A stretch of 64,000 bases of DNA, from contig SMSO01000032.1 of the NCBI GenBank assembly GCA_004764695.1, positions 5,736,483 through 5,800,482 of the forward strand, given 5' to 3'. The notes under the pieces were generated by a model, which was not told the origin of the DNA, searched no databases, and saw only the letters and a program-made list of their open reading frames with translations. The first letter of the stretch is position 1, and each line of letters starts with the position of its first letter. Position numbers and translations under genes: made by a program. The DNA is from Schizochytrium sp. TIO01 (taxonomy: Eukaryota; Protista; Bigyra: Labyrinthulomycetes). Below, piece by piece: positions 1 to 64,000 of this stretch.

Positions 1-1
1 G

Positions 2-268
2 CAATATGATTTGACTTATACAATGGTAGTGACACGCAAATGGATTTGGGAAATGAGGCTTCGATATAGACAAACACGCTATCAAAATGCACAATGCTAT
101 GTCACTGGGTGTTTGCTAAGGGAGCTCCTGAATCATCTAGATTTGGAAATTGAAAATATGGGGTTCGGACATTTTTACAAAGATAATGCTACATCTATTG
201 CTCCATTGTACGCGAAAGATCAATACTTGGACGAGCTTCGTCGCAAATTTAGTGATAACCTAACCTAA
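2..268 (+). CDS. Hypothetical protein, 5'-truncated by the window edge
   Basis: Frame is open from position 2 to the stop at 268; no recognisable motif. Confidence 0.5.
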   Translation, partial: QYDLTYTMVVTRKWIWEMRLRYRQTRYQNAQCYVTGCLLRELLNHLDLEIENMGFGHFYKDNATSIAPLYAKDQYLDELRRKFSDNLT

Positions 269-380
269 CCTAAACGCTAACACCAACGCCTACGCCTACG
301 CCGATGCGTTTCGTACGCAATTGAAGGTTCAACATGAAGGCTTCAAGTGCTTTATATTATATGCAAACCCCTAACCCTCA

Positions 381-1040
381 ATGAAACTTGTTGTGTTGAG
401 TGATACTCATAATCGTCACCACGAGATCCATTCCCTACCAAGAGGCGACGTCATTATCCATTGTGGTGACGCTTGTAATGTTGGTACGTGGGAGGAACTC
501 GACTCTTTTCTTTTTTGGTTCACCAATTTACCACATAAATACAAAATTTTTGTTCCTGGAAACCACGAATTTCATCATAATGACTACCATACTTGCATTG
601 CTTTCCTTTGTGCGTATAGAGAAAAAGCTCCAAACTTTCACGTATTAATGGACTCAGGAGTTGAGATTAATGGGCTATACTTTTATGGCTCACCATATTG
701 CAATGGTGCACACCACGTCATGAAGAAATGGTCTTTCTATGTTGAAAGCGATAATGTAAGAGAAGCTTTGTGGGCTAAAATCCCACACGGCACAAATGTA
801 ATTATCACCCATATTCCACCATTTGATATGCTCGATAATGGTCTTGGGTGCAAACAACTCATGAAAAGAATACTCCAAATAAAACCTATAATACATTGCT
901 TTGGTCACATTCACGAAAAGAATGGTCAAGTTCTTCTTAACCATAGTCAAGATAATACGACTACCACCTTCATTAATGCCTCATGCTACCTAGATGATAG
1001 ATGTAAATTGATAGATCCCAAGATTATCTTTATTTATTAG
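381..1040 (+). CDS. Calcineurin-like metallophosphoesterase (MPPED-like)
   Basis: Motifs SDTH, HCGD, GNHE, THIPP and FGHIHE in canonical order. Confidence 0.9.
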   Translation: MKLVVLSDTHNRHHEIHSLPRGDVIIHCGDACNVGTWEELDSFLFWFTNLPHKYKIFVPGNHEFHHNDYHTCIAFLCAYREKAPNFHVLMDSGVEINGLYFYGSPYCNGAHHVMKKWSFYVESDNVREALWAKIPHGTNVIITHIPPFDMLDNGLGCKQLMKRILQIKPIIHCFGHIHEKNGQVLLNHSQDNTTTTFINASCYLDDRCKLIDPKIIFIY

Positions 1041-1134
1041 AGATTCGCTTTATAAGGCGCTTGCTTTGACGACGAGCATACATGAGATTTTTCTCCGATT
1101 GAGCAGCTTCACATATAGGATCATGCACTCATTC

Positions 1135-1452
1135 TTACGTCTTTGCGAATTTATCCGATAACAATTTAAATAGACCGAGTACTGCTAAACAGAATGGAAT
1201 AAATTCCACCAATTCAGAAAGTTTTTCTTTGGCATCTAATACTTTACAATTCAAATCCACATTACTAAGGACTTGAGAATAATCATCATCCTGAAACACG
1301 ATAGGTACTATGGACATATCTCCTCCAATGTCTGCAACAAACCCAGATGGATACTCTACACGCATGACTCCATCTGTAATATCACTTACAATGATATCTT
1401 CGTTCTTGAAGGTGTGCTTGAGAATCAGATACAATGCTCGCTCGAGACTCAT
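1135..1452 (-). CDS. Truncated paralog of 1664-2251 (possible pseudogene)
   Basis: MSLERALYLILK...EDIIVSDITDGVMRVEYPSGFVADIGGD aligns with the next ORF. An internal deletion separates it from the remnant 3' end at ~1031-1114. First ATG is at 1452. Confidence 0.6.
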   Translation of the reverse strand: MSLERALYLILKHTFKNEDIIVSDITDGVMRVEYPSGFVADIGGDMSIVPIVFQDDDYSQVLSNVDLNCKVLDAKEKLSELVEFIPFCLAVLGLFKLLSDKFAKT

Positions 1453-1485
1453 GATGCTCAACAGAAGTGAGTTAAGGTTTTGCTT

Positions 1486-1636
1486 TTACAAGCTCTGGAG
1501 TAATATATACTTATTATATATAATAATCCAAGAGGCCATTCGTAAAGTTCTTTCTAAACAATCAATTGGAGTCCCGACGCACCGAACTTTATCCCAAAGA
1601 CTAGGACCATGGTAGGGTAATTAGCAAGGATCAATG
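1486..1636 (-). pseudogene. Duplicated 3' fragment of the 2286-3659 gene
   Basis: Nucleotide match to ~2286-2438 with substitutions and indels; no start codon. Confidence 0.7.
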
Positions 1637-1663
1637 CTAAATTGATAGATCCCAAGATTATCT

Positions 1664-2251
1664 TTATTTATTAGAGATTCGCTTTATAAGGCGCTTGTTT
1701 TGACGACGAGCATACCTGAGATTTTTCTCCGATTGAGCAGCTTCACATCGAAGACCATGCAAAGTCACAGCCAGCGTAGTCGAAATATCAGGGTGGAGCT
1801 CAAACATACGCTCGACCGCTTGACACGTTTCAGAAATCATTTTTCCACGATCATCCACGCTATGTTGCTTAGGTGCTTTCAAATCTTTAATCAAGCGCCT
1901 GTTCTTACGTCTTACCACACGAAGTTGTTCCCTGGTATTCTTAATAGAATAATTGTAGGTGTTGATTGGTTGCACGAAAGTTTCTAAAAAGAGTGGAAAT
2001 ATTTCCAGGAGTCCAGATAGTTTATCTTTCGCATCTGTTACCTTACGAATCAGATCCTCATTGCTAAGAACTTGAGGATACTCGTCAACACGGAACACGA
2101 TAGGTACTATTAACTTATCTCCTCCAATTTCTGCAACAAACCCAGAGGGATACTTTACACGTAGAACTCCCTCTGTAATATCACTTACAATGATATCTTC
2201 ATTCTCGAATATGGACTTGAGAATCAAGCACAATGCTTGCTTTAGACTCAT
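1664..2251 (-). CDS. Hypothetical protein with basic coiled-coil C-terminus
   Basis: Long ORF, first ATG at 2251; internal repeat (VRRKNRRLIK / ARRQNKRLIK); the recurrent upstream motif precedes it. Confidence 0.75.
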   Translation of the reverse strand: MSLKQALCLILKSIFENEDIIVSDITEGVLRVKYPSGFVAEIGGDKLIVPIVFRVDEYPQVLSNEDLIRKVTDAKDKLSGLLEIFPLFLETFVQPINTYNYSIKNTREQLRVVRRKNRRLIKDLKAPKQHSVDDRGKMISETCQAVERMFELHPDISTTLAVTLHGLRCEAAQSEKNLRYARRQNKRLIKRISNK

Positions 2252-2285
2252 TATGATCAACCGAGTCGAGTTAAGGTTTTGCTTT

Positions 2286-3659
2286 CTACAAACTCTGGAG
2301 TATTCTATAATTATTATTTGAAACCATCCAAGAGGCCATTCGTCGAGTTCTTTCTAAGCAATCAATTGGAGTCCCGAAGCACTGAACTTTATCCCAGAGA
2401 CTAGGGTCCATGGTAGGGTAATTAGCCACGATCCATGCAAAACTGGCACAGTGTGTAACACAATAGCCAGCGTCTAATTTGGAAGACCGACCAACACCAA
2501 GCCACACCTCAATACGCGCTTGAATTCCATCTGATAGTTGGTAATTCCGCGGAGAGTTATAAGAATAGTCTCTACCCAAATGGTGATGAACAAAATCTTC
2601 CAAATATCTATCCAAACTTCTTTGATCGTACTCCAAATTTAAAGTGCCATGAGGCTCATAGCGATACACTCTTCGCCGCGTGTTGTCTACAATAATAAGA
2701 TTTGCGTGACCACCCTCCTCCCAGGCCATGTCAACAATGTTGATCCACCCAATGACAATAGCCGAACGCTGTGTAGATACAGATCCATTTTCCAATTGTT
2801 CTAGAATACCAGGACTTTGACTAGTAATTTCGGTATTCTCTACTTCTACTACCCGATTCATGAAGCTATCAACACGCAACTTCCTTGGAGTACCATTGAT
2901 AGATGCAACTTTGGGATAATACTTACGATTAATAATACTTCCAATCTTACCTAGAACAACTGGAGAACCTCTAGCATGTTGATACCCCTTATCCGAAAAG
3001 CCAAAGCGGTCAAAAATTTTCAAGTTCCCACGTCGGTTTAACTTCACAGAATTCCCTATATCACTTTCATAGAGACGACATTGTGGTAAGGTCCATTTCT
3101 TAAGAGTTGTAGTGTAAGCCGTATAGATAATTGGCTTTATGAGTTTCCGGAAATGTTCCCCGAACAAGACCTGTTCTTCATACTGGTGAAAAAGCTCGAG
3201 CTTTTTCCTAACACTTTTTGTTTTTCTAATCGATAGAACAACTTGCTCCACCGGGCTATTCTTCAAAATTTTCCCGAAACGTTCTCCGAATGTAAGCATC
3301 AATGTAGCCTGTAAAATCATCGACTTGGTATGAAAGTACTGCTTCAGCAATTCCCTAGGAACATTCCGGTCTCCATGTCGAAACTGAGTAGATAGATGCT
3401 TATACATTTCCAACTCAATCTCATAAATTGCCTCATGCATCTTATTATAAAGACGGTAGCGACGTCTCATTGTGGTAAACACCATGACTGCATTCATACT
3501 TAAGTTATCTACCTTATCCAATCCATGTTTAAGGTGAGTCCTATAAACTGAACCCAACAAACCAACAACCGAAATCATGTAGTTTTCTAATCTATCAATA
3601 TGAATATAGCGAGTGGACCTGTAAGGTGCATATTTTTGTTCTAACTCCTTGGTATTCAT
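2286..3659 (-). CDS. Putative clan CE-like cysteine protease
   Basis: GGHANLIIVD..RRVYRYEPHG ... GIQ ... AGYCVTHC gives His-Glu-Gln-Cys in adenain/Ulp1 order. Confidence 0.6.
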   Translation of the reverse strand: MNTKELEQKYAPYRSTRYIHIDRLENYMISVVGLLGSVYRTHLKHGLDKVDNLSMNAVMVFTTMRRRYRLYNKMHEAIYEIELEMYKHLSTQFRHGDRNVPRELLKQYFHTKSMILQATLMLTFGERFGKILKNSPVEQVVLSIRKTKSVRKKLELFHQYEEQVLFGEHFRKLIKPIIYTAYTTTLKKWTLPQCRLYESDIGNSVKLNRRGNLKIFDRFGFSDKGYQHARGSPVVLGKIGSIINRKYYPKVASINGTPRKLRVDSFMNRVVEVENTEITSQSPGILEQLENGSVSTQRSAIVIGWINIVDMAWEEGGHANLIIVDNTRRRVYRYEPHGTLNLEYDQRSLDRYLEDFVHHHLGRDYSYNSPRNYQLSDGIQARIEVWLGVGRSSKLDAGYCVTHCASFAWIVANYPTMDPSLWDKVQCFGTPIDCLERTRRMASWMVSNNNYRILQSL

Positions 3660-3821
3660 CCTATGGTAGTATTAATACCACTCGTGATTATAAATATATT
3701 CTTATTATTTATAGTCCATTTTTTAGCCGCATGGGTGTCAAGAAGGAGTACACTTGGTTTGCTCTAGTACTTAATATTAGTCACTTAACATAACCAATCA
3801 TAACGTTTATACTATATATGG

Positions 3822-4102
3822 ACTTGTAGTAGTTTGAAAATCACAAGTAGCCCTGGGTCCCTACCCTCGGGTGCCGCCATTCTGAGGATTCTTTGATAGG
3901 AGGTAATATGGTGGGGGTAGAATAGACATGCGATTATCGATTTTGAAATCCCAAAAATTCAAATTCTCAACCCAAAACTCCAACTCTCCCATATTAAAGT
4001 GACTTTTTCTCCGCAGAAAATCTAGATAGAGACCCCTGCACCGAAAAAATAGGTATCGCTTTTATCGCTTTTATCGCTTTTATCGCTTTTATTAGGGGGG
4101 TA
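3822..4102 (+). repeat. Dispersed ~280-bp element, copy 1 (subtype A)
   Basis: ACTTGTAGTA...GGGTCCCTACCCTCGGGTGCCGCC...(TATCGCTTT)x4 TATTAGGGGGGTA; near-identical to copies 2-4. Confidence 0.95.
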
Positions 4103-4175
4103 TGATGTAAGTATAAGTTTATGGTTTAGTTTATATACCATACTAGTTGAATAGCACTCAACAAAGTGAACTTTG

Positions 4176-4682
4176 TTATTTCGTGTGATGTGTGCACACA
4201 CAATCTTCACATTTTGATTGCGAGCAAGATTTGCATTTTGTTAAATGCGAGTAGTTTTTTTCGCATTCGTTACTCGTGCAATATTTATTAGCAACAAGTC
4301 CACATGTAATACACTTTATATACCCAGTTACATCAATGCAAGATTCGCAATAATCAAATCTTACGACTTTCGAACAAGCTTTACATATATCATTGCTTTT
4401 TGTGTAAAGCTCATCACATCGATAACAATCATTCGTGCAAAGTTCATAGCATTTATCACACACTATCCAGTGCGAAAGTCCTGGGGTTGCTCTTAGTGAA
4501 CAATCCCCTTCACAACATATAAGAGCTTCACAACACACACATTCATCGGGAGATGAAGCTGCGTTCAAGTCTTGATCGCAATTTGGGCAAGGGTCGTAAT
4601 TCTCCTTTACCTCAATACACTTTTCACAAAGATATTCGTCCGGGACATTACGCACGTCGCGTTTGCAGCACGAGAGAGACAT
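4176..4682 (-). CDS. Cysteine-rich protein (many CxxC pairs)
   Basis: About 30 Cys in 168 aa; lies between repeat copies 1 and 2. Confidence 0.7.
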   Translation of the reverse strand: MSLSCCKRDVRNVPDEYLCEKCIEVKENYDPCPNCDQDLNAASSPDECVCCEALICCEGDCSLRATPGLSHWIVCDKCYELCTNDCYRCDELYTKSNDICKACSKVVRFDYCESCIDVTGYIKCITCGLVANKYCTSNECEKNYSHLTKCKSCSQSKCEDCVCTHHTK

Positions 4683-4963
4683 ATTACCTCAGTTTGGTCT
4701 TTAGATTTGTGATAGGTGAGGGACGTTCAATTGGGTTTTTGGGTTACATTAGAGTCTTTGATTTTAGTTATTCTTTGGGGAAATAAGAAACTACGAGAGT
4801 TTAGTTATTTGGAAAGATTATTTTCCTTCGAGAAGATTGTGAAATCTTCACTCATGAGAGTTTGTTGAATCGTCTCTCAGGAGAGTTTGTTGAAAAGAGC
4901 CGACACGGGTATACCAGTTGGTTCCACCGAGACACATATTAACGCGGAATGTAGGCATGTAAA

Positions 4964-5243
4964 ACTTGTAGTATTTGAAAAATCACAAGTAGCACTGGGT
5001 CCCTACCCTCGGGTGCCGCCATTCTGAGGATTCTTTGATAGGAGGTAATATGGTGGGGGTAGAATAGACATGCTATTATCGATTTTGAAATCCCAAAAAT
5101 TCAAATTCTCAACCCAAAACTCCAACTCCCTCATATTAAAGTGACTTTTCTCTGCAGAAAATCTAGATAGAGACCCATGTACTTTTCAAAAAGGTATCGC
5201 TTTTATCGCTTTTATCGCTTTTATCGCTTTTATTAGGGGGGTA
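4964..5243 (+). repeat. Dispersed ~280-bp element, copy 2 (subtype B); weaker homology extends back to ~4881
   Basis: Direct repeat of copy 1; upstream AAAAGAGCCGACACGGG..ATACCA..TGGTTCCA is shared with copies 3 and 4. Confidence 0.95.
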
Positions 5244-5411
5244 GGGAATAAGTTGCAAATATATAGTTTCACATTCCCTGTGTTCCCTCAATTAATACCT
5301 GACCCTCTTTCTTTCAAATAAAATGAATATCAATTAATAATGAAAACAATAATCATCATAGAATATAGAGTATAGAGGAGATGAAGACGAAATATTCAAA
5401 TATCTATATTG

Positions 5412-6404
5412 TTAATTAATTAAGAATTCAATTACATATTCATCATATCGCTTGAGAACCTCTGTGATATAAAAATCTATGAAAGCCTTATAAACAATAG
5501 AAGACTGATCTGAGTAGAAAGGCTCTCTCAATAATTTTATAGTGTACCCAGATTTCTCAATAGTTCTTTGATTTGTAACCCACTTTTTGTTCTCATATAA
5601 CCTAACCACTTCCCATCTCACAAGGTAGTTCGTTCCATTATTGATATAGTACTCGAGTAGTTGTTTGCATAAGCTGTCATGTGTGGAATCATCAACAAGG
5701 ATTGAGGCTGGGATTTCACAGTCAGGTAACTCTATGAATTTTTGCAACACTCTTTTCCTTAGATCTTCGGCGACCGAGTCTCTGTAGTCTGCAATATTAC
5801 AGAGTATAATTAGGCTATACAAGGCAACACCAGAAGACATAAGACTTGTCAAATATTGAATTAGCTCTGTCTTGTAAGAGTACCTGACGACTTCTCCTAA
5901 TGCCTGTACCAGTACCCAACACCGTTCAATCATGAGAGAATCCATAGATGCAACGATAAAGTTCCATACATCTTCGTCTTTTTCAGTAATGCCACCTTGA
6001 GCACCGCATCGTTCCAAAATCACTAACCAATCACAAAGATGACTATCAGTAATGAAGTTGTCTTGGTCTTTGAGAAATTCTTTTGCATCCGTGAGACCTT
6101 CAACGGTCAGCAAATATCTAACAATCTCCAGGTTCGGACACTCAAATAGTGCTCTTCGTACGGATGGAACATTAAAATTTTCTTGTGGATCAATTTTGAT
6201 AATTTCTCGGATGAACTCAAGGTCACCCTTTGGCAAAAAATCAATAAGTAAGTTACGTAAAGGTTGCGTCTTATACTCTAATCGCTTTACCTCCACAATC
6301 CGTTTACCCAATTCATTGGCATCAGACACATTGAACTTACGTCTCTCACGTGAACTCCATTCACCTGGCCACCCGTCAATAATCGAATTCATAAAATCCA
6401 CCAT
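5412..6404 (-). CDS. Hypothetical helical protein
   Basis: Long ORF; first ATG at 6404 lies immediately after the CAGCAAACCCCTA motif. Confidence 0.75.
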   Translation of the reverse strand: MVDFMNSIIDGWPGEWSSRERRKFNVSDANELGKRIVEVKRLEYKTQPLRNLLIDFLPKGDLEFIREIIKIDPQENFNVPSVRRALFECPNLEIVRYLLTVEGLTDAKEFLKDQDNFITDSHLCDWLVILERCGAQGGITEKDEDVWNFIVASMDSLMIERCWVLVQALGEVVRYSYKTELIQYLTSLMSSGVALYSLIILCNIADYRDSVAEDLRKRVLQKFIELPDCEIPASILVDDSTHDSLCKQLLEYYINNGTNYLVRWEVVRLYENKKWVTNQRTIEKSGYTIKLLREPFYSDQSSIVYKAFIDFYITEVLKRYDEYVIEFLIN

Positions 6405-6494
6405 TAGGGGTTTGCTGCTCACCTGATGCTTAGTTTATACTCAGGTCTAAACAATCGCACATATACTTTTTTGTGGTCAGCAAATCCCTAACTC
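6404..6494. promoter_or_regulatory. Divergent pair of the recurrent motif
   Basis: CAGCAAACCCCTAA on the minus strand (6404-6417) and CAGCAAATCCCTAAC on the plus strand (6478-6492), each just before a start codon. Confidence 0.6.
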
Positions 6495-6506
6495 AAGGAA
6501 TTCGAT

Positions 6507-7184
6507 ATGATTTGTATTGTAAGAGCTAGTATTCTATTAGCATTTGTGACACTCACATTCGCAAGTGAGTTTACTGATAAGATGAAGGAAACATGTCACG
6601 AATATAATTCAAACGCGACCACATGTATGACCTTTGATCACATTTGCAATTGGAATGGTGAAACATGCGAATATATTGGACAGACAACTATACCTACTAT
6701 GAGCCCGACCTTTAGCCCGTCAAAGAGACCAACAAAGAGACCAACAAAGAGGCCATCTAGCATATCACCTACCACTCTACCTACCGAAACTCCTACCACT
6801 CTACCTACCTCACTGCCTACCGAAATTCCTACCACTCTGTCCACCACTTTGCCTACCTCACTGCCTACCACTTTGCCTACCAACAATCCTATCACTCTGG
6901 CTACCGAAATTCCTACCACTATGCCTACCAATTTTACATACATCACCCCTAGTAGTTCCCCTACAAATAAACCCTCACACCCTTCAACATACTCACCATC
7001 TAGTTTGCCATCCAATTCGCCATCAATTGCCCCGAGTGAACTCGACAACGCGAGTGAAACTACATCGAGCAGTCAAGAGAGTAGATTGAAGAATTTTAAA
7101 ATTGTTATGGGGGTCTTCGTTGGATTGTGCGGCCTTCTTATCATAGTACTAGGAATTATCCTAGTTAACAAGAATAGCACCTAG
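6507..7184 (+). CDS. Type I membrane protein with mucin-like PT repeats
   Basis: Signal peptide, small Cys-rich domain, PTTL/PTSL/PTEI repeats, C-terminal transmembrane helix. Confidence 0.8.
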   Translation: MICIVRASILLAFVTLTFASEFTDKMKETCHEYNSNATTCMTFDHICNWNGETCEYIGQTTIPTMSPTFSPSKRPTKRPTKRPSSISPTTLPTETPTTLPTSLPTEIPTTLSTTLPTSLPTTLPTNNPITLATEIPTTMPTNFTYITPSSSPTNKPSHPSTYSPSSLPSNSPSIAPSELDNASETTSSSQESRLKNFKIVMGVFVGLCGLLIIVLGIILVNKNST

Positions 7185-8558
7185 CTTAGCGCGTTTATTC
7201 GAAAGAAACTTTTCATTTGCTGCCGTGACCCTTGAATAGAAGTCCTTGACTGACTTGGAAGTTGTAACCTTCTTCGGGTGAAAATTTATCACTTGCATGT
7301 TTGCAAGCGTACGGCCACGCGATAAAGCAACGTATACCATGGCATCACAAAAGGATCCACGCAAATCGACACTGAGAAGGTCGATTGTCATACCCTGACT
7401 TTTGTGCACAGTAAGCGACCATGCATAGCGAAGCGGAACTTGTGCACGTTTAGCAACTGTCACATCATGTTCGCCCTTGATTTCCTCGACGATCACCGGA
7501 ATTGAATCAACGGTTCCATCTAGAAAGCGCACCTTGACACTCCCATTCTCATCAAGGCCTAGGACAACACACCGGGTTCCATTCGATCTTCCGTTAAGAA
7601 CATCTATATTCCAGTTGAGCATAACTTGGGCTCCATTGCACAACTTAATGTTCTCGGCAAGACGAAAGGAACGGCCGTGTACTTTCTTCATTTTCTCATC
7701 GAGAAACCAGTCTTCACTGGTAAATTCCTTCACAAAGTATTTATTACCTTCCGCATCAGCTTCGCAGCCTTGGTCAATGTGACCTTGCACATCCATTTCG
7801 ACCTTGTTATACTCCCGTTGGTTATCTTGCTCAACTTCAAAGACCCTGCAGAATAGCTTAGTAGGTTTGATGCCGGCATCATTCTCTAACTTATTATTTG
7901 CAAGATCCTGAATTTTGCTCACTGTTCCAGCGTTGAATTCAGCATGTCTGATCTCTTGCAGCAATCCCAAAAACGTAGGGTCTTGTTGGCGAAATACCTT
8001 GGTCAAGGTAATAGTTCTCTTGATAGTCTGCTCCCACAATGAGTCTTCAAAGAGATACCGCACAGGACCTGTCTTTGAAACAGGCGGCAACTGGAAGAAG
8101 TCTCCCACGAGGATGAGTTGAATGCCACCAAAAGGACACGGATTCCTTCTCAGCGACTTGCCTATGACGTTCAACTTTTCAAAAAAGTCTGGGTGGACCA
8201 TCGATACTTCATCAATGATAAGAGCATCGGTTTCTTTCCAACGGTCCTTTGTATTCTTGAAGCGAAAGACTTTTCTGACAAGCTGGTGCACACTTTCATT
8301 ACCAAGACCAACACCGGCCCAGGAATGGAGGGTGGAGCCTCCTATAGCTGCTGCGGCGATCCCAGTAGGTGCAACAATATGCACAGACTTGCCCAGAGCT
8401 TGTAGCTTGGCTCTGATCGTGTTGATAATGTAGGACTTACCCGTACCTGCTGGGCCGAGGATACAAACATTACTCCCATCTAGAGCTGTATTTATGGCCA
8501 AGAGTTGTTCATCACTAAAAGCTCCGTTGTTTTCGTCTTCTTCAAAAGCACGCTTCAT
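7161..8558 (-). CDS. PIF1: PIF1-family SF1B DNA helicase
   Basis: GPAGTGKS, APTGIAA, IIDEVSM, GDFFQLPP, LTKVFRQ, HKSQGMT and YVALSR motifs. Confidence 0.95.
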   Translation of the reverse strand: MKRAFEEDENNGAFSDEQLLAINTALDGSNVCILGPAGTGKSYIINTIRAKLQALGKSVHIVAPTGIAAAAIGGSTLHSWAGVGLGNESVHQLVRKVFRFKNTKDRWKETDALIIDEVSMVHPDFFEKLNVIGKSLRRNPCPFGGIQLILVGDFFQLPPVSKTGPVRYLFEDSLWEQTIKRTITLTKVFRQQDPTFLGLLQEIRHAEFNAGTVSKIQDLANNKLENDAGIKPTKLFCRVFEVEQDNQREYNKVEMDVQGHIDQGCEADAEGNKYFVKEFTSEDWFLDEKMKKVHGRSFRLAENIKLCNGAQVMLNWNIDVLNGRSNGTRCVVLGLDENGSVKVRFLDGTVDSIPVIVEEIKGEHDVTVAKRAQVPLRYAWSLTVHKSQGMTIDLLSVDLRGSFCDAMVYVALSRGRTLANMQVINFHPKKVTTSKSVKDFYSRVTAANEKFLSNKRAKLGAILVN

Positions 8559-8568
8559 GGTTGCTAAG

Positions 8569-8582
8569 TTTTGGGTTTGCTG
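8569..8582 (-). promoter_or_regulatory. Recurrent upstream motif (example before PIF1): CAGCAAACCCAAAA
   Basis: Related motif found upstream of about 18 ORFs in sense orientation. Confidence 0.6.
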
Positions 8583-8766
8583 CCGTCAGGCAATTCGAGT
8601 CTACCGTCCGCCGCCCATCTTGTAGAGCTTCTAGAAGAGTTTCGCGGAAGCAATCGGCTTTAATTACCCGCTTAGTTCCTCAAGAACTTTCAAAGAAAGA
8701 CATGCATGCTTCTAGAAGAATTTTTAAAGTGGCGTAAATAATTAAAGTGGTGTAATGAGTCTTTGA

Positions 8767-9306
8767 TTATAATCTAATTCTAGAGGTGACTTCATATGCA
8801 CGATCCAAAATATCCTCGTCATAATCAGAGTCGTCTACTATAATAGCAAGCCTACTATTGTCAATAATAAGACCGTAACGAATGATGTATAAAGCGTTCG
8901 TCACACGACGACAATTATATAGCTCAACGTCATTGAAAACGATCATACTATCTAAGTGGATTTCCTCTGGGTTGTTATTGGCATATTCGGAGGACATTTG
9001 GGCCATAGAGTTGAGTAGTTCTTTGTTTTCTTCAATCAAAACGCCTTGTGCGAGTTCACGTTCCTGCTCGCTAAAGGTTTCCAGGTACTTTATACATTTG
9101 TTTACAACTTTGCGGGAATCACATGAGAAGCATTCAATACCAATCTCTTTGAATTGATTAACGAGTGTTAATGGTATTAACCCACTTGTTTCACCATAGA
9201 AATCAGCAAATGCTTGACATGCTCTAGCCAGTTGTAGGTGCCTCTTCATATTCGACACATCCCAATTAGGGATTTGCTGGAATAGTTTCGTAGGTCTTGC
9301 TACCAT
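8767..9306 (-). CDS. Hypothetical protein
   Basis: ORF of ~180 aa, first ATG at 9306. Confidence 0.6.
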   Translation of the reverse strand: MVARPTKLFQQIPNWDVSNMKRHLQLARACQAFADFYGETSGLIPLTLVNQFKEIGIECFSCDSRKVVNKCIKYLETFSEQERELAQGVLIEENKELLNSMAQMSSEYANNNPEEIHLDSMIVFNDVELYNCRRVTNALYIIRYGLIIDNSRLAIIVDDSDYDEDILDRAYEVTSRIRL

Positions 9307-9763
9307 CAACTTCCCAACCACTTTTGGGCATTAAAGCAAAATAAATAGGAGGGAAAATTATCATCACAATTCCACTTAGGCAATATTCAGGGGTAGTTCC
9401 ATGAAGGATAGGATTCTGAATGACTAAAATGACTAAGTATATAGGATAGAATAATAGAGCCAGAATAAAACTAAGGATACGATAGTTTTTACCACTAGTA
9501 TCACGTAGAGGGAATATGCAAGACGCAATCATCATTAAGAGTTCCAAAGTCAGTAACATAAATGTAAGAGCCAGCATGATAATTTCATTATCCTTATTAG
9601 ATGTGTTTGCGCAAACCATGACCGTATTGCAATACTCATCAACGTCACAATCGTCGTCACCCGAGCAAGCCGTAATAACAAATGCCCTAGAGTAAGTAAT
9701 AGTTGCAAGTAGCACTATCATTGATAGTTGATGAAATCTCATAGTATTATAGTAGGAGTTCAT
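9266..9763 (-). CDS. Membrane protein with small Cys-rich ectodomain
   Basis: Signal peptide, CSGDDDCDVDEYC..C, then about 3 hydrophobic helices. Confidence 0.7.
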   Translation of the reverse strand: MNSYYNTMRFHQLSMIVLLATITYSRAFVITACSGDDDCDVDEYCNTVMVCANTSNKDNEIIMLALTFMLLTLELLMMIASCIFPLRDTSGKNYRILSFILALLFYPIYLVILVIQNPILHGTTPEYCLSGIVMIIFPPIYFALMPKSGWEVDGSKTYETIPANP

Positions 9764-9859
9764 ACATTAATTGAAGTTTTTACATAAGAAAACAAAAATA
9801 CAAGAACACTACCTCTAAAATGTCAAGCAAATCCCAAACGCTGGGAAGGGCATGCAAGT

Positions 9860-11806
9860 TTAGAAGTGGATTGGTGCGTAGACATGTTGCGGGGGGGTAG
9901 TTTTTGCTTTCGTGAAGCATTTATAGCAAAGAACTATCATGATAATGATCAGTATAAATATTACTGAACCGGTAATACCGATAATTGTGGGACTCTTCAT
10001 CCATTCAAAGGACGAAGTACTACTGGTCGGTTGTAGTGTTGGTCGTTGAGTTAATGTATAGAATGTGGGTGAGAAAGATGGCCTGGGTGTTGATGGTGTA
10101 GGGTTCTTTGTTATGAATGTAGGAGATGAGGTACTACCAATAGTAGGATTAGAGGTGGAACTTATGAATGGACTTTGCGTAGGATTAGTAGTAGTGGGAC
10201 CTGAAGATGGTGTTGAAATAGTTGGTCTTGGTGTGTCACTGCCACCATCAGTATTTTCAATACAAGTCCCTGATTCACAATGCCCCAGAGTACTTTCATC
10301 AGTATAACATTTTGAACCATCGGATACATCAGTAACATAGGTAACTTCACCATTGTACCTGATCCATAGACTAGACGTGCAGTACCCAGACGAGTCAATG
10401 CATTGCTGTCTACAACCATTTGTTCCACACAACTCAAGATTGGCAAAGTAATCTTGGCATCTATTTGTACATGTTCCCATCGCGCAATATCCATAGCCGT
10501 TTTCACATGATGTTTCTACATCCTGAAGGACACCTTCTTGAGTGCAACAGGTTTTATCTGAAAGGGTCCCACCCTCTGGTCCATTCTTGAGTGATACCAA
10601 AAACTCATTGCTACATTCCATTGATGGGTCAGAGAGTTTGCAGTTGACGCAAGTGTAAGGAGTAGTTCCACATGTCAGACTACCGTCAGGGCATTCACAT
10701 TCTTCTGTTCCAGTCACAAAAATATCTCCACACGTATCATCAGCGTCGCCTCCATAGATGGAGCTGTACGGACACGAGTCATCCTCCTCCAGATTATTTA
10801 TTTTATTACAAAAGTACTCCAGAGAAGCATTTGTATAGCCGTATTCACCTGTATCAAGAAGTTTTCCATCACCATAGTCCATAATACCACCATACTGACC
10901 TTGATCACTCGACGAAGAAAACGGGTGGACACATCCAAAAGCGTGCCCCATTTCATGAATAAATGTGCGAAATGTATACTGGTAGTTGGTGACTTTAGAA
11001 GTACCCGTGATGTATCCATAAGTTGACTGAGAGCACATTGTGTTCACCCACGCTAGCCCCGCATAGCTTCCCCATGTAGAGCATGCTGAGATTCTATGCC
11101 AGTGAGCAACATACCTTCTATCATTGTTTGCAAATGAAGTTGCTTCACTCAATGCTGCATTAATATTCGCAAGGGCTGTTCCTGAACTTGAACATGTCAT
11201 TGACTCGCCATATTGTGTATCTGCTATCCTGAATGCAACCTTTGCAAATTTTTTCAAAATGACGTTGCCTGTCACTACCATATGTTCTATATATCGTTCG
11301 ATGAGTGTGCTATTACTTCCGAATCCTTCGTATGCTGTGGGGTCGTATACTATACCAATTTCAAAGACAGTAAAGTGATTTGGAAATTGACATGACATAG
11401 CTTCCAACTGTCGTGTGTAATCATGTGTAAAGTCAAATGTAATGGGATCTGCGGTCTGTTCCTCGGAAAGTTCCCGGTGAATCGCTTTGTTTCGCCGACC
11501 GTTCAAAGTGAGTACTGAGTTGTTGTTTAGAATGAACATTCCTGAGTATTCATCATCGATATCATCCAGGAATGTAATTGCACCCTGGAAGAAACTATCT
11601 GATTTACTTTCATAAGTAGACTGGGCACTATGTCTATTTGTATATAGCCGTGTGGCAAGGTAGAGATGATAGTCGTAAGGCTGGTGGTCAACCACAAACG
11701 TCACTTGAACTTGGTTGGGTGATGGCTTCCAAACAACAAGTTTCTCGAAGGCTTCCGTTGCGAGGGTGAGGCTCAACAAGTATACTAAGAGAACGCTGAA
11801 CCACAT
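9860..11806 (-). CDS. Membrane-anchored M12B (reprolysin/ADAM-like) zinc metalloprotease
   Basis: Signal peptide, HEMGHAFGCVH zinc motif, GIMDY Met-turn, disintegrin-like CGD..EECEC region, PT-rich stalk, transmembrane helix. Confidence 0.9.
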   Translation of the reverse strand: MWFSVLLVYLLSLTLATEAFEKLVVWKPSPNQVQVTFVVDHQPYDYHLYLATRLYTNRHSAQSTYESKSDSFFQGAITFLDDIDDEYSGMFILNNNSVLTLNGRRNKAIHRELSEEQTADPITFDFTHDYTRQLEAMSCQFPNHFTVFEIGIVYDPTAYEGFGSNSTLIERYIEHMVVTGNVILKKFAKVAFRIADTQYGESMTCSSSGTALANINAALSEATSFANNDRRYVAHWHRISACSTWGSYAGLAWVNTMCSQSTYGYITGTSKVTNYQYTFRTFIHEMGHAFGCVHPFSSSSDQGQYGGIMDYGDGKLLDTGEYGYTNASLEYFCNKINNLEEDDSCPYSSIYGGDADDTCGDIFVTGTEECECPDGSLTCGTTPYTCVNCKLSDPSMECSNEFLVSLKNGPEGGTLSDKTCCTQEGVLQDVETSCENGYGYCAMGTCTNRCQDYFANLELCGTNGCRQQCIDSSGYCTSSLWIRYNGEVTYVTDVSDGSKCYTDESTLGHCESGTCIENTDGGSDTPRPTISTPSSGPTTTNPTQSPFISSTSNPTIGSTSSPTFITKNPTPSTPRPSFSPTFYTLTQRPTLQPTSSTSSFEWMKSPTIIGITGSVIFILIIIMIVLCYKCFTKAKTTPPQHVYAPIHF

Positions 11807-11898
11807 AACCAATCATAGTAAATAAACTCTTGAAATAAGTACTTATAAAGTAGTAGCTATGATGAATAATTAATCACAGCAAAACCCAAACCATTGAA

Positions 11899-12108
11899 AT
11901 GATGAACTATCAACGTCCAGGGATTAGTAGTTGTGAGAGTCATACGTATGTAGAAACCGAACGCTTGCGTCAGATCGAAGATCAAAGGTTATCGACATAT
12001 GTGCGTTCGTCACTTGCTAAGCAAAAGGTAGGGCAGGCAACTTCTGAACATTCTGGATACATAGGTATCAATACTAGCTTATTAAATCATATCCCAGTAT
12101 TCCCTTAG
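11899..12108 (+). CDS. Small hypothetical protein
   Basis: 69-aa ORF directly preceded by the CAGCAAAACCCAAAC motif. Confidence 0.5.
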   Translation: MMNYQRPGISSCESHTYVETERLRQIEDQRLSTYVRSSLAKQKVGQATSEHSGYIGINTSLLNHIPVFP

Positions 12109-12185
12109 TAATGATTATATGATAGTTTACCATTGATATATTTGTACGGGGTCCTTTTTAATTGGTTTCTTCACATTTTATCGTC

Positions 12186-12560
12186 ATGGTTGCCAGACCA
12201 ATAAAACGTGAGTTTACCAGTGATGTTGGTGAAACGCATCTTGTGCCGTTGACAAAAATGGGTTATATATTTCGATCATTGCTTTATCAATTTTATGAGT
12301 TGCAGACTAAAATGGTCGATATGGAGAGTAGCATTTTATGTTTTTCTGTCCGGGGAGAAATGATACAACTTCGAATGAATGCATCACACGGTATTGGGGG
12401 TTCATTGGGCATCCTTGAACGTGAGAGATATTTTCGAAGTTGGTGCGAAGCTTGTAATGACCTATTGTTGGTTGGAAGTGATATGAGAAAAGTAATAAAG
12501 TACTTATCACCAGAGGATGTTTCAAGTCTTGCGATGGAAGATGCAATAGCCTTTATGTAA
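12186..12560 (+). CDS. Hypothetical protein
   Basis: ORF with first ATG at 12186. Confidence 0.55.
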   Translation: MVARPIKREFTSDVGETHLVPLTKMGYIFRSLLYQFYELQTKMVDMESSILCFSVRGEMIQLRMNASHGIGGSLGILERERYFRSWCEACNDLLLVGSDMRKVIKYLSPEDVSSLAMEDAIAFM

Positions 12561-12613
12561 TAAAATTCAAATAAGTCATTATTTAAATAGCACATTAACC
12601 ATTAAATACAACA

Positions 12614-12892
12614 TACCCCCCTAATAAAAGCGATAAAAGCGATAAAAGCGATAAAAGCGATACCTATTTTTTTAGTGCAGGGGTCTCTATCTAGATTTTC
12701 TGCGGAGAAAAGTCACTTTAATATGGGAGAGTTGGAGTTTTGGGTTGAGAATCTGAATTTTTGGGATTTCAAAATCGATAATCGCATGTTTATTCTACCC
12801 CCACCATATTGCCTACTATCAAGGAATCCTCAAAATGGCGGCACCCCAGGGTAGGGACCCAGGGCTGTTTGTGATTTTTCAAATACTACAAG
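12614..12892 (-). repeat. Dispersed ~280-bp element, copy 3 (subtype A, inverted); weaker homology extends to ~12992
   Basis: TACCCCCCTAAT(AAAAGCGAT)x4...TACTACAAG is the reverse complement of copies 1 and 2. Confidence 0.95.
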
Positions 12893-13110
12893 ATTTAGGT
12901 GCCTGAGTTCAGAGTAAAGTAGGTGTCGACTCGGTGTAACCAGCTAGTATCACCGCATCGGCTCTTTTCACTAAACTCTCATCCAAACTCTCCGTATATT
13001 CTTCTCGGAGGAGTACGAACTTACGGTATAACAAAAACTCTCATGAATGTTCTGAACTCTAAACTCTCCAAAGTGATAATATGAGGAAATGATATTAAGT
13101 ATTTAATAGA

Positions 13111-13338
13111 TTATTTGTTTATCTTTTTCCTCTTGGCTATCTTCATGTAGTTGTCATCGGTTGACTTCACGCGGTGGTGTTTCTTTGGGTTAGCGATCAA
13201 TGATTCGAGCACTCCTTCGATATTCACTCGTTCAAAGTCAATATCACAATTGTCAGGCCTGTTGTAATGATTCCATACATCGATAGGTGTAAAACGATCA
13301 ATGAAGTAGTCAAGCTCGTCTAACCAATCCATATCCAT
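13111..13338 (-). CDS. Small hypothetical protein with basic C-terminus
   Basis: 75-aa ORF between repeat copies 3 and 4, ending KRKKINK. Confidence 0.55.
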   Translation of the reverse strand: MDMDWLDELDYFIDRFTPIDVWNHYNRPDNCDIDFERVNIEGVLESLIANPKKHHRVKSTDDNYMKIAKRKKINK

Positions 13339-13650
13339 AGTGAATAGTCAGTGGTGTTTGGTGTTTGTTTGGTGTTTGGTGCTTGTTTGGTATTGGTGTT
13401 AGACACGATTGATCGAGAAGGTTTGAAAGAATTTCTCAATGAACTTTCATTATACCACGTAAGCCACCATCGAGTGAAGTACACCATGCTATAATAGAGT
13501 TAGGGTTTTGTTCAATGGAATTATGAAACCATATTTCAAGTTATACTAATTCAATAAGTCACTTTCAAGTATTGCCGAATGATTTTGACTACGGAAAACC
13601 ACTAGTATATACTATAGGTACATCAATAGGCCAATAATTAACGTATGTAA

Positions 13651-13930
13651 TACCCCCCTAATAAAAGTGATAAAAGCGATAAAAGCGATAAAAGCGATAC
13701 CTTTTTGAAAAGTACATGGGCCTCTATCTAGATTTTCTGCAGAGAAAAGTCACTTTACTATGGGAGAGTTGGAGTTTTGGGTTGAGAATTTGAATTTTTG
13801 GGATTTCAAAATCGATAATCGCATGTCTATTCTACCCCCACGATATTACCTCCTATCAAAGAATCCTCAGAATGGCGGCACCCGAGGGTAGGGACCCAGA
13901 GCTACTTGTGATTTTTCGATTACTACAAGT
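13651..13930 (-). repeat. Dispersed ~280-bp element, copy 4 (subtype B, inverted); weaker homology extends to ~14070
   Basis: Reverse-complement match; shares CCCATGTACTTTTCAAAAAGG with copy 2. Confidence 0.95.
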
Positions 13931-14079
13931 TTTATGTGCTCGCACTACATGACTGACTACCCGATGGAACCAGATGGTATCCCCGTGTCGGCTCTTTTGG
14001 GGAACATTCTATCCATGAGAATAGAACGGTAACTCTCCTTAGATAAGCAAGTAAACCTCTAACTCAGTGGAGAGAATCA

Positions 14080-14430
14080 ATGGATAAATTTCAAGAGCAC
14101 ATCACGTCACGGGTGTTTGAGAAAAAGGACGGAATGTTCGAGAAACCTCTTGCTTTTTTAGAGAAACTTAACGCTAGGCTAGATAAACAAGACGCTATAT
14201 TAAAGGAACATGACGCTATATTAAAGGAACATGACGCTAAATTAAAGGAACATGACGCTAAATTAGATGATTTGCGGCGTGATATGGATGCCTTGAAGAA
14301 TCCGCGATTCGACTGTTGCATTAAGGATTGTGAGTCATGTCAAGCTGGAAAAGGCGCTATTGAAACATGCAAATATAAGGACTATCCTATCAAGGTCATG
14401 ATGGCACGATTTGAGGATGCCTTGCGTTAA
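14080..14430 (+). CDS. Coiled-coil protein with heptad repeats and a Cys cluster
   Basis: 21-bp repeats encode KQDAIL/KEHDAIL/KEHDAKL; C-terminal CC..DCESC...C. Confidence 0.7.
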   Translation: MDKFQEHITSRVFEKKDGMFEKPLAFLEKLNARLDKQDAILKEHDAILKEHDAKLKEHDAKLDDLRRDMDALKNPRFDCCIKDCESCQAGKGAIETCKYKDYPIKVMMARFEDALR

Positions 14431-14470
14431 CATTAGTCGTATAGTTAGAGTATCCCACTATCCCTTGCCT

Positions 14471-14663
14471 CGGTGAAACATAACAATATCACCACATCGG
14501 CTCTTTTTGGGGAACATTCAATCTATGAGTATAGAACGCTAACTCTCCTAATGAATCTTCCCAAAGAAGAGCAAATAAATCAAACTCTCCGAGTAGAATG
14601 TTCTTGATAAATTTCATCTCGCTTGAGAATAATAGCAAGTAAACCCTTAACTCGGCGAAGAGA
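14471..14663 (-). repeat. Partial fifth copy: only the distal extension of the element
   Basis: TCGGCTCTTTTTGGGGAACATTC..TATGAG.ATAGAACG.TAACTCTCC and AGCAAGTAAACC.TTAACTC repeat ~13962-14070. Confidence 0.8.
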
Positions 14664-14862
14664 AAGTCTCAAAGATGAACAATGATTCCGGAAGCCAACC
14701 TTTGTCTGTTGACACTCTGCGAAAGGAGCGTGAGGCCCGAATGCCTCGCGTCCAGTGGGAAGACTTGAAGTTCGCCCCTCCAAAGGAGGAAACACCAAGT
14801 AAGTTATATGAATAAATATTGAATTATAAAACATTGAGACTAACCATTTTTGATCATCTACT

Positions 14863-15474
14863 ATGGGTAATCAGGTACCACCACTAAGGCAGCAGATAGC
14901 CTTCGAAAGGAGGATGCTTCTTCGAAACGAGAGGGCGCTAATGCGGGAGATGCTGGAGATAGAACGAAACCTTAATCGTATAGGTAACGATATTCGACAA
15001 GCGGTTGCAAAAAATGAAGACATGGCCCTCTTACGCATGATGGGGCGTGACTATGCACACACGCAAGCTTGCATTAGGAATCTGAAGATGATGTGCTCGC
15101 ACCTCAAACGAACTCGTATGAAACTTGATATGGCCAAGACTATAGATAATTTATACAGCTCAGTGATGGGCGTTGTTGCAGTAATGAGTCGAATGAATGA
15201 AACAATGAATCTTCCAGTTATGAATCGAATTATCAATGAATATGAGGCACAGACGCATATGATGAACTTGACTATGGATGCTACTGAAGAAATGATGACG
15301 GTAGGAGAGAGCAGTATGATTGATGAAGTTGGCGATGAAGTGGTAAATAAAATATTAGATGAATTTGGGGTAAAAGCTGCAGATAGTATTGCAGAAGCTC
15401 CCAGGGACCCCATCATAAGGCTAGACCAAGGAGTGTCCAATTTAGAACAGCGTCTCTATAACCTTAGAACCTAG
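14863..15474 (+). CDS. ESCRT-III protein, Vps2/CHMP2-like
   Basis: Basic helical N-terminal half and acidic C-terminal half; MGVVAVMSRMNETMNLP..RIINEYE, DEVVNKILDEFG, and MIM1-like C-terminus LEQRLYNLR. Confidence 0.85.
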   Translation: MGNQVPPLRQQIAFERRMLLRNERALMREMLEIERNLNRIGNDIRQAVAKNEDMALLRMMGRDYAHTQACIRNLKMMCSHLKRTRMKLDMAKTIDNLYSSVMGVVAVMSRMNETMNLPVMNRIINEYEAQTHMMNLTMDATEEMMTVGESSMIDEVGDEVVNKILDEFGVKAADSIAEAPRDPIIRLDQGVSNLEQRLYNLRT

Positions 15475-15817
15475 TCCGATAAATTAAATTGAATACAACC
15501 TTACTTTGGATAGAAAGTGATGGATAAATCCACGCATTCAATGCTTCATCTTGGTAAAAAGACAGTATAGAACGTGAAAGTTCTTCGAGAGAGTTACTTT
15601 GCACCCCTAGTTTAATTTTAGGTATCGTTGATTCAGAGCGGTTTTGAAGACGACGCTCTATGATGCGTGCGAAGATATGAATATGGCTATGCTCACGACA
15701 AACATCATTGGTTGAAAGTATGGCCCTTATTTGGCCACTTTTAGTAACTTGCGAGTCGTTATGAAGAGCTCTTATGAGACTCCATAGAAGTAGGTCGCAT
15801 TCTCTATCATTCGTCAT
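15464..15817 (-). CDS. Hypothetical protein
   Basis: 117-aa ORF filling the gap between neighbours. Confidence 0.55.
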   Translation of the reverse strand: MTNDRECDLLLWSLIRALHNDSQVTKSGQIRAILSTNDVCREHSHIHIFARIIERRLQNRSESTIPKIKLGVQSNSLEELSRSILSFYQDEALNAWIYPSLSIQSKVVFNLIYRTRF

Positions 15818-15891
15818 ATTGATAGGTGTTTGCCTGGCTTAAAACTTATATTAGTAATCACTATACCCTAATAACTAGTTCAAATACGATA

Positions 15892-16479
15892 ATGAATCGA
15901 AGGATTGAACCTACTATTCCATCATACTCATCTTCATCTTCTATTTCCACAGAGGTACGTCGGACAGGGCGAGCATTATCAATAGCGGATTATTTGCTAG
16001 GAATATATGGTAAGTTTAAGTTTTTTGCAAATGATTTTTTTACCGATGCACCTGAATTGTTTGATGTGTACGACCAGGGACGGGATGTAGAACTCTTTTT
16101 GAACACACGCGTTTTGGGGCAGCTTGTTGCATGTCATAGGTGCGGGTTTATCGAGGATTACTCTCGAATGGCCAACTTTGGATGTGTGCATCTTGCGAGA
16201 AGAGAGTGTGTCAGGCTGTTTATAATGGAATATTCCTGGGCAAACGCCTCGTTGCTGGTGCGGAAGTTTCCTCGTGCATTTCCTAGGGCCTTATTAAAGT
16301 TAGTCCAAAGAGCCGTCACCCACGCTTGGAAGAACCCTTCCAGGAATGAATCGGTCCTTATTCGCGTGTTTAACAAAGACTTAATAGAGGCTTGGGATAT
16401 TCCCACTAACGAATCGGATGTTTCGCGCCCTCCACGGTACTGGAAGAGGGAAATAGAAAAATTTATTGATGATTTATAG
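15892..16479 (+). CDS. Hypothetical protein with a CxxC motif
   Basis: ORF with first ATG at 15892; CHRCG...C.H. Confidence 0.65.
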   Translation: MNRRIEPTIPSYSSSSSISTEVRRTGRALSIADYLLGIYGKFKFFANDFFTDAPELFDVYDQGRDVELFLNTRVLGQLVACHRCGFIEDYSRMANFGCVHLARRECVRLFIMEYSWANASLLVRKFPRAFPRALLKLVQRAVTHAWKNPSRNESVLIRVFNKDLIEAWDIPTNESDVSRPPRYWKREIEKFIDDL

Positions 16480-17082
16480 ATTGACTAAGGGGAGAGCCTT
16501 GTCTCTGATTGCATTTTTATAACTCTCCTTATCACCGTTGTTGTTAATAACAAGGATGTTCTCGCGGAATGTTTCGAGAATAGTCCCAAAGTGCTGTTCT
16601 GTGGGATGAGGATCTACGTTCGGTCCTAGGCGTTTGTCCGCATCGACATAGATAATCTTCCCACCATAAGTATTCACGATTAGATCGGCTTCGTTGGGGA
16701 ACCTAACATCTGTAACAAAGATAATGGGCCGGGGGCACTTTCCAATGGCGTTATCGATCTGATCCTTGACGCGTTGGACAGTAAAGTCGGCTCCGAACTT
16801 TGTCGTGAGTGTCTCGCCTATCCATTTACAAAGGCCTCTAGGCGACTCATTGTCGAACCTTGGGATTGGCGTTTCCTTGACGACCCTATCTGTAAAGTCT
16901 TCCACCGATAGTCCGAGTGCAGCAATGAGCGTCGTCTTGAGAATGTCAGCAAAAGCAAATGTATGAATTGCATGATTGATGCCTAGTTCGTTAAGAGCCA
17001 GTATAAGTTCCTCCGCAGCAGTGTCTTTCCCTGCTCCTTTGCGGCCAGAGAAGCCAAAGATGATTGGTGCTGTGTCGCCCAT
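16474..17082 (-). CDS. Deoxynucleoside monophosphate kinase
   Basis: GFSGRKGAGKDT P-loop, FADILK, TDVRFPNE and HPTE motifs. Confidence 0.9.
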   Translation of the reverse strand: MGDTAPIIFGFSGRKGAGKDTAAEELILALNELGINHAIHTFAFADILKTTLIAALGLSVEDFTDRVVKETPIPRFDNESPRGLCKWIGETLTTKFGADFTVQRVKDQIDNAIGKCPRPIIFVTDVRFPNEADLIVNTYGGKIIYVDADKRLGPNVDPHPTEQHFGTILETFRENILVINNNGDKESYKNAIRDKALPLVNL

Positions 17083-17176
17083 GGTATACTTGGGTGCTTC
17101 CGAGTTAGGTGTTTGCTGGAAAATTTATACATTAAATTGATATCTAGTACACTAAGTTCAAAGCAACTGTAATTCC

Positions 17177-17542
17177 ATGTTTCACTACTCAAAAAACAAC
17201 GTCCGGCGATTTGAGGAGGAGCATGCTTCTGCTGTTCATATAGCAACTGCTATCAAGCACGTAGCTGGTAATTTTGGTTACCAAATGACCGATGCCTTTT
17301 TGAAGAGTACTTTATTTATCGTTGCCCTGCAGATGAATAATTTCTTAACTTCCTACATTGACAATGGAACATTCGATTTTTGGCCACTTGGTTTCTCTGC
17401 TATCTTTATGGCAATTTCAATGGCATTGACAAGCCTCCGTAAAACATACTTAGAACTATATGCAGCAGGTCCAGTCACAGAAAAGGAAGTCATTAATGAG
17501 TCAGCTGGTTTAATACACATGCATCATGAGCTCTTCAAGTAA
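17177..17542 (+). CDS. Small membrane protein
   Basis: 121 aa with two hydrophobic segments. Confidence 0.6.
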   Translation: MFHYSKNNVRRFEEEHASAVHIATAIKHVAGNFGYQMTDAFLKSTLFIVALQMNNFLTSYIDNGTFDFWPLGFSAIFMAISMALTSLRKTYLELYAAGPVTEKEVINESAGLIHMHHELFK

Positions 17543-17590
17543 ACTATAATTATATTAATTGATAAAGGTACCAACAGTATAATAAATAAT

Positions 17591-18031
17591 ATGATGAACA
17601 TTGGATATTTACTCTTTATTGGACTGGCATGCATAGTGTTATTGAATCGTTGTATCTTACTTTACTCAACTTTTGTGCGCCTCACACAGGAGCGGATGAA
17701 TGATTTATATGTTCTTACTCACTTATGCCATGTACTTGATTATAGGCAAATCGGGAGACATTCCTTAATTTGTGAACAGATTGAGAGGCGAATGTCAAAA
17801 TACTTGCTAGTCAATGCTTTAGAATATGTTGTGAATGACACACTCTATATGGAAATGGGCGTGAGCTCGATGATTCAAGTTTCAGTGATCCTTATTATTA
17901 TAGTTACACTGGGTGCCTTACAGGCCCGTATGTTATCCACTACTCAATACCCAGTTTATTATGCATTTAATCAGCACCCACAAGGAATCTTACCTATGCG
18001 CACCCAACAAGGTCTCTTGAAATATGATTGA
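17591..18031 (+). CDS. Two-transmembrane protein
   Basis: N- and C-terminal hydrophobic helices around a loop containing two Cys. Confidence 0.7.
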   Translation: MMNIGYLLFIGLACIVLLNRCILLYSTFVRLTQERMNDLYVLTHLCHVLDYRQIGRHSLICEQIERRMSKYLLVNALEYVVNDTLYMEMGVSSMIQVSVILIIIVTLGALQARMLSTTQYPVYYAFNQHPQGILPMRTQQGLLKYD

Positions 18032-18051
18032 CAATGATAGTTGTATAAAAT

Positions 18052-18453
18052 TTAAGAGTTTGACAAATTAAGTTTCATAGAAATAGCCTCTTCAAAGCAT
18101 TGAATCCAATCTTTTGCTTTGGAATAATTTGTAAAGAAAGCAATCCACCCATCGTGAAATCTGTAGGGACTCATGCCGCGAATTCTTTTCATGCATGATA
18201 CATTGTACTCCCACTCCTCGATGGTACTCTTTATTGTTTCTTCTTCTGTGCAGTCCTGTACCTTTCGAAATGTACTCACAATTCCTTCTATATAACTCGG
18301 TGATATAATAAAGGGTAATCTCACGCGTTTTCCTTCATGGGTGAAATCAATACTGGCGACCTCATCCGAAAATCCGGTAACAATATATACCCTTAGGAGA
18401 TAGCTAATCCTCCTGGGCACTGCCTCGAACTCTAGCAACGCAACCGACTCCAT
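18052..18453 (-). CDS. Hypothetical protein
   Basis: 133-aa ORF. Confidence 0.6.
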   Translation of the reverse strand: MESVALLEFEAVPRRISYLLRVYIVTGFSDEVASIDFTHEGKRVRLPFIISPSYIEGIVSTFRKVQDCTEEETIKSTIEEWEYNVSCMKRIRGMSPYRFHDGWIAFFTNYSKAKDWIQCFEEAISMKLNLSNS

Positions 18454-18460
18454 TGCTATT

Positions 18461-19069
18461 TCAGGTTTGGTTTGCCAATTCCTTATCTTTACGCTTCATC
18501 TCGGTATCATAGTTTTTCTTCTCTCTGTTATATACATTCTGAATAATCACTTCATTTACCGTGAACCCGTGCACAAGATCAATGCACTTCTTGATCGAAG
18601 CATTGTTGCTAAGTTTAAAGAAAGAATTCGGATTTTCCGTGACGTTTTTCTTAATCAAGGTTACAATTTGGTGAATGTTTGCGATATCTTTGAGTAACAT
18701 CTGCTGAGCACCCTTCAGTGTTGACTTGTTAGACTTCATCTTGGTGATGCCTTCTGCTTTCGCTTTAATGTCAGTCAAAACTCCATCTGTCTTGATTGAG
18801 CAGTCGTTCATTGTAAACCTGTAAAAATCATTAAAGAGTCGAGTGAACCTATTTAGATGATTTTTGTATGTAGTGATTTTTTTCATGACGTCAAGACCTG
18901 GTCCGGACTTTTGGTAAAGCTTATCTTTGTCCTCGATAATGGCGTCAAGGTTATTTTTAACAAGGAACTCTATTCTCACAAGTAGGGCATCAAAGGCATC
19001 AAGTAGAACAGCGAAAGCATCAATGAATGTGTGGCTCATACGATCAACGGATTCAGTTTCGGCGTCCAT
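18461..19069 (-). CDS. Hypothetical helical protein
   Basis: 202-aa ORF. Confidence 0.7.
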   Translation of the reverse strand: MDAETESVDRMSHTFIDAFAVLLDAFDALLVRIEFLVKNNLDAIIEDKDKLYQKSGPGLDVMKKITTYKNHLNRFTRLFNDFYRFTMNDCSIKTDGVLTDIKAKAEGITKMKSNKSTLKGAQQMLLKDIANIHQIVTLIKKNVTENPNSFFKLSNNASIKKCIDLVHGFTVNEVIIQNVYNREKKNYDTEMKRKDKELANQT

Positions 19070-19109
19070 TCTTGATAATTTGCACGTACAATATTAAAAT
19101 ATTGATTTT

Positions 19110-19547
19110 TTATTTATGGTTCTCTGTTGATTGAAAAGATGCAAGTGTGAGTTTGCAGAAGTCATTCACGTACCCCCTTCGCGCAGTTCGTAGATTTCTC
19201 TCAAACCTGGATCGAATACATGCCGCCTTCTCTGTGGGTAGAAGGCTCCACGCGCGGTTCAAAAGGCCACTTTCATCATTTAAACTGTAATAGTATTCAG
19301 GAACCCCAATACCGTTAAATTTGTGGTGCATAGCTGATAGTTCTTGAATAATTTCTTCTCTGGTGTCGGAATCAGGCATAGTCTTAGTGTTGTTGCTATC
19401 AGACACGTTACTTGTCTTTGTACTAGAACTATTGTTTTTCACTTTGATCTTCTCTTTCATTTTCAGCTTATCTGAGATATCCAGCACCTTGGGTGAGAGC
19501 TTCTTTGGCGCTACCTTCTTGTCGGCCTTATTCTCTTTTTTTACCAT
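19110..19547 (-). CDS. Hypothetical Lys-rich protein
   Basis: ORF with first ATG at 19547. Confidence 0.6.
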   Translation of the reverse strand: MVKKENKADKKVAPKKLSPKVLDISDKLKMKEKIKVKNNSSSTKTSNVSDSNNTKTMPDSDTREEIIQELSAMHHKFNGIGVPEYYYSLNDESGLLNRAWSLLPTEKAACIRSRFERNLRTARRGYVNDFCKLTLASFQSTENHK

Positions 19548-19616
19548 TACCCTTAACTTAATAGTATTTGACAAAGAGACTTCATATATTCACATAGCAT
19601 CAGACCAGCCCTCAGT

Positions 19617-21260
19617 ATGCGGTACACTTTTGAACTTATTGGAGACGGAGAAATTGAAATGACCGACCATGGTAACAATACCAAGAGTACTATAAAGAAG
19701 GACATGTACCAGATGTTTGTTGAGGAGGCGCGTCGGGGATATACCGGTGAAGATGGGATTATACTTATTCCACCTATTTATTACAACTTTCTTTCATCTG
19801 ATTTCAACGTCAACACTCCTAGTGAAAAGAGTAATGATTGGCTAGCAAAAATTCCTCCGCATACTCAGGGTTGTCTTTTTGATTTTCAGAAGAACGCCAT
19901 CGGAAAAATGATTGCACACAAGCGTTGTTTAAATGCCACTAGCATGGGTTGCGGCAAGTCTATTCAGGCACTATGCTCATTGGCTGCACTCCGTGACCCC
20001 TCAAAGGGTGACCTAATCATCTGCCCAGGGTATCTTCGTGATAACTGGGTGAATGAGATTCGAACGTGGTTGGGTGGTGATACTGAGTATCACGTAATTA
20101 ACAAGGCCGGAAAAGCCGAAATGGAACAAGCGCGGCAAACTCTCCTCTATGCTAGGGGTATTAAGATTATCTCCTACGATATGGCTGCGAATATTTTTTC
20201 TACCATAAAACAGACTGTTCGGCGTTCCACCAGGTTCTTCAATTCTGTGATATGCGATGAAAGTCACTATCTAAAACAACCACGAACCAAGCGGTTCCGC
20301 ATGTTATGTGATGTGATTCGTGCCGCAAATCATGTATTCTTACTCACAGGGACCCCCTCACCTAACCACCCTCGGGATTATTTTGCTCAATTTTCACTAC
20401 TGAAACCTGATGTTTTCCGTAGATACCATACTTTTGCCGAAAGGTATTGCGGGGGCCATATTGACCGTTTCAACCAATACAACGACCGAGGTCACACGAA
20501 CATGCGTGAGCTAGCACATATGGTGTCTAAATTGATCATTCGAATCCGACGCGAGGACGTCTTAACTGATCTTCCCTCGGTGGTTCGGCAAAAGACGATA
20601 TTACCCCGAAGTTCTTCTAAATGCTACCAAAAATTGAAAAAAAAATTTGATGATGCTATTAGTCGTATTAACAAAGATAGGGACGCTTCTTTTGAAGTTC
20701 AATCACTGGCATCCCAGATGTTTCTGGAGACCGCCCGCATCAAAGTATCACCGGTGGTTGATTACTTCAGAGATTACCTTTGTGGTTGGGACCCTGCGTT
20801 GTCTTCAGAAAAGGTGATTATCTATTGCAAGCACCAGTCGATGTTCGGAGGGTTGTCGGATCTTTTTGATGGACTGGAAATAGAGTTTATTGGAATTTCT
20901 GGACAAACTCCGACCAGTGAACGTACAAGGCTCATTCAGAGGTTCCTGCAGGATCCATTGTGTGGTGTGGCGCTTCTAACGATCGGCTCCTGTGCAACTG
21001 GTATCAACCTCTGTCCTGTGTCTAGGATGATTTTTACTGAGTTATGCTGGTCTCCTTCTGACCTTTCCCAGTGTGAGGCACGAATCTCTCGTATTGGTGG
21101 CGCAAGTCATCTGGAGTATACTTATCTAGTATGTGATGGGACCCTCGATGAACAAGTTTTCCGAAAACTTGAACACAAGACTAGCGTGACAAATGATATT
21201 GTAGATGCTGGCAAGGACTATGGAGACTTCAGGTTCGCGAAGCGCCAACGCCTTACTTGA
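19617..21260 (+). CDS. SNF2-family helicase/translocase (SMARCAL1/ZRANB3-like)
   Basis: SMGCGKS, ICP, ISYD, CDESH, LLTGTP and WSPSDLSQCEARISRIG motifs. Confidence 0.9.
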   Translation: MRYTFELIGDGEIEMTDHGNNTKSTIKKDMYQMFVEEARRGYTGEDGIILIPPIYYNFLSSDFNVNTPSEKSNDWLAKIPPHTQGCLFDFQKNAIGKMIAHKRCLNATSMGCGKSIQALCSLAALRDPSKGDLIICPGYLRDNWVNEIRTWLGGDTEYHVINKAGKAEMEQARQTLLYARGIKIISYDMAANIFSTIKQTVRRSTRFFNSVICDESHYLKQPRTKRFRMLCDVIRAANHVFLLTGTPSPNHPRDYFAQFSLLKPDVFRRYHTFAERYCGGHIDRFNQYNDRGHTNMRELAHMVSKLIIRIRREDVLTDLPSVVRQKTILPRSSSKCYQKLKKKFDDAISRINKDRDASFEVQSLASQMFLETARIKVSPVVDYFRDYLCGWDPALSSEKVIIYCKHQSMFGGLSDLFDGLEIEFIGISGQTPTSERTRLIQRFLQDPLCGVALLTIGSCATGINLCPVSRMIFTELCWSPSDLSQCEARISRIGGASHLEYTYLVCDGTLDEQVFRKLEHKTSVTNDIVDAGKDYGDFRFAKRQRLT

Positions 21261-21334
21261 CCATCATATGTGACAATTAGATTGACCTAAGTAGAAATCT
21301 ATATCTATTTTCAACTCTTACCACTATTATTAAA

Positions 21335-22069
21335 ATGACCTCTAAGTTTTCAACGTCCTTTGACTCATGTGAATTCACTGAGGAATCTAATAATCTTCGC
21401 TGTGTTAATAACTACAATACAGTCTTCTCTGCGTTGGTTCACGCTGAGCCTATTCACTGTAGCACTCACTACTGTACTATTATGGAAAATCAGATTGAGG
21501 GAATGTATAACACGTTGTCCTGCTCTGGTGCCGTACTAAGTATCCAGCATAGCAATCTCTATAACCCACTTTCACCCAGTAGCATTAGTCTTGATGGATA
21601 TAATATTGTTACAGACCATCTAGAGTTTAACGAGTACTATTTTAACGATGTGCGGACTGAATTTGCATCAAACATTGCAAGTATAGAGTGCTCGGATCGC
21701 TTTAAGACATGTATTGGGCTTGAAGATGGGTCATCAATGTGTTTTGGAAATGTGTCTGATAAAATTCTAGTCTACCCACTTGTTTCTTTCTTTGCATCGT
21801 TTGGTATCTGTTTGTTTCTTGGTATTTGCATATTGGGAACATGGGTAACCCGGGATACATCTTCAACCAACCGTGGACGTTTTGTTGCTTCTTGTTTTTT
21901 ATTCATCGTAAACGGAACTACCATTGGTATCATGTGTGCCCTCATGCATATGAGCACAATCGCTGTAGTTATTGGTGGCGCTCTTGTTTATGGTGGGCCG
22001 GTATTATATATGACTTGGACTCTATTGCATAGTATTTGGCGAGGGTTAAATGGGTACAAAAATGTTTAA
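21335..22069 (+). CDS. Membrane protein with Cys-containing ectodomain (paralog of 50336-51376)
   Basis: Shares NTLSCSG, NPL.P and C...F.TCI...CFG; three C-terminal transmembrane helices. Confidence 0.75.
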   Translation: MTSKFSTSFDSCEFTEESNNLRCVNNYNTVFSALVHAEPIHCSTHYCTIMENQIEGMYNTLSCSGAVLSIQHSNLYNPLSPSSISLDGYNIVTDHLEFNEYYFNDVRTEFASNIASIECSDRFKTCIGLEDGSSMCFGNVSDKILVYPLVSFFASFGICLFLGICILGTWVTRDTSSTNRGRFVASCFLFIVNGTTIGIMCALMHMSTIAVVIGGALVYGGPVLYMTWTLLHSIWRGLNGYKNV

Positions 22070-23790
22070 GTTTGAATATAAGAGTCATCTATTTCCATAA
22101 TTGTATCTATACATCTCTCTAGTGCTGACCACATACTAATCATATTTCTGACTTTCGCCGGTTGTTGCACGTTTGCAGGGAAAATGATAGGTATTGCCTT
22201 GTGGAGCATCATTCTGACACGTAGTAGACATTCCTGCTTCATAGCCTCTCGTGTCACAGGATTCGTGTACAAGAAAGAAGAACTAGGCTTTTCCAGGCGA
22301 CTTCCTGAATAAGTACACGTTTGTGAGCTTTGTTTGAAGTCGTCTGACCACACTATATCCTCAGCAAAGTTCCTCATGAACTGCTTCACTTCAGGTGTTA
22401 ATTTTGAAATGTTACGGGGCGCTCTCTTTAAATGAAAGTAAGCGATCTCCAAAAAGAACAATGCTTCTGTTTGGCTAAATTCCTGGAAAAGATGAGGATG
22501 CTGTCTGATAAATTGAGCACCTACTTGTGCCATTCGAGTCAGATAATCTGAAATGTTTCCTGACTGTGGACATCCCAATGATGTAGGAGAGACACCCTTA
22601 TTGATCATGGCTGTTGTCCATCCCAGTGTGATGAACGATGGATCGTTGAAACCTCCAGAAAGATTGTAACCATTTTCGTGGATAGAACGTGCTAGCTCCA
22701 TCAAAATAACTTCCCCTGGTGACAATTTAATTTTGCCTAATCGATGGAGTAATCTAATTGCATCCCATGCAGAATTCAGGATCGGCGCGTGCTTTTCCAT
22801 GGTTTTGTGAAGCATAGGTAGTACATCATTGATGCCAATATACTCAACACAGGGGATATTATGTTGAATAAGGCTAAGTTGGTGTTCTGTCAATATGTCA
22901 GTGATCGGATAAGTAACTCGTGTCTCTGCGTCAAACCTCTTCAACCATAGTTCATAATCATCTTTTGGGCCGTATTCTCTAGTCATAACATCGATGGCTT
23001 CTAATTCTTGGTCACTGGGTATTTCTGCTGTCACAGAGCCTGGTCCCGATTCAAGTTCAACTCGATCAAGCCGAGCCTGTTTGGCAGCACGGCGACACGC
23101 CTCAGGGCCTGTATCGGGTTCAGGTTCCGGGCGCTTTTTGTCTGGATTGATCGCTGGTGGTGCCAGAATATGGGACTTAGACATAGGTACCTTGTTTAGG
23201 CGTTCTTGTTCTTTTTGCAGTCTGTCTTGTTCTTTATCATAGGCGAGTTGCTTTTTTTCCGCCTCTTTTTTTTCACGTTCAAGCTGAGCAGCCTCTTGAA
23301 TTTTTTTCACACTCTCCAATATTTGTTCTTTCGTTGGTAATTGGTGGGTGTTAGTGGTAGTGTTATTTGTAGTAGTACTAGTAACATCGGGTAAATCGGG
23401 GGAGTGAGGCGTAGTGGTACATTCCGATTGTTTAGCACTGGAAGCCGCCTCGTGGTTTCTTTTCCAATAGGCTGCTATACTCTCGTTGTCATAATTGTTC
23501 AAGCCGAGAGACTCTGCCAAGGGCGGGGTTTGTGCACTCATAATGGCCTCTTTCTTCTCCTTAGGAAGGAAAGTCTCGCACCAGATACCTTGTAGTTCTT
23601 CTAGCTTAAGCTCCTGTTTTCCCGGTGCCACGAGTTGCACGAGATTACTTTCGAGGTTAGCCACCGATAGTGCGAACTCCCAGAAGTCTTCTTCGGCGGG
23701 CTCTGGGTTCATGAAGGTACTGACATCATCGCGCACCTTCTCAACAGCTACCTTGACTGCATCGTCCATGTCGCTCTTTCCTACGCGCAT
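22066..23790 (-). CDS. Hypothetical protein with low-complexity/coiled-coil centre
   Basis: 574-aa ORF. Confidence 0.8.
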   Translation of the reverse strand: MRVGKSDMDDAVKVAVEKVRDDVSTFMNPEPAEEDFWEFALSVANLESNLVQLVAPGKQELKLEELQGIWCETFLPKEKKEAIMSAQTPPLAESLGLNNYDNESIAAYWKRNHEAASSAKQSECTTTPHSPDLPDVTSTTTNNTTTNTHQLPTKEQILESVKKIQEAAQLEREKKEAEKKQLAYDKEQDRLQKEQERLNKVPMSKSHILAPPAINPDKKRPEPEPDTGPEACRRAAKQARLDRVELESGPGSVTAEIPSDQELEAIDVMTREYGPKDDYELWLKRFDAETRVTYPITDILTEHQLSLIQHNIPCVEYIGINDVLPMLHKTMEKHAPILNSAWDAIRLLHRLGKIKLSPGEVILMELARSIHENGYNLSGGFNDPSFITLGWTTAMINKGVSPTSLGCPQSGNISDYLTRMAQVGAQFIRQHPHLFQEFSQTEALFFLEIAYFHLKRAPRNISKLTPEVKQFMRNFAEDIVWSDDFKQSSQTCTYSGSRLEKPSSSFLYTNPVTREAMKQECLLRVRMMLHKAIPIIFPANVQQPAKVRNMISMWSALERCIDTIMEIDDSYIQT

Positions 23791-23827
23791 GAAGCTTCTT
23801 CTACTCGATTATAGTTATTGGACTTGT

Positions 23828-23862
23828 CCGCGATGGCTCCGCGATGGCTCCGCGACGGCTCC
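23828..23862. repeat. Three 11-bp tandem repeats, CCGCGA(T/C)GGCT
   Basis: ccgcgatggct ccgcgatggct ccgcgacggct within a GC-rich patch. Confidence 0.85.
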
Positions 23863-24121
23863 CTCTGTCTTTCTTTTCTCTGCCTGCGCGCAGCTGCGCT
23901 CTGAGTCTTTACAGGCCTGCGCGCGCTTGTACCTTGGCTACAACCCTAACCGCGTACTCGCTCTGTCTATCTGGATACCTCTTCGCGTACGATGAGAGTC
24001 ACGCTAGGTTGAATTCGTGTTTGGTGTTTGATTGACTTGTTCCTCGCTTAACCACAATTTAAGGTATTTTAAAAATTAAGGTGAACAATTTGATTAGTTT
24101 GAAATAAAACAAATAATTTTT

Positions 24122-25507
24122 TTAAATGGTCGCTCGGCGAAACTTATCAAATGATACTTGAACTTGTGTGAGGGCATTTTTAATGGTAGACTCTTCCCTA
24201 AGGAACGCAGGAACATTCTTGTTGTCTCTGTACTTCACTAATCGCATTCTAGTAAGTTTCTCTAACTTATCAATAAAAGAGTGAGTGTACTTTGCTCGGG
24301 GCCGAATAGCAATCATGTTAGAAAGATTCATAGAATTCCGCGAATGGGGGTTGCATTGAAGATTGGTCATAAGCGCCATTAATTTGAGCTTGTGCGAGAA
24401 GTTTGCGTCATCGGGGCAAGTCGATGAGAGGTAGATTCCACGGTAAATATTTACTAGGGTAATCGTCGCTGGCGCATCATAGTTCTTATTAAAAGCTTCG
24501 TAGCTGTTAATAAAGAACCTTCTGAGAGAGTTGTAAGTATTGTAGGGATTCAGATCGAAATTGATGATATTGAGAGTCTCACAAAACTTCATCAAGGCAA
24601 TATTTTGAGAGTTATGACGCCAATGCAATTCGAAAGCCAGCATCTGAATCTCTACTGATTTAAAATCAATTTTGAGTGCTGGTTTGACTACATCGAGTAT
24701 GTAGTTACCGGAAGTGTTTTTGACATGATTATAAATCTGTACAATAAACAATGGGTCATGTACACCGTTCTGAATGTTGGCCCCGTTTATAAAAAGATTG
24801 CAATCCATGGGGTCAAGAGCAGAAATATAACTCTTCACAAAGTTGCCAAGGTTAATTCGCTTAGGTGCAGAAGCGTCCGTGTTCCCAACACTGTCAGAAT
24901 CGACGCTAAACTTGCGTTTGAACTTGGTATTTCGATTGGCAAGCCACTCTGGGCAGGACTCCAGGAGACTGAAATTCTCCTGACCCATGCCTTCAAGAAA
25001 CTTTTGTAGTTGCACCTTGTCATCGCGTGTAGAGAGGAACTGATCTAGCTCCTTGCGAAATGCATGTTCATTTCTATTGCGATAGGAGTCTAACCATCCA
25101 CGCATTGATTTTGTCGAAGGGATAGGTATGTTTCCGAGGACCTTTGAGTCTTTGAGAAACCTCTTGACCTTATTCCAGTCAACATACCCATTCTCGCGCA
25201 TGGCTCGGAAAACGGCTGCGAAAATGATCACCTTGAACTCGTTCGCAGCGATATTCTCAGGTTTAGGAGGACGGGCCATCTTGTCACTTCGCGATGACGA
25301 AGGCTTCGAGTGTAGGTTGCGCGTGAGAAACGGGGCGTCGCTGGTAATCACGGCGGTGGGGCTAGTGCTGGGCGCGTGGGGACCTATGCCTGTGGTGAGC
25401 TCACTGGCGGCGGTAGCGGTAGGACGTTGCTTAGCTTGACGTGGTTGAGATTGAGTTTTTGGTCTATGCAAAATTTTTCTCAGTCGCTTTCTGATTTTAT
25501 AGGCCAT
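24122..25507 (-). CDS. Hypothetical basic protein, possibly DNA-binding
   Basis: 461-aa ORF; HTH-like segment WNKVKRFLK...STKSMRGWLDSY. Confidence 0.7.
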   Translation of the reverse strand: MAYKIRKRLRKILHRPKTQSQPRQAKQRPTATAASELTTGIGPHAPSTSPTAVITSDAPFLTRNLHSKPSSSRSDKMARPPKPENIAANEFKVIIFAAVFRAMRENGYVDWNKVKRFLKDSKVLGNIPIPSTKSMRGWLDSYRNRNEHAFRKELDQFLSTRDDKVQLQKFLEGMGQENFSLLESCPEWLANRNTKFKRKFSVDSDSVGNTDASAPKRINLGNFVKSYISALDPMDCNLFINGANIQNGVHDPLFIVQIYNHVKNTSGNYILDVVKPALKIDFKSVEIQMLAFELHWRHNSQNIALMKFCETLNIINFDLNPYNTYNSLRRFFINSYEAFNKNYDAPATITLVNIYRGIYLSSTCPDDANFSHKLKLMALMTNLQCNPHSRNSMNLSNMIAIRPRAKYTHSFIDKLEKLTRMRLVKYRDNKNVPAFLREESTIKNALTQVQVSFDKFRRATI

Positions 25508-25728
25508 TTAATGTACGGTCTATTAGTGCCTTCCAGAAAAAGAAGGTCATATATTGATAGAAAATTCCTCGGAACTACCAACATAATGTGAACAAAATTA
25601 GTAATTAAATTATAAAATTTTATCTAATGTAGACAATTTACGCCATTCATTATTGTAAACACTGTTGTAAACATCCGGACGGTGGTTCGGATGCCCAGCA
25701 AACCCGCAACCTGGTGAAGGAAAAGAAA

Positions 25729-26580
25729 ATGAACCCATCAGCCATAGCACGCTTGAACGTGGGCTTTTCTATTTCGAAACCTACTTTCCCGGCCCATGTA
25801 TACGAAGCAAGGGAGCCAGTTCCAGAAGAAGAGGAGAACAAGGTGGCAAGACGCGCTGCCGCTCTATTAATATCTAGGTACCACTATGAGTTGATGGAGT
25901 ATGCCAATGCCGAAAGGGCTATTTTTATGGGACGTTTGTTTTCTGTTGCAGGCTTCTGTAAGTACAATCTATACGAGGACAGTACGTCGGGTTTAGACTT
26001 CCGCTATCAAATTGAACCAGAGAGTGGTACCATGAAATGGATGGTTAGGTACCCGCTTGATACTGCATCAGCCAAGACTGCACCTGGTCGTGTATGCAGG
26101 AACATGACATACTATGGAACGAATGCGAAGACGATTCTTGACCATAACAAAATGGGTGGTGTCTGGTCGATAAAAGAGCTTCCATTCTCTGAAGACGACG
26201 ACATGACGGTATGTAGAATGCACTCTGTTGACCATACAGTATCTGTACCGGACGGACGAGGTGGTCTAAAGTCTGTGAGTTATATGTACTTGTACGAGTC
26301 GTACCGCCAAGATGAGAACTCTGATTCACCAGGAATCTCTCACGATGTAAAGGATTCCGCCATTTTCCTCATTTTTCACAGTGCTGCGGTATTGTATATC
26401 CATGGGCGCACCCCTCTCTCAAACCCCCTCTTCAATTTGCGCTGGCTCGGTGAGCAAAGGGACAACGTACAACTTATAAAATCCGAGACTACTGCGAACG
26501 GAACGGTCAAGTACTCACCCACCGAGGTCTTCGTAAATGATATTTTGCTAAACATTATCAATGGAAATTTTACTAAATAA
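25729..26580 (+). CDS. Hypothetical protein
   Basis: Long ORF; ATG at 25729 follows the CAGCAAACCCGCAAC motif. Confidence 0.8.
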   Translation: MNPSAIARLNVGFSISKPTFPAHVYEAREPVPEEEENKVARRAAALLISRYHYELMEYANAERAIFMGRLFSVAGFCKYNLYEDSTSGLDFRYQIEPESGTMKWMVRYPLDTASAKTAPGRVCRNMTYYGTNAKTILDHNKMGGVWSIKELPFSEDDDMTVCRMHSVDHTVSVPDGRGGLKSVSYMYLYESYRQDENSDSPGISHDVKDSAIFLIFHSAAVLYIHGRTPLSNPLFNLRWLGEQRDNVQLIKSETTANGTVKYSPTEVFVNDILLNIINGNFTK

Positions 26581-26582
26581 TC

Positions 26583-27677
26583 TTAAATCACTCCCATACT
26601 AGAATTAAATTGAGACGTCGATGACTCATGTGGTACAACCTGCGTGGAAGGCATGGACTTTGTTGTGGTAGTCGTGCTACTAGAACCAGCATAATTACGC
26701 CTCGATACAACGTACCAAATCAAGGCAACCGCACCAATTACAGCAACAAGCACACCAATAGAAATTCCTGCAACGACACCGCCTGATGTTCCACTGGACG
26801 ATGAGCTACTGCTACCTCCATCAGTACCTGTATCAGTTTCCGTCATTTTATACACAACGGTGCTGGTTGCAGAAACGAGCTTAGTAGAATCATAGGCCGA
26901 ATGTAGAGAGCAGGTAAGCTCATTCGCATCAAATGTGAAGGCCTTGCATGACGCTACGGAGGATCCAATGCAAGCTGATGCACATTCAATGAGACTTCCG
27001 AGAGATAGAATACTAATGAGATTCGAGGTTCCAAGACTCATTTCATTGAGAGCAGAATCAAAATAGGTTGCAAGTGTGCCGGTTTCCCGACCTGACAAAT
27101 AGGTTGGCGCATTTGTAGGAGCTGAAGTCGGAGCCTGTGAGTTTGAGCGTTCCTCCTTATCAGTTAGACACTGTGGTTTATTGCGGAACCAAAATAAGCG
27201 ATGACCTGCGCGGCCGGAACCCCGAATAGTAATTTCAGTACCGGTGTAGTCAGTATAAGGACCAACACATTGGTAAAGACCACATTGATCAGGGTTTACA
27301 TAAGATGGGTCTGGAATGTAAACTGCATTACATGACTCTGTTTCCAAACAAATCTCATAACATGCATTCCAATCATTGGTCGAACTATCATGAGATACCT
27401 TTGTACCGTAATCTGGGTCACCGAGCTTTGCACAACGAAAATTATTTAGATCCTTGATTTGAGTTGTGGTAAGTGAATCCCAATTGAAAGTATAAATGGA
27501 GCATGATTCAGGATCATCTTCTTCAACGACACACTCCTCTACAGTTCCTTTTTTTACAGTATAACTTGTGCTCGTACAAGATCCAACGGGAAGTGTGTCC
27601 GGTTGCGTAGCACCCATACAAAGACCTAGAATAGCACTTAGCACAAGTAAGGACGCTGTAGCTTGATTCTTGAACAT
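26583..27677 (-). CDS. Type I membrane protein with two PAN/Apple-like domains
   Basis: Signal peptide; ECASAC...CKAFTF...CSL pattern; APTSAPTNAPT linker; transmembrane helix. Confidence 0.8.
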   Translation of the reverse strand: MFKNQATASLLVLSAILGLCMGATQPDTLPVGSCTSTSYTVKKGTVEECVVEEDDPESCSIYTFNWDSLTTTQIKDLNNFRCAKLGDPDYGTKVSHDSSTNDWNACYEICLETESCNAVYIPDPSYVNPDQCGLYQCVGPYTDYTGTEITIRGSGRAGHRLFWFRNKPQCLTDKEERSNSQAPTSAPTNAPTYLSGRETGTLATYFDSALNEMSLGTSNLISILSLGSLIECASACIGSSVASCKAFTFDANELTCSLHSAYDSTKLVSATSTVVYKMTETDTGTDGGSSSSSSSGTSGGVVAGISIGVLVAVIGAVALIWYVVSRRNYAGSSSTTTTTKSMPSTQVVPHESSTSQFNSSMGVI

Positions 27678-27716
27678 TATGCATTATAAATGCACGAGGT
27701 ATAATTTAACTTATAT

Positions 27717-28910
27717 TCAGAGTGTCGGGATACCAAGTTGGGGTGGAGATTGTGTAGACGCAGCACCCCTACCAAGGATTGCATCTAAGCAGGAAACACT
27801 AGAATGTCCACCATACATAGCCTGGTATGAGGGTGAAATAGAACTATGTGGAATACCTAGAACATCATAGATCAGATTCTTGATTTCCTTCCTAAAACAA
27901 TAGAGCACTGTACAAACAACGAAAAGGAGGACCACAGGCACAACAATAACAACAATAAGGGTTGTGTTCAATCCCTCACTTGAATCTGTCACAATCTCCT
28001 TTTGACTGAGTTTCTCATAGGTTACTGAATTAGCAAGTGGCTCCAGCATGGACTCTGTAAAGTCGCTGTAAACACGACAAAGCAACTCCTGGTTCATGAA
28101 GGCAAAACCCATACAAGTCACAAGATTTGTGCACATGTCTGCACATTCTTCCAGGTTAGCGACATACTCTGCGCCGATAATATTTGATGTACCAAGCGAG
28201 TAACCATCAATTGATGGGGCATAATACACTGCAATGTCTCCAGTTTCATAGCCTGATTCAAAAGTGGGCGCACCAGTAGGTTGTGGTGTAGGCTCAGCTG
28301 TTGTAGGTCTATGAGTTGGAGCATTGGTGGGACCTGGTGTGGGGTTGCGAGTAGGAATCCCTGTTGGAGAGGGTGTGCCATTCTCAATATAGTCTAGACA
28401 CAATTCCTTATTCTTAAACCAATAGGCTCTGTTTGGCAAATTAGACTTAGTATTAAAAGTAAGCTCCTTCAGGTCTCCTGCATCAACGCTATTAGGACCA
28501 CTACATGGTGTTTCATAACATTGTCCGGCTTGACCTCCAGCCATAATAGTATGCACGCTACGACATTCGAAGCCTTCATAGTTCAAACATAATTGAAAGC
28601 AGTTCTCAAATGATTTACCCTCGGTGATATCAAATGTTTCTTTATTCATATTAGTTGCGCATTCTATTCGATTCACCAAATTGATTTGTGTGTCTGTAAG
28701 GGAGGGATCATCATAATTAGGCATCAGGACACTACAAGCCTTGGGTAATGAGTTGTCAATAATACATTCAAGAAGAGAGACGGTTACACCATTTCGTGTA
28801 ATGGTGTCACCTGTATCCCAACAGTCCGATGGTAGTGGATCAGCTTCGGCACCTTGTGATGAGCATAACGTGATAAACAAAACATTGAAAAACAAAAAGA
28901 CCTCCTTCAT
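27717..28910 (-). CDS. Type I membrane protein with two PAN/Apple-like domains (paralog of the previous gene)
   Basis: ECADMC...CMGFAF...CRV; PT repeats; shared ETG..A.Y...SLGTSN motif; first ATG at 28910. Confidence 0.8.
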   Translation of the reverse strand: MKEVFLFFNVLFITLCSSQGAEADPLPSDCWDTGDTITRNGVTVSLLECIIDNSLPKACSVLMPNYDDPSLTDTQINLVNRIECATNMNKETFDITEGKSFENCFQLCLNYEGFECRSVHTIMAGGQAGQCYETPCSGPNSVDAGDLKELTFNTKSNLPNRAYWFKNKELCLDYIENGTPSPTGIPTRNPTPGPTNAPTHRPTTAEPTPQPTGAPTFESGYETGDIAVYYAPSIDGYSLGTSNIIGAEYVANLEECADMCTNLVTCMGFAFMNQELLCRVYSDFTESMLEPLANSVTYEKLSQKEIVTDSSEGLNTTLIVVIVVPVVLLFVVCTVLYCFRKEIKNLIYDVLGIPHSSISPSYQAMYGGHSSVSCLDAILGRGAASTQSPPQLGIPTL

Positions 28911-28986
28911 GTGCTTATTATTTATAACAAAACGTGTTGGTATTTGATATATGTTAAATATCAATGTTGTGGTATGAATAGAATAA

Positions 28987-30660
28987 ATGTCGAACCATAC
29001 TTCCAGAGTGAAGATGAAGGCTAAGAAAAAGTCAAGACCTTCTGAACACTATTACCCGCTCTATTGTGCACCGCTTGATACTATCATGATGGTTCGAAAA
29101 AAGCACATGGGCACTGTCAAACACGCGCTAGAAACCATGCTCGGACAGCGCCGAGCCAGATTATGCTTGAATGAACTAATGCTGTTGGGTAAAAATAAAA
29201 CAGTCCTGGTTAAACTTTCTGATGAATATGCAAAGAAAGACTATGCCTGGAAAGATATCTCAAGTGCTGAAATTAACCTAACTGATAAGGAGCATGATTT
29301 GCATCGTGTTCTCAAAACGTCTGGATTTGTTGAAACCTCAACTCTTAGGGGCATGGTTTTAAATAATACTCCTAAAGAAAGAGATCAGGACAATGGAAAT
29401 TTGAATCCTAGAAAAGCAGAACGTAAAAAACAGCTTGCTACCTATGATAAGCCAAGTGTTCTAATTAAGTACGTTGGATTGTTTAAATCCGTACTGACTA
29501 TTCCACTCATTCTCTCTCTTATATTATTAGCCTATTCTGTCTCAATAACCATAGGAACTGCGTATGATGCACATAGATATAATGCTTTTAATACTATGGA
29601 TAATGGTTATCATAAGGGATCACAACTAAGTGTACCTAGTAATAATAATAGTAGTTCAACTCAATGGATAAGATCATTATCAGACAAAATGATAAATTCT
29701 CTCTATGAAGGATCGCCGTACAGTGCGCATAGGATTTATGATTTGCCTGATGACAAGTTCATGGTCAATGGACAACCAATTAGTAAGGCTTACGAAAACT
29801 TCAGTGTTACTTCGTACATCACGTTAGAAATGGTGGCTTCAGTATTTATTGTTTCACTCAGAGACCTACCTGTTAATAGTGTGAATGAGTATTTCCAAGA
29901 CGTAATTTCTTGGCTTCCAGAACTGATTAGTGGAACACTGGACAGTATTTCTTTGAAAAAGATAGTCACCAGTATTACAGATGGAATGCGTGGTAATTTA
30001 CCATCTAAGGTTGTTGCATTGGGCAAAGAATTAAATGAATATAAGACGTTCGTTAATTCAATAGTGTCAACTTATCTCGATCGTGATGATGGCACGAAAA
30101 TTAATGTTGTACAAAAGCTTTTGGAAGATCAGATATATACAGCCATTATGTACATAGGAACAACAGCGTTACATTATAAAAGTGGAAGGATTTCGAAAAA
30201 ATCCATTATTTCCATAGCCATCGCTACCCTGGTATTTCAAAGATATGTTATTTTTCCAGCGATAAATACAGTGGCTTTCAACTACCTATACGCGCGTAAT
30301 CCATCTTATTACCCATCTCCTGACGACAGCCCTCAACAGTGGAACTTGGAAGAATTTGGAAAACGCATGTATACTATTCAACTCATGCAGAGATCTTTTC
30401 GCATTGCAACAACTGTTATTTCAGCCAGGCAGGTGATTTATGATAATTTTCCAAAGAATACAAAGCGTGGACATAAATATGTATTGAGTTTAGTATGGTA
30501 TATATTCAACAATTTGGACCAGTTAGGTACCATCATCTATAATAATAACGAAATTATCAGTGAACCCTACGAAGTAGGAGTTAGATTGATGAATCGAAAG
30601 CGATCAAAAAGATTTGCATCAACGTTATTTGATATGTTTAATAGCGAACTAAATAACTAA
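28987..30660 (+). CDS. Hypothetical membrane protein
   Basis: 557-aa ORF with internal transmembrane segments. Confidence 0.8.
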   Translation: MSNHTSRVKMKAKKKSRPSEHYYPLYCAPLDTIMMVRKKHMGTVKHALETMLGQRRARLCLNELMLLGKNKTVLVKLSDEYAKKDYAWKDISSAEINLTDKEHDLHRVLKTSGFVETSTLRGMVLNNTPKERDQDNGNLNPRKAERKKQLATYDKPSVLIKYVGLFKSVLTIPLILSLILLAYSVSITIGTAYDAHRYNAFNTMDNGYHKGSQLSVPSNNNSSSTQWIRSLSDKMINSLYEGSPYSAHRIYDLPDDKFMVNGQPISKAYENFSVTSYITLEMVASVFIVSLRDLPVNSVNEYFQDVISWLPELISGTLDSISLKKIVTSITDGMRGNLPSKVVALGKELNEYKTFVNSIVSTYLDRDDGTKINVVQKLLEDQIYTAIMYIGTTALHYKSGRISKKSIISIAIATLVFQRYVIFPAINTVAFNYLYARNPSYYPSPDDSPQQWNLEEFGKRMYTIQLMQRSFRIATTVISARQVIYDNFPKNTKRGHKYVLSLVWYIFNNLDQLGTIIYNNNEIISEPYEVGVRLMNRKRSKRFASTLFDMFNSELNN

Positions 30661-30718
30661 CATCATCTATATCAAAATATAATGTGTTATACATTGAACC
30701 ATAAAAGATCAGTCAATC

Positions 30719-31423
30719 ATGCTAGAAACTCCTCGCTTGGTTTGGGAGCGTCGCACAGAGCCTCGGAAAGTACTCAAATACATGTCATGGTACACACTAG
30801 CTGCCTATATTTTTTTCATTAGTATAGGCGTTTATAGTACATGGAACACAGGTACTCAATTCAGTGTTTCGGCAATCGCTGCTAGTTCAAAATTAATGAC
30901 GCTTTATTTCACAGCAGTTGTTTATGCGCACAGTTATGTTATTCAGAGTTACTTGGTTATTATAGCAGAGTATCTCGGTGGTCGATCATTAGACTTTAAA
31001 GTTGTCGCTTTCGTGTGTATTGCATACAACATTTCGTTACTCGTACTAACCTACCTACCGATCACAGACTATCGTGAGTCACATAATATTTTCGCCATAT
31101 TAAGCTTATTCTTTGCATCAGGTTCAGTTTTTACACACCGACAAACTGTCTGGTCTGACAGCACGGGGAAGTACCTCATAGTAGCAGAGCTTGCGTTCCT
31201 GACGGTTATAATTGTATCAGCTGTGCTGTTCTGGTTCAAAGATTATGCCATTGGTGAATACATTTTAATAGGTATGATTCTTATTGACAAAGAATTAAAA
31301 ATCAGATTCATGGAGCACGTTGGTGTTATTACAACTGAAAATAGTCACTTAGTTATGTCTTATTATTCTCCACGCAATCCGGGAGAGATTCTTCGTCCAC
31401 CTGAACCAGGGGCTGGTCCTTAA
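30719..31423 (+). CDS. Six-transmembrane protein (Frag1/DRAM/DUF998-like)
   Basis: About 6 hydrophobic helices; SVSAI, SHNIFA and GEY motifs. Confidence 0.6.
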   Translation: MLETPRLVWERRTEPRKVLKYMSWYTLAAYIFFISIGVYSTWNTGTQFSVSAIAASSKLMTLYFTAVVYAHSYVIQSYLVIIAEYLGGRSLDFKVVAFVCIAYNISLLVLTYLPITDYRESHNIFAILSLFFASGSVFTHRQTVWSDSTGKYLIVAELAFLTVIIVSAVLFWFKDYAIGEYILIGMILIDKELKIRFMEHVGVITTENSHLVMSYYSPRNPGEILRPPEPGAGP

Positions 31424-32492
31424 AGAGGCAGCCAATGTTTGCTTCCCAGTATCTTGATTTTCGACATTCAGTGTCAGAACATCTTAACCACGCCATCTTA
31501 GTCTTTGTATTGTAAGTGAAGAACTGATTATTTGACCGATGCCTTTCTGATTTGTTACCTGGACACGGTGCATTGAGAACCACACACCGAATAAAAGGCC
31601 CGGATTGGTTGGCTGAAGATAAAGTTGCCTTGGGTCCTGAGACAACTCTAATGTAGTGATTAAGTACAGTATCCGGTATAACAACTGCACATGATTGGCC
31701 GTTGAGCCAAGAGGAAGAACCATTCCTATTATTTTTATTTGCACCAATTACCATATGAACTTTATCTGACGGTAAGCGTGCTTGGATCAACCCGCGTCGG
31801 AGTATATCTGCATTATATGATTTATCATCATCCATAGGCAGAAGTTGCGTTTCCACCGGTTTACCTTCTTTGCAAGACCATGGTATTCTAAAACACCTGT
31901 TGTTTCCGTAGACTTGTAGATCAACCCACTCTCTGGCTAACTTTGGATTCTTATAAGAGTCACGAATATTGGTAATCAATGATTTTACAACGCCCATATT
32001 TTCTAGGAATATATCGAAGATAATATGACTTGAGCATTTCTCTTCAAATGTCGCATCGAAGATAAGACATGATGGTTGAGCGCTGAGTTGAAGGAAAGTT
32101 TGTATTTCACACTTGGTGTGTTCTATGAATCTCTCAAGAAAACGGTAGTACATTTTCCGATCCTGAACATCCTTGCAATCAAGATCCAAATAAATACGAG
32201 TGGGTAGCGTACCTTGAAGTACCTCGTGTATATTGGGTGGAATCTGAGGATTCCTATTAAGAAGTCTTGGGTAATATTCATCCATGAAATATTGATAACC
32301 GCAGACAAAGTAACGCTTGGCACCGCGAGCTCCTATGATATCACGTGCGAATACAGGGTTACCAGTCTCTATACATAACCCCATAAGACTTTCATCGACC
32401 TCGGCTTGTGGGAAAATAAGTGACCCATCAAACCGAGGCGGTTGGGTTGATCCAAAGTTTGTCATGATGTAGTTTCGGGTTTGATTGGACAT
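31353..32492 (-). CDS. Archaeo-eukaryotic primase, PrimPol-like, with C-terminal zinc finger
   Basis: RIYLDLD (DxD), SSHII, DLQVYGNNRCFR, and C....H.SN...CSDTEC. Confidence 0.9.
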   Translation of the reverse strand: MSNQTRNYIMTNFGSTQPPRFDGSLIFPQAEVDESLMGLCIETGNPVFARDIIGARGAKRYFVCGYQYFMDEYYPRLLNRNPQIPPNIHEVLQGTLPTRIYLDLDCKDVQDRKMYYRFLERFIEHTKCEIQTFLQLSAQPSCLIFDATFEEKCSSHIIFDIFLENMGVVKSLITNIRDSYKNPKLAREWVDLQVYGNNRCFRIPWSCKEGKPVETQLLPMDDDKSYNADILRRGLIQARLPSDKVHMVIGANKNNRNGSSSWLNGQSCAVVIPDTVLNHYIRVVSGPKATLSSANQSGPFIRCVVLNAPCPGNKSERHRSNNQFFTYNTKTKMAWLRCSDTECRKSRYWEANIGCLFKDQPLVQVDEESLPDCVENNKT

Positions 32493-32532
32493 AAATGAAA
32501 ACTCAATAATAAGTTAATTTTTCCCCTGTTAT

Positions 32533-33393
32533 CTAGCGATTAATTAAATTGTATGGCGGCGAAGGAGGGCCCTGTGGTTGCTGCACCTGCGCAGTTGAGA
32601 AGTAAGAGTAGCGCTGATAGTTATTACTATTATTGTTATAGGGTTGGAACTGTTGCGGATAAGAAGAAGTAGGAACAGGAGGTGGGGGAGCCCGTGCAGA
32701 CGATGAAGGAACGGATCGATAAGAGTAGGAGTACCTATAATCCCCGTTCAAATAATCATGATAGAGAACACCAGCTGCCACACAAATGGAGAGGAAAATA
32801 GAAATGCTGGTTAGAGTGGGACCAAGTGGATGTACTGTAGCATCTACAGCCGAGACCGAATCTAAATGGTCCATGATGCGTGTGTAAAAGAATACAATTG
32901 CAACAACATCGACTGTCATTTGAACTACACTAAGAAGTTTCGAGCAAATTAGAGACCATGGATAAATACTGCGATCAATAGCATACATGATTTGGAAGAT
33001 AGTAGATGTGAAAGCCATAACAGATGCAATGATAAGCATCGCATACATAACACGGTAGTCAAACTCGGCTTTTGTATCGTTCAGAGCATTTGTGTCCTTG
33101 ATGATTCTTCCAATATCATAAATCGCATCATGTTCATCGAGTGTATTTGAACCTGTATCTACGGTGATCCACGGTAGAAGAAGTGCTCCTAGTTGAACAT
33201 GAGAGGATATCACAGATGCAGCGAGTACGTGCGTAAGGGAAAATCGCATGAATATCCGGGTATAATCAGATATATGAAATTTAACATATGCTTGGTTCCA
33301 GTCAAGCATCTTCATTGTTCCATTAAGTTTAAGAAAGCAAACAAAAATGGCGGAGGAACTATTTGAAAATACCGAGCACGATGGCTTTTCCAT
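32533..33393 (-). CDS. Four-transmembrane (claudin/amastin-like) protein with Pro/Tyr-rich tail
   Basis: ALLLPWITV at the end of the first helix; four hydrophobic helices; true start probably an internal ATG. Confidence 0.65.
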   Translation of the reverse strand: MEKPSCSVFSNSSSAIFVCFLKLNGTMKMLDWNQAYVKFHISDYTRIFMRFSLTHVLAASVISSHVQLGALLLPWITVDTGSNTLDEHDAIYDIGRIIKDTNALNDTKAEFDYRVMYAMLIIASVMAFTSTIFQIMYAIDRSIYPWSLICSKLLSVVQMTVDVVAIVFFYTRIMDHLDSVSAVDATVHPLGPTLTSISIFLSICVAAGVLYHDYLNGDYRYSYSYRSVPSSSARAPPPPVPTSSYPQQFQPYNNNSNNYQRYSYFSTAQVQQPQGPPSPPYNLINR

Positions 33394-34525
33394 TTACAAC
33401 AGCCACTTCTACCTAAATGTAGTTCGAATCAAACATTTTATGTACGCCCTGGAGAGTTCGGTCACTGAACAAACCTTGGAAGCCGATTTATTATTCTGGA
33501 TTGAGGAAGATGATGCGCGTTCACACCTTGCTGCTGAAATCATTAAGTTTGCCCGATTTTTCGAGAAGAATGATTTATTTTACCTGAAAGTTTCTTCCGA
33601 TGGAACAATTGAGGAACAGGTTTCTGTAAGTAGCGCTGAATGTAAACGGTATAGAGAAGCCGACTCGTTCCCCTCTATCGAGTATCCACCCAAGGCCTAT
33701 GCACATGCTCTTGCTTTATTAGAACTAAACGAACATGATCAACAAGAACTTGAAGAAGAAGAAGAAGACCTATCTCTCTTCCAAAAGTCCACAGACAAAG
33801 TAAATGATGCTATAATGAGTTGGTCATTAAATAGACGCACTAAATTACAGTGCACGAACTTCGAAGAGACACTCAATGCTCTAAATGAGATCAAGTCTAT
33901 CACTACTGGGGTTGACCATAAGTTTGATACCCTACCACCCCCTCTTGTTTTAGAACTTGGAAAGAATCTCTCGGATAATCTCAGTCGCGCCGAAAAAAAT
34001 ACTCTGTATTCCAAAGCTGCACCGTTACACAAATACTGTATAGTGGTTATATCAATAGACCAAGGACCAGGTAAAATAGGGTACATAAATATGAATCCAG
34101 AGTGTCAATCCGACAAAGTGCCTTCGCTTGGCTGTAGGATTAATATAGACCCTATCGCTATAAGATTTATGAATAGTCTCATGATGGTTCTTCGCCAGCC
34201 CCGGATATTGACGGTAGTTCTCTTGGGATTCATCCGCGAAAGCAAGCTTCCGGAACCTTTCGAGAAGTTTAAAAACGTTCACCAGGAATTCCATCATCTT
34301 ACTAATATTCTATACACTCATATGTTTAAAAAGCCAGTCATCGTGGTGGGAAGATTCGGTGCTATCATGGATCAGCTCCTTTCTTCGGGAGCATTTGTTG
34401 TATATCACCCGAAAGATGGCTATTCAATCGCCGAAACAATAATAGAAAAATCAAACAATGATTCCGATGACGACGCCATTGATAAGTTGAGTTCAGAATT
34501 ATCCACGTTAGCAATACCCAAATGA
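33347..34525 (+). CDS. Hypothetical protein
   Basis: 392-aa ORF. Confidence 0.8.
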   Translation: MAEELFENTEHDGFSIYNSHFYLNVVRIKHFMYALESSVTEQTLEADLLFWIEEDDARSHLAAEIIKFARFFEKNDLFYLKVSSDGTIEEQVSVSSAECKRYREADSFPSIEYPPKAYAHALALLELNEHDQQELEEEEEDLSLFQKSTDKVNDAIMSWSLNRRTKLQCTNFEETLNALNEIKSITTGVDHKFDTLPPPLVLELGKNLSDNLSRAEKNTLYSKAAPLHKYCIVVISIDQGPGKIGYINMNPECQSDKVPSLGCRINIDPIAIRFMNSLMMVLRQPRILTVVLLGFIRESKLPEPFEKFKNVHQEFHHLTNILYTHMFKKPVIVVGRFGAIMDQLLSSGAFVVYHPKDGYSIAETIIEKSNNDSDDDAIDKLSSELSTLAIPK

Positions 34526-34540
34526 AACGAAACTCAAATC

Positions 34541-34693
34541 ATGGGTGCCATTGTTTCTAAAATTACACCATCGGTTAATGGCCGCATTGCTTCAATTGAA
34601 AGCATTCAAGATACTCGTGGTGGTAAGAAAGTGCACCCTAAGTGCTTGTTAGCTGAAACTATAGAAGGAAATTATTTTCATAATCGAAATTAA
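34541..34693 (+). CDS. Small protein with N-myristoylation motif (absent from the ORF track)
   Basis: MGAIVSKITPSVNGRIASIESIQDTRGGKKVHPKCLLAETIEGNYFHNRN*; fills almost the whole intergenic gap. Confidence 0.55.
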   Translation: MGAIVSKITPSVNGRIASIESIQDTRGGKKVHPKCLLAETIEGNYFHNRN

Positions 34694-34699
34694 AATTAA

Positions 34700-37600
34700 C
34701 TAGTATCTAATTGTACTAATAGGGGGAACTTGAATATTTGTATAATGTGCAATGGCACTCAACATACCACACCCATGTGCAATGATAGCAAGGTAATGCT
34801 TGTTCCCTAAACTCACTTGAAATGAAACAAATGGAATATTCGTCTCAGCGAGAATTTCAATCATTGACCCCACAATGATATGAATAATAATAAAGGTAAC
34901 ACTGATACCAAAAATTAGGGCTGCCACAACACCTACAAAGTCATCCATCGACGTCTTTGCGTCAAGGCGGAATAAACGCAATACTTGAAGAAATGCTTTG
35001 GATTCACTCCCCAATGCAGCCAAGATCCATACAATGAAAAGAAGTAATGTACAACCCACGGGGACAGCAAAAACTACAATGTTCTCTGTTGTGTGGGCGA
35101 TAGGGTATGTGATCGGGAAACTATCGACGTAAATCATTTCTAAGAGTCGTGTTTTCAAACTATCCAATTGCGAAATCATGGAAAGAAAATCGTCCTTGAA
35201 AGGAACAATTCTTTCTTCAAAAATGACATCCATGTTAGCAATCTTCGTGAGAATGCTAGCAAAGCGATCGAGTATTCCACACCCTGCATCGTTAAACTCA
35301 TCAGTTATATCCTCAACGGATGATGAAGTGAAAGTAGTATCCTGAATCTCAGTTGCCGTTTGCACTGCCTCAGGTTTCATAATGTAAGCCATTTCTACAT
35401 AATCACTCTGGTATGTTGCCTTGATAATGATAGGGATTGGAATGATGCTGAAAAGAAGAGGTTGCAAATACTGGATTCGCAAGTCTGAAAGAGTCAATAA
35501 AAATTGGCCCACGATTCTTAATTTGTACGCAATATTTTCTTTAAGGTCCGTACCAAGACGGATGAAGGCCGCTGATGTTTGTACATGGTGGTTGGTATTG
35601 TGTACCCGAGTTAAGTCAATTAAAAATAGTGCACCATAACCTAACGTCTGAATAAATCTGACGAGTGCTGTTTGAAAGAACCATTTCAGAAAATGGACTG
35701 TACCCACAATAATATAGTTCCAAACAAACCAAAAAGTTCTGCGAGGAAGTGTTAAAAGAGCAATGGCGAACTCTGTGTAGATGTATGAAACTGCACCAAC
35801 AACAATACAAGCATTACCAGCAAAGGAAACGAGATACGCATATTGAAGCGCTTCATAACCCACGTCAAGTTCAAGGGTGGCTGAAACTAGACTATCTGGC
35901 AACGCATCTAGAATAATCTCAAGGAATTCTGGAAAGTACAACATGACTACGTACATTGCGAAGTCAGAGAGTAGCATAGGTAACGCTAACCCAATGCCGA
36001 CCTTGAGACCCAATGCAAGCTTGTCTATGAATATACTCTCTTTACCCTTCACTGTTATATGTGGACGCTGTCGGCGAAGCATAATAAGTGTAAGTGCAAT
36101 TCCAGCAGTCACTATGATTGGGAAGAATAACCAGGCGATGGTTTTAGTAGCATTCACAGTGCGCTTAGATTGGCTGAGACTCAATGCCTTGAGTCGACGC
36201 TTCAGTTTTTGGGTTTTTGATCTAATCTTCAGTAGATTGGGAATTTTCTTGAATACTTTGTTTGCAAGTCTATACACCTTGTAACCAGCATCTACAAGTT
36301 TGCTCATGATTGATGCTGCTGTTCCTACAAAAGGAATCAAGGTCATGATAAAAAGGGTTGCTGTGATTGCTGTGATGGAATTACATTTAATTTGGGAACA
36401 AAACTTATCAATGTAGTAAGGGTCCTCAAATGCTGCATCCGTCAAATTCTTACCAGACATTTGAGCTTCTAAAAGCTGCTGATCGAGTTCTTCAATAAGT
36501 TCTGAACGCATGGTGTCCTCTCGACTTTCTACGTTAGAACATGCCCTCCGTTTAAGAAAACGAATTTTCCTGAATTCCCTCCACCGGTAGGCATAAGGAT
36601 TCTCAGACTGAATACAATCTTCGAGGTTAAAAAATGTACCCGTCTTGACCGTTTCTTGTCTCATCTCTGTGAGCGAATCTTCAATTTGTTGTAGACCCTC
36701 TTCGCGGCTATCAACATTTGTGAGGTCTACAGTCACGGACAATGGTCGAATGCAGGGGTTTACCTTCCTCACAATCTCGGCGAGGTCTGTGTATGTATCC
36801 ATAATCTGAGAGTCTACTGAGTCAACCACCTCTACCATATTTTGAGTAATTCCGGCTGGTTCCATTGTTATCTCTAGCCACGTGTGTGAGTATGAAATAA
36901 AAAGGAGTGGAAGTGGGATGATACAGAGAATAAGGCCAACCTTGTAGAATAAATTGGGAATGAATCTCAAAAGGTCATCAACCTTTCCAAATGAAAAGAA
37001 ATATGCACATGTTGATACGGCGTTGAAAATAGCAACCAACATAATTATTGTGAAGAGATCATCATTTGAAGAAACCTCCTCTAGCTTTGCAATACAAAAT
37101 GATGAGACACATGTAATAACGGGTAAAGAATGTGTGTATCGTCTGTAAAATAAAAGAATATAAGCAGCCACCACACACATGAGTACAACAGCCATACTCT
37201 CTACAAATTGATCATTAAAGAACAACAGGACACTTTGTAAGGTGCTGTCCACAGACTGTAAGCTAAGCAATTGATCCAACTCACTCACCGAGAGGCCAGT
37301 TGTTGAGTTGTACGTCACAGAAGAGCTGGCGCCAACCGTGGCAAGCTGCTTAATGCGTCGTGTTGCTTCTGATTCCACGCCAGTAAACGTATTAATATCA
37401 TACAGCGCATAACAATTCACTGCGAGAGTTAGACCGATGATTGCCCTAGGAAGAATGGTACTGAGAAAGGAAACATAGTACTCCTGAACACGGTGTGCTT
37501 CCTTATGATCAGCTTGAGTAGTTAGGTGTCCATCCATAACAGGTTGTGTTTGTTTACTTCTATTTTTTTGTTTCTTACGGGAGTAGTTGTTTCCATATGA

Positions 37601-38200
37601 ACTGCTAGCATGATCAACTACCTCTAATTCTACAACCTCAACTCGGCGACTACATGGGTTGTTCAGCATAATCCCAAGTGCATATAGCACAGCTGCAAGA
37701 AAGCAAAATGCCTTTGACAAAGCAACCGCCTTGGAAAACGCTACACCGAATCCATTTGGCTCGAGAAGATCCAGTGTGAGTTCCGTCACATCACTGTCAG
37801 CATCATTACTTGTAAGAAAAGTTTGAATCTCTGTAAATAATACATTTGGATCTTCCACAATGGAGCTGGATGACACAAAACATAACCCTGTGAAAAAAAG
37901 CACTCTGAAAAGCCCAGCTACAGGTGAGGTAGATGCCTCATTACCAAGTAAAGATATTTCAAAGAGATCATCATCCTCAAAGGGTGAGCTAATACTGAAA
38001 AACATTACCACTATAGATGCCAAAGCATGAATTAAATCGTCCACAATGGAAGTGAAATCCCCAAGACTATCCAAATTCGAATAGCGATACCGATAATCCA
38101 AAGTATTATTAATGAAAATCACCATGGATGCCATAAACATAGCAAAATTAAACAATTGAACGGGAGTTGTTGAAGCCAAGTAGACATAGTCAAGCGCCAT
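34700..38200 (-). CDS. Large polytopic membrane protein
   Basis: 1166 aa with more than 12 hydrophobic segments and Cys-containing loops. Confidence 0.85.
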   Translation of the reverse strand: MALDYVYLASTTPVQLFNFAMFMASMVIFINNTLDYRYRYSNLDSLGDFTSIVDDLIHALASIVVMFFSISSPFEDDDLFEISLLGNEASTSPVAGLFRVLFFTGLCFVSSSSIVEDPNVLFTEIQTFLTSNDADSDVTELTLDLLEPNGFGVAFSKAVALSKAFCFLAAVLYALGIMLNNPCSRRVEVVELEVVDHASSSYGNNYSRKKQKNRSKQTQPVMDGHLTTQADHKEAHRVQEYYVSFLSTILPRAIIGLTLAVNCYALYDINTFTGVESEATRRIKQLATVGASSSVTYNSTTGLSVSELDQLLSLQSVDSTLQSVLLFFNDQFVESMAVVLMCVVAAYILLFYRRYTHSLPVITCVSSFCIAKLEEVSSNDDLFTIIMLVAIFNAVSTCAYFFSFGKVDDLLRFIPNLFYKVGLILCIIPLPLLFISYSHTWLEITMEPAGITQNMVEVVDSVDSQIMDTYTDLAEIVRKVNPCIRPLSVTVDLTNVDSREEGLQQIEDSLTEMRQETVKTGTFFNLEDCIQSENPYAYRWREFRKIRFLKRRACSNVESREDTMRSELIEELDQQLLEAQMSGKNLTDAAFEDPYYIDKFCSQIKCNSITAITATLFIMTLIPFVGTAASIMSKLVDAGYKVYRLANKVFKKIPNLLKIRSKTQKLKRRLKALSLSQSKRTVNATKTIAWLFFPIIVTAGIALTLIMLRRQRPHITVKGKESIFIDKLALGLKVGIGLALPMLLSDFAMYVVMLYFPEFLEIILDALPDSLVSATLELDVGYEALQYAYLVSFAGNACIVVGAVSYIYTEFAIALLTLPRRTFWFVWNYIIVGTVHFLKWFFQTALVRFIQTLGYGALFLIDLTRVHNTNHHVQTSAAFIRLGTDLKENIAYKLRIVGQFLLTLSDLRIQYLQPLLFSIIPIPIIIKATYQSDYVEMAYIMKPEAVQTATEIQDTTFTSSSVEDITDEFNDAGCGILDRFASILTKIANMDVIFEERIVPFKDDFLSMISQLDSLKTRLLEMIYVDSFPITYPIAHTTENIVVFAVPVGCTLLLFIVWILAALGSESKAFLQVLRLFRLDAKTSMDDFVGVVAALIFGISVTFIIIHIIVGSMIEILAETNIPFVSFQVSLGNKHYLAIIAHGCGMLSAIAHYTNIQVPPISTIRY

Positions 38201-38254
38201 AACAATTACTTTTTTTCTTTCTCAATGTATATTGACCTTATTTATTATATAGAT

Positions 38255-39736
38255 TTAAAAGTCATGCACTGTGGCGCCTTGCTTTTGAATCTTCTTGATC
38301 ATTGAATTGACCTCATTGATAGTGGCTTTCGTTAACGTACGCCACATGTTATTCTTCTCAAACGGATCATCCGCGAGGTTGTAAGCCTCTTTCTTGGTAG
38401 GAAGATACTTCATATCACCTAAACGAATAGCCATACGAGCCTTACTATCTTCGTACAGGAGAGGCTTTTCGCGAGACTGCTGACAAGCACAGGTGTCCGA
38501 AAACACCTTGGCGAAGCTGACGCTGTCAGTACGGTCTTCCAAATCATAACCCACCAGATCAATGCTGTCAGTAATATCAAGCAGAGTGGCCATGATGTCA
38601 AGTTGAGAGATGGGCAAGGATACCATGCGGTTAGGCTCTGTGATACCATTCGGCCAGCGCATAAAGGTTGGTACTCGACTACCTCCCTCGTAAAGCGTAC
38701 GCTTTGAACCCTTGAAGTCACCACGACCATTGTAACCAAAACGTTCAAGGTTATGGACCAGTGTCTCAGGGCCATTGTCAGAGGTCCAAATGAAAAGTGT
38801 ATCATTACCAATTCCGTAATAATCAAGTCGATCCAAAAGTTGCCCAGCTCGAAAGTCCAATTCCTCTACCATATCTGTCCATGGCCCAAACTCAGTCTTT
38901 CCTTGAAAGTCCGGATGAGCAATGACAGGGTGGTGAGGTGTGGTTGCAGCGAAGTAAAGAAAAAAGTGCGTGTCGTGGTTGCGATCAATAAAGTCGAGTG
39001 CGTGGTTTGTTAGGTTCTCCATAACATAAGCAATATCAAAGTCGGGAGCACATTCCACACGAGCTGAACCGTAGGGCTCCTCGCGTGGCTCTAAAAATGT
39101 ATAGGTTTTCTGTTGCGGATACGCATTGATAACACCACCAACCACTCTCTGCTTCTTTGTCCAAAAATCAGCAGGGACAGGTGTAGTATCATTTTGAATA
39201 AAAGTGAGAAAGCCGTAGTTTAGGGACGCCATGAGACCATAGAACTCATCGAAGCCATGATCAACAGGTCCACCCGAGATAGGTTCATCCCACATCCGAT
39301 CACCTCTGGAACCAGGAATGTCAAGTCCGAGGTGCCACTTACCTACCATTGCGGTTTCGTAACCTAGACCGTCACGGAGGAGAGTGGCAATGGTAGGGAA
39401 ATCATCCTCAATAATAGGCTTAGTGTTAATGTTTGCTACACCACCATTAGGACGCACGCGTGACGGTGTACGACCCGTAAGGAGGCCGTACCGGGAGGGA
39501 GTACAAACAGAACAGGCACTGTGTGCATCAGTGAAGTTTAGACCTTCGTCTGCGAGACGAAGCATAGTGGGTGTCTCAAGTAAACCTGGATTCATACGCT
39601 CGTGGTCACCCCAACCTTGGTCATCAGTGTAAAAGATGACAATATTAGGAAGACGCTCGGTGGCTCCAGACGAAAATTGAATGCTCCACCATAGGAGCAT
39701 ACTGGTTATCATAAACGCCGATTGAGCACGATGCAT
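38255..39736 (-). CDS. Secreted arylsulfatase (formylglycine-dependent S1 sulfatase)
   Basis: Signal peptide; PNIVIFYTDDQG, CTPSRYGLLTGR (CxPxR), GKWHLG, SDNG and KRTLYEGG.RVP. Confidence 0.95.
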   Translation of the reverse strand: MHRAQSAFMITSMLLWWSIQFSSGATERLPNIVIFYTDDQGWGDHERMNPGLLETPTMLRLADEGLNFTDAHSACSVCTPSRYGLLTGRTPSRVRPNGGVANINTKPIIEDDFPTIATLLRDGLGYETAMVGKWHLGLDIPGSRGDRMWDEPISGGPVDHGFDEFYGLMASLNYGFLTFIQNDTTPVPADFWTKKQRVVGGVINAYPQQKTYTFLEPREEPYGSARVECAPDFDIAYVMENLTNHALDFIDRNHDTHFFLYFAATTPHHPVIAHPDFQGKTEFGPWTDMVEELDFRAGQLLDRLDYYGIGNDTLFIWTSDNGPETLVHNLERFGYNGRGDFKGSKRTLYEGGSRVPTFMRWPNGITEPNRMVSLPISQLDIMATLLDITDSIDLVGYDLEDRTDSVSFAKVFSDTCACQQSREKPLLYEDSKARMAIRLGDMKYLPTKKEAYNLADDPFEKNNMWRTLTKATINEVNSMIKKIQKQGATVHDF

Positions 39737-39870
39737 GGTGGTTGCTTATTATTATTCGCGGTGAAAGAATCAGTATTTCGGGTTTGGTGAGCTTGAATTG
39801 ATACCAAAGCGTTTTGGGTCTGCTGAGCTAGGGATACATTTATACATTACTCATTTATAGACTAGTTGAA

Positions 39871-40725
39871 ATGCATAGGATTCATAGTAACACCATGCTC
39901 CTTCTAGCACTTTTCCTATTACTGTCTACAGTGCTCGTGCAAGGAGAGTGGTCTGATTTCTACAGAGAGTATCCAGACAATATTATCCCCAACGTTCAGC
40001 GTCTTCGTAGGTATGCCAATGAAGACCGCTATGAATTATTAGCATACGAGCCATCTATATATGTTTCGAATGCTTCCAGTAGAACAGCAGAGAATATTCT
40101 AGAAACATACAGATTCATTGAAGAATACCAAGGCTTCATTTTCTTTCCCAATGGAACACTCTCGAAAGTTCTTATGCGGAAGAAAGGAACTTCCACAACT
40201 TTCAGCGGGTATGTCGGGGAAATGATGGCGTCTACTGATGGAGAGTTGTACTATGAAAAAATTCCAATGAAAAGAAAATCGTGGCTTATTAGTAAACTCT
40301 ATGGTGATGAAACAACCTACCGTAATACACGTATCAATATGACTTCGTTCATTCCAAGCAAACACTGTATTCTTAGAGGTAACCTTGCCACAGTGTCGAC
40401 ATGTAATCAAATACCTAAATGTCTCGGTTTTTTTGTGGAGGATAGTGCCACCGATAGTCCGTGTCTTTTATCTTTTCTTTCCAAGAACATTCTGACATCA
40501 GAAGGTTATTCATGGGACGGAACCACGGAACAAGTGGGAATCAAGCGTTCACAGAAAACTCTCCTCACCTTGATGCAGGAAAATAGACAGACCACTATCA
40601 TTTTATTACTTCTTCTGTGGGACATTGAACTCATTGCGTTTAATACTCAACTCTTTAGCAAAACTGCAGCTGGTATTGGAACTCTTATACGATGGATTAT
40701 TATACGTGTGTTTAATAGAACTTAA
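39871..40725 (+). CDS. Secreted or membrane-anchored hypothetical protein
   Basis: Signal peptide and hydrophobic C-terminus. Confidence 0.7.
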   Translation: MHRIHSNTMLLLALFLLLSTVLVQGEWSDFYREYPDNIIPNVQRLRRYANEDRYELLAYEPSIYVSNASSRTAENILETYRFIEEYQGFIFFPNGTLSKVLMRKKGTSTTFSGYVGEMMASTDGELYYEKIPMKRKSWLISKLYGDETTYRNTRINMTSFIPSKHCILRGNLATVSTCNQIPKCLGFFVEDSATDSPCLLSFLSKNILTSEGYSWDGTTEQVGIKRSQKTLLTLMQENRQTTIILLLLLWDIELIAFNTQLFSKTAAGIGTLIRWIIIRVFNRT

Positions 40726-40757
40726 AATAGAGTTACTTGTTTTAGTTTAAACCATTC

Positions 40758-40991
40758 ATGTTCATAGCAAATGCAATTTTGATGCTTATTGTTGTTGCAA
40801 TAGTTGCCCTTATTGTCGGAATATTGCGGAATCTATATTTCTTAGTAGCGTTTGTCGTGAAGTTGGTTTTATGGATTTTAGATTTCTTGTGTTGTAATCA
40901 TTGCCAACCAACCCAGGAGAATGGGGCAGTTTCAAGTACTGATGGTGGTAAAGAAGAAGAGATTATTAATCGTCACATCGTAGTGGTCTGA
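40758..40991 (+). CDS. Small membrane protein
   Basis: Hydrophobic N-terminus followed by CCNHC (possible palmitoylation sites). Confidence 0.6.
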   Translation: MFIANAILMLIVVAIVALIVGILRNLYFLVAFVVKLVLWILDFLCCNHCQPTQENGAVSSTDGGKEEEIINRHIVVV

Positions 40992-41030
40992 TATAAGTCA
41001 AAATCATGATACTTGATATTGATAATTACA

Positions 41031-43427
41031 ATGGTTAGCGATAAGCACCCGAGTCTCTTTGTTCTCGGCTCATTTTTTCATGTGAATAGGGACAAGTTCC
41101 TTAGAGGAAGTGGCGGTCATGCTCGTTTGAACAAACCGCACCAACAAAAGCCTCGAGTTGAAATTGAAGAAATTGACTCATCCGTGAACCTTAAAAAGAC
41201 TGTTCTCACTTTGGCGAGTATGTGGGCCATCATTTGGCAGGCTCAAGCTGCCATGGTGGAAGAGAACAGTGAAGATATTGATATTGATACAGCACCCGAC
41301 GCTGAGGCTTCAGATGAACCCTTTGATATAGGTAAGCATGTGTTAAACCAAGCCACAGAAAGTGATAACGATGAACTCGATCGTTTCGTATTACAACTAG
41401 TAACACCGAGAATTATCGATTCAGCTCTTAAGCCGCATATTAAGAATCAGCTTACACATCTCAAGACAAATCGCATGAGACAAATTCTCCGACTAGATAA
41501 TAATGTTGTATTACCAGACGATGTAATCAATGAGTTTATGGAAACAATTGTGGATATTGGTACAGAAGGTAGACTTGGATTAACCGATGAATCCATGGAG
41601 ATGTATAATTTATATCATAATACATTGGATTACTCACAAGCTAGTGATTATGACAAGTGGTGGGCATTCTTTTTCAAGGACCGGCTGTCGAAATATGATC
41701 AAGAATTTCTCGATGCAGTCAATGGAAATGATGATACCAAGAAAATGGAGCTAGTTAACAAACATATCAGCAATGAGATCTTTACTGTTTTGAAGGAGAT
41801 GAAGAACAAGCCAGAATTCGAAAAACTTGATTTCATGGAGCGCCTTGACCTTATTTTTCAAGCACCAATGTTGCGCGCTGAGTTTTTGGGAGATACTATT
41901 GACAACTACGTAGAGAATCTAATTGGACCGATTATGTGGTCATCTGATTTCCCTATGGAGAGTTTAATGCTTCAACGCGTGCGAAACAACATTACTATGA
42001 GCATCCGTAAATATTTCGACTCTCTCAAAATGCGGATTTTGCGCGGTTCAGTGGATGATATTCGTTTTCATTCAGAGCTCGATGTTCTCAAGGATATCCT
42101 TCAAACGTCTGTTGTAGGTCATCGTACTTACTCGTATGATGAAGTCATTTCGCGACTCAATGACAAAGACCTCCCTATCCGCCACAATACTCGTGTCAAA
42201 CTAGCATTGTATAATGACATTGACTTGTTTCTGAAAGCAGAGGTTGATAAGGAAGTCCTCGAACGTATGGGAACAAAAAAGTTCTTCCTCAACGCAATGA
42301 GTAGTGAGGTAAATAAGAGCGGCTGGAGTGACCTCGGGGATGTCAACATGGCTTTGATCACCACTAAAGTTGGAGAAATCTGCTCCGCAATGTTCCATAG
42401 TACAACAGAACCGGAGTTAGAGAAATTGTGCCGTGAACAAGTAACAGTGAAGACAGTGACGCAAATTGAAATCAGAGAGCCCAATCAATCAGAGTTTTTA
42501 ATCACAGGAGTCGCAAGTTTCACGGCAGGGGCATTTATTTCGATGTTGACCGTACTGTATATGTGTACTGGAGATAAGAAGTACAAGAAGGCACTGGAAA
42601 AAAGACTGGAACCGGACAATAAGGCGATCCCTAAGTCAACACCTGTCATCAGAAAGAAAGCAACTGCAACGTACACAGTCGAGGAAGAACGCCGTAATGT
42701 AATTATTACGATGCTTAAAGAGATTCTTGCAAAATCCTGGGAGGTTCCAAGGGCCATTAAAAACGGCGGAAAGTATTTGTTGTACAAACCATGGTTCAAG
42801 AATTTTGAAAAACGCGCTGGAGAAGTTGGTGTACTTCAAGTTACGATCGATGCTATCCGCAATCTGCAAGGTAGTAAGGACTTCGATTATTCATCTTTCA
42901 AGTGGAACGGAGTTCTTCTGATTGATGTGAAAAAGTTCTTCGATAGTCCAATGATGGAGGTTTATATGGAAGTACAGAAAAATGACAAATTATTACCATT
43001 TATCAGACAAAATATTTTTGTTAAAGTATTGTGGTTGTACATTCATTTTAATCAGAATGTCTTGAACAAACTGACAGATGGTATTAAAGCTATAATTCGC
43101 TTTATCACAATATATGTATGCCTGGATCTTAACGATCGTTATAGATATTTCGATGAGACAGTTGTGGATAATTTTACAACTGTCAACGACTTCATGGTGA
43201 AATATAAAATCGATGATAATTTACAGATTGTACACAGTCATTTGAATAGCAGCGGTTTATTCTATATATACAGTAGTAATATGAATGTGCGCGTATATGA
43301 TGATAGAATGAGAAAACTATTTGAAAATTTTGATGTACATCATAAAATTGTACATGCTTGTTATAATAATTGCTTCGGTGCTAATATAAATCTTCACAAA
43401 TCATATAAGGGCATTAAGTTTAATTAA
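41031..43427 (+). CDS. Large hypothetical membrane protein
   Basis: About 800 aa with a transmembrane helix near residue 500; first ATG at 41031. Confidence 0.8.
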   Translation: MVSDKHPSLFVLGSFFHVNRDKFLRGSGGHARLNKPHQQKPRVEIEEIDSSVNLKKTVLTLASMWAIIWQAQAAMVEENSEDIDIDTAPDAEASDEPFDIGKHVLNQATESDNDELDRFVLQLVTPRIIDSALKPHIKNQLTHLKTNRMRQILRLDNNVVLPDDVINEFMETIVDIGTEGRLGLTDESMEMYNLYHNTLDYSQASDYDKWWAFFFKDRLSKYDQEFLDAVNGNDDTKKMELVNKHISNEIFTVLKEMKNKPEFEKLDFMERLDLIFQAPMLRAEFLGDTIDNYVENLIGPIMWSSDFPMESLMLQRVRNNITMSIRKYFDSLKMRILRGSVDDIRFHSELDVLKDILQTSVVGHRTYSYDEVISRLNDKDLPIRHNTRVKLALYNDIDLFLKAEVDKEVLERMGTKKFFLNAMSSEVNKSGWSDLGDVNMALITTKVGEICSAMFHSTTEPELEKLCREQVTVKTVTQIEIREPNQSEFLITGVASFTAGAFISMLTVLYMCTGDKKYKKALEKRLEPDNKAIPKSTPVIRKKATATYTVEEERRNVIITMLKEILAKSWEVPRAIKNGGKYLLYKPWFKNFEKRAGEVGVLQVTIDAIRNLQGSKDFDYSSFKWNGVLLIDVKKFFDSPMMEVYMEVQKNDKLLPFIRQNIFVKVLWLYIHFNQNVLNKLTDGIKAIIRFITIYVCLDLNDRYRYFDETVVDNFTTVNDFMVKYKIDDNLQIVHSHLNSSGLFYIYSSNMNVRVYDDRMRKLFENFDVHHKIVHACYNNCFGANINLHKSYKGIKFN

Positions 43428-43842
43428 TAAATGTTACAACTTCTTCTACTAATCTTTGTCTTGTTGAGTTTTTCGTTATGAAGTGTTGAATTTTTTGCAG
43501 AATAAACTCTAATGCGGCAACACTTGTTTTGTCATCATTGTATGTACTTATAAGATTCATGATGCCAATTGAGCTTCTTCGAAGTTGTTCTATGAGAAAG
43601 GGGACATCATCACGTGCACATTTTGATGAATCGAGAACGTTTGTTATTAACTCGTTCAATGATGTTATCATGTGATGACGATTTTCTCCAAACCACCACC
43701 TTGTAATAGAGCTTGATGATAAAAGTGAAGCACTTTCAATAGAATAGAGGTGAAATCGTGTGTTCAATCTATCCCCCCGTTTAAGCTCAGCGACAACCTT
43801 TAAATTTATGATTGTGCTGGTGTCTATACTTGTTAAATGCAT
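43420..43842 (-). CDS. Hypothetical protein resembling a conserved giant-virus family
   Basis: NLKVV..L..GDRL, RWWFGENR and GIMNLISTY.DD pattern, recalled rather than searched. Confidence 0.65.
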   Translation of the reverse strand: MHLTSIDTSTIINLKVVAELKRGDRLNTRFHLYSIESASLLSSSSITRWWFGENRHHMITSLNELITNVLDSSKCARDDVPFLIEQLRRSSIGIMNLISTYNDDKTSVAALEFILQKIQHFITKNSTRQRLVEEVVTFIN

Positions 43843-43902
43843 TGTCCTATGAATGCTTATATGAACATCTCAGTCATATAAGGTTTATGTAGCTAAATAT
43901 AG

Positions 43903-44367
43903 ATGCCCAGAACAATTCGCCACGAGGAAGGTTTTAGTGATCCTCATAGCTTTTGGACAGAATGTATCTTAATCATATCACAAACGGTATTCTATGTGTG
44001 GTTATTTATCATCCTTAAGCGTATAATTGTGGATAAGAGACAAATGATGTCATCTATAGAAAGAGCCAGAGAGAATATCGTTCAGCTCATTGCAATATTC
44101 TTTTCAATATTTACACTCATGTGTATTTCTTTGATTCCCCTTCATTCATATGAGTATGTTGATATTGTAATATTTTTTACTTTCTTATGCGTACTCGTAT
44201 TTATTCTCAGAGAAGTAAGGGACTTGAAACACCAAGAACCGATAAGTAGTAGTAACAAGTACAAAGTCTCGAAAGACGAATCTATTTCATCATCAGTAGC
44301 TTTGGGTGCTGCAACTCCTAACATACTTGAAAAGGGATCCAATATTGGACCTAAGGACAATTTCTAA
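43903..44367 (+). CDS. Three-transmembrane protein
   Basis: Three hydrophobic helices. Confidence 0.65.
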   Translation: MPRTIRHEEGFSDPHSFWTECILIISQTVFYVWLFIILKRIIVDKRQMMSSIERARENIVQLIAIFFSIFTLMCISLIPLHSYEYVDIVIFFTFLCVLVFILREVRDLKHQEPISSSNKYKVSKDESISSSVALGAATPNILEKGSNIGPKDNF

Positions 44368-44811
44368 GAATCTACAGTGCCGATCATGTTCTGTCCCGTT
44401 CATGTTTAGATGGAGCGCATCCTTCGACACAGGGTATTTTGTGGAGATGCTTTTCAGTTGCATACTTTCGTCAAAGGCATTGATATAATGCAATATCTGA
44501 GTTGTCTCTCTCAGATTAACACTTATCAGTCTGATGAAGATAAATGTATTGGTAGGGGTAGATAGAGTAACATGTATACCAAGTGGCCTGATGTCACTAT
44601 ATGAGGCACGCTTAATCACTTGATGGAATACATCAGGTCCTAGAAATTGACACACTAGTTTTAGTTCTTCTAAAAGCTCTAACTCTAATTGTTGTTGGGT
44701 CGCGTCCCCTGTCCATATAAACTCGATATAACGCAATGGTGATTGGCATCCGTAGAGGCTCAAGAGAAACCTACCGACTGATGTATTATGTGCCCTCCAC
44801 GTCGGGGTCAT
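44293..44811 (-). CDS. Hypothetical protein
   Basis: 172-aa ORF whose start overlaps the upstream stop (ATGA). Confidence 0.6.
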   Translation of the reverse strand: MTPTWRAHNTSVGRFLLSLYGCQSPLRYIEFIWTGDATQQQLELELLEELKLVCQFLGPDVFHQVIKRASYSDIRPLGIHVTLSTPTNTFIFIRLISVNLRETTQILHYINAFDESMQLKSISTKYPVSKDALHLNMNGTEHDRHCRFLEIVLRSNIGSLFKYVRSCSTQSY

Positions 44812-45413
44812 GGATCTTCGAGTTTGGGGTTTACTATTCTTAATCCGAGGTTCCAGAATATTGATTGTAATCGGAATGTATCTCCAAGTGCGCTATGTTG
44901 ACTGAACAGACTAACTGTATTATCAGATGCATTTTTCGAGGCTTGAAAAACATTTTCTAAGGAATAACTTGTGAATCTTTTGCCACATGTACTACGAGCA
45001 ATCGTCAGTAGATCTTGTATGCAAAAGGGCAAAGGTTTGTCACCGAAGCATTTCTTGAGCGCAGCTTGATCGTGACCAGCTCCCCAAAATAGGAGCAAAA
45101 TATCATCAACCTCATACATTGTTTTTATATGATTTATGTGTGAAATCACATTCGTGATATGTTGATGTGTTTTTCTAGTTCTACTTGCATTTTTGTCGGT
45201 TGAAACATTGAATATGATTGGAGAATGGAGCTTTTTAATCTCACCGTCAGTATAATATATGTGGTCAATCACACATGCGAATTCCCACAAGTTGGACTTA
45301 TCACTTCTGTGAGGCGCACCTTCTGTATCAGCAAATCCTACTAGATAAGATTTCCGACGATTCCTTGCACTGCTCACGGAAAGGCGTGCAAACAAGTTCT
45401 CTAATACCTGCAT
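44808..45413 (-). CDS. DEDDh 3'-5' exonuclease-like protein
   Basis: FADTEG (Exo I), WGAGHD (Exo II), HSALGD (Exo III). Confidence 0.75.
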   Translation of the reverse strand: MQVLENLFARLSVSSARNRRKSYLVGFADTEGAPHRSDKSNLWEFACVIDHIYYTDGEIKKLHSPIIFNVSTDKNASRTRKTHQHITNVISHINHIKTMYEVDDILLLFWGAGHDQAALKKCFGDKPLPFCIQDLLTIARSTCGKRFTSYSLENVFQASKNASDNTVSLFSQHSALGDTFRLQSIFWNLGLRIVNPKLEDP

Positions 45414-45460
45414 GTTTTTAAATGTTAGAGTAAAGAGGAGTATTTGTTTATATAATTTAT

Positions 45461-47182
45461 TTACTTATTATCTTCGTCATTATAGTTTTGTTCACTAAAA
45501 ACTGCAATAGCTCTATTGACTTTTCCCTCTAGTGTATCACCTGGTACATTTGATAATTCAACCGATGATGCTTGGCTTTTATAATCATCATCATCTGAAT
45601 CCAGATCTTGTCCGTCATTTGCACCTTCAATCAGTCTTTCAATGGTGTCATCCGGAGTAATTTTTGCGCTGTCCAATTGAACATCATCATTATCAGATTC
45701 TTCTTCTTCTCGGTCAGATTCTTCTTCTTCTTGGTCAGAGTCTTCTTCTTCTTGGGCAGATTCCTCTTCCTGGTCAGCATCGCCTTCAGAAATACTGCCC
45801 CCGATTCCATCAGCTTGTTTAGATTCAACATCACTATCAGGCTCGGTACCTCCATCACTTACCACGCTATCATTATCAGACGATTCGGCACTATCATTAT
45901 GATCTTCATCATTGTTAGAACCAAGTTTCGAATTCGTAGTAACATGGGCATGGCGGTCATTATGGTTAACTCCATCTTGCGTAGTACCGGATCCGTGTGT
46001 GGATTCTGACTCGGATTCCACATCCGATTCTGTTGAATCTGAATCGGAATCACCTGATTCTTCTGCATCAGAATTCAACGATTCTTCATCATCTGAATCG
46101 TGAGCATTTTTATAGTCACTGTTCTTTAAATAATTATCGTCTGTACCGTCGTAATTATTTGAACTAGTAGAGCTCTCCGAACTACTTGAGCTAATAGAGC
46201 TCTCCGAACTACTTGAGCTAATAGAACTATCCGAACTACTTGAGCTAATAGAACTCTCTGAACCACTTGAGCTAATAGAGCTCTCTGAACTACTCGAGCT
46301 AATAGAACTCTCCGAACTACTCGAGCTAATAGAACTCTCCGAATCACTCGAATATGCGTCATCATCAGCGAACAAATCGTTTGAATTACTATTACTCATC
46401 GATGCAAGCGATTGACCATCGCTGTCAGAACTATATTCATCAAAATCATCACTGTGCTGCAAATATTCAGATTCTGACGATGAAGAAGATGCTGATGTAT
46501 TATCATCTTGGTCGTGATAAGCATTACCTGCAGTCTTCACACATGCTCCAGGATTAATATCGGTAAGAAAATCTGTGTAATCAATTCTTTCAATCATTTT
46601 CTGTTCGGCCACATATGTAGACGGGATGTATTTTGGATTTCCCTCACCCATACTTCTATTAGAATGGGCGTGGTGTAAATGGTCTAAGAGATCGCCTTTA
46701 AAAATATATTTTAAAGGTTCTATGATATTTACCAACTCGATACTATATTTATTAGTTTGATAGTACTCATTAAAAGGAACAGTGTTATTTTTGAAAAAAA
46801 TGGGTGCTAACATGAAACTGGAGAAAATATACTGTGCAAGAGTTTCACGATAATCATAATAGGCGTCTGCATCGCGTGGTTTTGTTGTTTTCAGTTCATT
46901 TTCTTCCTTCTCCAACTCCGTGAGCATATAGTGCATTGCATCAAGACAATAACCCGCTGTTGCAGTATTTAACTCCTTCTTGTCCTTATCATTTTCCTCA
47001 TCGTTATTGTTAGCAATGATAAGCATAAAATAGCTGAGAACAAGAACGGGGATGTGTGGTACATCCTTCATGAGTTTGTTCAAGTTGGTAGTTTTAAGAT
47101 TGTCAAATTTGTATTCTACGATGACATTGGGCAAATGCTTCACCGTGATATTCAATACCATGACGATGTATCCTTCAATCAT
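45461..47182 (-). CDS. Protein with very long Ser/Asp/Glu-rich C-terminus
   Basis: 573 aa containing SESSISSSS repeats and EEEDSD repeats. Confidence 0.8.
   Translation of the reverse strand: MIEGYIVMVLNITVKHLPNVIVEYKFDNLKTTNLNKLMKDVPHIPVLVLSYFMLIIANNNDEENDKDKKELNTATAGYCLDAMHYMLTELEKEENELKTTKPRDADAYYDYRETLAQYIFSSFMLAPIFFKNNTVPFNEYYQTNKYSIELVNIIEPLKYIFKGDLLDHLHHAHSNRSMGEGNPKYIPSTYVAEQKMIERIDYTDFLTDINPGACVKTAGNAYHDQDDNTSASSSSSESEYLQHSDDFDEYSSDSDGQSLASMSNSNSNDLFADDDAYSSDSESSISSSSSESSISSSSSESSISSSGSESSISSSSSDSSISSSSSESSISSSSSESSTSSNNYDGTDDNYLKNSDYKNAHDSDDEESLNSDAEESGDSDSDSTESDVESESESTHGSGTTQDGVNHNDRHAHVTTNSKLGSNNDEDHNDSAESSDNDSVVSDGGTEPDSDVESKQADGIGGSISEGDADQEEESAQEEEDSDQEEEESDREEEESDNDDVQLDSAKITPDDTIERLIEGANDGQDLDSDDDDYKSQASSVELSNVPGDTLEGKVNRAIAVFSEQNYNDEDNK
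46163..46345. repeat. 27-bp coding tandem repeat (~7 units)
   Basis: GAACTACTTGAGCTAATAGAGCTCTCC-like units encoding SESSISSSS. Confidence 0.85.
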
Positions 47183-47250
47183 TCTATTGAATTTGGATAT
47201 GTATATATGTTGTTGTTTACTAGATGTTCAGCTGCAGCGTAGGATAAATT

Positions 47251-47799
47251 ATGATTACGGTACCTTTTAAACGCACGAATCACGTTATCTCAATCCGTTT
47301 CAGAGGTAGAAAAAGTTTAGACGATCTATTTAGATGTGTTCTAGCGGGTAAGTACTGTCCTAAAAAGTTTTCGGCGATTACCCTAAAGGTGTGTAACCCC
47401 CCTGCAACTGTGATTCTCTTCAGCACAGGGACGGCATCTTGTATGGGTATCCGTTCGTATTACGGTGCTTTACTTGTGTTACATTATATCAAAAAGAAGC
47501 TCGGGTTAGAACTGATTCACATAATGTTAACCAATATAGTCAGTAACTTCAGTGTGGCGGATCTGTTTCCGTCACTAGATATCGATCGGTTTCAAATGTG
47601 CAATATGCGGTTTTGTTCGTATAACCCAGCAGTGTTTCCAAGTTGTTCGTATAAAAGAGATAACAAGAACATAAAGATTAACATTTTTAGTTCTGGGCGT
47701 ATCATTGTAGTCGGTACCAAGACCGATCAAGATATTCATGAAACAATAGAATTTATATGTCAAGAGTTCGCGAAACTATTTACCATTAAAGGAGCATAA
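47251..47799 (+). CDS. TBP: TATA-box binding protein
   Basis: Two-repeat fold: YCPKKFSA..ATVILFSTG..CMG and YNPAVFP..INIFSSGRIIVVGTK. Confidence 0.9.
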   Translation: MITVPFKRTNHVISIRFRGRKSLDDLFRCVLAGKYCPKKFSAITLKVCNPPATVILFSTGTASCMGIRSYYGALLVLHYIKKKLGLELIHIMLTNIVSNFSVADLFPSLDIDRFQMCNMRFCSYNPAVFPSCSYKRDNKNIKINIFSSGRIIVVGTKTDQDIHETIEFICQEFAKLFTIKGA

Positions 47800-48601
47800 C
47801 TGGTTCGCTGAATTTTGTTGTTTCCATACTTGTGGTAGTGTGACTGGGTTTTGCATCCTTTTGTAGCTCGGGAGGAGAAGTTGGTACAGGGACCGAGGAT
47901 AAATCCTGGTCGTACATGTAAGGATCTGTGAGTTCTATTTCATCTTCGCTATCCGACGCAGCTAGATATTCATCAATCTCACGGTCCAGATCATCAGTCA
48001 TATCGGACGTCAGTATGTTAACCTTTACAGTATCTGAAATAAGGTTGTTAATGTTTTCAATTTCGCGATTTGTGTCATCAATAGTATCAAAATTCTCTTG
48101 TAACTCATCCAAATCGATACCCTCAATTGTGCTCATCGATTTCTTAAGATCTGCGATATTAGCTGCCATTGCATGTGTTTCTATTGAATTCTCAATATTA
48201 ATTTTCGCTCTTACAAAGATGTTGATTTGATTCTCAATAGTAGCAATTTGTTTCATGACCATTTTTAAATGGAGTCGACAGTTGGTCTCCATTGATTTAC
48301 GAGTAATACCACCAGTGACTCTGACTGACTTGTCTTTCAGATTTTTCAGTGTAACCAGTCCTTCTTTTTCCTTCCTACGCAAGTCTACAACGCGCCCTTC
48401 TAGCCTCAAGATTGCAGCATCCAATTTAGCTACGTCTTGATCTACCATGTTAGCTGTAGAAATACTTTGTGAGAAGAAAGATCGCATCAACTGAGAACAA
48501 ATGCCTCCTGATGCAGTATGTGGCATACCTTCCAACTGATTAACGGTATGGCTACTAGTAGTTGTGATACTATTATTTCTCGATTGCATGGGGCGAGTCA
48601 T
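47786..48601 (-). CDS. ESCRT-III protein, Snf7/CHMP4-like
   Basis: KQIATIENQINIF..KINIENSIE...LKKSM..IDLDELQENFDTIDD...EIENINNLIS...DDLDREIDEY. Confidence 0.75.
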   Translation of the reverse strand: MTRPMQSRNNSITTTSSHTVNQLEGMPHTASGGICSQLMRSFFSQSISTANMVDQDVAKLDAAILRLEGRVVDLRRKEKEGLVTLKNLKDKSVRVTGGITRKSMETNCRLHLKMVMKQIATIENQINIFVRAKINIENSIETHAMAANIADLKKSMSTIEGIDLDELQENFDTIDDTNREIENINNLISDTVKVNILTSDMTDDLDREIDEYLAASDSEDEIELTDPYMYDQDLSSVPVPTSPPELQKDAKPSHTTTSMETTKFSEPVMLL

Positions 48602-49703
48602 CTACCTCATTTTTCTTTTCATCATATAATCGATTGGATGATTTTACGAAAACGGCCCAAGATTTGTCATAGTCTGATTCATCAAAGGGGTGAGAATAAT
48701 TTGTCGGTTTTCCCGTAACATGACATCGTATAGTTGATAGTTGCCATTCAGTAAACGTGTATGATGTATCAAAGTAAATGAGCACATGATCGAGTAATTT
48801 CTTTATGTAATGTTCCTGAAATTCGTCTAATGAAACATGCTGGAGTAATAGTGACAATGAGCCTGTACGCAAAGATATTAACTTCCCAACCGGCACACTC
48901 CTGGAATTATTATTTCCACGTCTCTTCACCCAAAGGTCGATGAAAAAAAATAGAATCGTCATACAAGCGGCAAACCTATCAACGCGAGCATTGACATCCA
49001 TAAAATTTGACCCCACTGGCCGCTTCCCAATACTGGGTAAAATATAGGGAACTGTTCCAACAGCAGTTCTTCTATCACCATAAGGACAGGAGAACCCAAA
49101 ATCAATCAATCTCCACTTTTCTCCATCAAAGGTTATATTCTCAGGTTTGATATCCCTATGGCAAATTGATAACTTCTCGAGATGATCCACTATACGCGGG
49201 ATATCATACATAAGACGCCGAACAGCTTGCTTTGAGCACTTGTTTGTCCGGATCAGATCGAAAGCATCTAAACCATAATTATGTAAGACAATATGTTTGC
49301 TTCTTGCTTCAGTATCATTGTACTCATCTACCAATGGTGTCTCAAAGCCCAGCTGTTTTAGACTTTTGAGTATATGGATTTCATTAACGGCAAGCTTATA
49401 TCCTAATTCTGTTGGCTTGAAACTCTTCAGAACAAATTTATCGGATTTGAAAATTAGTGCGGTGGGTGAACGGTTACAAATCTCTAATTGCTTCTCTGGA
49501 AACCAGGTTGTGATAAATTCTACCAAATCAGTGTTTATGTTGAGAGTCTGAATGCACTTTTGAAATTCATGAAAGTGTGGCTTGACTTGATCATTATTTT
49601 TATACTCGTCGGTTATTTTTAGGGCTATTTCATTTGTACTTTGTGCATCACAACAAGATTGTGTACAACGCGACTTTATAAAGGAAACAATCTGACCGAT
49701 CAT
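48573..49703 (-). CDS. Ser/Thr protein kinase
   Basis: VLK, NEI, HRDIKPEN, LIDFG and GTVPY motifs. Confidence 0.9.
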   Translation of the reverse strand: MIGQIVSFIKSRCTQSCCDAQSTNEIALKITDEYKNNDQVKPHFHEFQKCIQTLNINTDLVEFITTWFPEKQLEICNRSPTALIFKSDKFVLKSFKPTELGYKLAVNEIHILKSLKQLGFETPLVDEYNDTEARSKHIVLHNYGLDAFDLIRTNKCSKQAVRRLMYDIPRIVDHLEKLSICHRDIKPENITFDGEKWRLIDFGFSCPYGDRRTAVGTVPYILPSIGKRPVGSNFMDVNARVDRFAACMTILFFFIDLWVKRRGNNNSRSVPVGKLISLRTGSLSLLLQHVSLDEFQEHYIKKLLDHVLIYFDTSYTFTEWQLSTIRCHVTGKPTNYSHPFDESDYDKSWAVFVKSSNRLYDEKKNEVDDSPHAIEK

Positions 49704-49762
49704 ATTGATCTAATTATATTGTATTATTCGAAATCTATTTAGGTGAGCGTTATAACACACAG

Positions 49763-50350
49763 ATGCCCTCTATAGTCAGCTTTGATATTGGATATGTTCA
49801 CCTGGCCATGGTGAATGCCAAGGTGACCTGGGATGGTCGCGTGGAATGTGTTGACCATTGTATGTTGTATGATCTACGCAAAATCAAATGCAATAGCTCT
49901 TGTAAGCATTTTGATGCAAAGGACAAATCTACGTCCCACCGTCTAATACACTTTGTAAAGAATCATCACTTCATCCTGCGCCGTGCTGACGTCATTCTTC
50001 TTGAACTACAACCACTGCAAGGTTTAAAGGCAGTTGAGCAATGTCTTTATATGCTACTCAAAATGCGATTCGGGAGTAGAGTTAAGGTTCGTCTTGTTGC
50101 GCCGGTCTCAGTACATAGTCTGTTCAAGATGTCATCAGACTACGATCTAAGAAAGGTCGAGTCTACTGCCAAAACGGAGAAATACCTAGCCACAATGGCA
50201 GCGTTTAGGCGCTTCAAGCGAAAGCATGATATGGCGGATGCAATGTTGTTCATTTTGTATTATACACAAAGTGGGTTATTTAAAAGGGATTTCGAACAAA
50301 AAACTAACAATCCATTTATTTCATTTGAATATTGCTCACCTAACACTTAA
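49763..50350 (+). CDS. Holliday junction resolvase (poxvirus A22/RuvC-like)
   Basis: VSFDIG..HLA, ILLELQP, RK..S and KHDMADAML motifs. Confidence 0.9.
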   Translation: MPSIVSFDIGYVHLAMVNAKVTWDGRVECVDHCMLYDLRKIKCNSSCKHFDAKDKSTSHRLIHFVKNHHFILRRADVILLELQPLQGLKAVEQCLYMLLKMRFGSRVKVRLVAPVSVHSLFKMSSDYDLRKVESTAKTEKYLATMAAFRRFKRKHDMADAMLFILYYTQSGLFKRDFEQKTNNPFISFEYCSPNT

Positions 50351-51376
50351 TTCAATCTTATTTTTCTGATGAATACCATTGGTAGTTTCATAGATTTCAC
50401 TATTATCTTCGTCGTCACTTGAGTCAATATGGTGGTCAAAACTGAGTGTGCGAGTTCGCTGAACCAATCTTTCATTTGATCCATCATTGAAAACCCTAAC
50501 TCGCTGCCGTTGTGCTGCACGACTGTACAGGAGCATGAGAAAAATAGCTAGACCATACCCAAACAATACACCCAATATACTACCCAATCCCCACGGAACG
50601 AGAGTAACTATCCACTTTCTATGTTGAAGAGATGCCAGAGTACAAACTATCAGAACAAGTAGTGGTAGAATTATATACATCGTCATAAATCGGCTATAAA
50701 TCGTGAATTGGTCACAATGGAAGAGATAGGCAAAGTGGAAAAGTACAAACGCAAAGGCCGTGGAGAAACTGATACCTAAGAGGGCTGAAGAAAATGCTTC
50801 GTACATGTTGCCTGCATAAGAGTATCCGCCAAAACACACATCATCAACTTCGTCGGTAAACTTGATACAAGTCCCGAATGGTTCCCTACAAGTAACATAC
50901 TCAATGGATCGACTATCTGCCCATGTACTTTCTATATTCTGCTCAAATGTCTCAATAAACAAATTGGTTCCTCTAAAGAGAGTCTTAACCCAAATTACAT
51001 CTGTTTGTTCAGCATGAAAGCCCACTCTATCTGTAATTGGAGTCAATGGATTTAGATAGCTAACTTTTGTTTGAAATATATCGTATAGTGCGAATATGTA
51101 TCCCGAACAAGACAAAGTATTTAATTGATCATCATAGAGTAGACAATGGTGGTAAGAACACATTGTTATATTTCTTACATGTGTGTACTGTACATTTTTG
51201 GAAGATTGTTTACTTGAACAGAGTGCCACACTGGTGTCTGTGTTATAGGTGCAACTAGTTGCATTACCGAACAAGACAATCGGATTCTGAGCTTCATCAA
51301 AATCAACTTGGAATGCCGTACCTGAATATGCAAAAATTGCAAGCAGCAAAACCCTAACTGTCGAATATCCATGCAT
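50336..51376 (-). CDS. Membrane protein with Cys-containing ectodomain (paralog of 21335-22069)
   Basis: Signal peptide, NTLSCSG, NPLTP, three transmembrane helices. Confidence 0.75.
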   Translation of the reverse strand: MHGYSTVRVLLLAIFAYSGTAFQVDFDEAQNPIVLFGNATSCTYNTDTSVALCSSKQSSKNVQYTHVRNITMCSYHHCLLYDDQLNTLSCSGYIFALYDIFQTKVSYLNPLTPITDRVGFHAEQTDVIWVKTLFRGTNLFIETFEQNIESTWADSRSIEYVTCREPFGTCIKFTDEVDDVCFGGYSYAGNMYEAFSSALLGISFSTAFAFVLFHFAYLFHCDQFTIYSRFMTMYIILPLLVLIVCTLASLQHRKWIVTLVPWGLGSILGVLFGYGLAIFLMLLYSRAAQRQRVRVFNDGSNERLVQRTRTLSFDHHIDSSDDEDNSEIYETTNGIHQKNKIELSVR

Positions 51377-51430
51377 ACGTGTTGAAGTTACTGCTTGTCT
51401 TGCTCACTGACTTGATTCATATATCCCACG

Positions 51431-52414
51431 ATGGTGGCTGTCATTGTTTTCGACCTCGAAACAACAGGATTTTGCCCCATGCCTCTTATTTCAAACTACC
51501 ATAGGGTAGTACAAGTTGCTGCCACTCGAATTGATACTGACGTCAATCTACATTTCTCAACATTTGTGAACCCTGAGATGCTGATCCCACCTCAGAGTAG
51601 TAAAATCCACCGGATTACAAATGAATTAGTTAAGGATGCCCCATGCTGGGCTGATGCTGTTGATAAAATGATGCTCGAACTAGACCTTGACACTCAATCT
51701 GAGATTCTCATGGTTGCTCATAATGCAACCCACTTTGACGAGATTATTTTCCGAAAGGAATGTCTCCGTGACCCACCACGGATATATTTGAATAATCTTA
51801 CATTCGGCGACTCCCTTCCAGCTGTTCGCAAACTGTATCCCGGGTGGGAGTCTTATCGTCTCGAGGATGTACATCGGAAGTTGTTCGGGACTGGTATAGA
51901 TGAAGCGCATCGTGCAGATGCTGATGTAGATGCACTGGTTCACATTGTGAAGTACATGATTGATACTTGGGGTATCAACGTACTTACTCCATTCACACTA
52001 ACAGATTCTCACCATGTAAGTGATATGCGTTTCTTTGGAGTGTATAGGTCACAAAAATGTTATGAAACAACAGGCGCTAGTACAATTGGAGAACTTCGTA
52101 GTGTGCTGAGAGCAGATGCTTGGAAATACAGAATTAGAGAGTGGATGCAGTGTGACATTGGCATAGGGGATATCACTGCGCAACTTACCATAATTTCCCA
52201 GCTTTCACAAATCCCACTACACCTGGGTCCACAACTTATTAACATTCTCTTTCCAGGCTCTACACTTAGGAGGCATACAGCGCGCTACGAGGACTGCTTA
52301 AATGATGTTGATTACTATATAAAGAAAAGGTACGTTGATCAAGGTTGTTCCAAAAATATGACTATCTATTTGCGCGGTCTTCATAAATGTTTTCATCAAA
52401 TTAAAGAATTTTAG
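51431..52414 (+). CDS. DEDDh 3'-5' exonuclease (DnaQ-like)
   Basis: VFDLETTG, IHRIT, VAHNATHFD and AHRADAD motifs. Confidence 0.9.
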   Translation: MVAVIVFDLETTGFCPMPLISNYHRVVQVAATRIDTDVNLHFSTFVNPEMLIPPQSSKIHRITNELVKDAPCWADAVDKMMLELDLDTQSEILMVAHNATHFDEIIFRKECLRDPPRIYLNNLTFGDSLPAVRKLYPGWESYRLEDVHRKLFGTGIDEAHRADADVDALVHIVKYMIDTWGINVLTPFTLTDSHHVSDMRFFGVYRSQKCYETTGASTIGELRSVLRADAWKYRIREWMQCDIGIGDITAQLTIISQLSQIPLHLGPQLINILFPGSTLRRHTARYEDCLNDVDYYIKKRYVDQGCSKNMTIYLRGLHKCFHQIKEF

Positions 52415-53225
52415 ACTCTTTTCTACCTTCAATATAGTTCATAAGGGAAACCTTGGACGTGTTCGTCACAAACGCAATGCTATCCACATTGGACTTATCT
52501 CTGCCCATGTATTCGAATAAAGTCAATGCGAGGACGGTGTAGGATCCCAAGGAACCATTCTTCCGAGTATTTCCAAGGAAGAGTTCCCTAATCTGTCGCT
52601 CATCACGGAACTCAAGCCCCAAGAACGTACGAATATATGGGATGCTTCTGGTAACAAGAGAGCGTTGGGAAATGCCAGTGTGCTTGCAAAAGCGTCCGAT
52701 GCTTTTGCTAATCTTTTCGATACCAAGAATCTCCTCCATTTCTTTTATATTTGCGTGACGACCGATGCTGTTTCGGACGATGACAATTGCAGCAACAATC
52801 ATCTGGTCTGTTCCTTTATTTCTAAACATCTTTGGATACTTTTTAAGTAACAGCAGTGTTCGACTAAATACTCGATCATCTTCACCCAACTGATCCACAT
52901 AATGACGCAATTTGGCTATGTTTCTTTTCTCAGTGGCTTCATCCCGAAAAACCCTGTCCATCATGTGACTATGAGCAGTTTTCTCTTGTTTGTGTTCAGG
53001 CGACTCATTTTTACTAACTTGAGGAGCATGGTAGAAGCCACGTAAGTTGCTATTATAACACGAAGCAACAATTGCTCGTTTTCCACGCTCTACGCGGTAG
53101 TTAAAGTTACGGACAACAACTCCACAGTATCGACAGATGGTATCATCTGTCCGTGAGTCGTGAACGAATTGATTCTCTGCGCGTTGACAGTTCTCACACG
53201 CAAGAGATTCTAAGATACTAGACAT
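52401..53225 (-). CDS. TFIIB: Transcription initiation factor TFIIB
   Basis: N-terminal zinc ribbon CENC...D....ICRYCGVV followed by cyclin-fold-like helices. Confidence 0.8.
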   Translation of the reverse strand: MSSILESLACENCQRAENQFVHDSRTDDTICRYCGVVVRNFNYRVERGKRAIVASCYNSNLRGFYHAPQVSKNESPEHKQEKTAHSHMMDRVFRDEATEKRNIAKLRHYVDQLGEDDRVFSRTLLLLKKYPKMFRNKGTDQMIVAAIVIVRNSIGRHANIKEMEEILGIEKISKSIGRFCKHTGISQRSLVTRSIPYIRTFLGLEFRDERQIRELFLGNTRKNGSLGSYTVLALTLFEYMGRDKSNVDSIAFVTNTSKVSLMNYIEGRKESKIL

Positions 53226-53242
53226 GAGTTAGGGGTTTGGTG
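53226..53242 (-). promoter_or_regulatory. Recurrent motif before TFIIB: CACCAAACCCCTAACTC
   Basis: Directly abuts the ATG at 53225. Confidence 0.55.
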
Positions 53243-53254
53243 AACTTTATATCT

Positions 53255-53731
53255 TTATGCTAAATTAGAAAGTTGTGAATGCATGAAATTAATTATATCG
53301 CCATTAGGTTCTCTTAGATGAGCAACAATGGCAAGTCCGACAGAACCGTCTTCGCGTTTGAAGAGTTCATATTGCTGTTTAGATATAGGTGAAGTATGAC
53401 GTAATGATACACGGAACGACTTACGTTTCCTTAGGATATCCCATAACATATTTCCAATAGGAACCTTTCTGCGACAATAGAGACACTTGTATCGTACATC
53501 ATTCATCGATACGCCTTTCCTAAATACTTCACACACCTTGAAGAAACAGTCATGGCATACATGGAATGTACACCCACCAGGACAATTGTCAATCACCAGA
53601 CTACATCGTCCCATGCATACTACACATTCCAACTTTTGCTTCTTTGCATTTGATGTGTTTGTTGAACCGATTTCACTTGCCGAAATTTTCTCCACTGCAG
53701 CATCTTCGTCCAACTCTCGCTTGGTTGCCAT
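53255..53731 (-). CDS. RING-finger protein (putative E3 ligase)
   Basis: CVVC...C...C.FH.CHDC...CLYCR pattern. Confidence 0.75.
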   Translation of the reverse strand: MATKRELDEDAAVEKISASEIGSTNTSNAKKQKLECVVCMGRCSLVIDNCPGGCTFHVCHDCFFKVCEVFRKGVSMNDVRYKCLYCRRKVPIGNMLWDILRKRKSFRVSLRHTSPISKQQYELFKREDGSVGLAIVAHLREPNGDIINFMHSQLSNLA

Positions 53732-53993
53732 AATCTCTCTTTGTCCGCACTATAAATCGCTGCGCAACTATCAGCTTGATACCACTGATTGGCAGAAGCA
53801 GATGTTGAACTTGCCCTCGGCCGATGATTAAGGGTCTGCTTGTCATATAAGTCAGGCAAGGGGTACAAGAATGATAAATCTACTTCAAATGTCCCAAGTT
53901 CATCGAATGGAGCCATGCTAGTTAGTACTGTGAGTGTATGTTACTAAGAGTCCAAAAATATTCAAATGAATGGTTAATATAATGAAGTGTTTG

Positions 53994-54479
53994 TTAGTCC
54001 AACCGACGCTTCTTGGTAGAATGATCAAGATAAAGCCGACCAATAATCCGCTTTGATCTGGAAGAATCACACTGGCTCTTTTTACTTCTTCCTACAATAC
54101 TATCATCTTCTTCATCACTTTCACAATGTACCTCATCATTTGTGTCAGACTCGTCCGATTCTTCTTCATTAAAATCAAATTCTTCTTCCGACACAGAGTC
54201 GCCCACATCACCATCCTCAAACTCGATATCTTCATCATCATCTTGCACAAATCCATCCTTAATAAATCCGTATTTAGTCGTTTCAAATTGCACACTGCAT
54301 TCCTGGCACTGTAGAGTATCTAAAATAGGCGTTTCCTTCTGACATGCTGGACATGTAATATAATCTACCTCCTCCTCATCATCTGTATTCTCAATAGAGA
54401 TCCCTTGATCATTTTCTGATTCAGAACTGCTGGATCCACACAAATCAAAAACATCGTCGTCTCCACCCAAGTCACTCAT
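53994..54479 (-). CDS. Acidic zinc-ribbon protein
   Basis: CPAC...CQEC within a D/E-rich context; ends KKRRLD. Confidence 0.7.
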   Translation of the reverse strand: MSDLGGDDDVFDLCGSSSSESENDQGISIENTDDEEEVDYITCPACQKETPILDTLQCQECSVQFETTKYGFIKDGFVQDDDEDIEFEDGDVGDSVSEEEFDFNEEESDESDTNDEVHCESDEEDDSIVGRSKKSQCDSSRSKRIIGRLYLDHSTKKRRLD

Positions 54480-54756
54480 AGTAGTACGTATCTGGCGAGA
54501 GTATTAAGGGTCTGCTGATAGTGCATTGTAATATATGCAAATTGTTCAACTCAGATTCCATTCCGCTACCATATCAAAATCCAATGTGAGTGTCTGTTCA
54601 ATCATCAGAATCTTTTTTTTGAAACTGGTTAGAAAGAACTTTTCCTTTGTTGTCAACGACGCAGCATCGTAACTTCCATGTTTCACTGAATAATACAATA
54701 GTATGAAAAGCAAAACCCTAACATCATTAAACATTTCTTTATCAGGTGTAAGGTCG

Positions 54757-55053
54757 ATGAGTGACACACCGACAATCTCCGATACATCATTCACACCTGT
54801 CAAGGAAGAACAATTTGATAACTTCTTCGTAAAACTTACAAGCTCCACAGGTACAGACTCTGAAGCCAGTGATTCTGATGATGATGATATGGACATATTT
54901 GATAAATCAATCTCTTGGTCTACTGACTCCGGTACTCTTCCATCAATTGATCATATAAAGGTTGAAACAAATAATGACCCCTTGGTACCTATAACAGTGA
55001 TTATTGATATCATTAAGAAGATTAACAACAGTGTTGCTATTATTCTTGCTTAG
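54757..55053 (+). CDS. Small acidic protein
   Basis: The recurrent motif at 54709-54722 favours ATG 54757 over 54703. Confidence 0.5.
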   Translation: MSDTPTISDTSFTPVKEEQFDNFFVKLTSSTGTDSEASDSDDDDMDIFDKSISWSTDSGTLPSIDHIKVETNNDPLVPITVIIDIIKKINNSVAIILA

Positions 55054-55192
55054 GCGAAGAAGATCGCCATCTTACATAGCTTGCGAATACACATGCCCAC
55101 ACAGAAAAAATAATAAATAACACAGGTACAATGATTAGACTTAAACCTACCAATAACTCTATCATATCAGACTCCTTCTCAACAACACGCAT
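55040..55192 (-). CDS. Small single-transmembrane protein (absent from the ORF track)
   Basis: MRVVEKESDMIELLVGLSLIIVPVLFIIFSVWACVFASYVRWRSSSPKQE*. Confidence 0.4.
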   Translation of the reverse strand: MRVVEKESDMIELLVGLSLIIVPVLFIIFSVWACVFASYVRWRSSSPKQE

Positions 55193-55276
55193 TCTTGCCG
55201 ATGAAATTATGGTAACACCCCCAATAAATATATATAGTATATATAGTTATGAATCAATAAAATTTCTTTAAACACC

Positions 55277-57097
55277 ATGATAGAGAAAAGAACAGAATAC
55301 AGTAACGATAGCTTCATCTTTAGGGACTTGCTGAAGGAGTTGTCTATAATCAACAATAGAGAAGAACGAGAAACTAAGTTCCGCTTTCGCCGCTTAATTG
55401 ACCGATATATACCAGAGACTCACCGAATGCAGCAGCTGGATAATACCGAAACAATTGATGATGAGAATGATATCAGTGGCACCTATGGAAACATGGATGA
55501 AACGATCTCGACCACCGGTCCCCAGGTCTTATGTCCAGGTGATCGGACGTTACAGTTGATTTTTCGTAATCTGGAACGCGTATTCCGATCACCGTCACAA
55601 GTGGAATTTCATAAGATGTTCACAGGTGCGATTCTTCGCCAAATCTATAAAGATGACTATAAAAAGCATTGTCATCGAGTGAAAAAGGAGTACGGTTTTG
55701 AATCGTTCAAACAATTAGTTCTCTTATGTTGTCCCAGACGTTTCGGTAAAACATGGTCGGTCTCAATGTGGACGCTGGTAATTGCTATCTGCCTGCCTGG
55801 TTCGCAAATTGCTATATTCAGTCCTGGTAGACGTCAATCCACAGCAATGATTAATCACATCTATAATTTCTGTAAAAAAATGGATGAGACTGATCGAGTG
55901 ATTCGTAGAAATGAAGAAAAAATGATTCTCCGCAGTGTCGATGGATCTGAATCGGTTATCAATGCTTACCCGAGTTGTGTACGCACACTAAAGGGTGTCT
56001 CAGGAAACATTCTTATCCTCGAGGAGATGGCAGTCATTGATACTGATATCATTTATGAAGTAGTTGCACCACTACTTATCATTGATGAAACCTCAATGAT
56101 TGGTATTTCCACCATCACTGGAGAGAACAACTACATGACAAAGTACCTTCAGCAAAGAGATAACAATGGAGAATTATTGTTTCATTCTAGGCACTTCTTC
56201 CTAGCATGTAATGCATGTATGGAGGCAGGGAAGGCAGCAAATTGCAAACATAACTCTTACATGTTACCCAATTGGTCCAGTCCGCGCAAGCGCCGTGTAA
56301 TCAACTGCATTATGGAGGGTCAAGAAATGCTTTTGAATCAGGAACTGGGTGGTATTGCTAGTTCAGTAAATGGACGTGCCTTTGCTGCGCATATGATTCA
56401 ACGCTGTTTCCAAAAGGATCCGTGGCATATTGAACCCAACGACTATTACCACCAAATTTTTGTATCCATTGATCCTAATGGTGCAGGAAAGAATTCAGAT
56501 TTCGCAATTACAACTATGCTTCGAATCGACGGAAAATATATTATTATTGGTATGGAGAGTTTTACAAGCAAAACCGCTGCTGAGAATCATGCATTGATCC
56601 TGCGCCATCTAAAGTCACTTGAAGCAAATCCTTGTTTCAAAAATGCACTCAAGGTGTTCATTATCGAGTCCAACTTGGGGCTGGAAAGCGAACACATCAA
56701 TCATATGCTCTACGATCGAGGCGTCAGTAACTTCTTGGTCATGAAGGAGAAGGAAAACACAGAGAAAATAGGCTTCTTAACGACCAACGGTCTCAAGAAT
56801 TTGGCAGTCGAACGGCTCCGAGAAGTTCTTGCAGAGGGGACTCTTCGGTTATGCCCCGATAAAGATTTGGTATGTATTTCAAGAGCCAAGTGGGAAATCA
56901 AAGAAATGCTCGAGAAACAAATGTCTGATTTCCAGGAAGTGGTCAAGGACAACTTTCAAAATGTTGGCCCCCCTCGAAAAATGTACAGTGGTAAGTCAGT
57001 TGGTAAGGATGATTTAATTATGACTTTACTACTCGGCATTTTCTGGAGCTCTGTATTCTTCAACGATGCCAGGTACCGTCAGTATCATACATACTAA
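55277..57097 (+). CDS. DNA packaging terminase large subunit (herpesvirus UL15-like ATPase-nuclease)
   Basis: CPRRFGKTW Walker A, ILILEE Walker B, IGIST, nuclease VSIDP, IESN and YSGK...DDL. Confidence 0.92.
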   Translation: MIEKRTEYSNDSFIFRDLLKELSIINNREERETKFRFRRLIDRYIPETHRMQQLDNTETIDDENDISGTYGNMDETISTTGPQVLCPGDRTLQLIFRNLERVFRSPSQVEFHKMFTGAILRQIYKDDYKKHCHRVKKEYGFESFKQLVLLCCPRRFGKTWSVSMWTLVIAICLPGSQIAIFSPGRRQSTAMINHIYNFCKKMDETDRVIRRNEEKMILRSVDGSESVINAYPSCVRTLKGVSGNILILEEMAVIDTDIIYEVVAPLLIIDETSMIGISTITGENNYMTKYLQQRDNNGELLFHSRHFFLACNACMEAGKAANCKHNSYMLPNWSSPRKRRVINCIMEGQEMLLNQELGGIASSVNGRAFAAHMIQRCFQKDPWHIEPNDYYHQIFVSIDPNGAGKNSDFAITTMLRIDGKYIIIGMESFTSKTAAENHALILRHLKSLEANPCFKNALKVFIIESNLGLESEHINHMLYDRGVSNFLVMKEKENTEKIGFLTTNGLKNLAVERLREVLAEGTLRLCPDKDLVCISRAKWEIKEMLEKQMSDFQEVVKDNFQNVGPPRKMYSGKSVGKDDLIMTLLLGIFWSSVFFNDARYRQYHTY

Positions 57098-57770
57098 CCG
57101 GTATATGACGATTGTCACCCAGACCTTAAAAAATAGAGAATGTAACAATTCAACCATGCAAACTGATAACATATTGGGGCGTAATAAAAGGACTTTTGCA
57201 GATCTACTAAATAACTCGAATCCCAATGATTTTGACTTGTGTGGCGGAGATAATGATGATATGGGGGGTGGCGCTAGTGTACGACCTATGCACTTCGAGG
57301 ACTTAACAGCTATCAAATTCAAGGACTGCTTCGCGTGCAAGTACATTAATGCAAACTCTATGAAAGACAATCCAGAATTCGTCAGCCTTATGCGCTTATA
57401 TTGTGATAACTCTGATACAGTCAGTGGTGATGCAATCTTCAGACTTGTCAAAGAACACTATGATCGCTATTGTAGACCACACATTCCACTTGAGGACAGA
57501 GAGTGGTCTCTAGAGTGCATCAAGGAACATTTTACAAGACACACTTCTTTCCCTACTGACGAATTGAACAAACAATTGAAGCTCCTTCGCTCGATACGAG
57601 ACAACATGATATCAACCGCCCTCATGGCGAATGAGGACGGTACAGAAGTTGAGCCTTGTAATAATAACATTAAAAACATTGTTGTTTTACAAAAGGAGAT
57701 TCGTGAAATCATGCAACTCAAGAATAAAATTAATACGATGGTAGGATATAATGAAACATTAGATTACTGA
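57066..57770 (+). CDS. Putative zinc-binding helical protein next to the terminase
   Basis: CFAC ... WSLECIKEHFTRH, then a coiled coil; the real start is probably a downstream ATG. Confidence 0.75.
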   Translation: MPGTVSIIHTNRYMTIVTQTLKNRECNNSTMQTDNILGRNKRTFADLLNNSNPNDFDLCGGDNDDMGGGASVRPMHFEDLTAIKFKDCFACKYINANSMKDNPEFVSLMRLYCDNSDTVSGDAIFRLVKEHYDRYCRPHIPLEDREWSLECIKEHFTRHTSFPTDELNKQLKLLRSIRDNMISTALMANEDGTEVEPCNNNIKNIVVLQKEIREIMQLKNKINTMVGYNETLDY

Positions 57771-58358
57771 TCTTTGGTCACTCGACGCTGATTTTTCACT
57801 ATAAGATAGTACACCGTGGGGAAGCTTTGGCAGATCATAGAAAGCATTTAAGTCATTATTCACCCTCGATTCTTCTAATAGTTCATCCGCAAGGTGTCTC
57901 ACTTCTTCTGTAATGGGTGTATCTATGGCATTTGACTTCAACATAGAATCGATTTGAATAGAGTCTAGAGTGCGCTCAATGATATCAATAGACTCGCCGT
58001 TTGACAGTGTACATTTTCCTAAAGAACTAAAAACAGAGACAAGTTCGTTGCTTAGCTCGTCAGTTTTAATAGCCTCATCTACCTGATACATTATAATACG
58101 CATCTTGAGAATAATTTTCAAGTAGCGTTCAGATGCTTTTTGCAAGTGTGCCAGGTGAACAGCGTATAACTCTGCCTCCGAGTTACGACCATTTTTGGTC
58201 AACGAATCAAGTACCTTTTTGTCCCTGATCATGTCACGCGTGGTTTCACCTCGTAACCTATCTAGACCTCTAATGAGGAGCTTAATTTTACTCTGACTCA
58301 TACAAAGGACATGGATGTTCTCTAGACGCTCCTGATCAGCACTTTTAGAAGCTCCCAT
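57759..58358 (-). CDS. ESCRT-III protein, Did2/CHMP1-like, with N-myristoylation motif
   Basis: MGASKS; G..SEAELYA...YLKI..KM..I..QVDEA; TP..EEV..L pattern typical of CHMP1. Confidence 0.6.
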   Translation of the reverse strand: MGASKSADQERLENIHVLCMSQSKIKLLIRGLDRLRGETTRDMIRDKKVLDSLTKNGRNSEAELYAVHLAHLQKASERYLKIILKMRIIMYQVDEAIKTDELSNELVSVFSSLGKCTLSNGESIDIIERTLDSIQIDSMLKSNAIDTPITEEVRHLADELLEESRVNNDLNAFYDLPKLPHGVLSYSEKSASSDQRSVI

Positions 58359-58421
58359 CTTTGTACAACTAAACTGATTGGTACACTTGAAATAGTATAT
58401 ACATTATAATAATAATAAAAT

Positions 58422-58784
58422 TTACTTATTGTCATCAACGAGTAGGAGAAGGTTATCAGTACTGGGAAATACACCCTCTTGAATGTTTCTCAAAAGAATA
58501 TTTCTGAGTCCACGGTTTCCAATGACACGAATAAACTCATCCTTGATGAGTTCAGGGTCACCATGGGTTTTAAACTTGACATAGAACCACCGACGAATTA
58601 AATCATAGAGTCGCAAGTGTGTAATGAGCATACTAAGGCGCTCCTCGCCACCCCATAGGTAATGAGACACAAGAAAACGCTGTTCCTCTTTTTCAAAGAG
58701 ACTTGGGATACTATCCAAGAATAGCTTATAATGTTCGAAGTCATGCTCCGCACTGATCTTGACGAGTAAATCATGGGGTGCCAT
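58422..58784 (-). CDS. Hypothetical protein
   Basis: 120-aa ORF preceded by the AAGCAAACCCAAAA motif. Confidence 0.65.
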   Translation of the reverse strand: MAPHDLLVKISAEHDFEHYKLFLDSIPSLFEKEEQRFLVSHYLWGGEERLSMLITHLRLYDLIRRWFYVKFKTHGDPELIKDEFIRVIGNRGLRNILLRNIQEGVFPSTDNLLLLVDDNK

Positions 58785-58815
58785 TCTTCTGGCCTATTTT
58801 GGGTTTGCTTCTAAG

Positions 58816-59811
58816 TTAGTGCTTGGAATTGTGTTTTGAATGCGACCTGGGTCGGTGCTTCTTCGCATGTACTGGCTTTTTATCACTCTCCTTCTTATGG
58901 TTTGCATAGGACTTGTTCTTAGTGATTTTGGAAGCATCCTTTGTGACTGACCGATCATCTTTAGAATCTTCCGAAACAGGCTCCAATGTTCCTAGCGCCT
59001 TCTTCATTTGTTCCAATTCAGCATCAGAAATTGTTTCTTGCCAAAATCTGGTATTGTTGATAGAATATTCTGGATCACCCCCCTTTACATAGGTAACAGC
59101 ATCACCAGGATGCAGGGCAAAGTTGTAGAACTGAAATAGACTAGCTTGAAAATTTTCAAGGCGAGACTGATTAGGGTTTGAACTCTCCATTAGCGTGTCT
59201 TGATTACAATACGAGTCATACAAAACAAATCCATACTTGCTCATTTCCTCACTCGATGCGAGGTAGTTGCGGAAACCTTCATATTGAGCAGCCTCAGTTG
59301 TATGACTCGTGCTATGCACAAAGTATACACGCCGCATTGACTTATCAGATGACTCGAGTACAATTGCATCATAACAATCAAATACTAGTCCCAGGATATA
59401 AAAATCGTCACCATCAGTATAAAACACTGGAACAATTAAACACTTCACCTTGTCTTGTTTCTGAGCCACACCAATCTCCTTTATGCGTTGTTTCACGTCC
59501 TCACCCAACTTATAATGTCCCGGATTCAGCTCGACATTTGCCTGCTTTAATAGTCGGTTCGTTGGCTTGGTATTTTTACTCATATAAATGACAAGCTTGC
59601 TCTCATGAAGGCCTTCACCTGGTAAACAGATATCTACCTCACCCTCACCAGCATCCGTTGAATCATGAAGAAACTTTTGAAGTTTACCCATCGACTTGAG
59701 TAAAGAATGATAGTCTGACATCAAGTCGACTTCACCAGCAGTAAATACATTGATGGGGTTTGCTCTACGCTGTTCATCATATGCCTCAATAACGCGCCGA
59801 AGTACATCCAT
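58816..59811 (-). CDS. Hypothetical protein with basic C-terminus
   Basis: 331-aa ORF. Confidence 0.75.
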   Translation of the reverse strand: MDVLRRVIEAYDEQRRANPINVFTAGEVDLMSDYHSLLKSMGKLQKFLHDSTDAGEGEVDICLPGEGLHESKLVIYMSKNTKPTNRLLKQANVELNPGHYKLGEDVKQRIKEIGVAQKQDKVKCLIVPVFYTDGDDFYILGLVFDCYDAIVLESSDKSMRRVYFVHSTSHTTEAAQYEGFRNYLASSEEMSKYGFVLYDSYCNQDTLMESSNPNQSRLENFQASLFQFYNFALHPGDAVTYVKGGDPEYSINNTRFWQETISDAELEQMKKALGTLEPVSEDSKDDRSVTKDASKITKNKSYANHKKESDKKPVHAKKHRPRSHSKHNSKH

Positions 59812-59895
59812 AATGCAAGTTCATGTAATCTATCAAAACAACTATCTATATATTTATAACAACGAGGATCCAAGACAAGTTATCAATCATCGAAT

Positions 59896-60408
59896 ATGCT
59901 TTCTGACAACGAGGAACAAGGTATTCTAATTCTAGGCAAAGCATACGTGCCTCGAATGGAAGACGACTACAATGGGACACTATTCAGATCTGATGAAGTT
60001 GATCATAATTTGTGCGCATCACTAAATGGACTGGATGTTCTCATTGAACACGATGAAGAAAATCCGGTCGGTAAAATTATTGATTCGTTTATAGATAAAG
60101 ATGGCTCGTTAATGACCTTCTTACACATTAAGGGAGATCCGGCATGTAACATGTTTCTACCCGAGAAACTTGCCATGGGATCAGGAAGAGATCCATCCAA
60201 ACGTTTTTTTAATGACCTTAGTCTAGGCCACGAAGTCGCATTCGAAGAGGTCAATGGTAGACTGAAAGTAGTTAGGAAAGTACCTCAAGAAGTTTCAATT
60301 GTACAGGTAGGCGACAATGAAGGAACGCATATTTCAGACTGGTGGTTTGTAAATGGTTCTTCGGAAAATATCAGATCAAAGTTTATTCCTAGTATCTTAA
60401 AAATTTAA
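59896..60408 (+). CDS. Capsid maturation protease (assemblin/HK97 prohead protease fold)
   Basis: LDVLIEHD...VGKI (His), DLSLGH (Ser), EVSIV..G...GT.I. Confidence 0.85.
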   Translation: MLSDNEEQGILILGKAYVPRMEDDYNGTLFRSDEVDHNLCASLNGLDVLIEHDEENPVGKIIDSFIDKDGSLMTFLHIKGDPACNMFLPEKLAMGSGRDPSKRFFNDLSLGHEVAFEEVNGRLKVVRKVPQEVSIVQVGDNEGTHISDWWFVNGSSENIRSKFIPSILKI

Positions 60409-62384
60409 TGCATACCTCTTACCTTTGGCCGAGCATGTTTGATGACATGATTCTCTTGAATCTTTACAGCGTGGTTCGAGATTGGAGGCAATGGGTTATC
60501 AAAATAGTAACCTCGATAGATTCTTTCCGAGGGTTCATATCCTTCACGGCTTACATCTTGGTATATCGGACGATTCGAATGTAACTGTGGTTGTCCATAT
60601 GTACGGGCGGCTTGAATTGGAGAGTATCCGCTTCCTAAATTGACAGAATAATTGTAATTGTTTGATGATGGAAGATTTTTGTAATTAACATGCCGGGGTT
60701 GAATCGGGTTATTCACATATGCCTGTGAGTGTTGTGTATTATGTTGTTGAGAAAATGCATTCCCTAAATTAATAGAAGAATTACTCAGAGAGGTTTGATC
60801 TCGGTGAGGTACAATTGGGCTGGCATTGTATGACGTGGATTGTCTCTGTGGGTTTATTTGCTGAATTACAGGTATCTGTGAAGGATGATTACTATCCTGT
60901 TGTGGTGTGTCTAATTGAATTACAGGTTGCTGTGAAGGAGCATTACTGGCCTGTTGTGGTGGGTATAATTGAATTACAGGTTGCTGTGAAGGAGCATTAC
61001 TGATTGGCGCGTCTCCAAAGTGATTAGCTCGCTGACCATAATGACCTACATTTTGCGTTTCAGGTCTCAGCGACTTGTGATTAGTGGCTGACGGAGTTGC
61101 ATTGTAATCAAAATTCTGAGAAAATTTATCTGTGCTTTGTGGTTGGTTCACCCATGGGTTTTCATCATCGAATGGATTATGATTACCGTAACTAGTACTC
61201 TGGTTCGCATATTTTGTGGGAGATCCATGCTGATAAGCATTATGAACTGAATGCCCGCTGTTTCCGCTTCCATGCACAGAACCATTATTGTTATTTCCTA
61301 CATCATTTCTATAGACACCAGTTGAAACGAGGTTCTTTTGAACATCCTCGAATGGGACCAAAAATGGTAAGAAGGGGGACGCGTTGTCACCGAAATATGT
61401 ATTTTCGATTATACTGACATTTTCGCCGTTATCATCGCCATCAAGATTCGAGCTGAATAGCATTTGACGCATTATATATTGTGATGGGTCTTCTGAATAA
61501 TCTTTATCTACATCTTCATACCCTGATAACTCAGTCAACCCACTAATTCTATTTTCATTTTGTCCTTCATAAACAAAACTGCTGAGGATATCACCTTGAA
61601 ACGATCTAATACCATTTGAAATATTGAAGGTTTTTAAGTATTCCGAAAATTTATAATCAGCACAAAAAGAATATCTAACGGCCTGTAGACACTTTTGTAT
61701 ATGCATAATTTCATGTTCGCTATGGTCCTTAAGAATAAAATAATGACGGTAAATATATGCGATCGATGAGGGTAGCAAATCAAATGCCCCTGATCTCATA
61801 ACCTCTTCGATATTAGTTTCTTCTGATTCTTCTGGATCAAACACATTCGTCGAGATATAGTAGCCAGATGGAGTTGTACTTTTAAAGTGAGAGCCAGCCG
61901 CTATATCAACATCACGGATATTATATGATTGTTCGGTTTCACTTATACTATGTAAATACAAAAGTCTGTTCACATCTCTGCCAATAATTTGTCCAGCTTT
62001 ATCGTGCACACTTAACGGTTTATCATTAGCCACTGTATAATGGACAAAGTTATTAATTGCAAAATTAATGACTGCCTTATCATCTTTGTTTTCAGTTAAA
62101 TAAATATTATTCCAACGAGGTTCACTATGATTAAGTATGGTAACTTTAAGAACTTTCTTCCCATGTGGTGTCAATGAATCATTAATACAGTTAAGTTGAC
62201 CTAGTGTATAAGCCATAAGTGCATTATGAATGTTATACACATCTATTGAAAAGTACATAGCAAACTCACCATAATCATCACGCATTTTTTTATAATCCGT
62301 TTCATTAGGAATAACGATCTGACTATCACCTTGTGAGTTATTTCCCCTGAATTTATTATAAAATCCACTAAATGCCGCTTTCAT
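60405..62384 (-). CDS. Hypothetical protein with N/Q/P-rich C-terminus
   Basis: 659 aa; three 18-aa repeats of SNAPSQQPVIQL..PQQ type at ~60843-61004. Confidence 0.8.
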   Translation of the reverse strand: MKAAFSGFYNKFRGNNSQGDSQIVIPNETDYKKMRDDYGEFAMYFSIDVYNIHNALMAYTLGQLNCINDSLTPHGKKVLKVTILNHSEPRWNNIYLTENKDDKAVINFAINNFVHYTVANDKPLSVHDKAGQIIGRDVNRLLYLHSISETEQSYNIRDVDIAAGSHFKSTTPSGYYISTNVFDPEESEETNIEEVMRSGAFDLLPSSIAYIYRHYFILKDHSEHEIMHIQKCLQAVRYSFCADYKFSEYLKTFNISNGIRSFQGDILSSFVYEGQNENRISGLTELSGYEDVDKDYSEDPSQYIMRQMLFSSNLDGDDNGENVSIIENTYFGDNASPFLPFLVPFEDVQKNLVSTGVYRNDVGNNNNGSVHGSGNSGHSVHNAYQHGSPTKYANQSTSYGNHNPFDDENPWVNQPQSTDKFSQNFDYNATPSATNHKSLRPETQNVGHYGQRANHFGDAPISNAPSQQPVIQLYPPQQASNAPSQQPVIQLDTPQQDSNHPSQIPVIQQINPQRQSTSYNASPIVPHRDQTSLSNSSINLGNAFSQQHNTQHSQAYVNNPIQPRHVNYKNLPSSNNYNYSVNLGSGYSPIQAARTYGQPQLHSNRPIYQDVSREGYEPSERIYRGYYFDNPLPPISNHAVKIQENHVIKHARPKVRGMH

Positions 62385-62489
62385 ATCAGAATATCTATAT
62401 AGCTACCACTCGAATTATGATAATAGATGGTCTTTTTTTATATATAGACGGGCTACCCATTTAATTATACTTTTGAAAAGGAAAGAAAG

Positions 62490-63392
62490 ATGGAGTGTTT
62501 CCGCAGAAAACGAATGAATTCTGCTGGTAAGATTGAAACAGACATTTACACCTGTAGTATGGGTAAGTATACTCATATATTCTATGCATCAACCTACTGG
62601 TGTTTGTTCGTATGCAGTTGGACATTGGTAGACGAACCGCTTGATGTCAATCTGTATAATACTAAGGCATACATGGACTGCTCAATAGATGGAGATGGTA
62701 ACGCGAAGACATGCGTATCATCCTATGGTGTACAATTGGCATCATCAATCAAGGTGAGAACAGTCGTTAGTATGAATATAATGATTCTAGCTCTTTGTGA
62801 GACCATACTGGGTATTCTTCACAATTTGGATAACTACCTAGTGGAAACATCTATAGAGTACATTAAAACCACATCTAGTAGTTTATTGTGGACCCTGAGT
62901 ATTGGTGTGTTATGTGGCATCCAGGACATTAAGTTACTTTTCACATTAGGTATTATCGCATGTGAATCTCAATTTCTTCAATTCTTATTCGTCCAAGACG
63001 AAGATTCGTGGTACAGGTGGATATCATTCCTCGTTGGTTTTTTGAGTACCCTCACTTTGGTCTCAGTCATCCTTATAGCAAGTGTTATGTATAGTAGTGC
63101 CAGTGGTGACGTGACTGACTATTTTCACATTTATGTTAATTTATCAGTATTCAGTTTTTTCAAGATCATACAATGGGTACATCTTTTCTCTACTAACTTC
63201 TCTTCCTTTAGAGATCTGATATTCACTCACAAACCTGTCCCATCTATGGCATCTGGTATTGAAGATGATATAATGGAAGCATACCTGGACGCTCAGTATG
63301 TCATTTGGAGTTTACGTGATTGGTTCATGGAGGTTGCATTAGTCGTGAGTTTCATTGTATCTTCAAATTTACATAAGATTACTTATATTTAA
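62490..63392 (+). CDS. Heliorhodopsin-like seven-transmembrane protein, apparently lacking the retinal-binding Lys
   Basis: IEY...SSSLL..LSIGVLCGIQD resembles heliorhodopsin TM3-4; TM7 reads YVIWSLRDW versus the consensus YxxLSLxAK. Confidence 0.6.
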   Translation: MECFRRKRMNSAGKIETDIYTCSMGKYTHIFYASTYWCLFVCSWTLVDEPLDVNLYNTKAYMDCSIDGDGNAKTCVSSYGVQLASSIKVRTVVSMNIMILALCETILGILHNLDNYLVETSIEYIKTTSSSLLWTLSIGVLCGIQDIKLLFTLGIIACESQFLQFLFVQDEDSWYRWISFLVGFLSTLTLVSVILIASVMYSSASGDVTDYFHIYVNLSVFSFFKIIQWVHLFSTNFSSFRDLIFTHKPVPSMASGIEDDIMEAYLDAQYVIWSLRDWFMEVALVVSFIVSSNLHKITYI

Positions 63393-63784
63393 GGACGTTC
63401 AAATTGTGTGGAAACGAGTTGAAGATGCCTTTTTTTTAGCCGCGGCTTTAACAACAACTCGTGGAGAAAATCGTCAAACATTATCGTATAATGTCCGGTA
63501 GATAAAAAGCGGTTTAGAATGGCCACAACAAATTTGTCCAGAACGGGATTATCTCTTTGTGGAACTGATATTTTTTGACGCATAGTAGCAAATCTGAGTG
63601 TTTTTTCAAAACGATCAGGGTCAATTTTATATTCATACATAAGCATCGGATAGACATAGTGGCGTTGTGTATTCAGTGCTATCCATAGAATAAGCTCACG
63701 TTTTATAAAAGGTAAGTTATTATTTATTGCGTAGGAAATAGCATTGTTCATTACAAGTAATGTTCTTTCACATGGCATAGTCAT
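63389..63784 (-). CDS. Hypothetical protein
   Basis: First ATG at 63784, just after the stop of the upstream ORF. Confidence 0.6.
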   Translation of the reverse strand: MTMPCERTLLVMNNAISYAINNNLPFIKRELILWIALNTQRHYVYPMLMYEYKIDPDRFEKTLRFATMRQKISVPQRDNPVLDKFVVAILNRFLSTGHYTIMFDDFLHELLLKPRLKKRHLQLVSTQFERP

Positions 63785-63789
63785 AAAAG

Positions 63790-64000
63790 TTACCCTACAA
63801 CAATCTTCAGGAGTTCTGATCTGTCTTTCTGAGACAGTCGTTCCACAACCCAACTGTATCGCGTGAAGAGAGAAGATAGCTTAATAGCGAGATGCGGGAC
63901 TGCTGCCAATTCATGGTATGACATCAATGCAATGAGATCTTTCATACTTGCAACACGTGTAATTGTGATGGGTGTCCCGTCTGTTGATATTTTAGTTCTA
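63790..64000 (-). CDS. Hypothetical protein, probably truncated by the window edge
   Basis: Frame is open from the window end to TAA at 63790 (...ERLSQKDRSELLKIVVG*). Confidence 0.5.
   Translation of the reverse strand, partial: RTKISTDGTPITITRVASMKDLIALMSYHELAAVPHLAIKLSSLFTRYSWVVERLSQKDRSELLKIVVG

What the first reader, a model, noticed from the sequence alone, without database searches (positions are those of the whole stretch)
3822..13930. Four copies of a ~280-bp non-coding element, two direct and two inverted, bracketing a 7.4-kb segment
Seen: copies at 3822-4102 (+), 4964-5243 (+), 12614-12892 (-) and 13651-13930 (-) are near-identical, non-coding and clustered within 10 kb. They contain short palindromes (ACTTGT..ACAAGT, CGATTATCG, GATTTTGAAATC, TTTTCT....AGAAAA, TCTAGA). 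One end is sharp (ATTAGGGGGGTA) and the other decays gradually. Inference: a cis-acting module such as a replication origin (baculovirus hr-like), a terminase cleavage/packaging signal (herpes a-sequence-like) or a recombination site. No transposase or recombinase is visible in the window.
Basis: partly seen in the sequence, partly recalled or inferred. Interest (0 to 1): 0.85.

Follow-up and report, generated by a model that had tools for sequence, protein, structure and literature searches.

The report
Dispersed origin-like repeat in a mirusvirus
A herpes-related virus of marine protists carries four near-identical copies of a 280-base non-coding element in this stretch, and an estimated nine in all; it is likely a docking site for a DNA-binding protein that starts or maintains viral DNA replication, which no experiment has yet tested.

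Summary
The four copies are real (91-96% identical, one 1-bp indel). The window is a strain variant of the thraustochytrid mirusvirus AurliV-2. Contigs of public runs reproduce the junctions. Depth and loose ends point to about nine copies, and one joint suggests a second facing pair elsewhere. A further copy lies inside the published virus at 266 kb, called there as an ORF. Diverged copies change only the two spacer bases. No empty site was listed, whereas a probable IS607/Fanzor2 element sits at different GG sites nearby in different runs. There are no terminal inverted repeats, no Crypton or IS607 ends, no herpes pac motifs and no RNA-folding signal. Synonymous G/C strand bias flips at the cluster (odds ratio 1.34, gene-level p=0.0025 within 25 kb; not significant over the whole window). 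Best reading: a baculovirus-hr-like replication or maintenance element (0.45). Rivals are promoter/enhancer cassette, old mobile element, packaging site and inversion site. I found no description of it in the papers searched.

The parts
3822..4102 (+). Copy A of the 280-bp element
4964..5243 (+). Copy B
12614..12892 (-). Copy C (most private changes in the 5' two thirds)
13651..13930 (-). Copy D
4054..4102 (+). 3' core of A: 4.3 x 9-bp repeat, then TTAG-G6-TA; candidate protein-binding array (same in B 5195-5243, C 12614-12662, D 13651-13699)
   Evidence: 1 variable column in the last 51 among A-D
4881..4963 (+). Upstream module of B (about 40-bp conserved box plus AAACTCTC motifs), between B and the start of ORF 4682-4176; promoter-like, inferred
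12893..12980 (-). Upstream module of C
13931..14039 (-). Upstream module of D, before ORF 14080-14430
14469..14549 (-). Orphan copy of the upstream module without the 280-bp core
5244..12613 (.). 7.4-kb unique segment between the facing copies B and C: PIF1 helicase (7161-8558), M12B metalloprotease (9860-11812) and ORFans; holds the cumulative G-C minimum (9321)
13007..13174 (+). GG dinucleotides (13007, 13025, 13173) at which foreign ends, inferred to be an IS607/Fanzor2 element, join the sequence in other runs; not part of the repeat, used as a mobility control

Best explanation
The 280-bp element is a dispersed, fixed-length, non-coding repeat of an AurliV-2-type mirusvirus that likely works like a baculovirus homologous region: a DNA-binding protein would dock on the four 9-bp repeats at the G6 end and start viral DNA replication there or maintain the nuclear viral genome, possibly also enhancing nearby promoters. 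Shown: four copies here, viral context, fixed geometry, a conserved repeat core with variable spacer bases, a further copy at 266 kb of the published virus, no listed empty site, and a local flip of synonymous G/C bias centred on the cluster. Inferred: about nine copies in all; spread by duplication with flanks plus gene conversion rather than precise transposition; protein binding; origin activity. The binding protein is unknown.
For: (1) Strand bias. The cumulative G-C minimum is at 9321 and the array centre is 8876. At four-fold sites with the cut at 8900, predicted leading strands are G-richer: OR 1.34 within 25 kb (Fisher p=0.008; gene-level permutation p=0.0025, 34 genes) and OR 1.42 within 10 kb (permutation p=0.014, 22 genes). 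Of 20 sliding cuts the OR peaks at 6-9 kb and reverses at 39-54 kb. (2) Iteron-like core. The last 51 columns have 1 variable column among A-D; 32 of 281 columns vary overall. The published 266-kb copy and a truncated 92-bp homologue in run X15 keep the 9-bp period, the 7-bp core and G6-TA, and change the two spacer bases. (3) Dispersal in both orientations in intergenic DNA. Summed depth at 4975 in X1 is 3970 against 378-438 for unique contigs, and five extra 3' flanks are listed. (4) Stability. X1 shows 8 of 8 junctions, X3 7, X2 and X7 5 each in a cut table, X11 and X15 4 of the 4 laid. None of the 7+2 joints listed skips a copy. (5) The core is better kept (91-96%) than the shared upstream module (79-89% over 37-51 nt, with indels). 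A=C and B=D share a 3' haplotype (3 and 1 differences against 8-11), which fits conversion among copies. (6) Precedent: baculovirus hrs are dispersed repeats that act as origins and enhancers (PMC4535591 abstract; PMC6669502 passages).
Against: The skew test is not significant over the whole window (OR 1.10, permutation p=0.13) or right of D alone (p=0.13). The left side has only 9 genes, and without the low-complexity gene 6507-7184 the left-side p is 0.10. I ran the test after seeing the raw skew and tried three distances. The 3' flanks are AT-rich but within the intergenic range (3-33% of intergenic 60-mers are less stable), so no special unwinding element is shown. There is no long hr-type palindrome. 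'Origin' has 0 hits in the published gene tables of either virus, so no origin-binding protein is annotated. No homologue was found outside this virus lineage, so deep conservation is untested. Clustering of variable columns is borderline (p=0.03; 0.06 with the haplotype collapsed). X1 may be the window's own source and is not independent.
Confidence: 0.45

Rival explanations
1. A transcriptional cassette only: an enhancer/promoter, perhaps with a poly(A) signal at its other end, duplicated in front of small accessory genes.
For: The ACTTGT end faces a gene start in A (163 bp), B (282 bp) and D (150 bp). It also does so in the published 266-kb copy, about 28 bp from ORF469 if that copy is full length. 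Read in that direction the element opens with AATAAA, 54-169 nt after a stop codon in A, B and C (sequence).
Against: C faces no long ORF. Published read counts of the downstream genes are low or mixed: 27/31 for a merged model, no model, 15/5, 191/256. Only 19 of 60 genes have AATAAA within 200 nt of the stop. A promoter does not need 280 bp at over 90% identity with fixed length, nor does it explain the strand-bias flip.
Confidence: 0.2
2. An old non-autonomous mobile element without inverted ends, moved by a tyrosine recombinase (Crypton-like) or by the IS607 serine transposase, and now fixed.
For: Both ends are sharp. TA follows G6 in every 3' junction listed, and TA precedes the 5' end in most copies. 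IS607 ends carry short direct repeats and end in GG (PMC6188088 passages). The published relative has an IS607/Fanzor2 element between C and D and an unannotated ORF16 with a box-I-like motif, seen by eye.
Against: No empty site was listed in six runs, while the inferred IS607 ends sit at different GG sites in different runs. The inferred IS607 right end has no match in the window at 3 mismatches. The element lacks GG at its 5' end in B, C and D, and has a fixed TA after the G run. There is no 5-6-bp terminal direct repeat as in CryptonS. Several copies share diverged flanks, which fits duplication of larger units. Copy number is low.
Confidence: 0.15
3. A terminase cleavage/packaging signal like the herpesvirus a-sequence.
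For: The virus has a herpes-type terminase. One end is base-precise, with a T-rich stretch before a G run. Herpes pac sites are repeated internally and at the termini (PMC13595911 passages).
Against: No CGCGGCG within 1 mismatch, no G/T/G pac1-like motif and no G-quadruplex pattern on either strand of any copy. About nine copies, some 1 kb apart and one 215 kb away, are hard to fit with unit-length cleavage. The known copies lie 13-35 kb inside the ends of the published ORF list.
Confidence: 0.1
4. A recombination site: facing pairs invert the enclosed segment (herpes-like isomers, or 2-micron-like flip amplification), and direct pairs shuffle small genes.
For: A contig bounded by two facing G6 ends, other than B-C, appears in 3 of 4 runs (joint 4103>12613). 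The A=C / B=D haplotype pattern is what one crossover between B and C would leave.
Against: The segment has the same orientation in the window and in the published assembly. Gene conversion explains the haplotypes equally well. No recombinase was found in the window. Contigs break at the repeats, so flipping could not be tested.
Confidence: 0.1

Closest known systems
Baculovirus homologous regions (hrs) and non-hr origins (PMC4535591 abstract; PMC6669502 passages)
   Same: Several dispersed, intergenic, similar copies in a large dsDNA virus with a nuclear stage; internal repeats; candidate origin and enhancer.
   Different: hrs are arrays of 24-30-bp imperfect palindromes bound by IE-1. This is one 280-bp non-repetitive unit with a direct 9-bp array and a G6 end, in a different realm, with no known binding protein and no functional test.
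Gammaherpesvirus latent origins and tethering arrays (EBV oriP, KSHV terminal repeat); recalled, except the KSHV repeat size and number
   Same: Direct-repeat protein-binding arrays in a herpes-related virus that can persist in the nucleus.
   Different: Those are one locus or terminal arrays. Here about nine separate copies lie in both orientations; no EBNA1/LANA-like protein was looked for or identified.
Herpesvirus a-sequence with pac1/pac2 (PMC13595911 passages)
   Same: Direct and inverted copies around a unique segment; a precise end with T-rich and G-rich stretches.
   Different: pac1, pac2 and G4 patterns are absent; the copies are dispersed and not at known genome ends.
IS607 ends (PMC6188088 passages) and CryptonS elements (PMC3212892 passages)
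   Same: No terminal inverted repeats; short direct repeats near one end; a G run at one end.
   Different: No GG at both ends, no 5-6-bp terminal direct repeat, no empty sites listed, no match to the local IS607 end.

Membership tests
Mirusviricota (AurliV-2 lineage), for the window | Herpes-type terminase and HK97-type morphogenesis genes; synteny with a described mirusvirus | tested here: met
   Terminase hits; best homologue 58% in Hondaea; weak HK97 protease hit E=0.064; gene order and near-identical proteins match AurliV-2 ORFs from 35.2 to 53.6 kb. The major capsid protein was not identified in the window.
Baculovirus hr-like origin/enhancer | Multiple dispersed intergenic homologous copies | tested here: met
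   Four here, one at 266 kb of the published virus, about nine estimated
Baculovirus hr-like origin/enhancer | Repeated 24-30-bp imperfect palindromes | tested here: not met
   Longest perfect arms are 6 bp; the repeats are direct 9-mers
Baculovirus hr-like origin/enhancer | Origin activity | tested here: inconclusive
   Only indirect: local strand-bias flip, not significant over the whole window
Baculovirus hr-like origin/enhancer | Binding of a viral initiator/transactivator; enhancer activity | not testable with these tools
   No origin-binding protein annotated in the published tables
Herpesvirus a-sequence | pac1 (T-rich between G-rich) and pac2 (CGCGGCG next to T-rich) | tested here: not met
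   definitions
Herpesvirus a-sequence | Located at packaged genome termini | not testable with these tools
   Only assembled contigs were available
MITE (TIR type) | Terminal inverted repeats | tested here: not met
   7-9 of 25 terminal bases match
MITE (TIR type) | Target-site duplication shown by empty sites; high copy number | tested here: inconclusive
   TA at both ends in most copies, but no empty site listed; about nine copies
IS607 non-autonomous derivative | GG at both ends and ends shared with the autonomous element | tested here: not met
   the IS607 ends are inferred from 30-base loose ends
CryptonS non-autonomous element | 5-6-bp terminal direct repeats, mostly TATGG | tested here: not met
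   Only TA is shared; TATGG occurs at the left of A alone
Structured non-coding RNA gene | Stable fold or known family | tested here: not met
   z -0.65 and -0.22; 2 weak Rfam hits, neither inside a copy; no tRNA

The most novel reading that the evidence does not exclude
These repeats are the replication and maintenance origins of a persistent herpes-related mirusvirus, and the facing pairs are also substrates for a viral tyrosine recombinase (candidate: unannotated ORF16 at the left end of integrated AurliV-2). One element would then combine an oriP-like and an FRT-like role in switching between integrated and episomal states.
Probability: 0.1. Interest if true: 0.85.

Novelty: new variant of a known kind. 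Interest (0 to 1): 0.52.

Why it matters
I found no replication origin, packaging signal or maintenance element described for a mirusvirus in the papers searched. AurliV-2 belongs to a cultured host-virus system (PMC12606086), so a defined 280-bp candidate with a 50-bp conserved core makes the question directly testable: how does this herpesvirus relative start replication and persist? It also corrects an annotation, since published ORF128 lies over a copy of the repeat.

Tried and rejected
No whole genome was held, so the extra copies could not be mapped. Exact-pattern scans found nothing in viral contigs or metagenome contigs. A looser repeat pattern gave 40 viral loci: none matches the element body, 28 of 40 lie in open frames of 150 aa or more, and none has terminase, PIF1 or TBP hits. 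Seven of the remainder were inspected and are unrelated. A terminase-based locus scan found no relative. RNA and DNA folding were at shuffle level. No RNA holder was listed. X15 is only guessed to be RNA, so its depths are not used as evidence on expression. I first took window 1-384 for the end of published ORF16; that frame is closed. The open frame 2-268 matches a 103-aa small protein at 81%, has no Pfam, NCBIfam or PDB hit, and its ThyX lead in the Atlas is below the tool's recognition level. Motif searches in the published tables found one extra copy only; these tables show ORFs only and cut cells at 400 characters. An unwinding-element signal was not separable from ordinary intergenic AT-richness. 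Segment flipping could not be tested because contigs break at the repeats.
Full report
Observation. They differ at 10-25 of 281 columns, with a single 1-bp indel. B and C face each other across 7,370 nt. No other full copy occurs in the 64 kb. B, C and D also share a separate upstream module, found alone at 14469-14549. The element does not fold better than shuffles and matches no Rfam family or tRNA.

Context. The window encodes a herpes-type terminase, TBP, a TFIIB-like protein, Snf7 proteins and PIF1. The closest terminase is from Hondaea, at 58%. Gene order and proteins match the integrated mirusvirus AurliV-2 in Supplementary Data 2 of PMC12606086, with scattered substitutions. I read sections 6 and 9 (first part) of that paper, term passages, parts 1, 2, 3, 26, 27 and 30 of the 30 parts of that table, and term searches over 7 files; cells are cut at 400 characters. 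The published coordinates keep the gaps that hold A and B (offsets 34,837-34,843), and the inner segment has the same orientation. Whether the window's copy of the virus is integrated or episomal is not known.

Other strains. Twenty of 24 listed runs, from 11 studies, hold the stretch or part of it. I laid six of them. X1, which may be the window's source, shows all 8 junctions; X3 shows 7, and X2 and X7 show 5 each in a table cut by 306 rows. X11 and X15 show 4 of the 4 laid. None of the listed joints skips a copy. Summed depth at 4975 in X1 is 3970 against 378-438 for unique contigs. Five extra 3' flanks are listed for X1, from tables with 32 and 12 rows hidden. Both point to about nine copies; depth is only a rough guide. 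Every listed 3' flank continues G6 with TA. One joint in 3 of 4 runs indicates a second segment between two facing copies. Published ORF128 (266,248-266,508) lies over a copy in which two repeat spacers differ. X15 holds a 92-bp 3' homologue with the same kind of change. Where the remaining copies lie, virus or host, is not shown.

Mobility control. The published virus has transposase/TnpB-annotated ORFs 388-389 between C and D, a net 2.0-kb insertion absent from the window. Loose ends join the window at GG dinucleotides at 13173 (X15; X11 by its piece), 13007 (X3), 13025-38 (X11) and 2261 (X2). IS607 elements insert at GG without duplication (PMC6188088 passages; PMC10711439 passages). I infer that these are IS607/Fanzor2 ends. 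A real transposon thus appears to vary among runs in which the 280-bp copies stay put, and its right end does not match them.

Function. Terminal inverted repeats, pac1, pac2 and G4 patterns are absent (definitions), and CryptonS-type direct repeats are absent. The cumulative G-C minimum is at 9321, near the array centre of 8876. To remove gene-orientation effects I used four-fold sites in 61 ORFs. With the cut at 8900, predicted leading strands are G-richer within 10 kb (OR 1.42, permutation p=0.014) and 25 kb (OR 1.34, p=0.0025), but not over the whole window (p=0.13). The effect peaks at cuts of 6-9 kb and reverses at 39-54 kb; it is flat between B and C, significant left of B (p=0.03, 6 genes), and not significant right of D alone. 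This is modest, partly post hoc support for initiation in the cluster. The repeat core is the least variable part, and A=C / B=D share a 3' haplotype, which suggests constraint and exchange among copies. A transcriptional role remains open, because the other end faces a gene start in four of five copies with known context.

Verdict. The best reading is an hr-like docking element for replication or maintenance (0.45). It works like a baculovirus hr (PMC4535591 abstract; PMC6669502 passages) but is not a member, since it lacks the palindrome array. Rivals: promoter/enhancer cassette 0.2, old mobile element 0.15, packaging 0.1, inversion site 0.1.

Novelty. Term searches in PMC12606086, the Collier preprint 10.1101/2023.06.15.545109, preprint 10.64898/2026.07.28.741200, PMC12768974 and PMC10827195 (passages only) and listings showed no description of this repeat or of a mirusvirus origin. 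The preprints' supplements and subscription papers were not visible and could mention it. Earlier AI notes report a dispersed 204-209-bp fixed-spacing element in a soil mirusvirus; I did not check this and do not count it as support.

Noticed in passing
window 13007-13174 and 2260-2262: Inferred IS607/Fanzor2 element, absent from the window, inserted at different GG sites in different runs and in published AurliV-2 (ORFs 388-389). Window 13025-13038 equals the first 14 bases of its inferred left end, which is unexplained. It may be an active Fanzor2 element in a culturable protist.
   Followed up: partly
published AurliV-2 32,803-35,220, directly left of the gene at window 381: Unannotated 805-aa ORF16, second ORF from the left end of the integrated virus, with a tyrosine-recombinase box-I-like motif seen by eye; candidate integrase, untested. 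The window has a different small ORF (2-268) there.
   Followed up: partly
window 259-273: Three copies of CCTAA, the reverse of the host telomere unit TTAGG, between ORF 2-268 and the phosphoesterase gene; the only such array in the window.
   Followed up: no
window 1004-2445: Tandem partial gene duplications with about 800-bp period (81-95% identity); run X7 lacks 634 bp here.
   Followed up: no
window 11423-12570: Run X7 shows two joints and a more diverged contig just inside copy C, suggesting a local rearrangement.
   Followed up: no
window 12614-12705 (run X15 record 20; loose end also in X3): Truncated 92-bp homologue of the 3' core in the middle of a 4.9-kb contig of unknown location.
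   Followed up: partly
window 14863-15474, 57759-58358, 47786-48601: Two Snf7/ESCRT-III genes by Pfam and a third similar-looking coiled-coil ORF without a Snf7 hit.
   Followed up: no
window 50491, 51349, 54713, 13500, 59171: Five AAACCCTAA telo-box-like motifs, possibly promoter elements.
   Followed up: no

Follow-up and report, generated by a model that had tools for sequence, protein, structure and literature searches.

The window, a 64,000-nucleotide stretch of an integrated mirusvirus, appears to encode three ESCRT-III proteins of different classes, a conserved set in a cultured mirusvirus system that would match the yeast Snf7–Vps2–Did2 module and that we did not find described. The ORFs, unlinked at distances of 33 kb and 9 kb, lie exactly where the first-pass annotation had placed them. 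ORF1 (14863–15474, forward strand; 203 aa with a Met-Gly start) is of the CHMP2/Vps2 type, ORF2 (47786–48601, reverse strand; 271 aa) is of the Snf7/Vps20/Vps60 class and may be CHMP4-like, and ORF3 (57759–58358, reverse strand; 199 aa) is of the Vps2/24/46 class and likely CHMP1/Did2. Multi-subunit viral ESCRT-III was not found described in the open texts searched. A 2022 paper on megavirus trafficking genes may, reportedly, list viral Vps4 or ESCRT genes.

The viral origin assumed in the annotation is borne out by a mirusvirus gene context and by near-identity to AurliV-2, an integrated mirusvirus of a thraustochytrid (PMC12606086), of which the window is, judged from its sequence, a collinear, near-identical allele. 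The offset between the two is 37,080–37,115 at four genes, ORF1 is identical to AurliV-2 ORF 26 at 202 of 203 residues and ORF3 differs from its counterpart at one residue. Together with this match, a terminase, an HK97 protease, a TATA-binding protein (TBP) and TFIIB place the window in the Mirusviricota. The TBP gene (47251–47799, forward; Pfam TBP, E = 1.6e-22) is convergent with ORF2, while the herpes/phage-type terminase large subunit (Pfam TerL_ATPase and DNA_pack_N) and a conserved unknown ORF (57066–57770), which together span 55277–57770 on the forward strand, are the upstream neighbours of ORF3. The HK97-type capsid maturation protease (59896–60408, forward; TIGR01543, E = 0.064), annotated identically in the AurliV-2 table, is a mirusvirus virion-module marker in the window; the major capsid protein is absent from these 64 kb. 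Host-gene contamination was rejected based on intronless ORFs, a gene-dense viral context and GC content like that of neighbouring genes.

Pfam and Asgard profile evidence agrees with the Snf7/ESCRT-III identity proposed for all three ORFs, with the Pfam score of ORF3 below the cut-off. Against Pfam Snf7 (PF03357; curated cut-off 27.3 bits), ORF1 scored 37.6 bits (E = 2.2e-9) and residues 26–245 of ORF2 scored 30.5 bits (E = 3.5e-7), both above the cut-off, and ORF3 reached 21.8 bits (E = 1.6e-4); full-length ORF2 gave no Pfam Snf7 match. Among 246 six-frame stop-to-stop frames of at least 60 aa in the window, the best three with an Asgard class-A profile were the three ORFs (E = 2.1e-14, 1e-6 and 0.021; next 0.41), and ORF2 was the only frame under E = 1 with the class-B profile (E = 0.0025). 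All three have a basic N-terminal and an acidic C-terminal part (charges +9/−11, +8/−23 and +3/−8). An NCBIfam profile search matched no ESCRT model.

The proposal that the ORFs belong to three different subfamilies was also supported: class assignment, which used reciprocal profiles validated on PDB, established ORF1 as CHMP2 and ORF2 and ORF3 to class level, with CHMP4 and CHMP1 as their putative identities. Pairwise local identities among the three (30/111, 32/138 and 26/131) were matched by 18, 34 and 3 of 300 shuffles. The annotation had named a single recent duplication as an origin that would speak against its proposal; this origin was rejected, and the sequences indicate that the three diverged from each other anciently.

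The CHMP2/Vps2 assignment of ORF1 was shown by several sequence comparisons. Human CHMP2A was its best PDB sequence match (E = 4.2e-11; Vps24, 1.8e-5; CHMP1A, 6e-3), a CHMP2 profile built without ORF1 scored it at 145 bits, and our phylogeny, a quick tree, placed it inside the eukaryotic CHMP2 clade with support 99, on one branch with AurliV-1 ORF 200 and a Hondaea protein (SH-aLRT 93). The MIM1-like tail remarked on earlier, LEQRLYNLR, contains a MIM1 core (LxxRLxxLR; 15442–15468, forward; residues 194–202), predicted to be a Vps4 MIT-binding helix, with Val at the acidic site that the consensus D/ExxLxxRLxxL[K/R] has three places before the first Leu (PMC11998489). In its AurliV-1 counterpart, P0013, the motif is complete. 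Among 139 other matches, including partial and mis-called rows, the last 25 residues contained the full MIM1 in 33 and the core in 62, and 9 of 10 virus-like CHMP2 relatives lacked the core in that interval.

ORF2 is closer to class B than to class A, based on hhalign comparisons (E = 2.1e-4 over 163 columns versus 0.054 over 58), a modest HMM preference (11.1 versus 8.2 bits) and grouping with Asgard B in the quick tree (support 88); its ESM Atlas match was to Snf7 (0.93). In that tree the branches leading to ORF2 and ORF3 are long, at ~3 changes per column. Within its class, ORF2 is a candidate CHMP4/Snf7 protein. A Met-Gly start is a feature of CHMP6, and its absence from ORF2 argues against that identity; translation likely starts nearer Met26. 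The protein has an insert of ~15 residues between helices 1 and 2 and a long acidic tail. A low-confidence single-sequence fold (pTM 0.23) matched generic coiled coils only, PDB sequence searches with the full and trimmed protein returned nothing relevant and tblastn against phages gave no match. Neither a canonical MIM1 nor a match to the MIM2 pattern [L/V]Px[V/L]P occurs in its 271 aa; a proline-rich VPTSPP lies at residues 239–244, where MIM2 would be expected.

For ORF3, profile comparison pointed to class A (E = 1.1e-4 over 152 columns) and outside CHMP2 (eukaryotic CHMP2, E = 0.023; class B, E = 0.25). Its score of 22.8 bits with the Asgard class-A profile was reached by 0 of 200 shuffles, and its Atlas match (0.96) belongs to a cluster in which 30% of members carry Snf7. 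Within this class it is likely CHMP1/Did2 rather than CHMP3, via its syntenic AurliV-1 counterpart ORF 492, for which a CHMP1b-like protein is the best phmmer match in print (E = 8.8e-9); PDB sequences gave no CHMP match to ORF3 at E = 1. The AlphaFold model (pLDDT 72) has five helices arranged as in ESCRT-III, a hairpin of helices 1 and 2 followed by helices 3–5 (residues 6–54, 58–98, 103–113, 123–140 and 150–172). ESCRT-III proteins were the first 13 among the Foldseek matches listed, but with E values of 0.017–0.11, and a VIA Z of 9.4 over 153 residues to CdvB2 was tied with helical bundles. A complex prediction for ORF1 with ORF3, run without an alignment, scored 0.18, under the threshold. 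ORF3 begins MGxxxS, which we take to be a predicted myristoylation signal. CHMP1 proteins are described as carrying MIM1 (PMC11998489), but no MIM1 (LxxRLxxL[K/R]) occurs in the 199 aa of ORF3. LPKLP (57819–57833, reverse), after helix 5, agrees with [L/V]Px[V/L]P, the consensus for MIM2 (PMC11998489); its candidacy as a MIM2 is weak because the motif was not seen in AurliV-1 ORF 492.

The same three-part set occurs in both viruses of the cultured system. The AurliV-2 counterparts of ORF1, ORF2 and ORF3 are ORFs 26, 675 and 839 (PMC12606086, Supplementary Data 2), where only ORF 26 is labelled Snf7 and the other two carry no ESCRT label; the words Snf7 and ESCRT do not occur in the main text. 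AurliV-1 is characterised as extremely divergent from AurliV-2 (PMC12606086); its counterparts of the set are ORFs 200, 242 and 492 (Supplementary Data 1), whose top matches are three Hondaea fermentalgiana proteins. The CHMP2-like protein again has a MIM1 tail, and two genes keep their neighbours: ORF 242 (forward, row 173) and TBP (reverse, row 175) form the same convergent pair, and terminase, unknown ORF and ORF 492 (rows 103, 105 and 107) follow in the same order and orientation as in the window. AurliV-1 differs in that it is episomal and makes virions, its ORF 492 has no Met-Gly start and its table leaves ORF 242 unannotated. A word-based homologue search yielded no more than near-copies for ORF1 and ORF2 and nothing for ORF3; scanning a viral-contig collection with ORF1, terminase, P0121 and alignment A2 yielded no confirmed relative.

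Expression, whose absence the annotation had named as refuting its proposal, could be followed in published data. All three genes are transcribed in AurliV-1 (RNA values of 55/67 for ORF 200, 116/176 for ORF 492 and 501/1334 for ORF 242); ORF 242 was positive in whole-cell proteomics, ORFs 200 and 492 were not detected as protein, and none of the three was marked in the supernatant fraction (PMC12606086). Transcription in AurliV-2 is uneven, with 436/234 reads for the ORF1 gene, 6.8/9.2 for the ORF3 gene and no data for the ORF2 gene, and none of the three was seen in proteomics (PMC12606086).

Novelty is lower than had been assumed. Snf7 is already a published core function of the Mirusviricota, described there as ‘protein trafficking’, with four orthogroups present in 368, 253, 166 and 73 genomes (PMC12768974), and it is the three-class set that we did not find described. 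One genome in that study, MIRUS_G_0012, resembles ours in part, with listed CHMP2A-like and CHMP1B/IST1-like genes and an AAA ATPase with a structural match to Vps4, from a mixed orthogroup with a CbbX-like match in another genome (PMC12768974). No genome with three classes appears in its supplementary file 10, where three of the four genomes with Snf7 rows have one Snf7, and its main text nowhere refers to ESCRT, to CHMP classes, to Vps4 or to egress.

Vps4 was not visible in the window, as the annotation had stated: no PF00004-type protein was found among the 62 window proteins scanned with Pfam, in which the one weak PF00004 match was on a PIF1 helicase. Label searches in both virus tables (AurliV-1 and AurliV-2) returned no PF00004, PF09336, PF04212, Vps4, spastin or katanin for a Vps4-type gene, and no Ist1, Vps24, MIT or Bro1; Vps20 and ESCRT-II are likewise unlisted there. 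The description of the set as the virus's own, self-sufficient membrane-scission polymer therefore overstates the case, and host Vps4 would be needed.

We give an even chance to the reading that this three-subfamily set, kept in related thraustochytrid mirusviruses, co-assembles at capsid bud necks and recruits the host ATPase Vps4, which would remodel and sever the membrane. The Snf7-class protein would form the first membrane-bound spiral, a role suggested by its AurliV-1 counterpart being the most transcribed of the trio and the sole one seen as protein. ORF1 and ORF3 might then bind and bundle this spiral as a Vps2–Did2 pair, without Vps24, by analogy with yeast, where Snf7 is sufficient to recruit Vps2–Did2, which bundles Snf7 and is described as stimulating Vps4 more efficiently than Vps2–Vps24 (PMC7479521), and where Vps24 is reported to be replaceable by Vps2 (PMC8143795). 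The MIM1 core of ORF1 would bring in host Vps4, with host Ist1, Vps24 or Vps20 possibly completing fission. The yeast module has the three matching classes, including a Vps2 with MIM1 (PMC7479521); the virus differs in that its tables lack Vps24, Ist1, Vps20/ESCRT-II and Vps4, ORF3 lacks MIM1 and ORF2 has the helix 1–2 insert. As cited reconstitution work describes it, efficient fission in yeast reconstitution required Vps4, Vps24, Vps20, Did2 and Ist1. Several observations weigh against a joint mechanism, namely that Ist1, Vps24 and Vps20 are unlisted in the virus tables, the genes are unlinked and unevenly expressed in AurliV-2, in AurliV-1 none is marked in the supernatant and two went undetected as protein, ORF3 has no MIM1, the MIM1 core is missing from the tail of 9 of 10 virus-like CHMP2 relatives, and the class-B preference of ORF2 is modest, with ORF2 and ORF3 on long branches.

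The scattered positions of the genes would also suit three proteins that act separately on the host ESCRT pathway, as modulators or as decoys, and form no joint viral polymer; the Vps2-like protein, for example, might sequester Vps4 or divert endosomal traffic while infection persists. We consider this unlikely. It would account for ORF1 reads in the hundreds in AurliV-2, where virion genes are near silent (capsid protease, 1.6/1.9; capsid gene expression reported as negligible; PMC12606086), and one subunit can be enough, since a single Snf7 per genome is listed for most published mirusvirus examples. It fits less well with one member per class being kept in both viruses, which are very divergent, and having Hondaea counterparts, with two of the genes holding their positions among core genes in AurliV-1 and with a combination that equals the biochemically defined yeast module (PMC7479521).

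Co-assembly at bud necks would act at the inner nuclear membrane or at the cytoplasmic vesicles into which capsids bud; capsids in the thraustochytrid host are described as budding into coated vesicles as well as at the nuclear envelope (PMC12606086). Crossing of the nuclear envelope and acquisition of a lipid envelope is a named task in this only cultured system (PMC12606086), for which the set offers three candidate egress genes (two that lack annotation in AurliV-2, and one that is abundant in AurliV-1 although left unannotated there), together with a specific biochemical model testable in cultured Aurantiochytrium. Given a persistent infection in which capsids lie at the nuclear membrane (PMC12606086), and the role of ESCRT-III as a regulator of inner nuclear membrane integrity (PMC6107581), the proteins might instead reseal or remodel the nuclear envelope after capsid exit and so keep the host alive through a non-lytic infection, without cutting bud necks. 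This seems improbable to us, given that the window yielded no CHMP7- or LEM-like adaptor and that budding into cytoplasmic vesicles is also observed (PMC12606086); sequence does not separate it from neck scission.

Herpesviruses are likewise duplodnaviruses whose nuclear capsids cross membranes by budding, and HSV-1 draws ESCRT-III of its host to the inner nuclear membrane; they differ in borrowing host subunits via the nuclear egress complex, whereas the mirusvirus subunits are virus-encoded, with no recruiting factor identified (PMC6107581, PMC12456135). A stronger version of neck scission, in which a complete minimal ESCRT-III set replaces this borrowing, builds virus-specific neck filaments and takes Vps4 alone from the host, is a tentative possibility that we lean against. 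If true, it would be the first virus-built multi-subunit ESCRT-III machine. The trio would also supply a natural minimal set for scission studies and offer a view of how the herpesvirus lineage managed egress, whether before the nuclear egress complex or independently of it.

In an integrated, mostly silent copy of the AurliV-2 type, the set would act only on reactivation. Low overall expression of AurliV-2, whose proteins are reported as absent from the supernatant (PMC12606086), and the strong divergence of ORF3 with loss of MIM1 could also indicate drifting relics of an ancestral set with no present role. We regard this as very improbable: all three frames are intact in the window, and those of ORF2 and ORF3 also in the compared runs; the account of AurliV-2 in PMC12606086 describes no genome erosion; and ORF1, which is well transcribed, also turns up in an MMETSP transcript set. 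Among variants listed from four other DNA runs, the indels in ORF2 and ORF3 were all in-frame and of 3 bases, and 4 of the 6 substitutions listed in these ORFs were silent, too few to test selection. Of four contig sets guessed to be RNA, one partly covered ORF2 at low depth and two, from different studies, contained a 1-kb contig ending near the ORF3 stop, both weak hints.

All three ESCRT-III genes proposed by the first-pass annotation were found exactly where it had placed them: ORF1 (14863-15474, plus strand, 203 aa), ORF2 (47786-48601, 271 aa) and ORF3 (57759-58358, 199 aa), the latter two on the minus strand. The Pfam Snf7 match it had called for was obtained above the cut-off for ORF1 (37.6 bits) and for residues 26-245 of ORF2 (30.5 bits, E = 3.5e-7), while ORF3 fell short of it (21.8 bits, E = 1.6e-4). 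Taken at full length, ORF2 had no Snf7 match in Pfam. In the ESM Atlas, Snf7 clusters ranked first for ORF2 (0.93) and ORF3 (0.96), with recognition values under the reliable range that make these leads. The single-sequence model of ORF3 (pLDDT 72) has a five-helix layout, and the first 13 among the Foldseek matches listed for it were CdvB, CdvB2, IST1 and CHMP1B/IST1, none reaching E = 0.001; VIA structure comparison was non-discriminating, and the ORF2 model gave no usable information. The observation of three ESCRT-III ORFs is real and was correctly spotted.

The best PDB sequence match of ORF1 was CHMP2A (E = 4.2e-11). Against 1.84 billion representatives it had 514 matches at E = 0.001, the best 150 of which looked CHMP2-like by inspection, the exceptions being two rows of Asgard type and one resembling CHMP3. 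ORF2 and ORF3 were typed using reference ESCRT-III genes drawn from archaea of the phylum around G001 (37 of 41 genomes had a match). These 43 proteins formed two groups (20 and 23); against PDB, one group's profile ranked Asgard ESCRT-IIIB and Snf7 first (class B) and the other CHMP1B, CHMP1A and CHMP2A (class A). For ORF2, the class B alignment spanned 163 columns (E = 2.1e-4) and the class A alignment 58 (E = 0.054). For ORF3, class A aligned along 152 columns (E = 1.1e-4), compared with E = 0.25 for class B and 0.023 for eukaryotic CHMP2. HMM scoring with 200 shuffles was consistent with this typing, giving class A and B scores of 47.5 and -0.8 for ORF1, 8.2 and 11.1 for ORF2, and 22.8 and 1.6 for ORF3; none of three control ORFs exceeded 2.1. 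In a 71-row quick tree without eukaryotic CHMP1, 4, 5 or 6 rows, ORF1 fell within eukaryotic CHMP2, its sisters being P0013 (AurliV-1 ORF 200) and P0017, a Hondaea protein (support 93); ORF2 grouped with class B (support 88) and ORF3 outside CHMP2, the last two on long branches. Of the different subfamilies first suggested, CHMP2 stands for ORF1, with ORF2 in class B and ORF3 in class A outside CHMP2; CHMP4 is a putative label for ORF2 and CHMP1 a likely one for ORF3. One recent duplication was rejected because the three ORFs are barely alike pairwise.

ORF1 shares an aligned Met-Gly start with 10 short CHMP2 relatives, and ORF3 begins MGxxxS, which we take to be a lipid-anchoring signal; anchoring of both is predicted from sequence. 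The start is not virus-specific, since 36 of 139 other matches share it. Sister to the thraustochytrid-virus CHMP2 copies (support 90, quick tree) is a short Met-Gly-starting branch (P0009, P0015, P0016, P0024, P0047, P0121, P0129 and P0136), probably of viral origin, in which MIM1 is eroded. By the consensus given in PMC11998489 and PMC5840170, the MIM1-like tail reported for ORF1 keeps its core at the C-terminal end and lacks the acidic residue at the head of the motif. MIM1 is absent from ORF3, which carries an LPKLP that fits MIM2, and ORF2 contains neither.

The window is gene-dense and intronless, encoding terminase, HK97-type protease, TBP, TFIIB, PIF1 and SNF2 helicases and a sulfatase. 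By the supplementary tables of PMC12606086 (source of all AurliV data here, as printed in its tables and excerpts), it is an allele of AurliV-2, collinear with it and nearly identical (offsets 37,080-37,115 bases); AurliV-2 is a mirusvirus that has integrated into a chromosome of Aurantiochytrium, a thraustochytrid. ORF1, ORF2 and ORF3 are AurliV-2 ORFs 26, 675 and 839, of which only ORF 26 is labelled Snf7. At least half of the window's words occur in each of 15 runs among those listed, possibly including the source run.

The divergent, episomal AurliV-1 of the same host has counterparts in ORF 200 (CHMP2-like), ORF 242 (unannotated, with the same top match as AurliV-2 ORF 675) and ORF 492 (CHMP1b-like by phmmer, E = 8.8e-9), all with top matches from Hondaea fermentalgiana. 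Compared through printed table rows, terminase, a conserved gene and ORF 492 succeed one another in the order and orientation seen for ORF3, and ORF 242, like ORF2, is convergent with TBP. Because these neighbourhoods match, they support orthology of ORF3 with ORF 492 and ORF2 with ORF 242, and a CHMP1 reading of ORF3. The intervening unknown gene (57066-57770, plus strand), also kept in Hondaea and seen as its AurliV-1 counterpart in whole-cell proteomics, is a possible packaging or egress partner.

Viral Snf7-type genes are already known: PMC12768974 names Snf7 among the core functions of mirusviruses, and one genome tabulated there combines CHMP2-like and CHMP1-like genes with a Vps4-like AAA. 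The three-class set is a new version, with no description found in the literature searched, some subscription papers and supplements being outside reach; its main value is that it can be tested in culture. When the yeast system was reconstituted, Snf7 proved sufficient to recruit Vps2-Did2, a pair that bundled the spiral and was a better stimulator of Vps4 than Vps2-Vps24 (PMC7479521); efficient fission there required Vps24, Did2, Ist1, Vps20 and Vps4. The viral set corresponds to the first module, Snf7 plus Vps2-Did2, and lacks the remaining factors. No Vps4, MIT, Ist1 or Bro1 label occurs in the AurliV-1 or AurliV-2 tables, and a 220-aa AurliV-1 protein with a structural Vps4 match (E = 0.014) was rejected as too short and weak. 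The proposal that the virus carries its own scission polymer is therefore narrowed: counterparts of the first-module subunits are encoded, and we favour, at roughly even odds by analogy with yeast, a partly viral polymer that host factors would complete at capsid budding sites. By TEM, capsids bud at the nuclear envelope and into vesicles in the cytoplasm; that the set instead reseals the nuclear envelope seems improbable.

Expression is uneven. AurliV-1 reads were 55/67 (ORF 200), 116/176 (ORF 492) and 501/1334 (ORF 242, also marked in whole-cell proteomics); AurliV-2 reads were 436/234 for ORF1 and 6.8/9.2 for ORF3, with no data for ORF2 and 1.6/1.9 for the protease. This unevenness, the unlinked positions of the genes and the absence of MIM1 from ORF3 count against the partly viral polymer; that the proteins act separately as modulators of host ESCRT is a less likely, though appreciable, alternative. 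None of the three was detected in AurliV-2 proteomics, and across four DNA runs compared over 47200-58500 the only indels in ORF2 and ORF3 are in frame. That the genes are relics in this copy is the least probable reading. The kinase gene adjoining ORF2 (48573-49703, minus strand) has a one-base deletion at 48943 in DNA run X7, either a strain frameshift or an assembly error.

Elsewhere in the window, 34700-38200 (minus strand) encodes a 1166-aa protein for which numerous hydrophobic segments are predicted and Pfam gave no match; it is a candidate for the membrane or envelope. Enzymes and adhesins with a signal peptide or membrane anchor (9860-11812, 26583-28964 and 38255-39736, all minus strand) comprise an ADAM/reprolysin-like metalloprotease, two tandem PAN-domain proteins and a sulfatase, an enzyme tied to cell-wall escape in PMC12606086. 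Long low-complexity proteins without Pfam matches (45461-47182, acidic/Ser-rich, and 60405-62384, Gln/Asn/Pro-rich; minus strand) adjoin TBP and the capsid protease. About 1.5 kb (12596-14079) has no ORF of at least 80 aa in this otherwise dense window, and tandem paralogues at 1135-1461 and 1664-2260 (minus strand) have near-identical N-terminal halves, the short first copy perhaps being a truncated duplicate.
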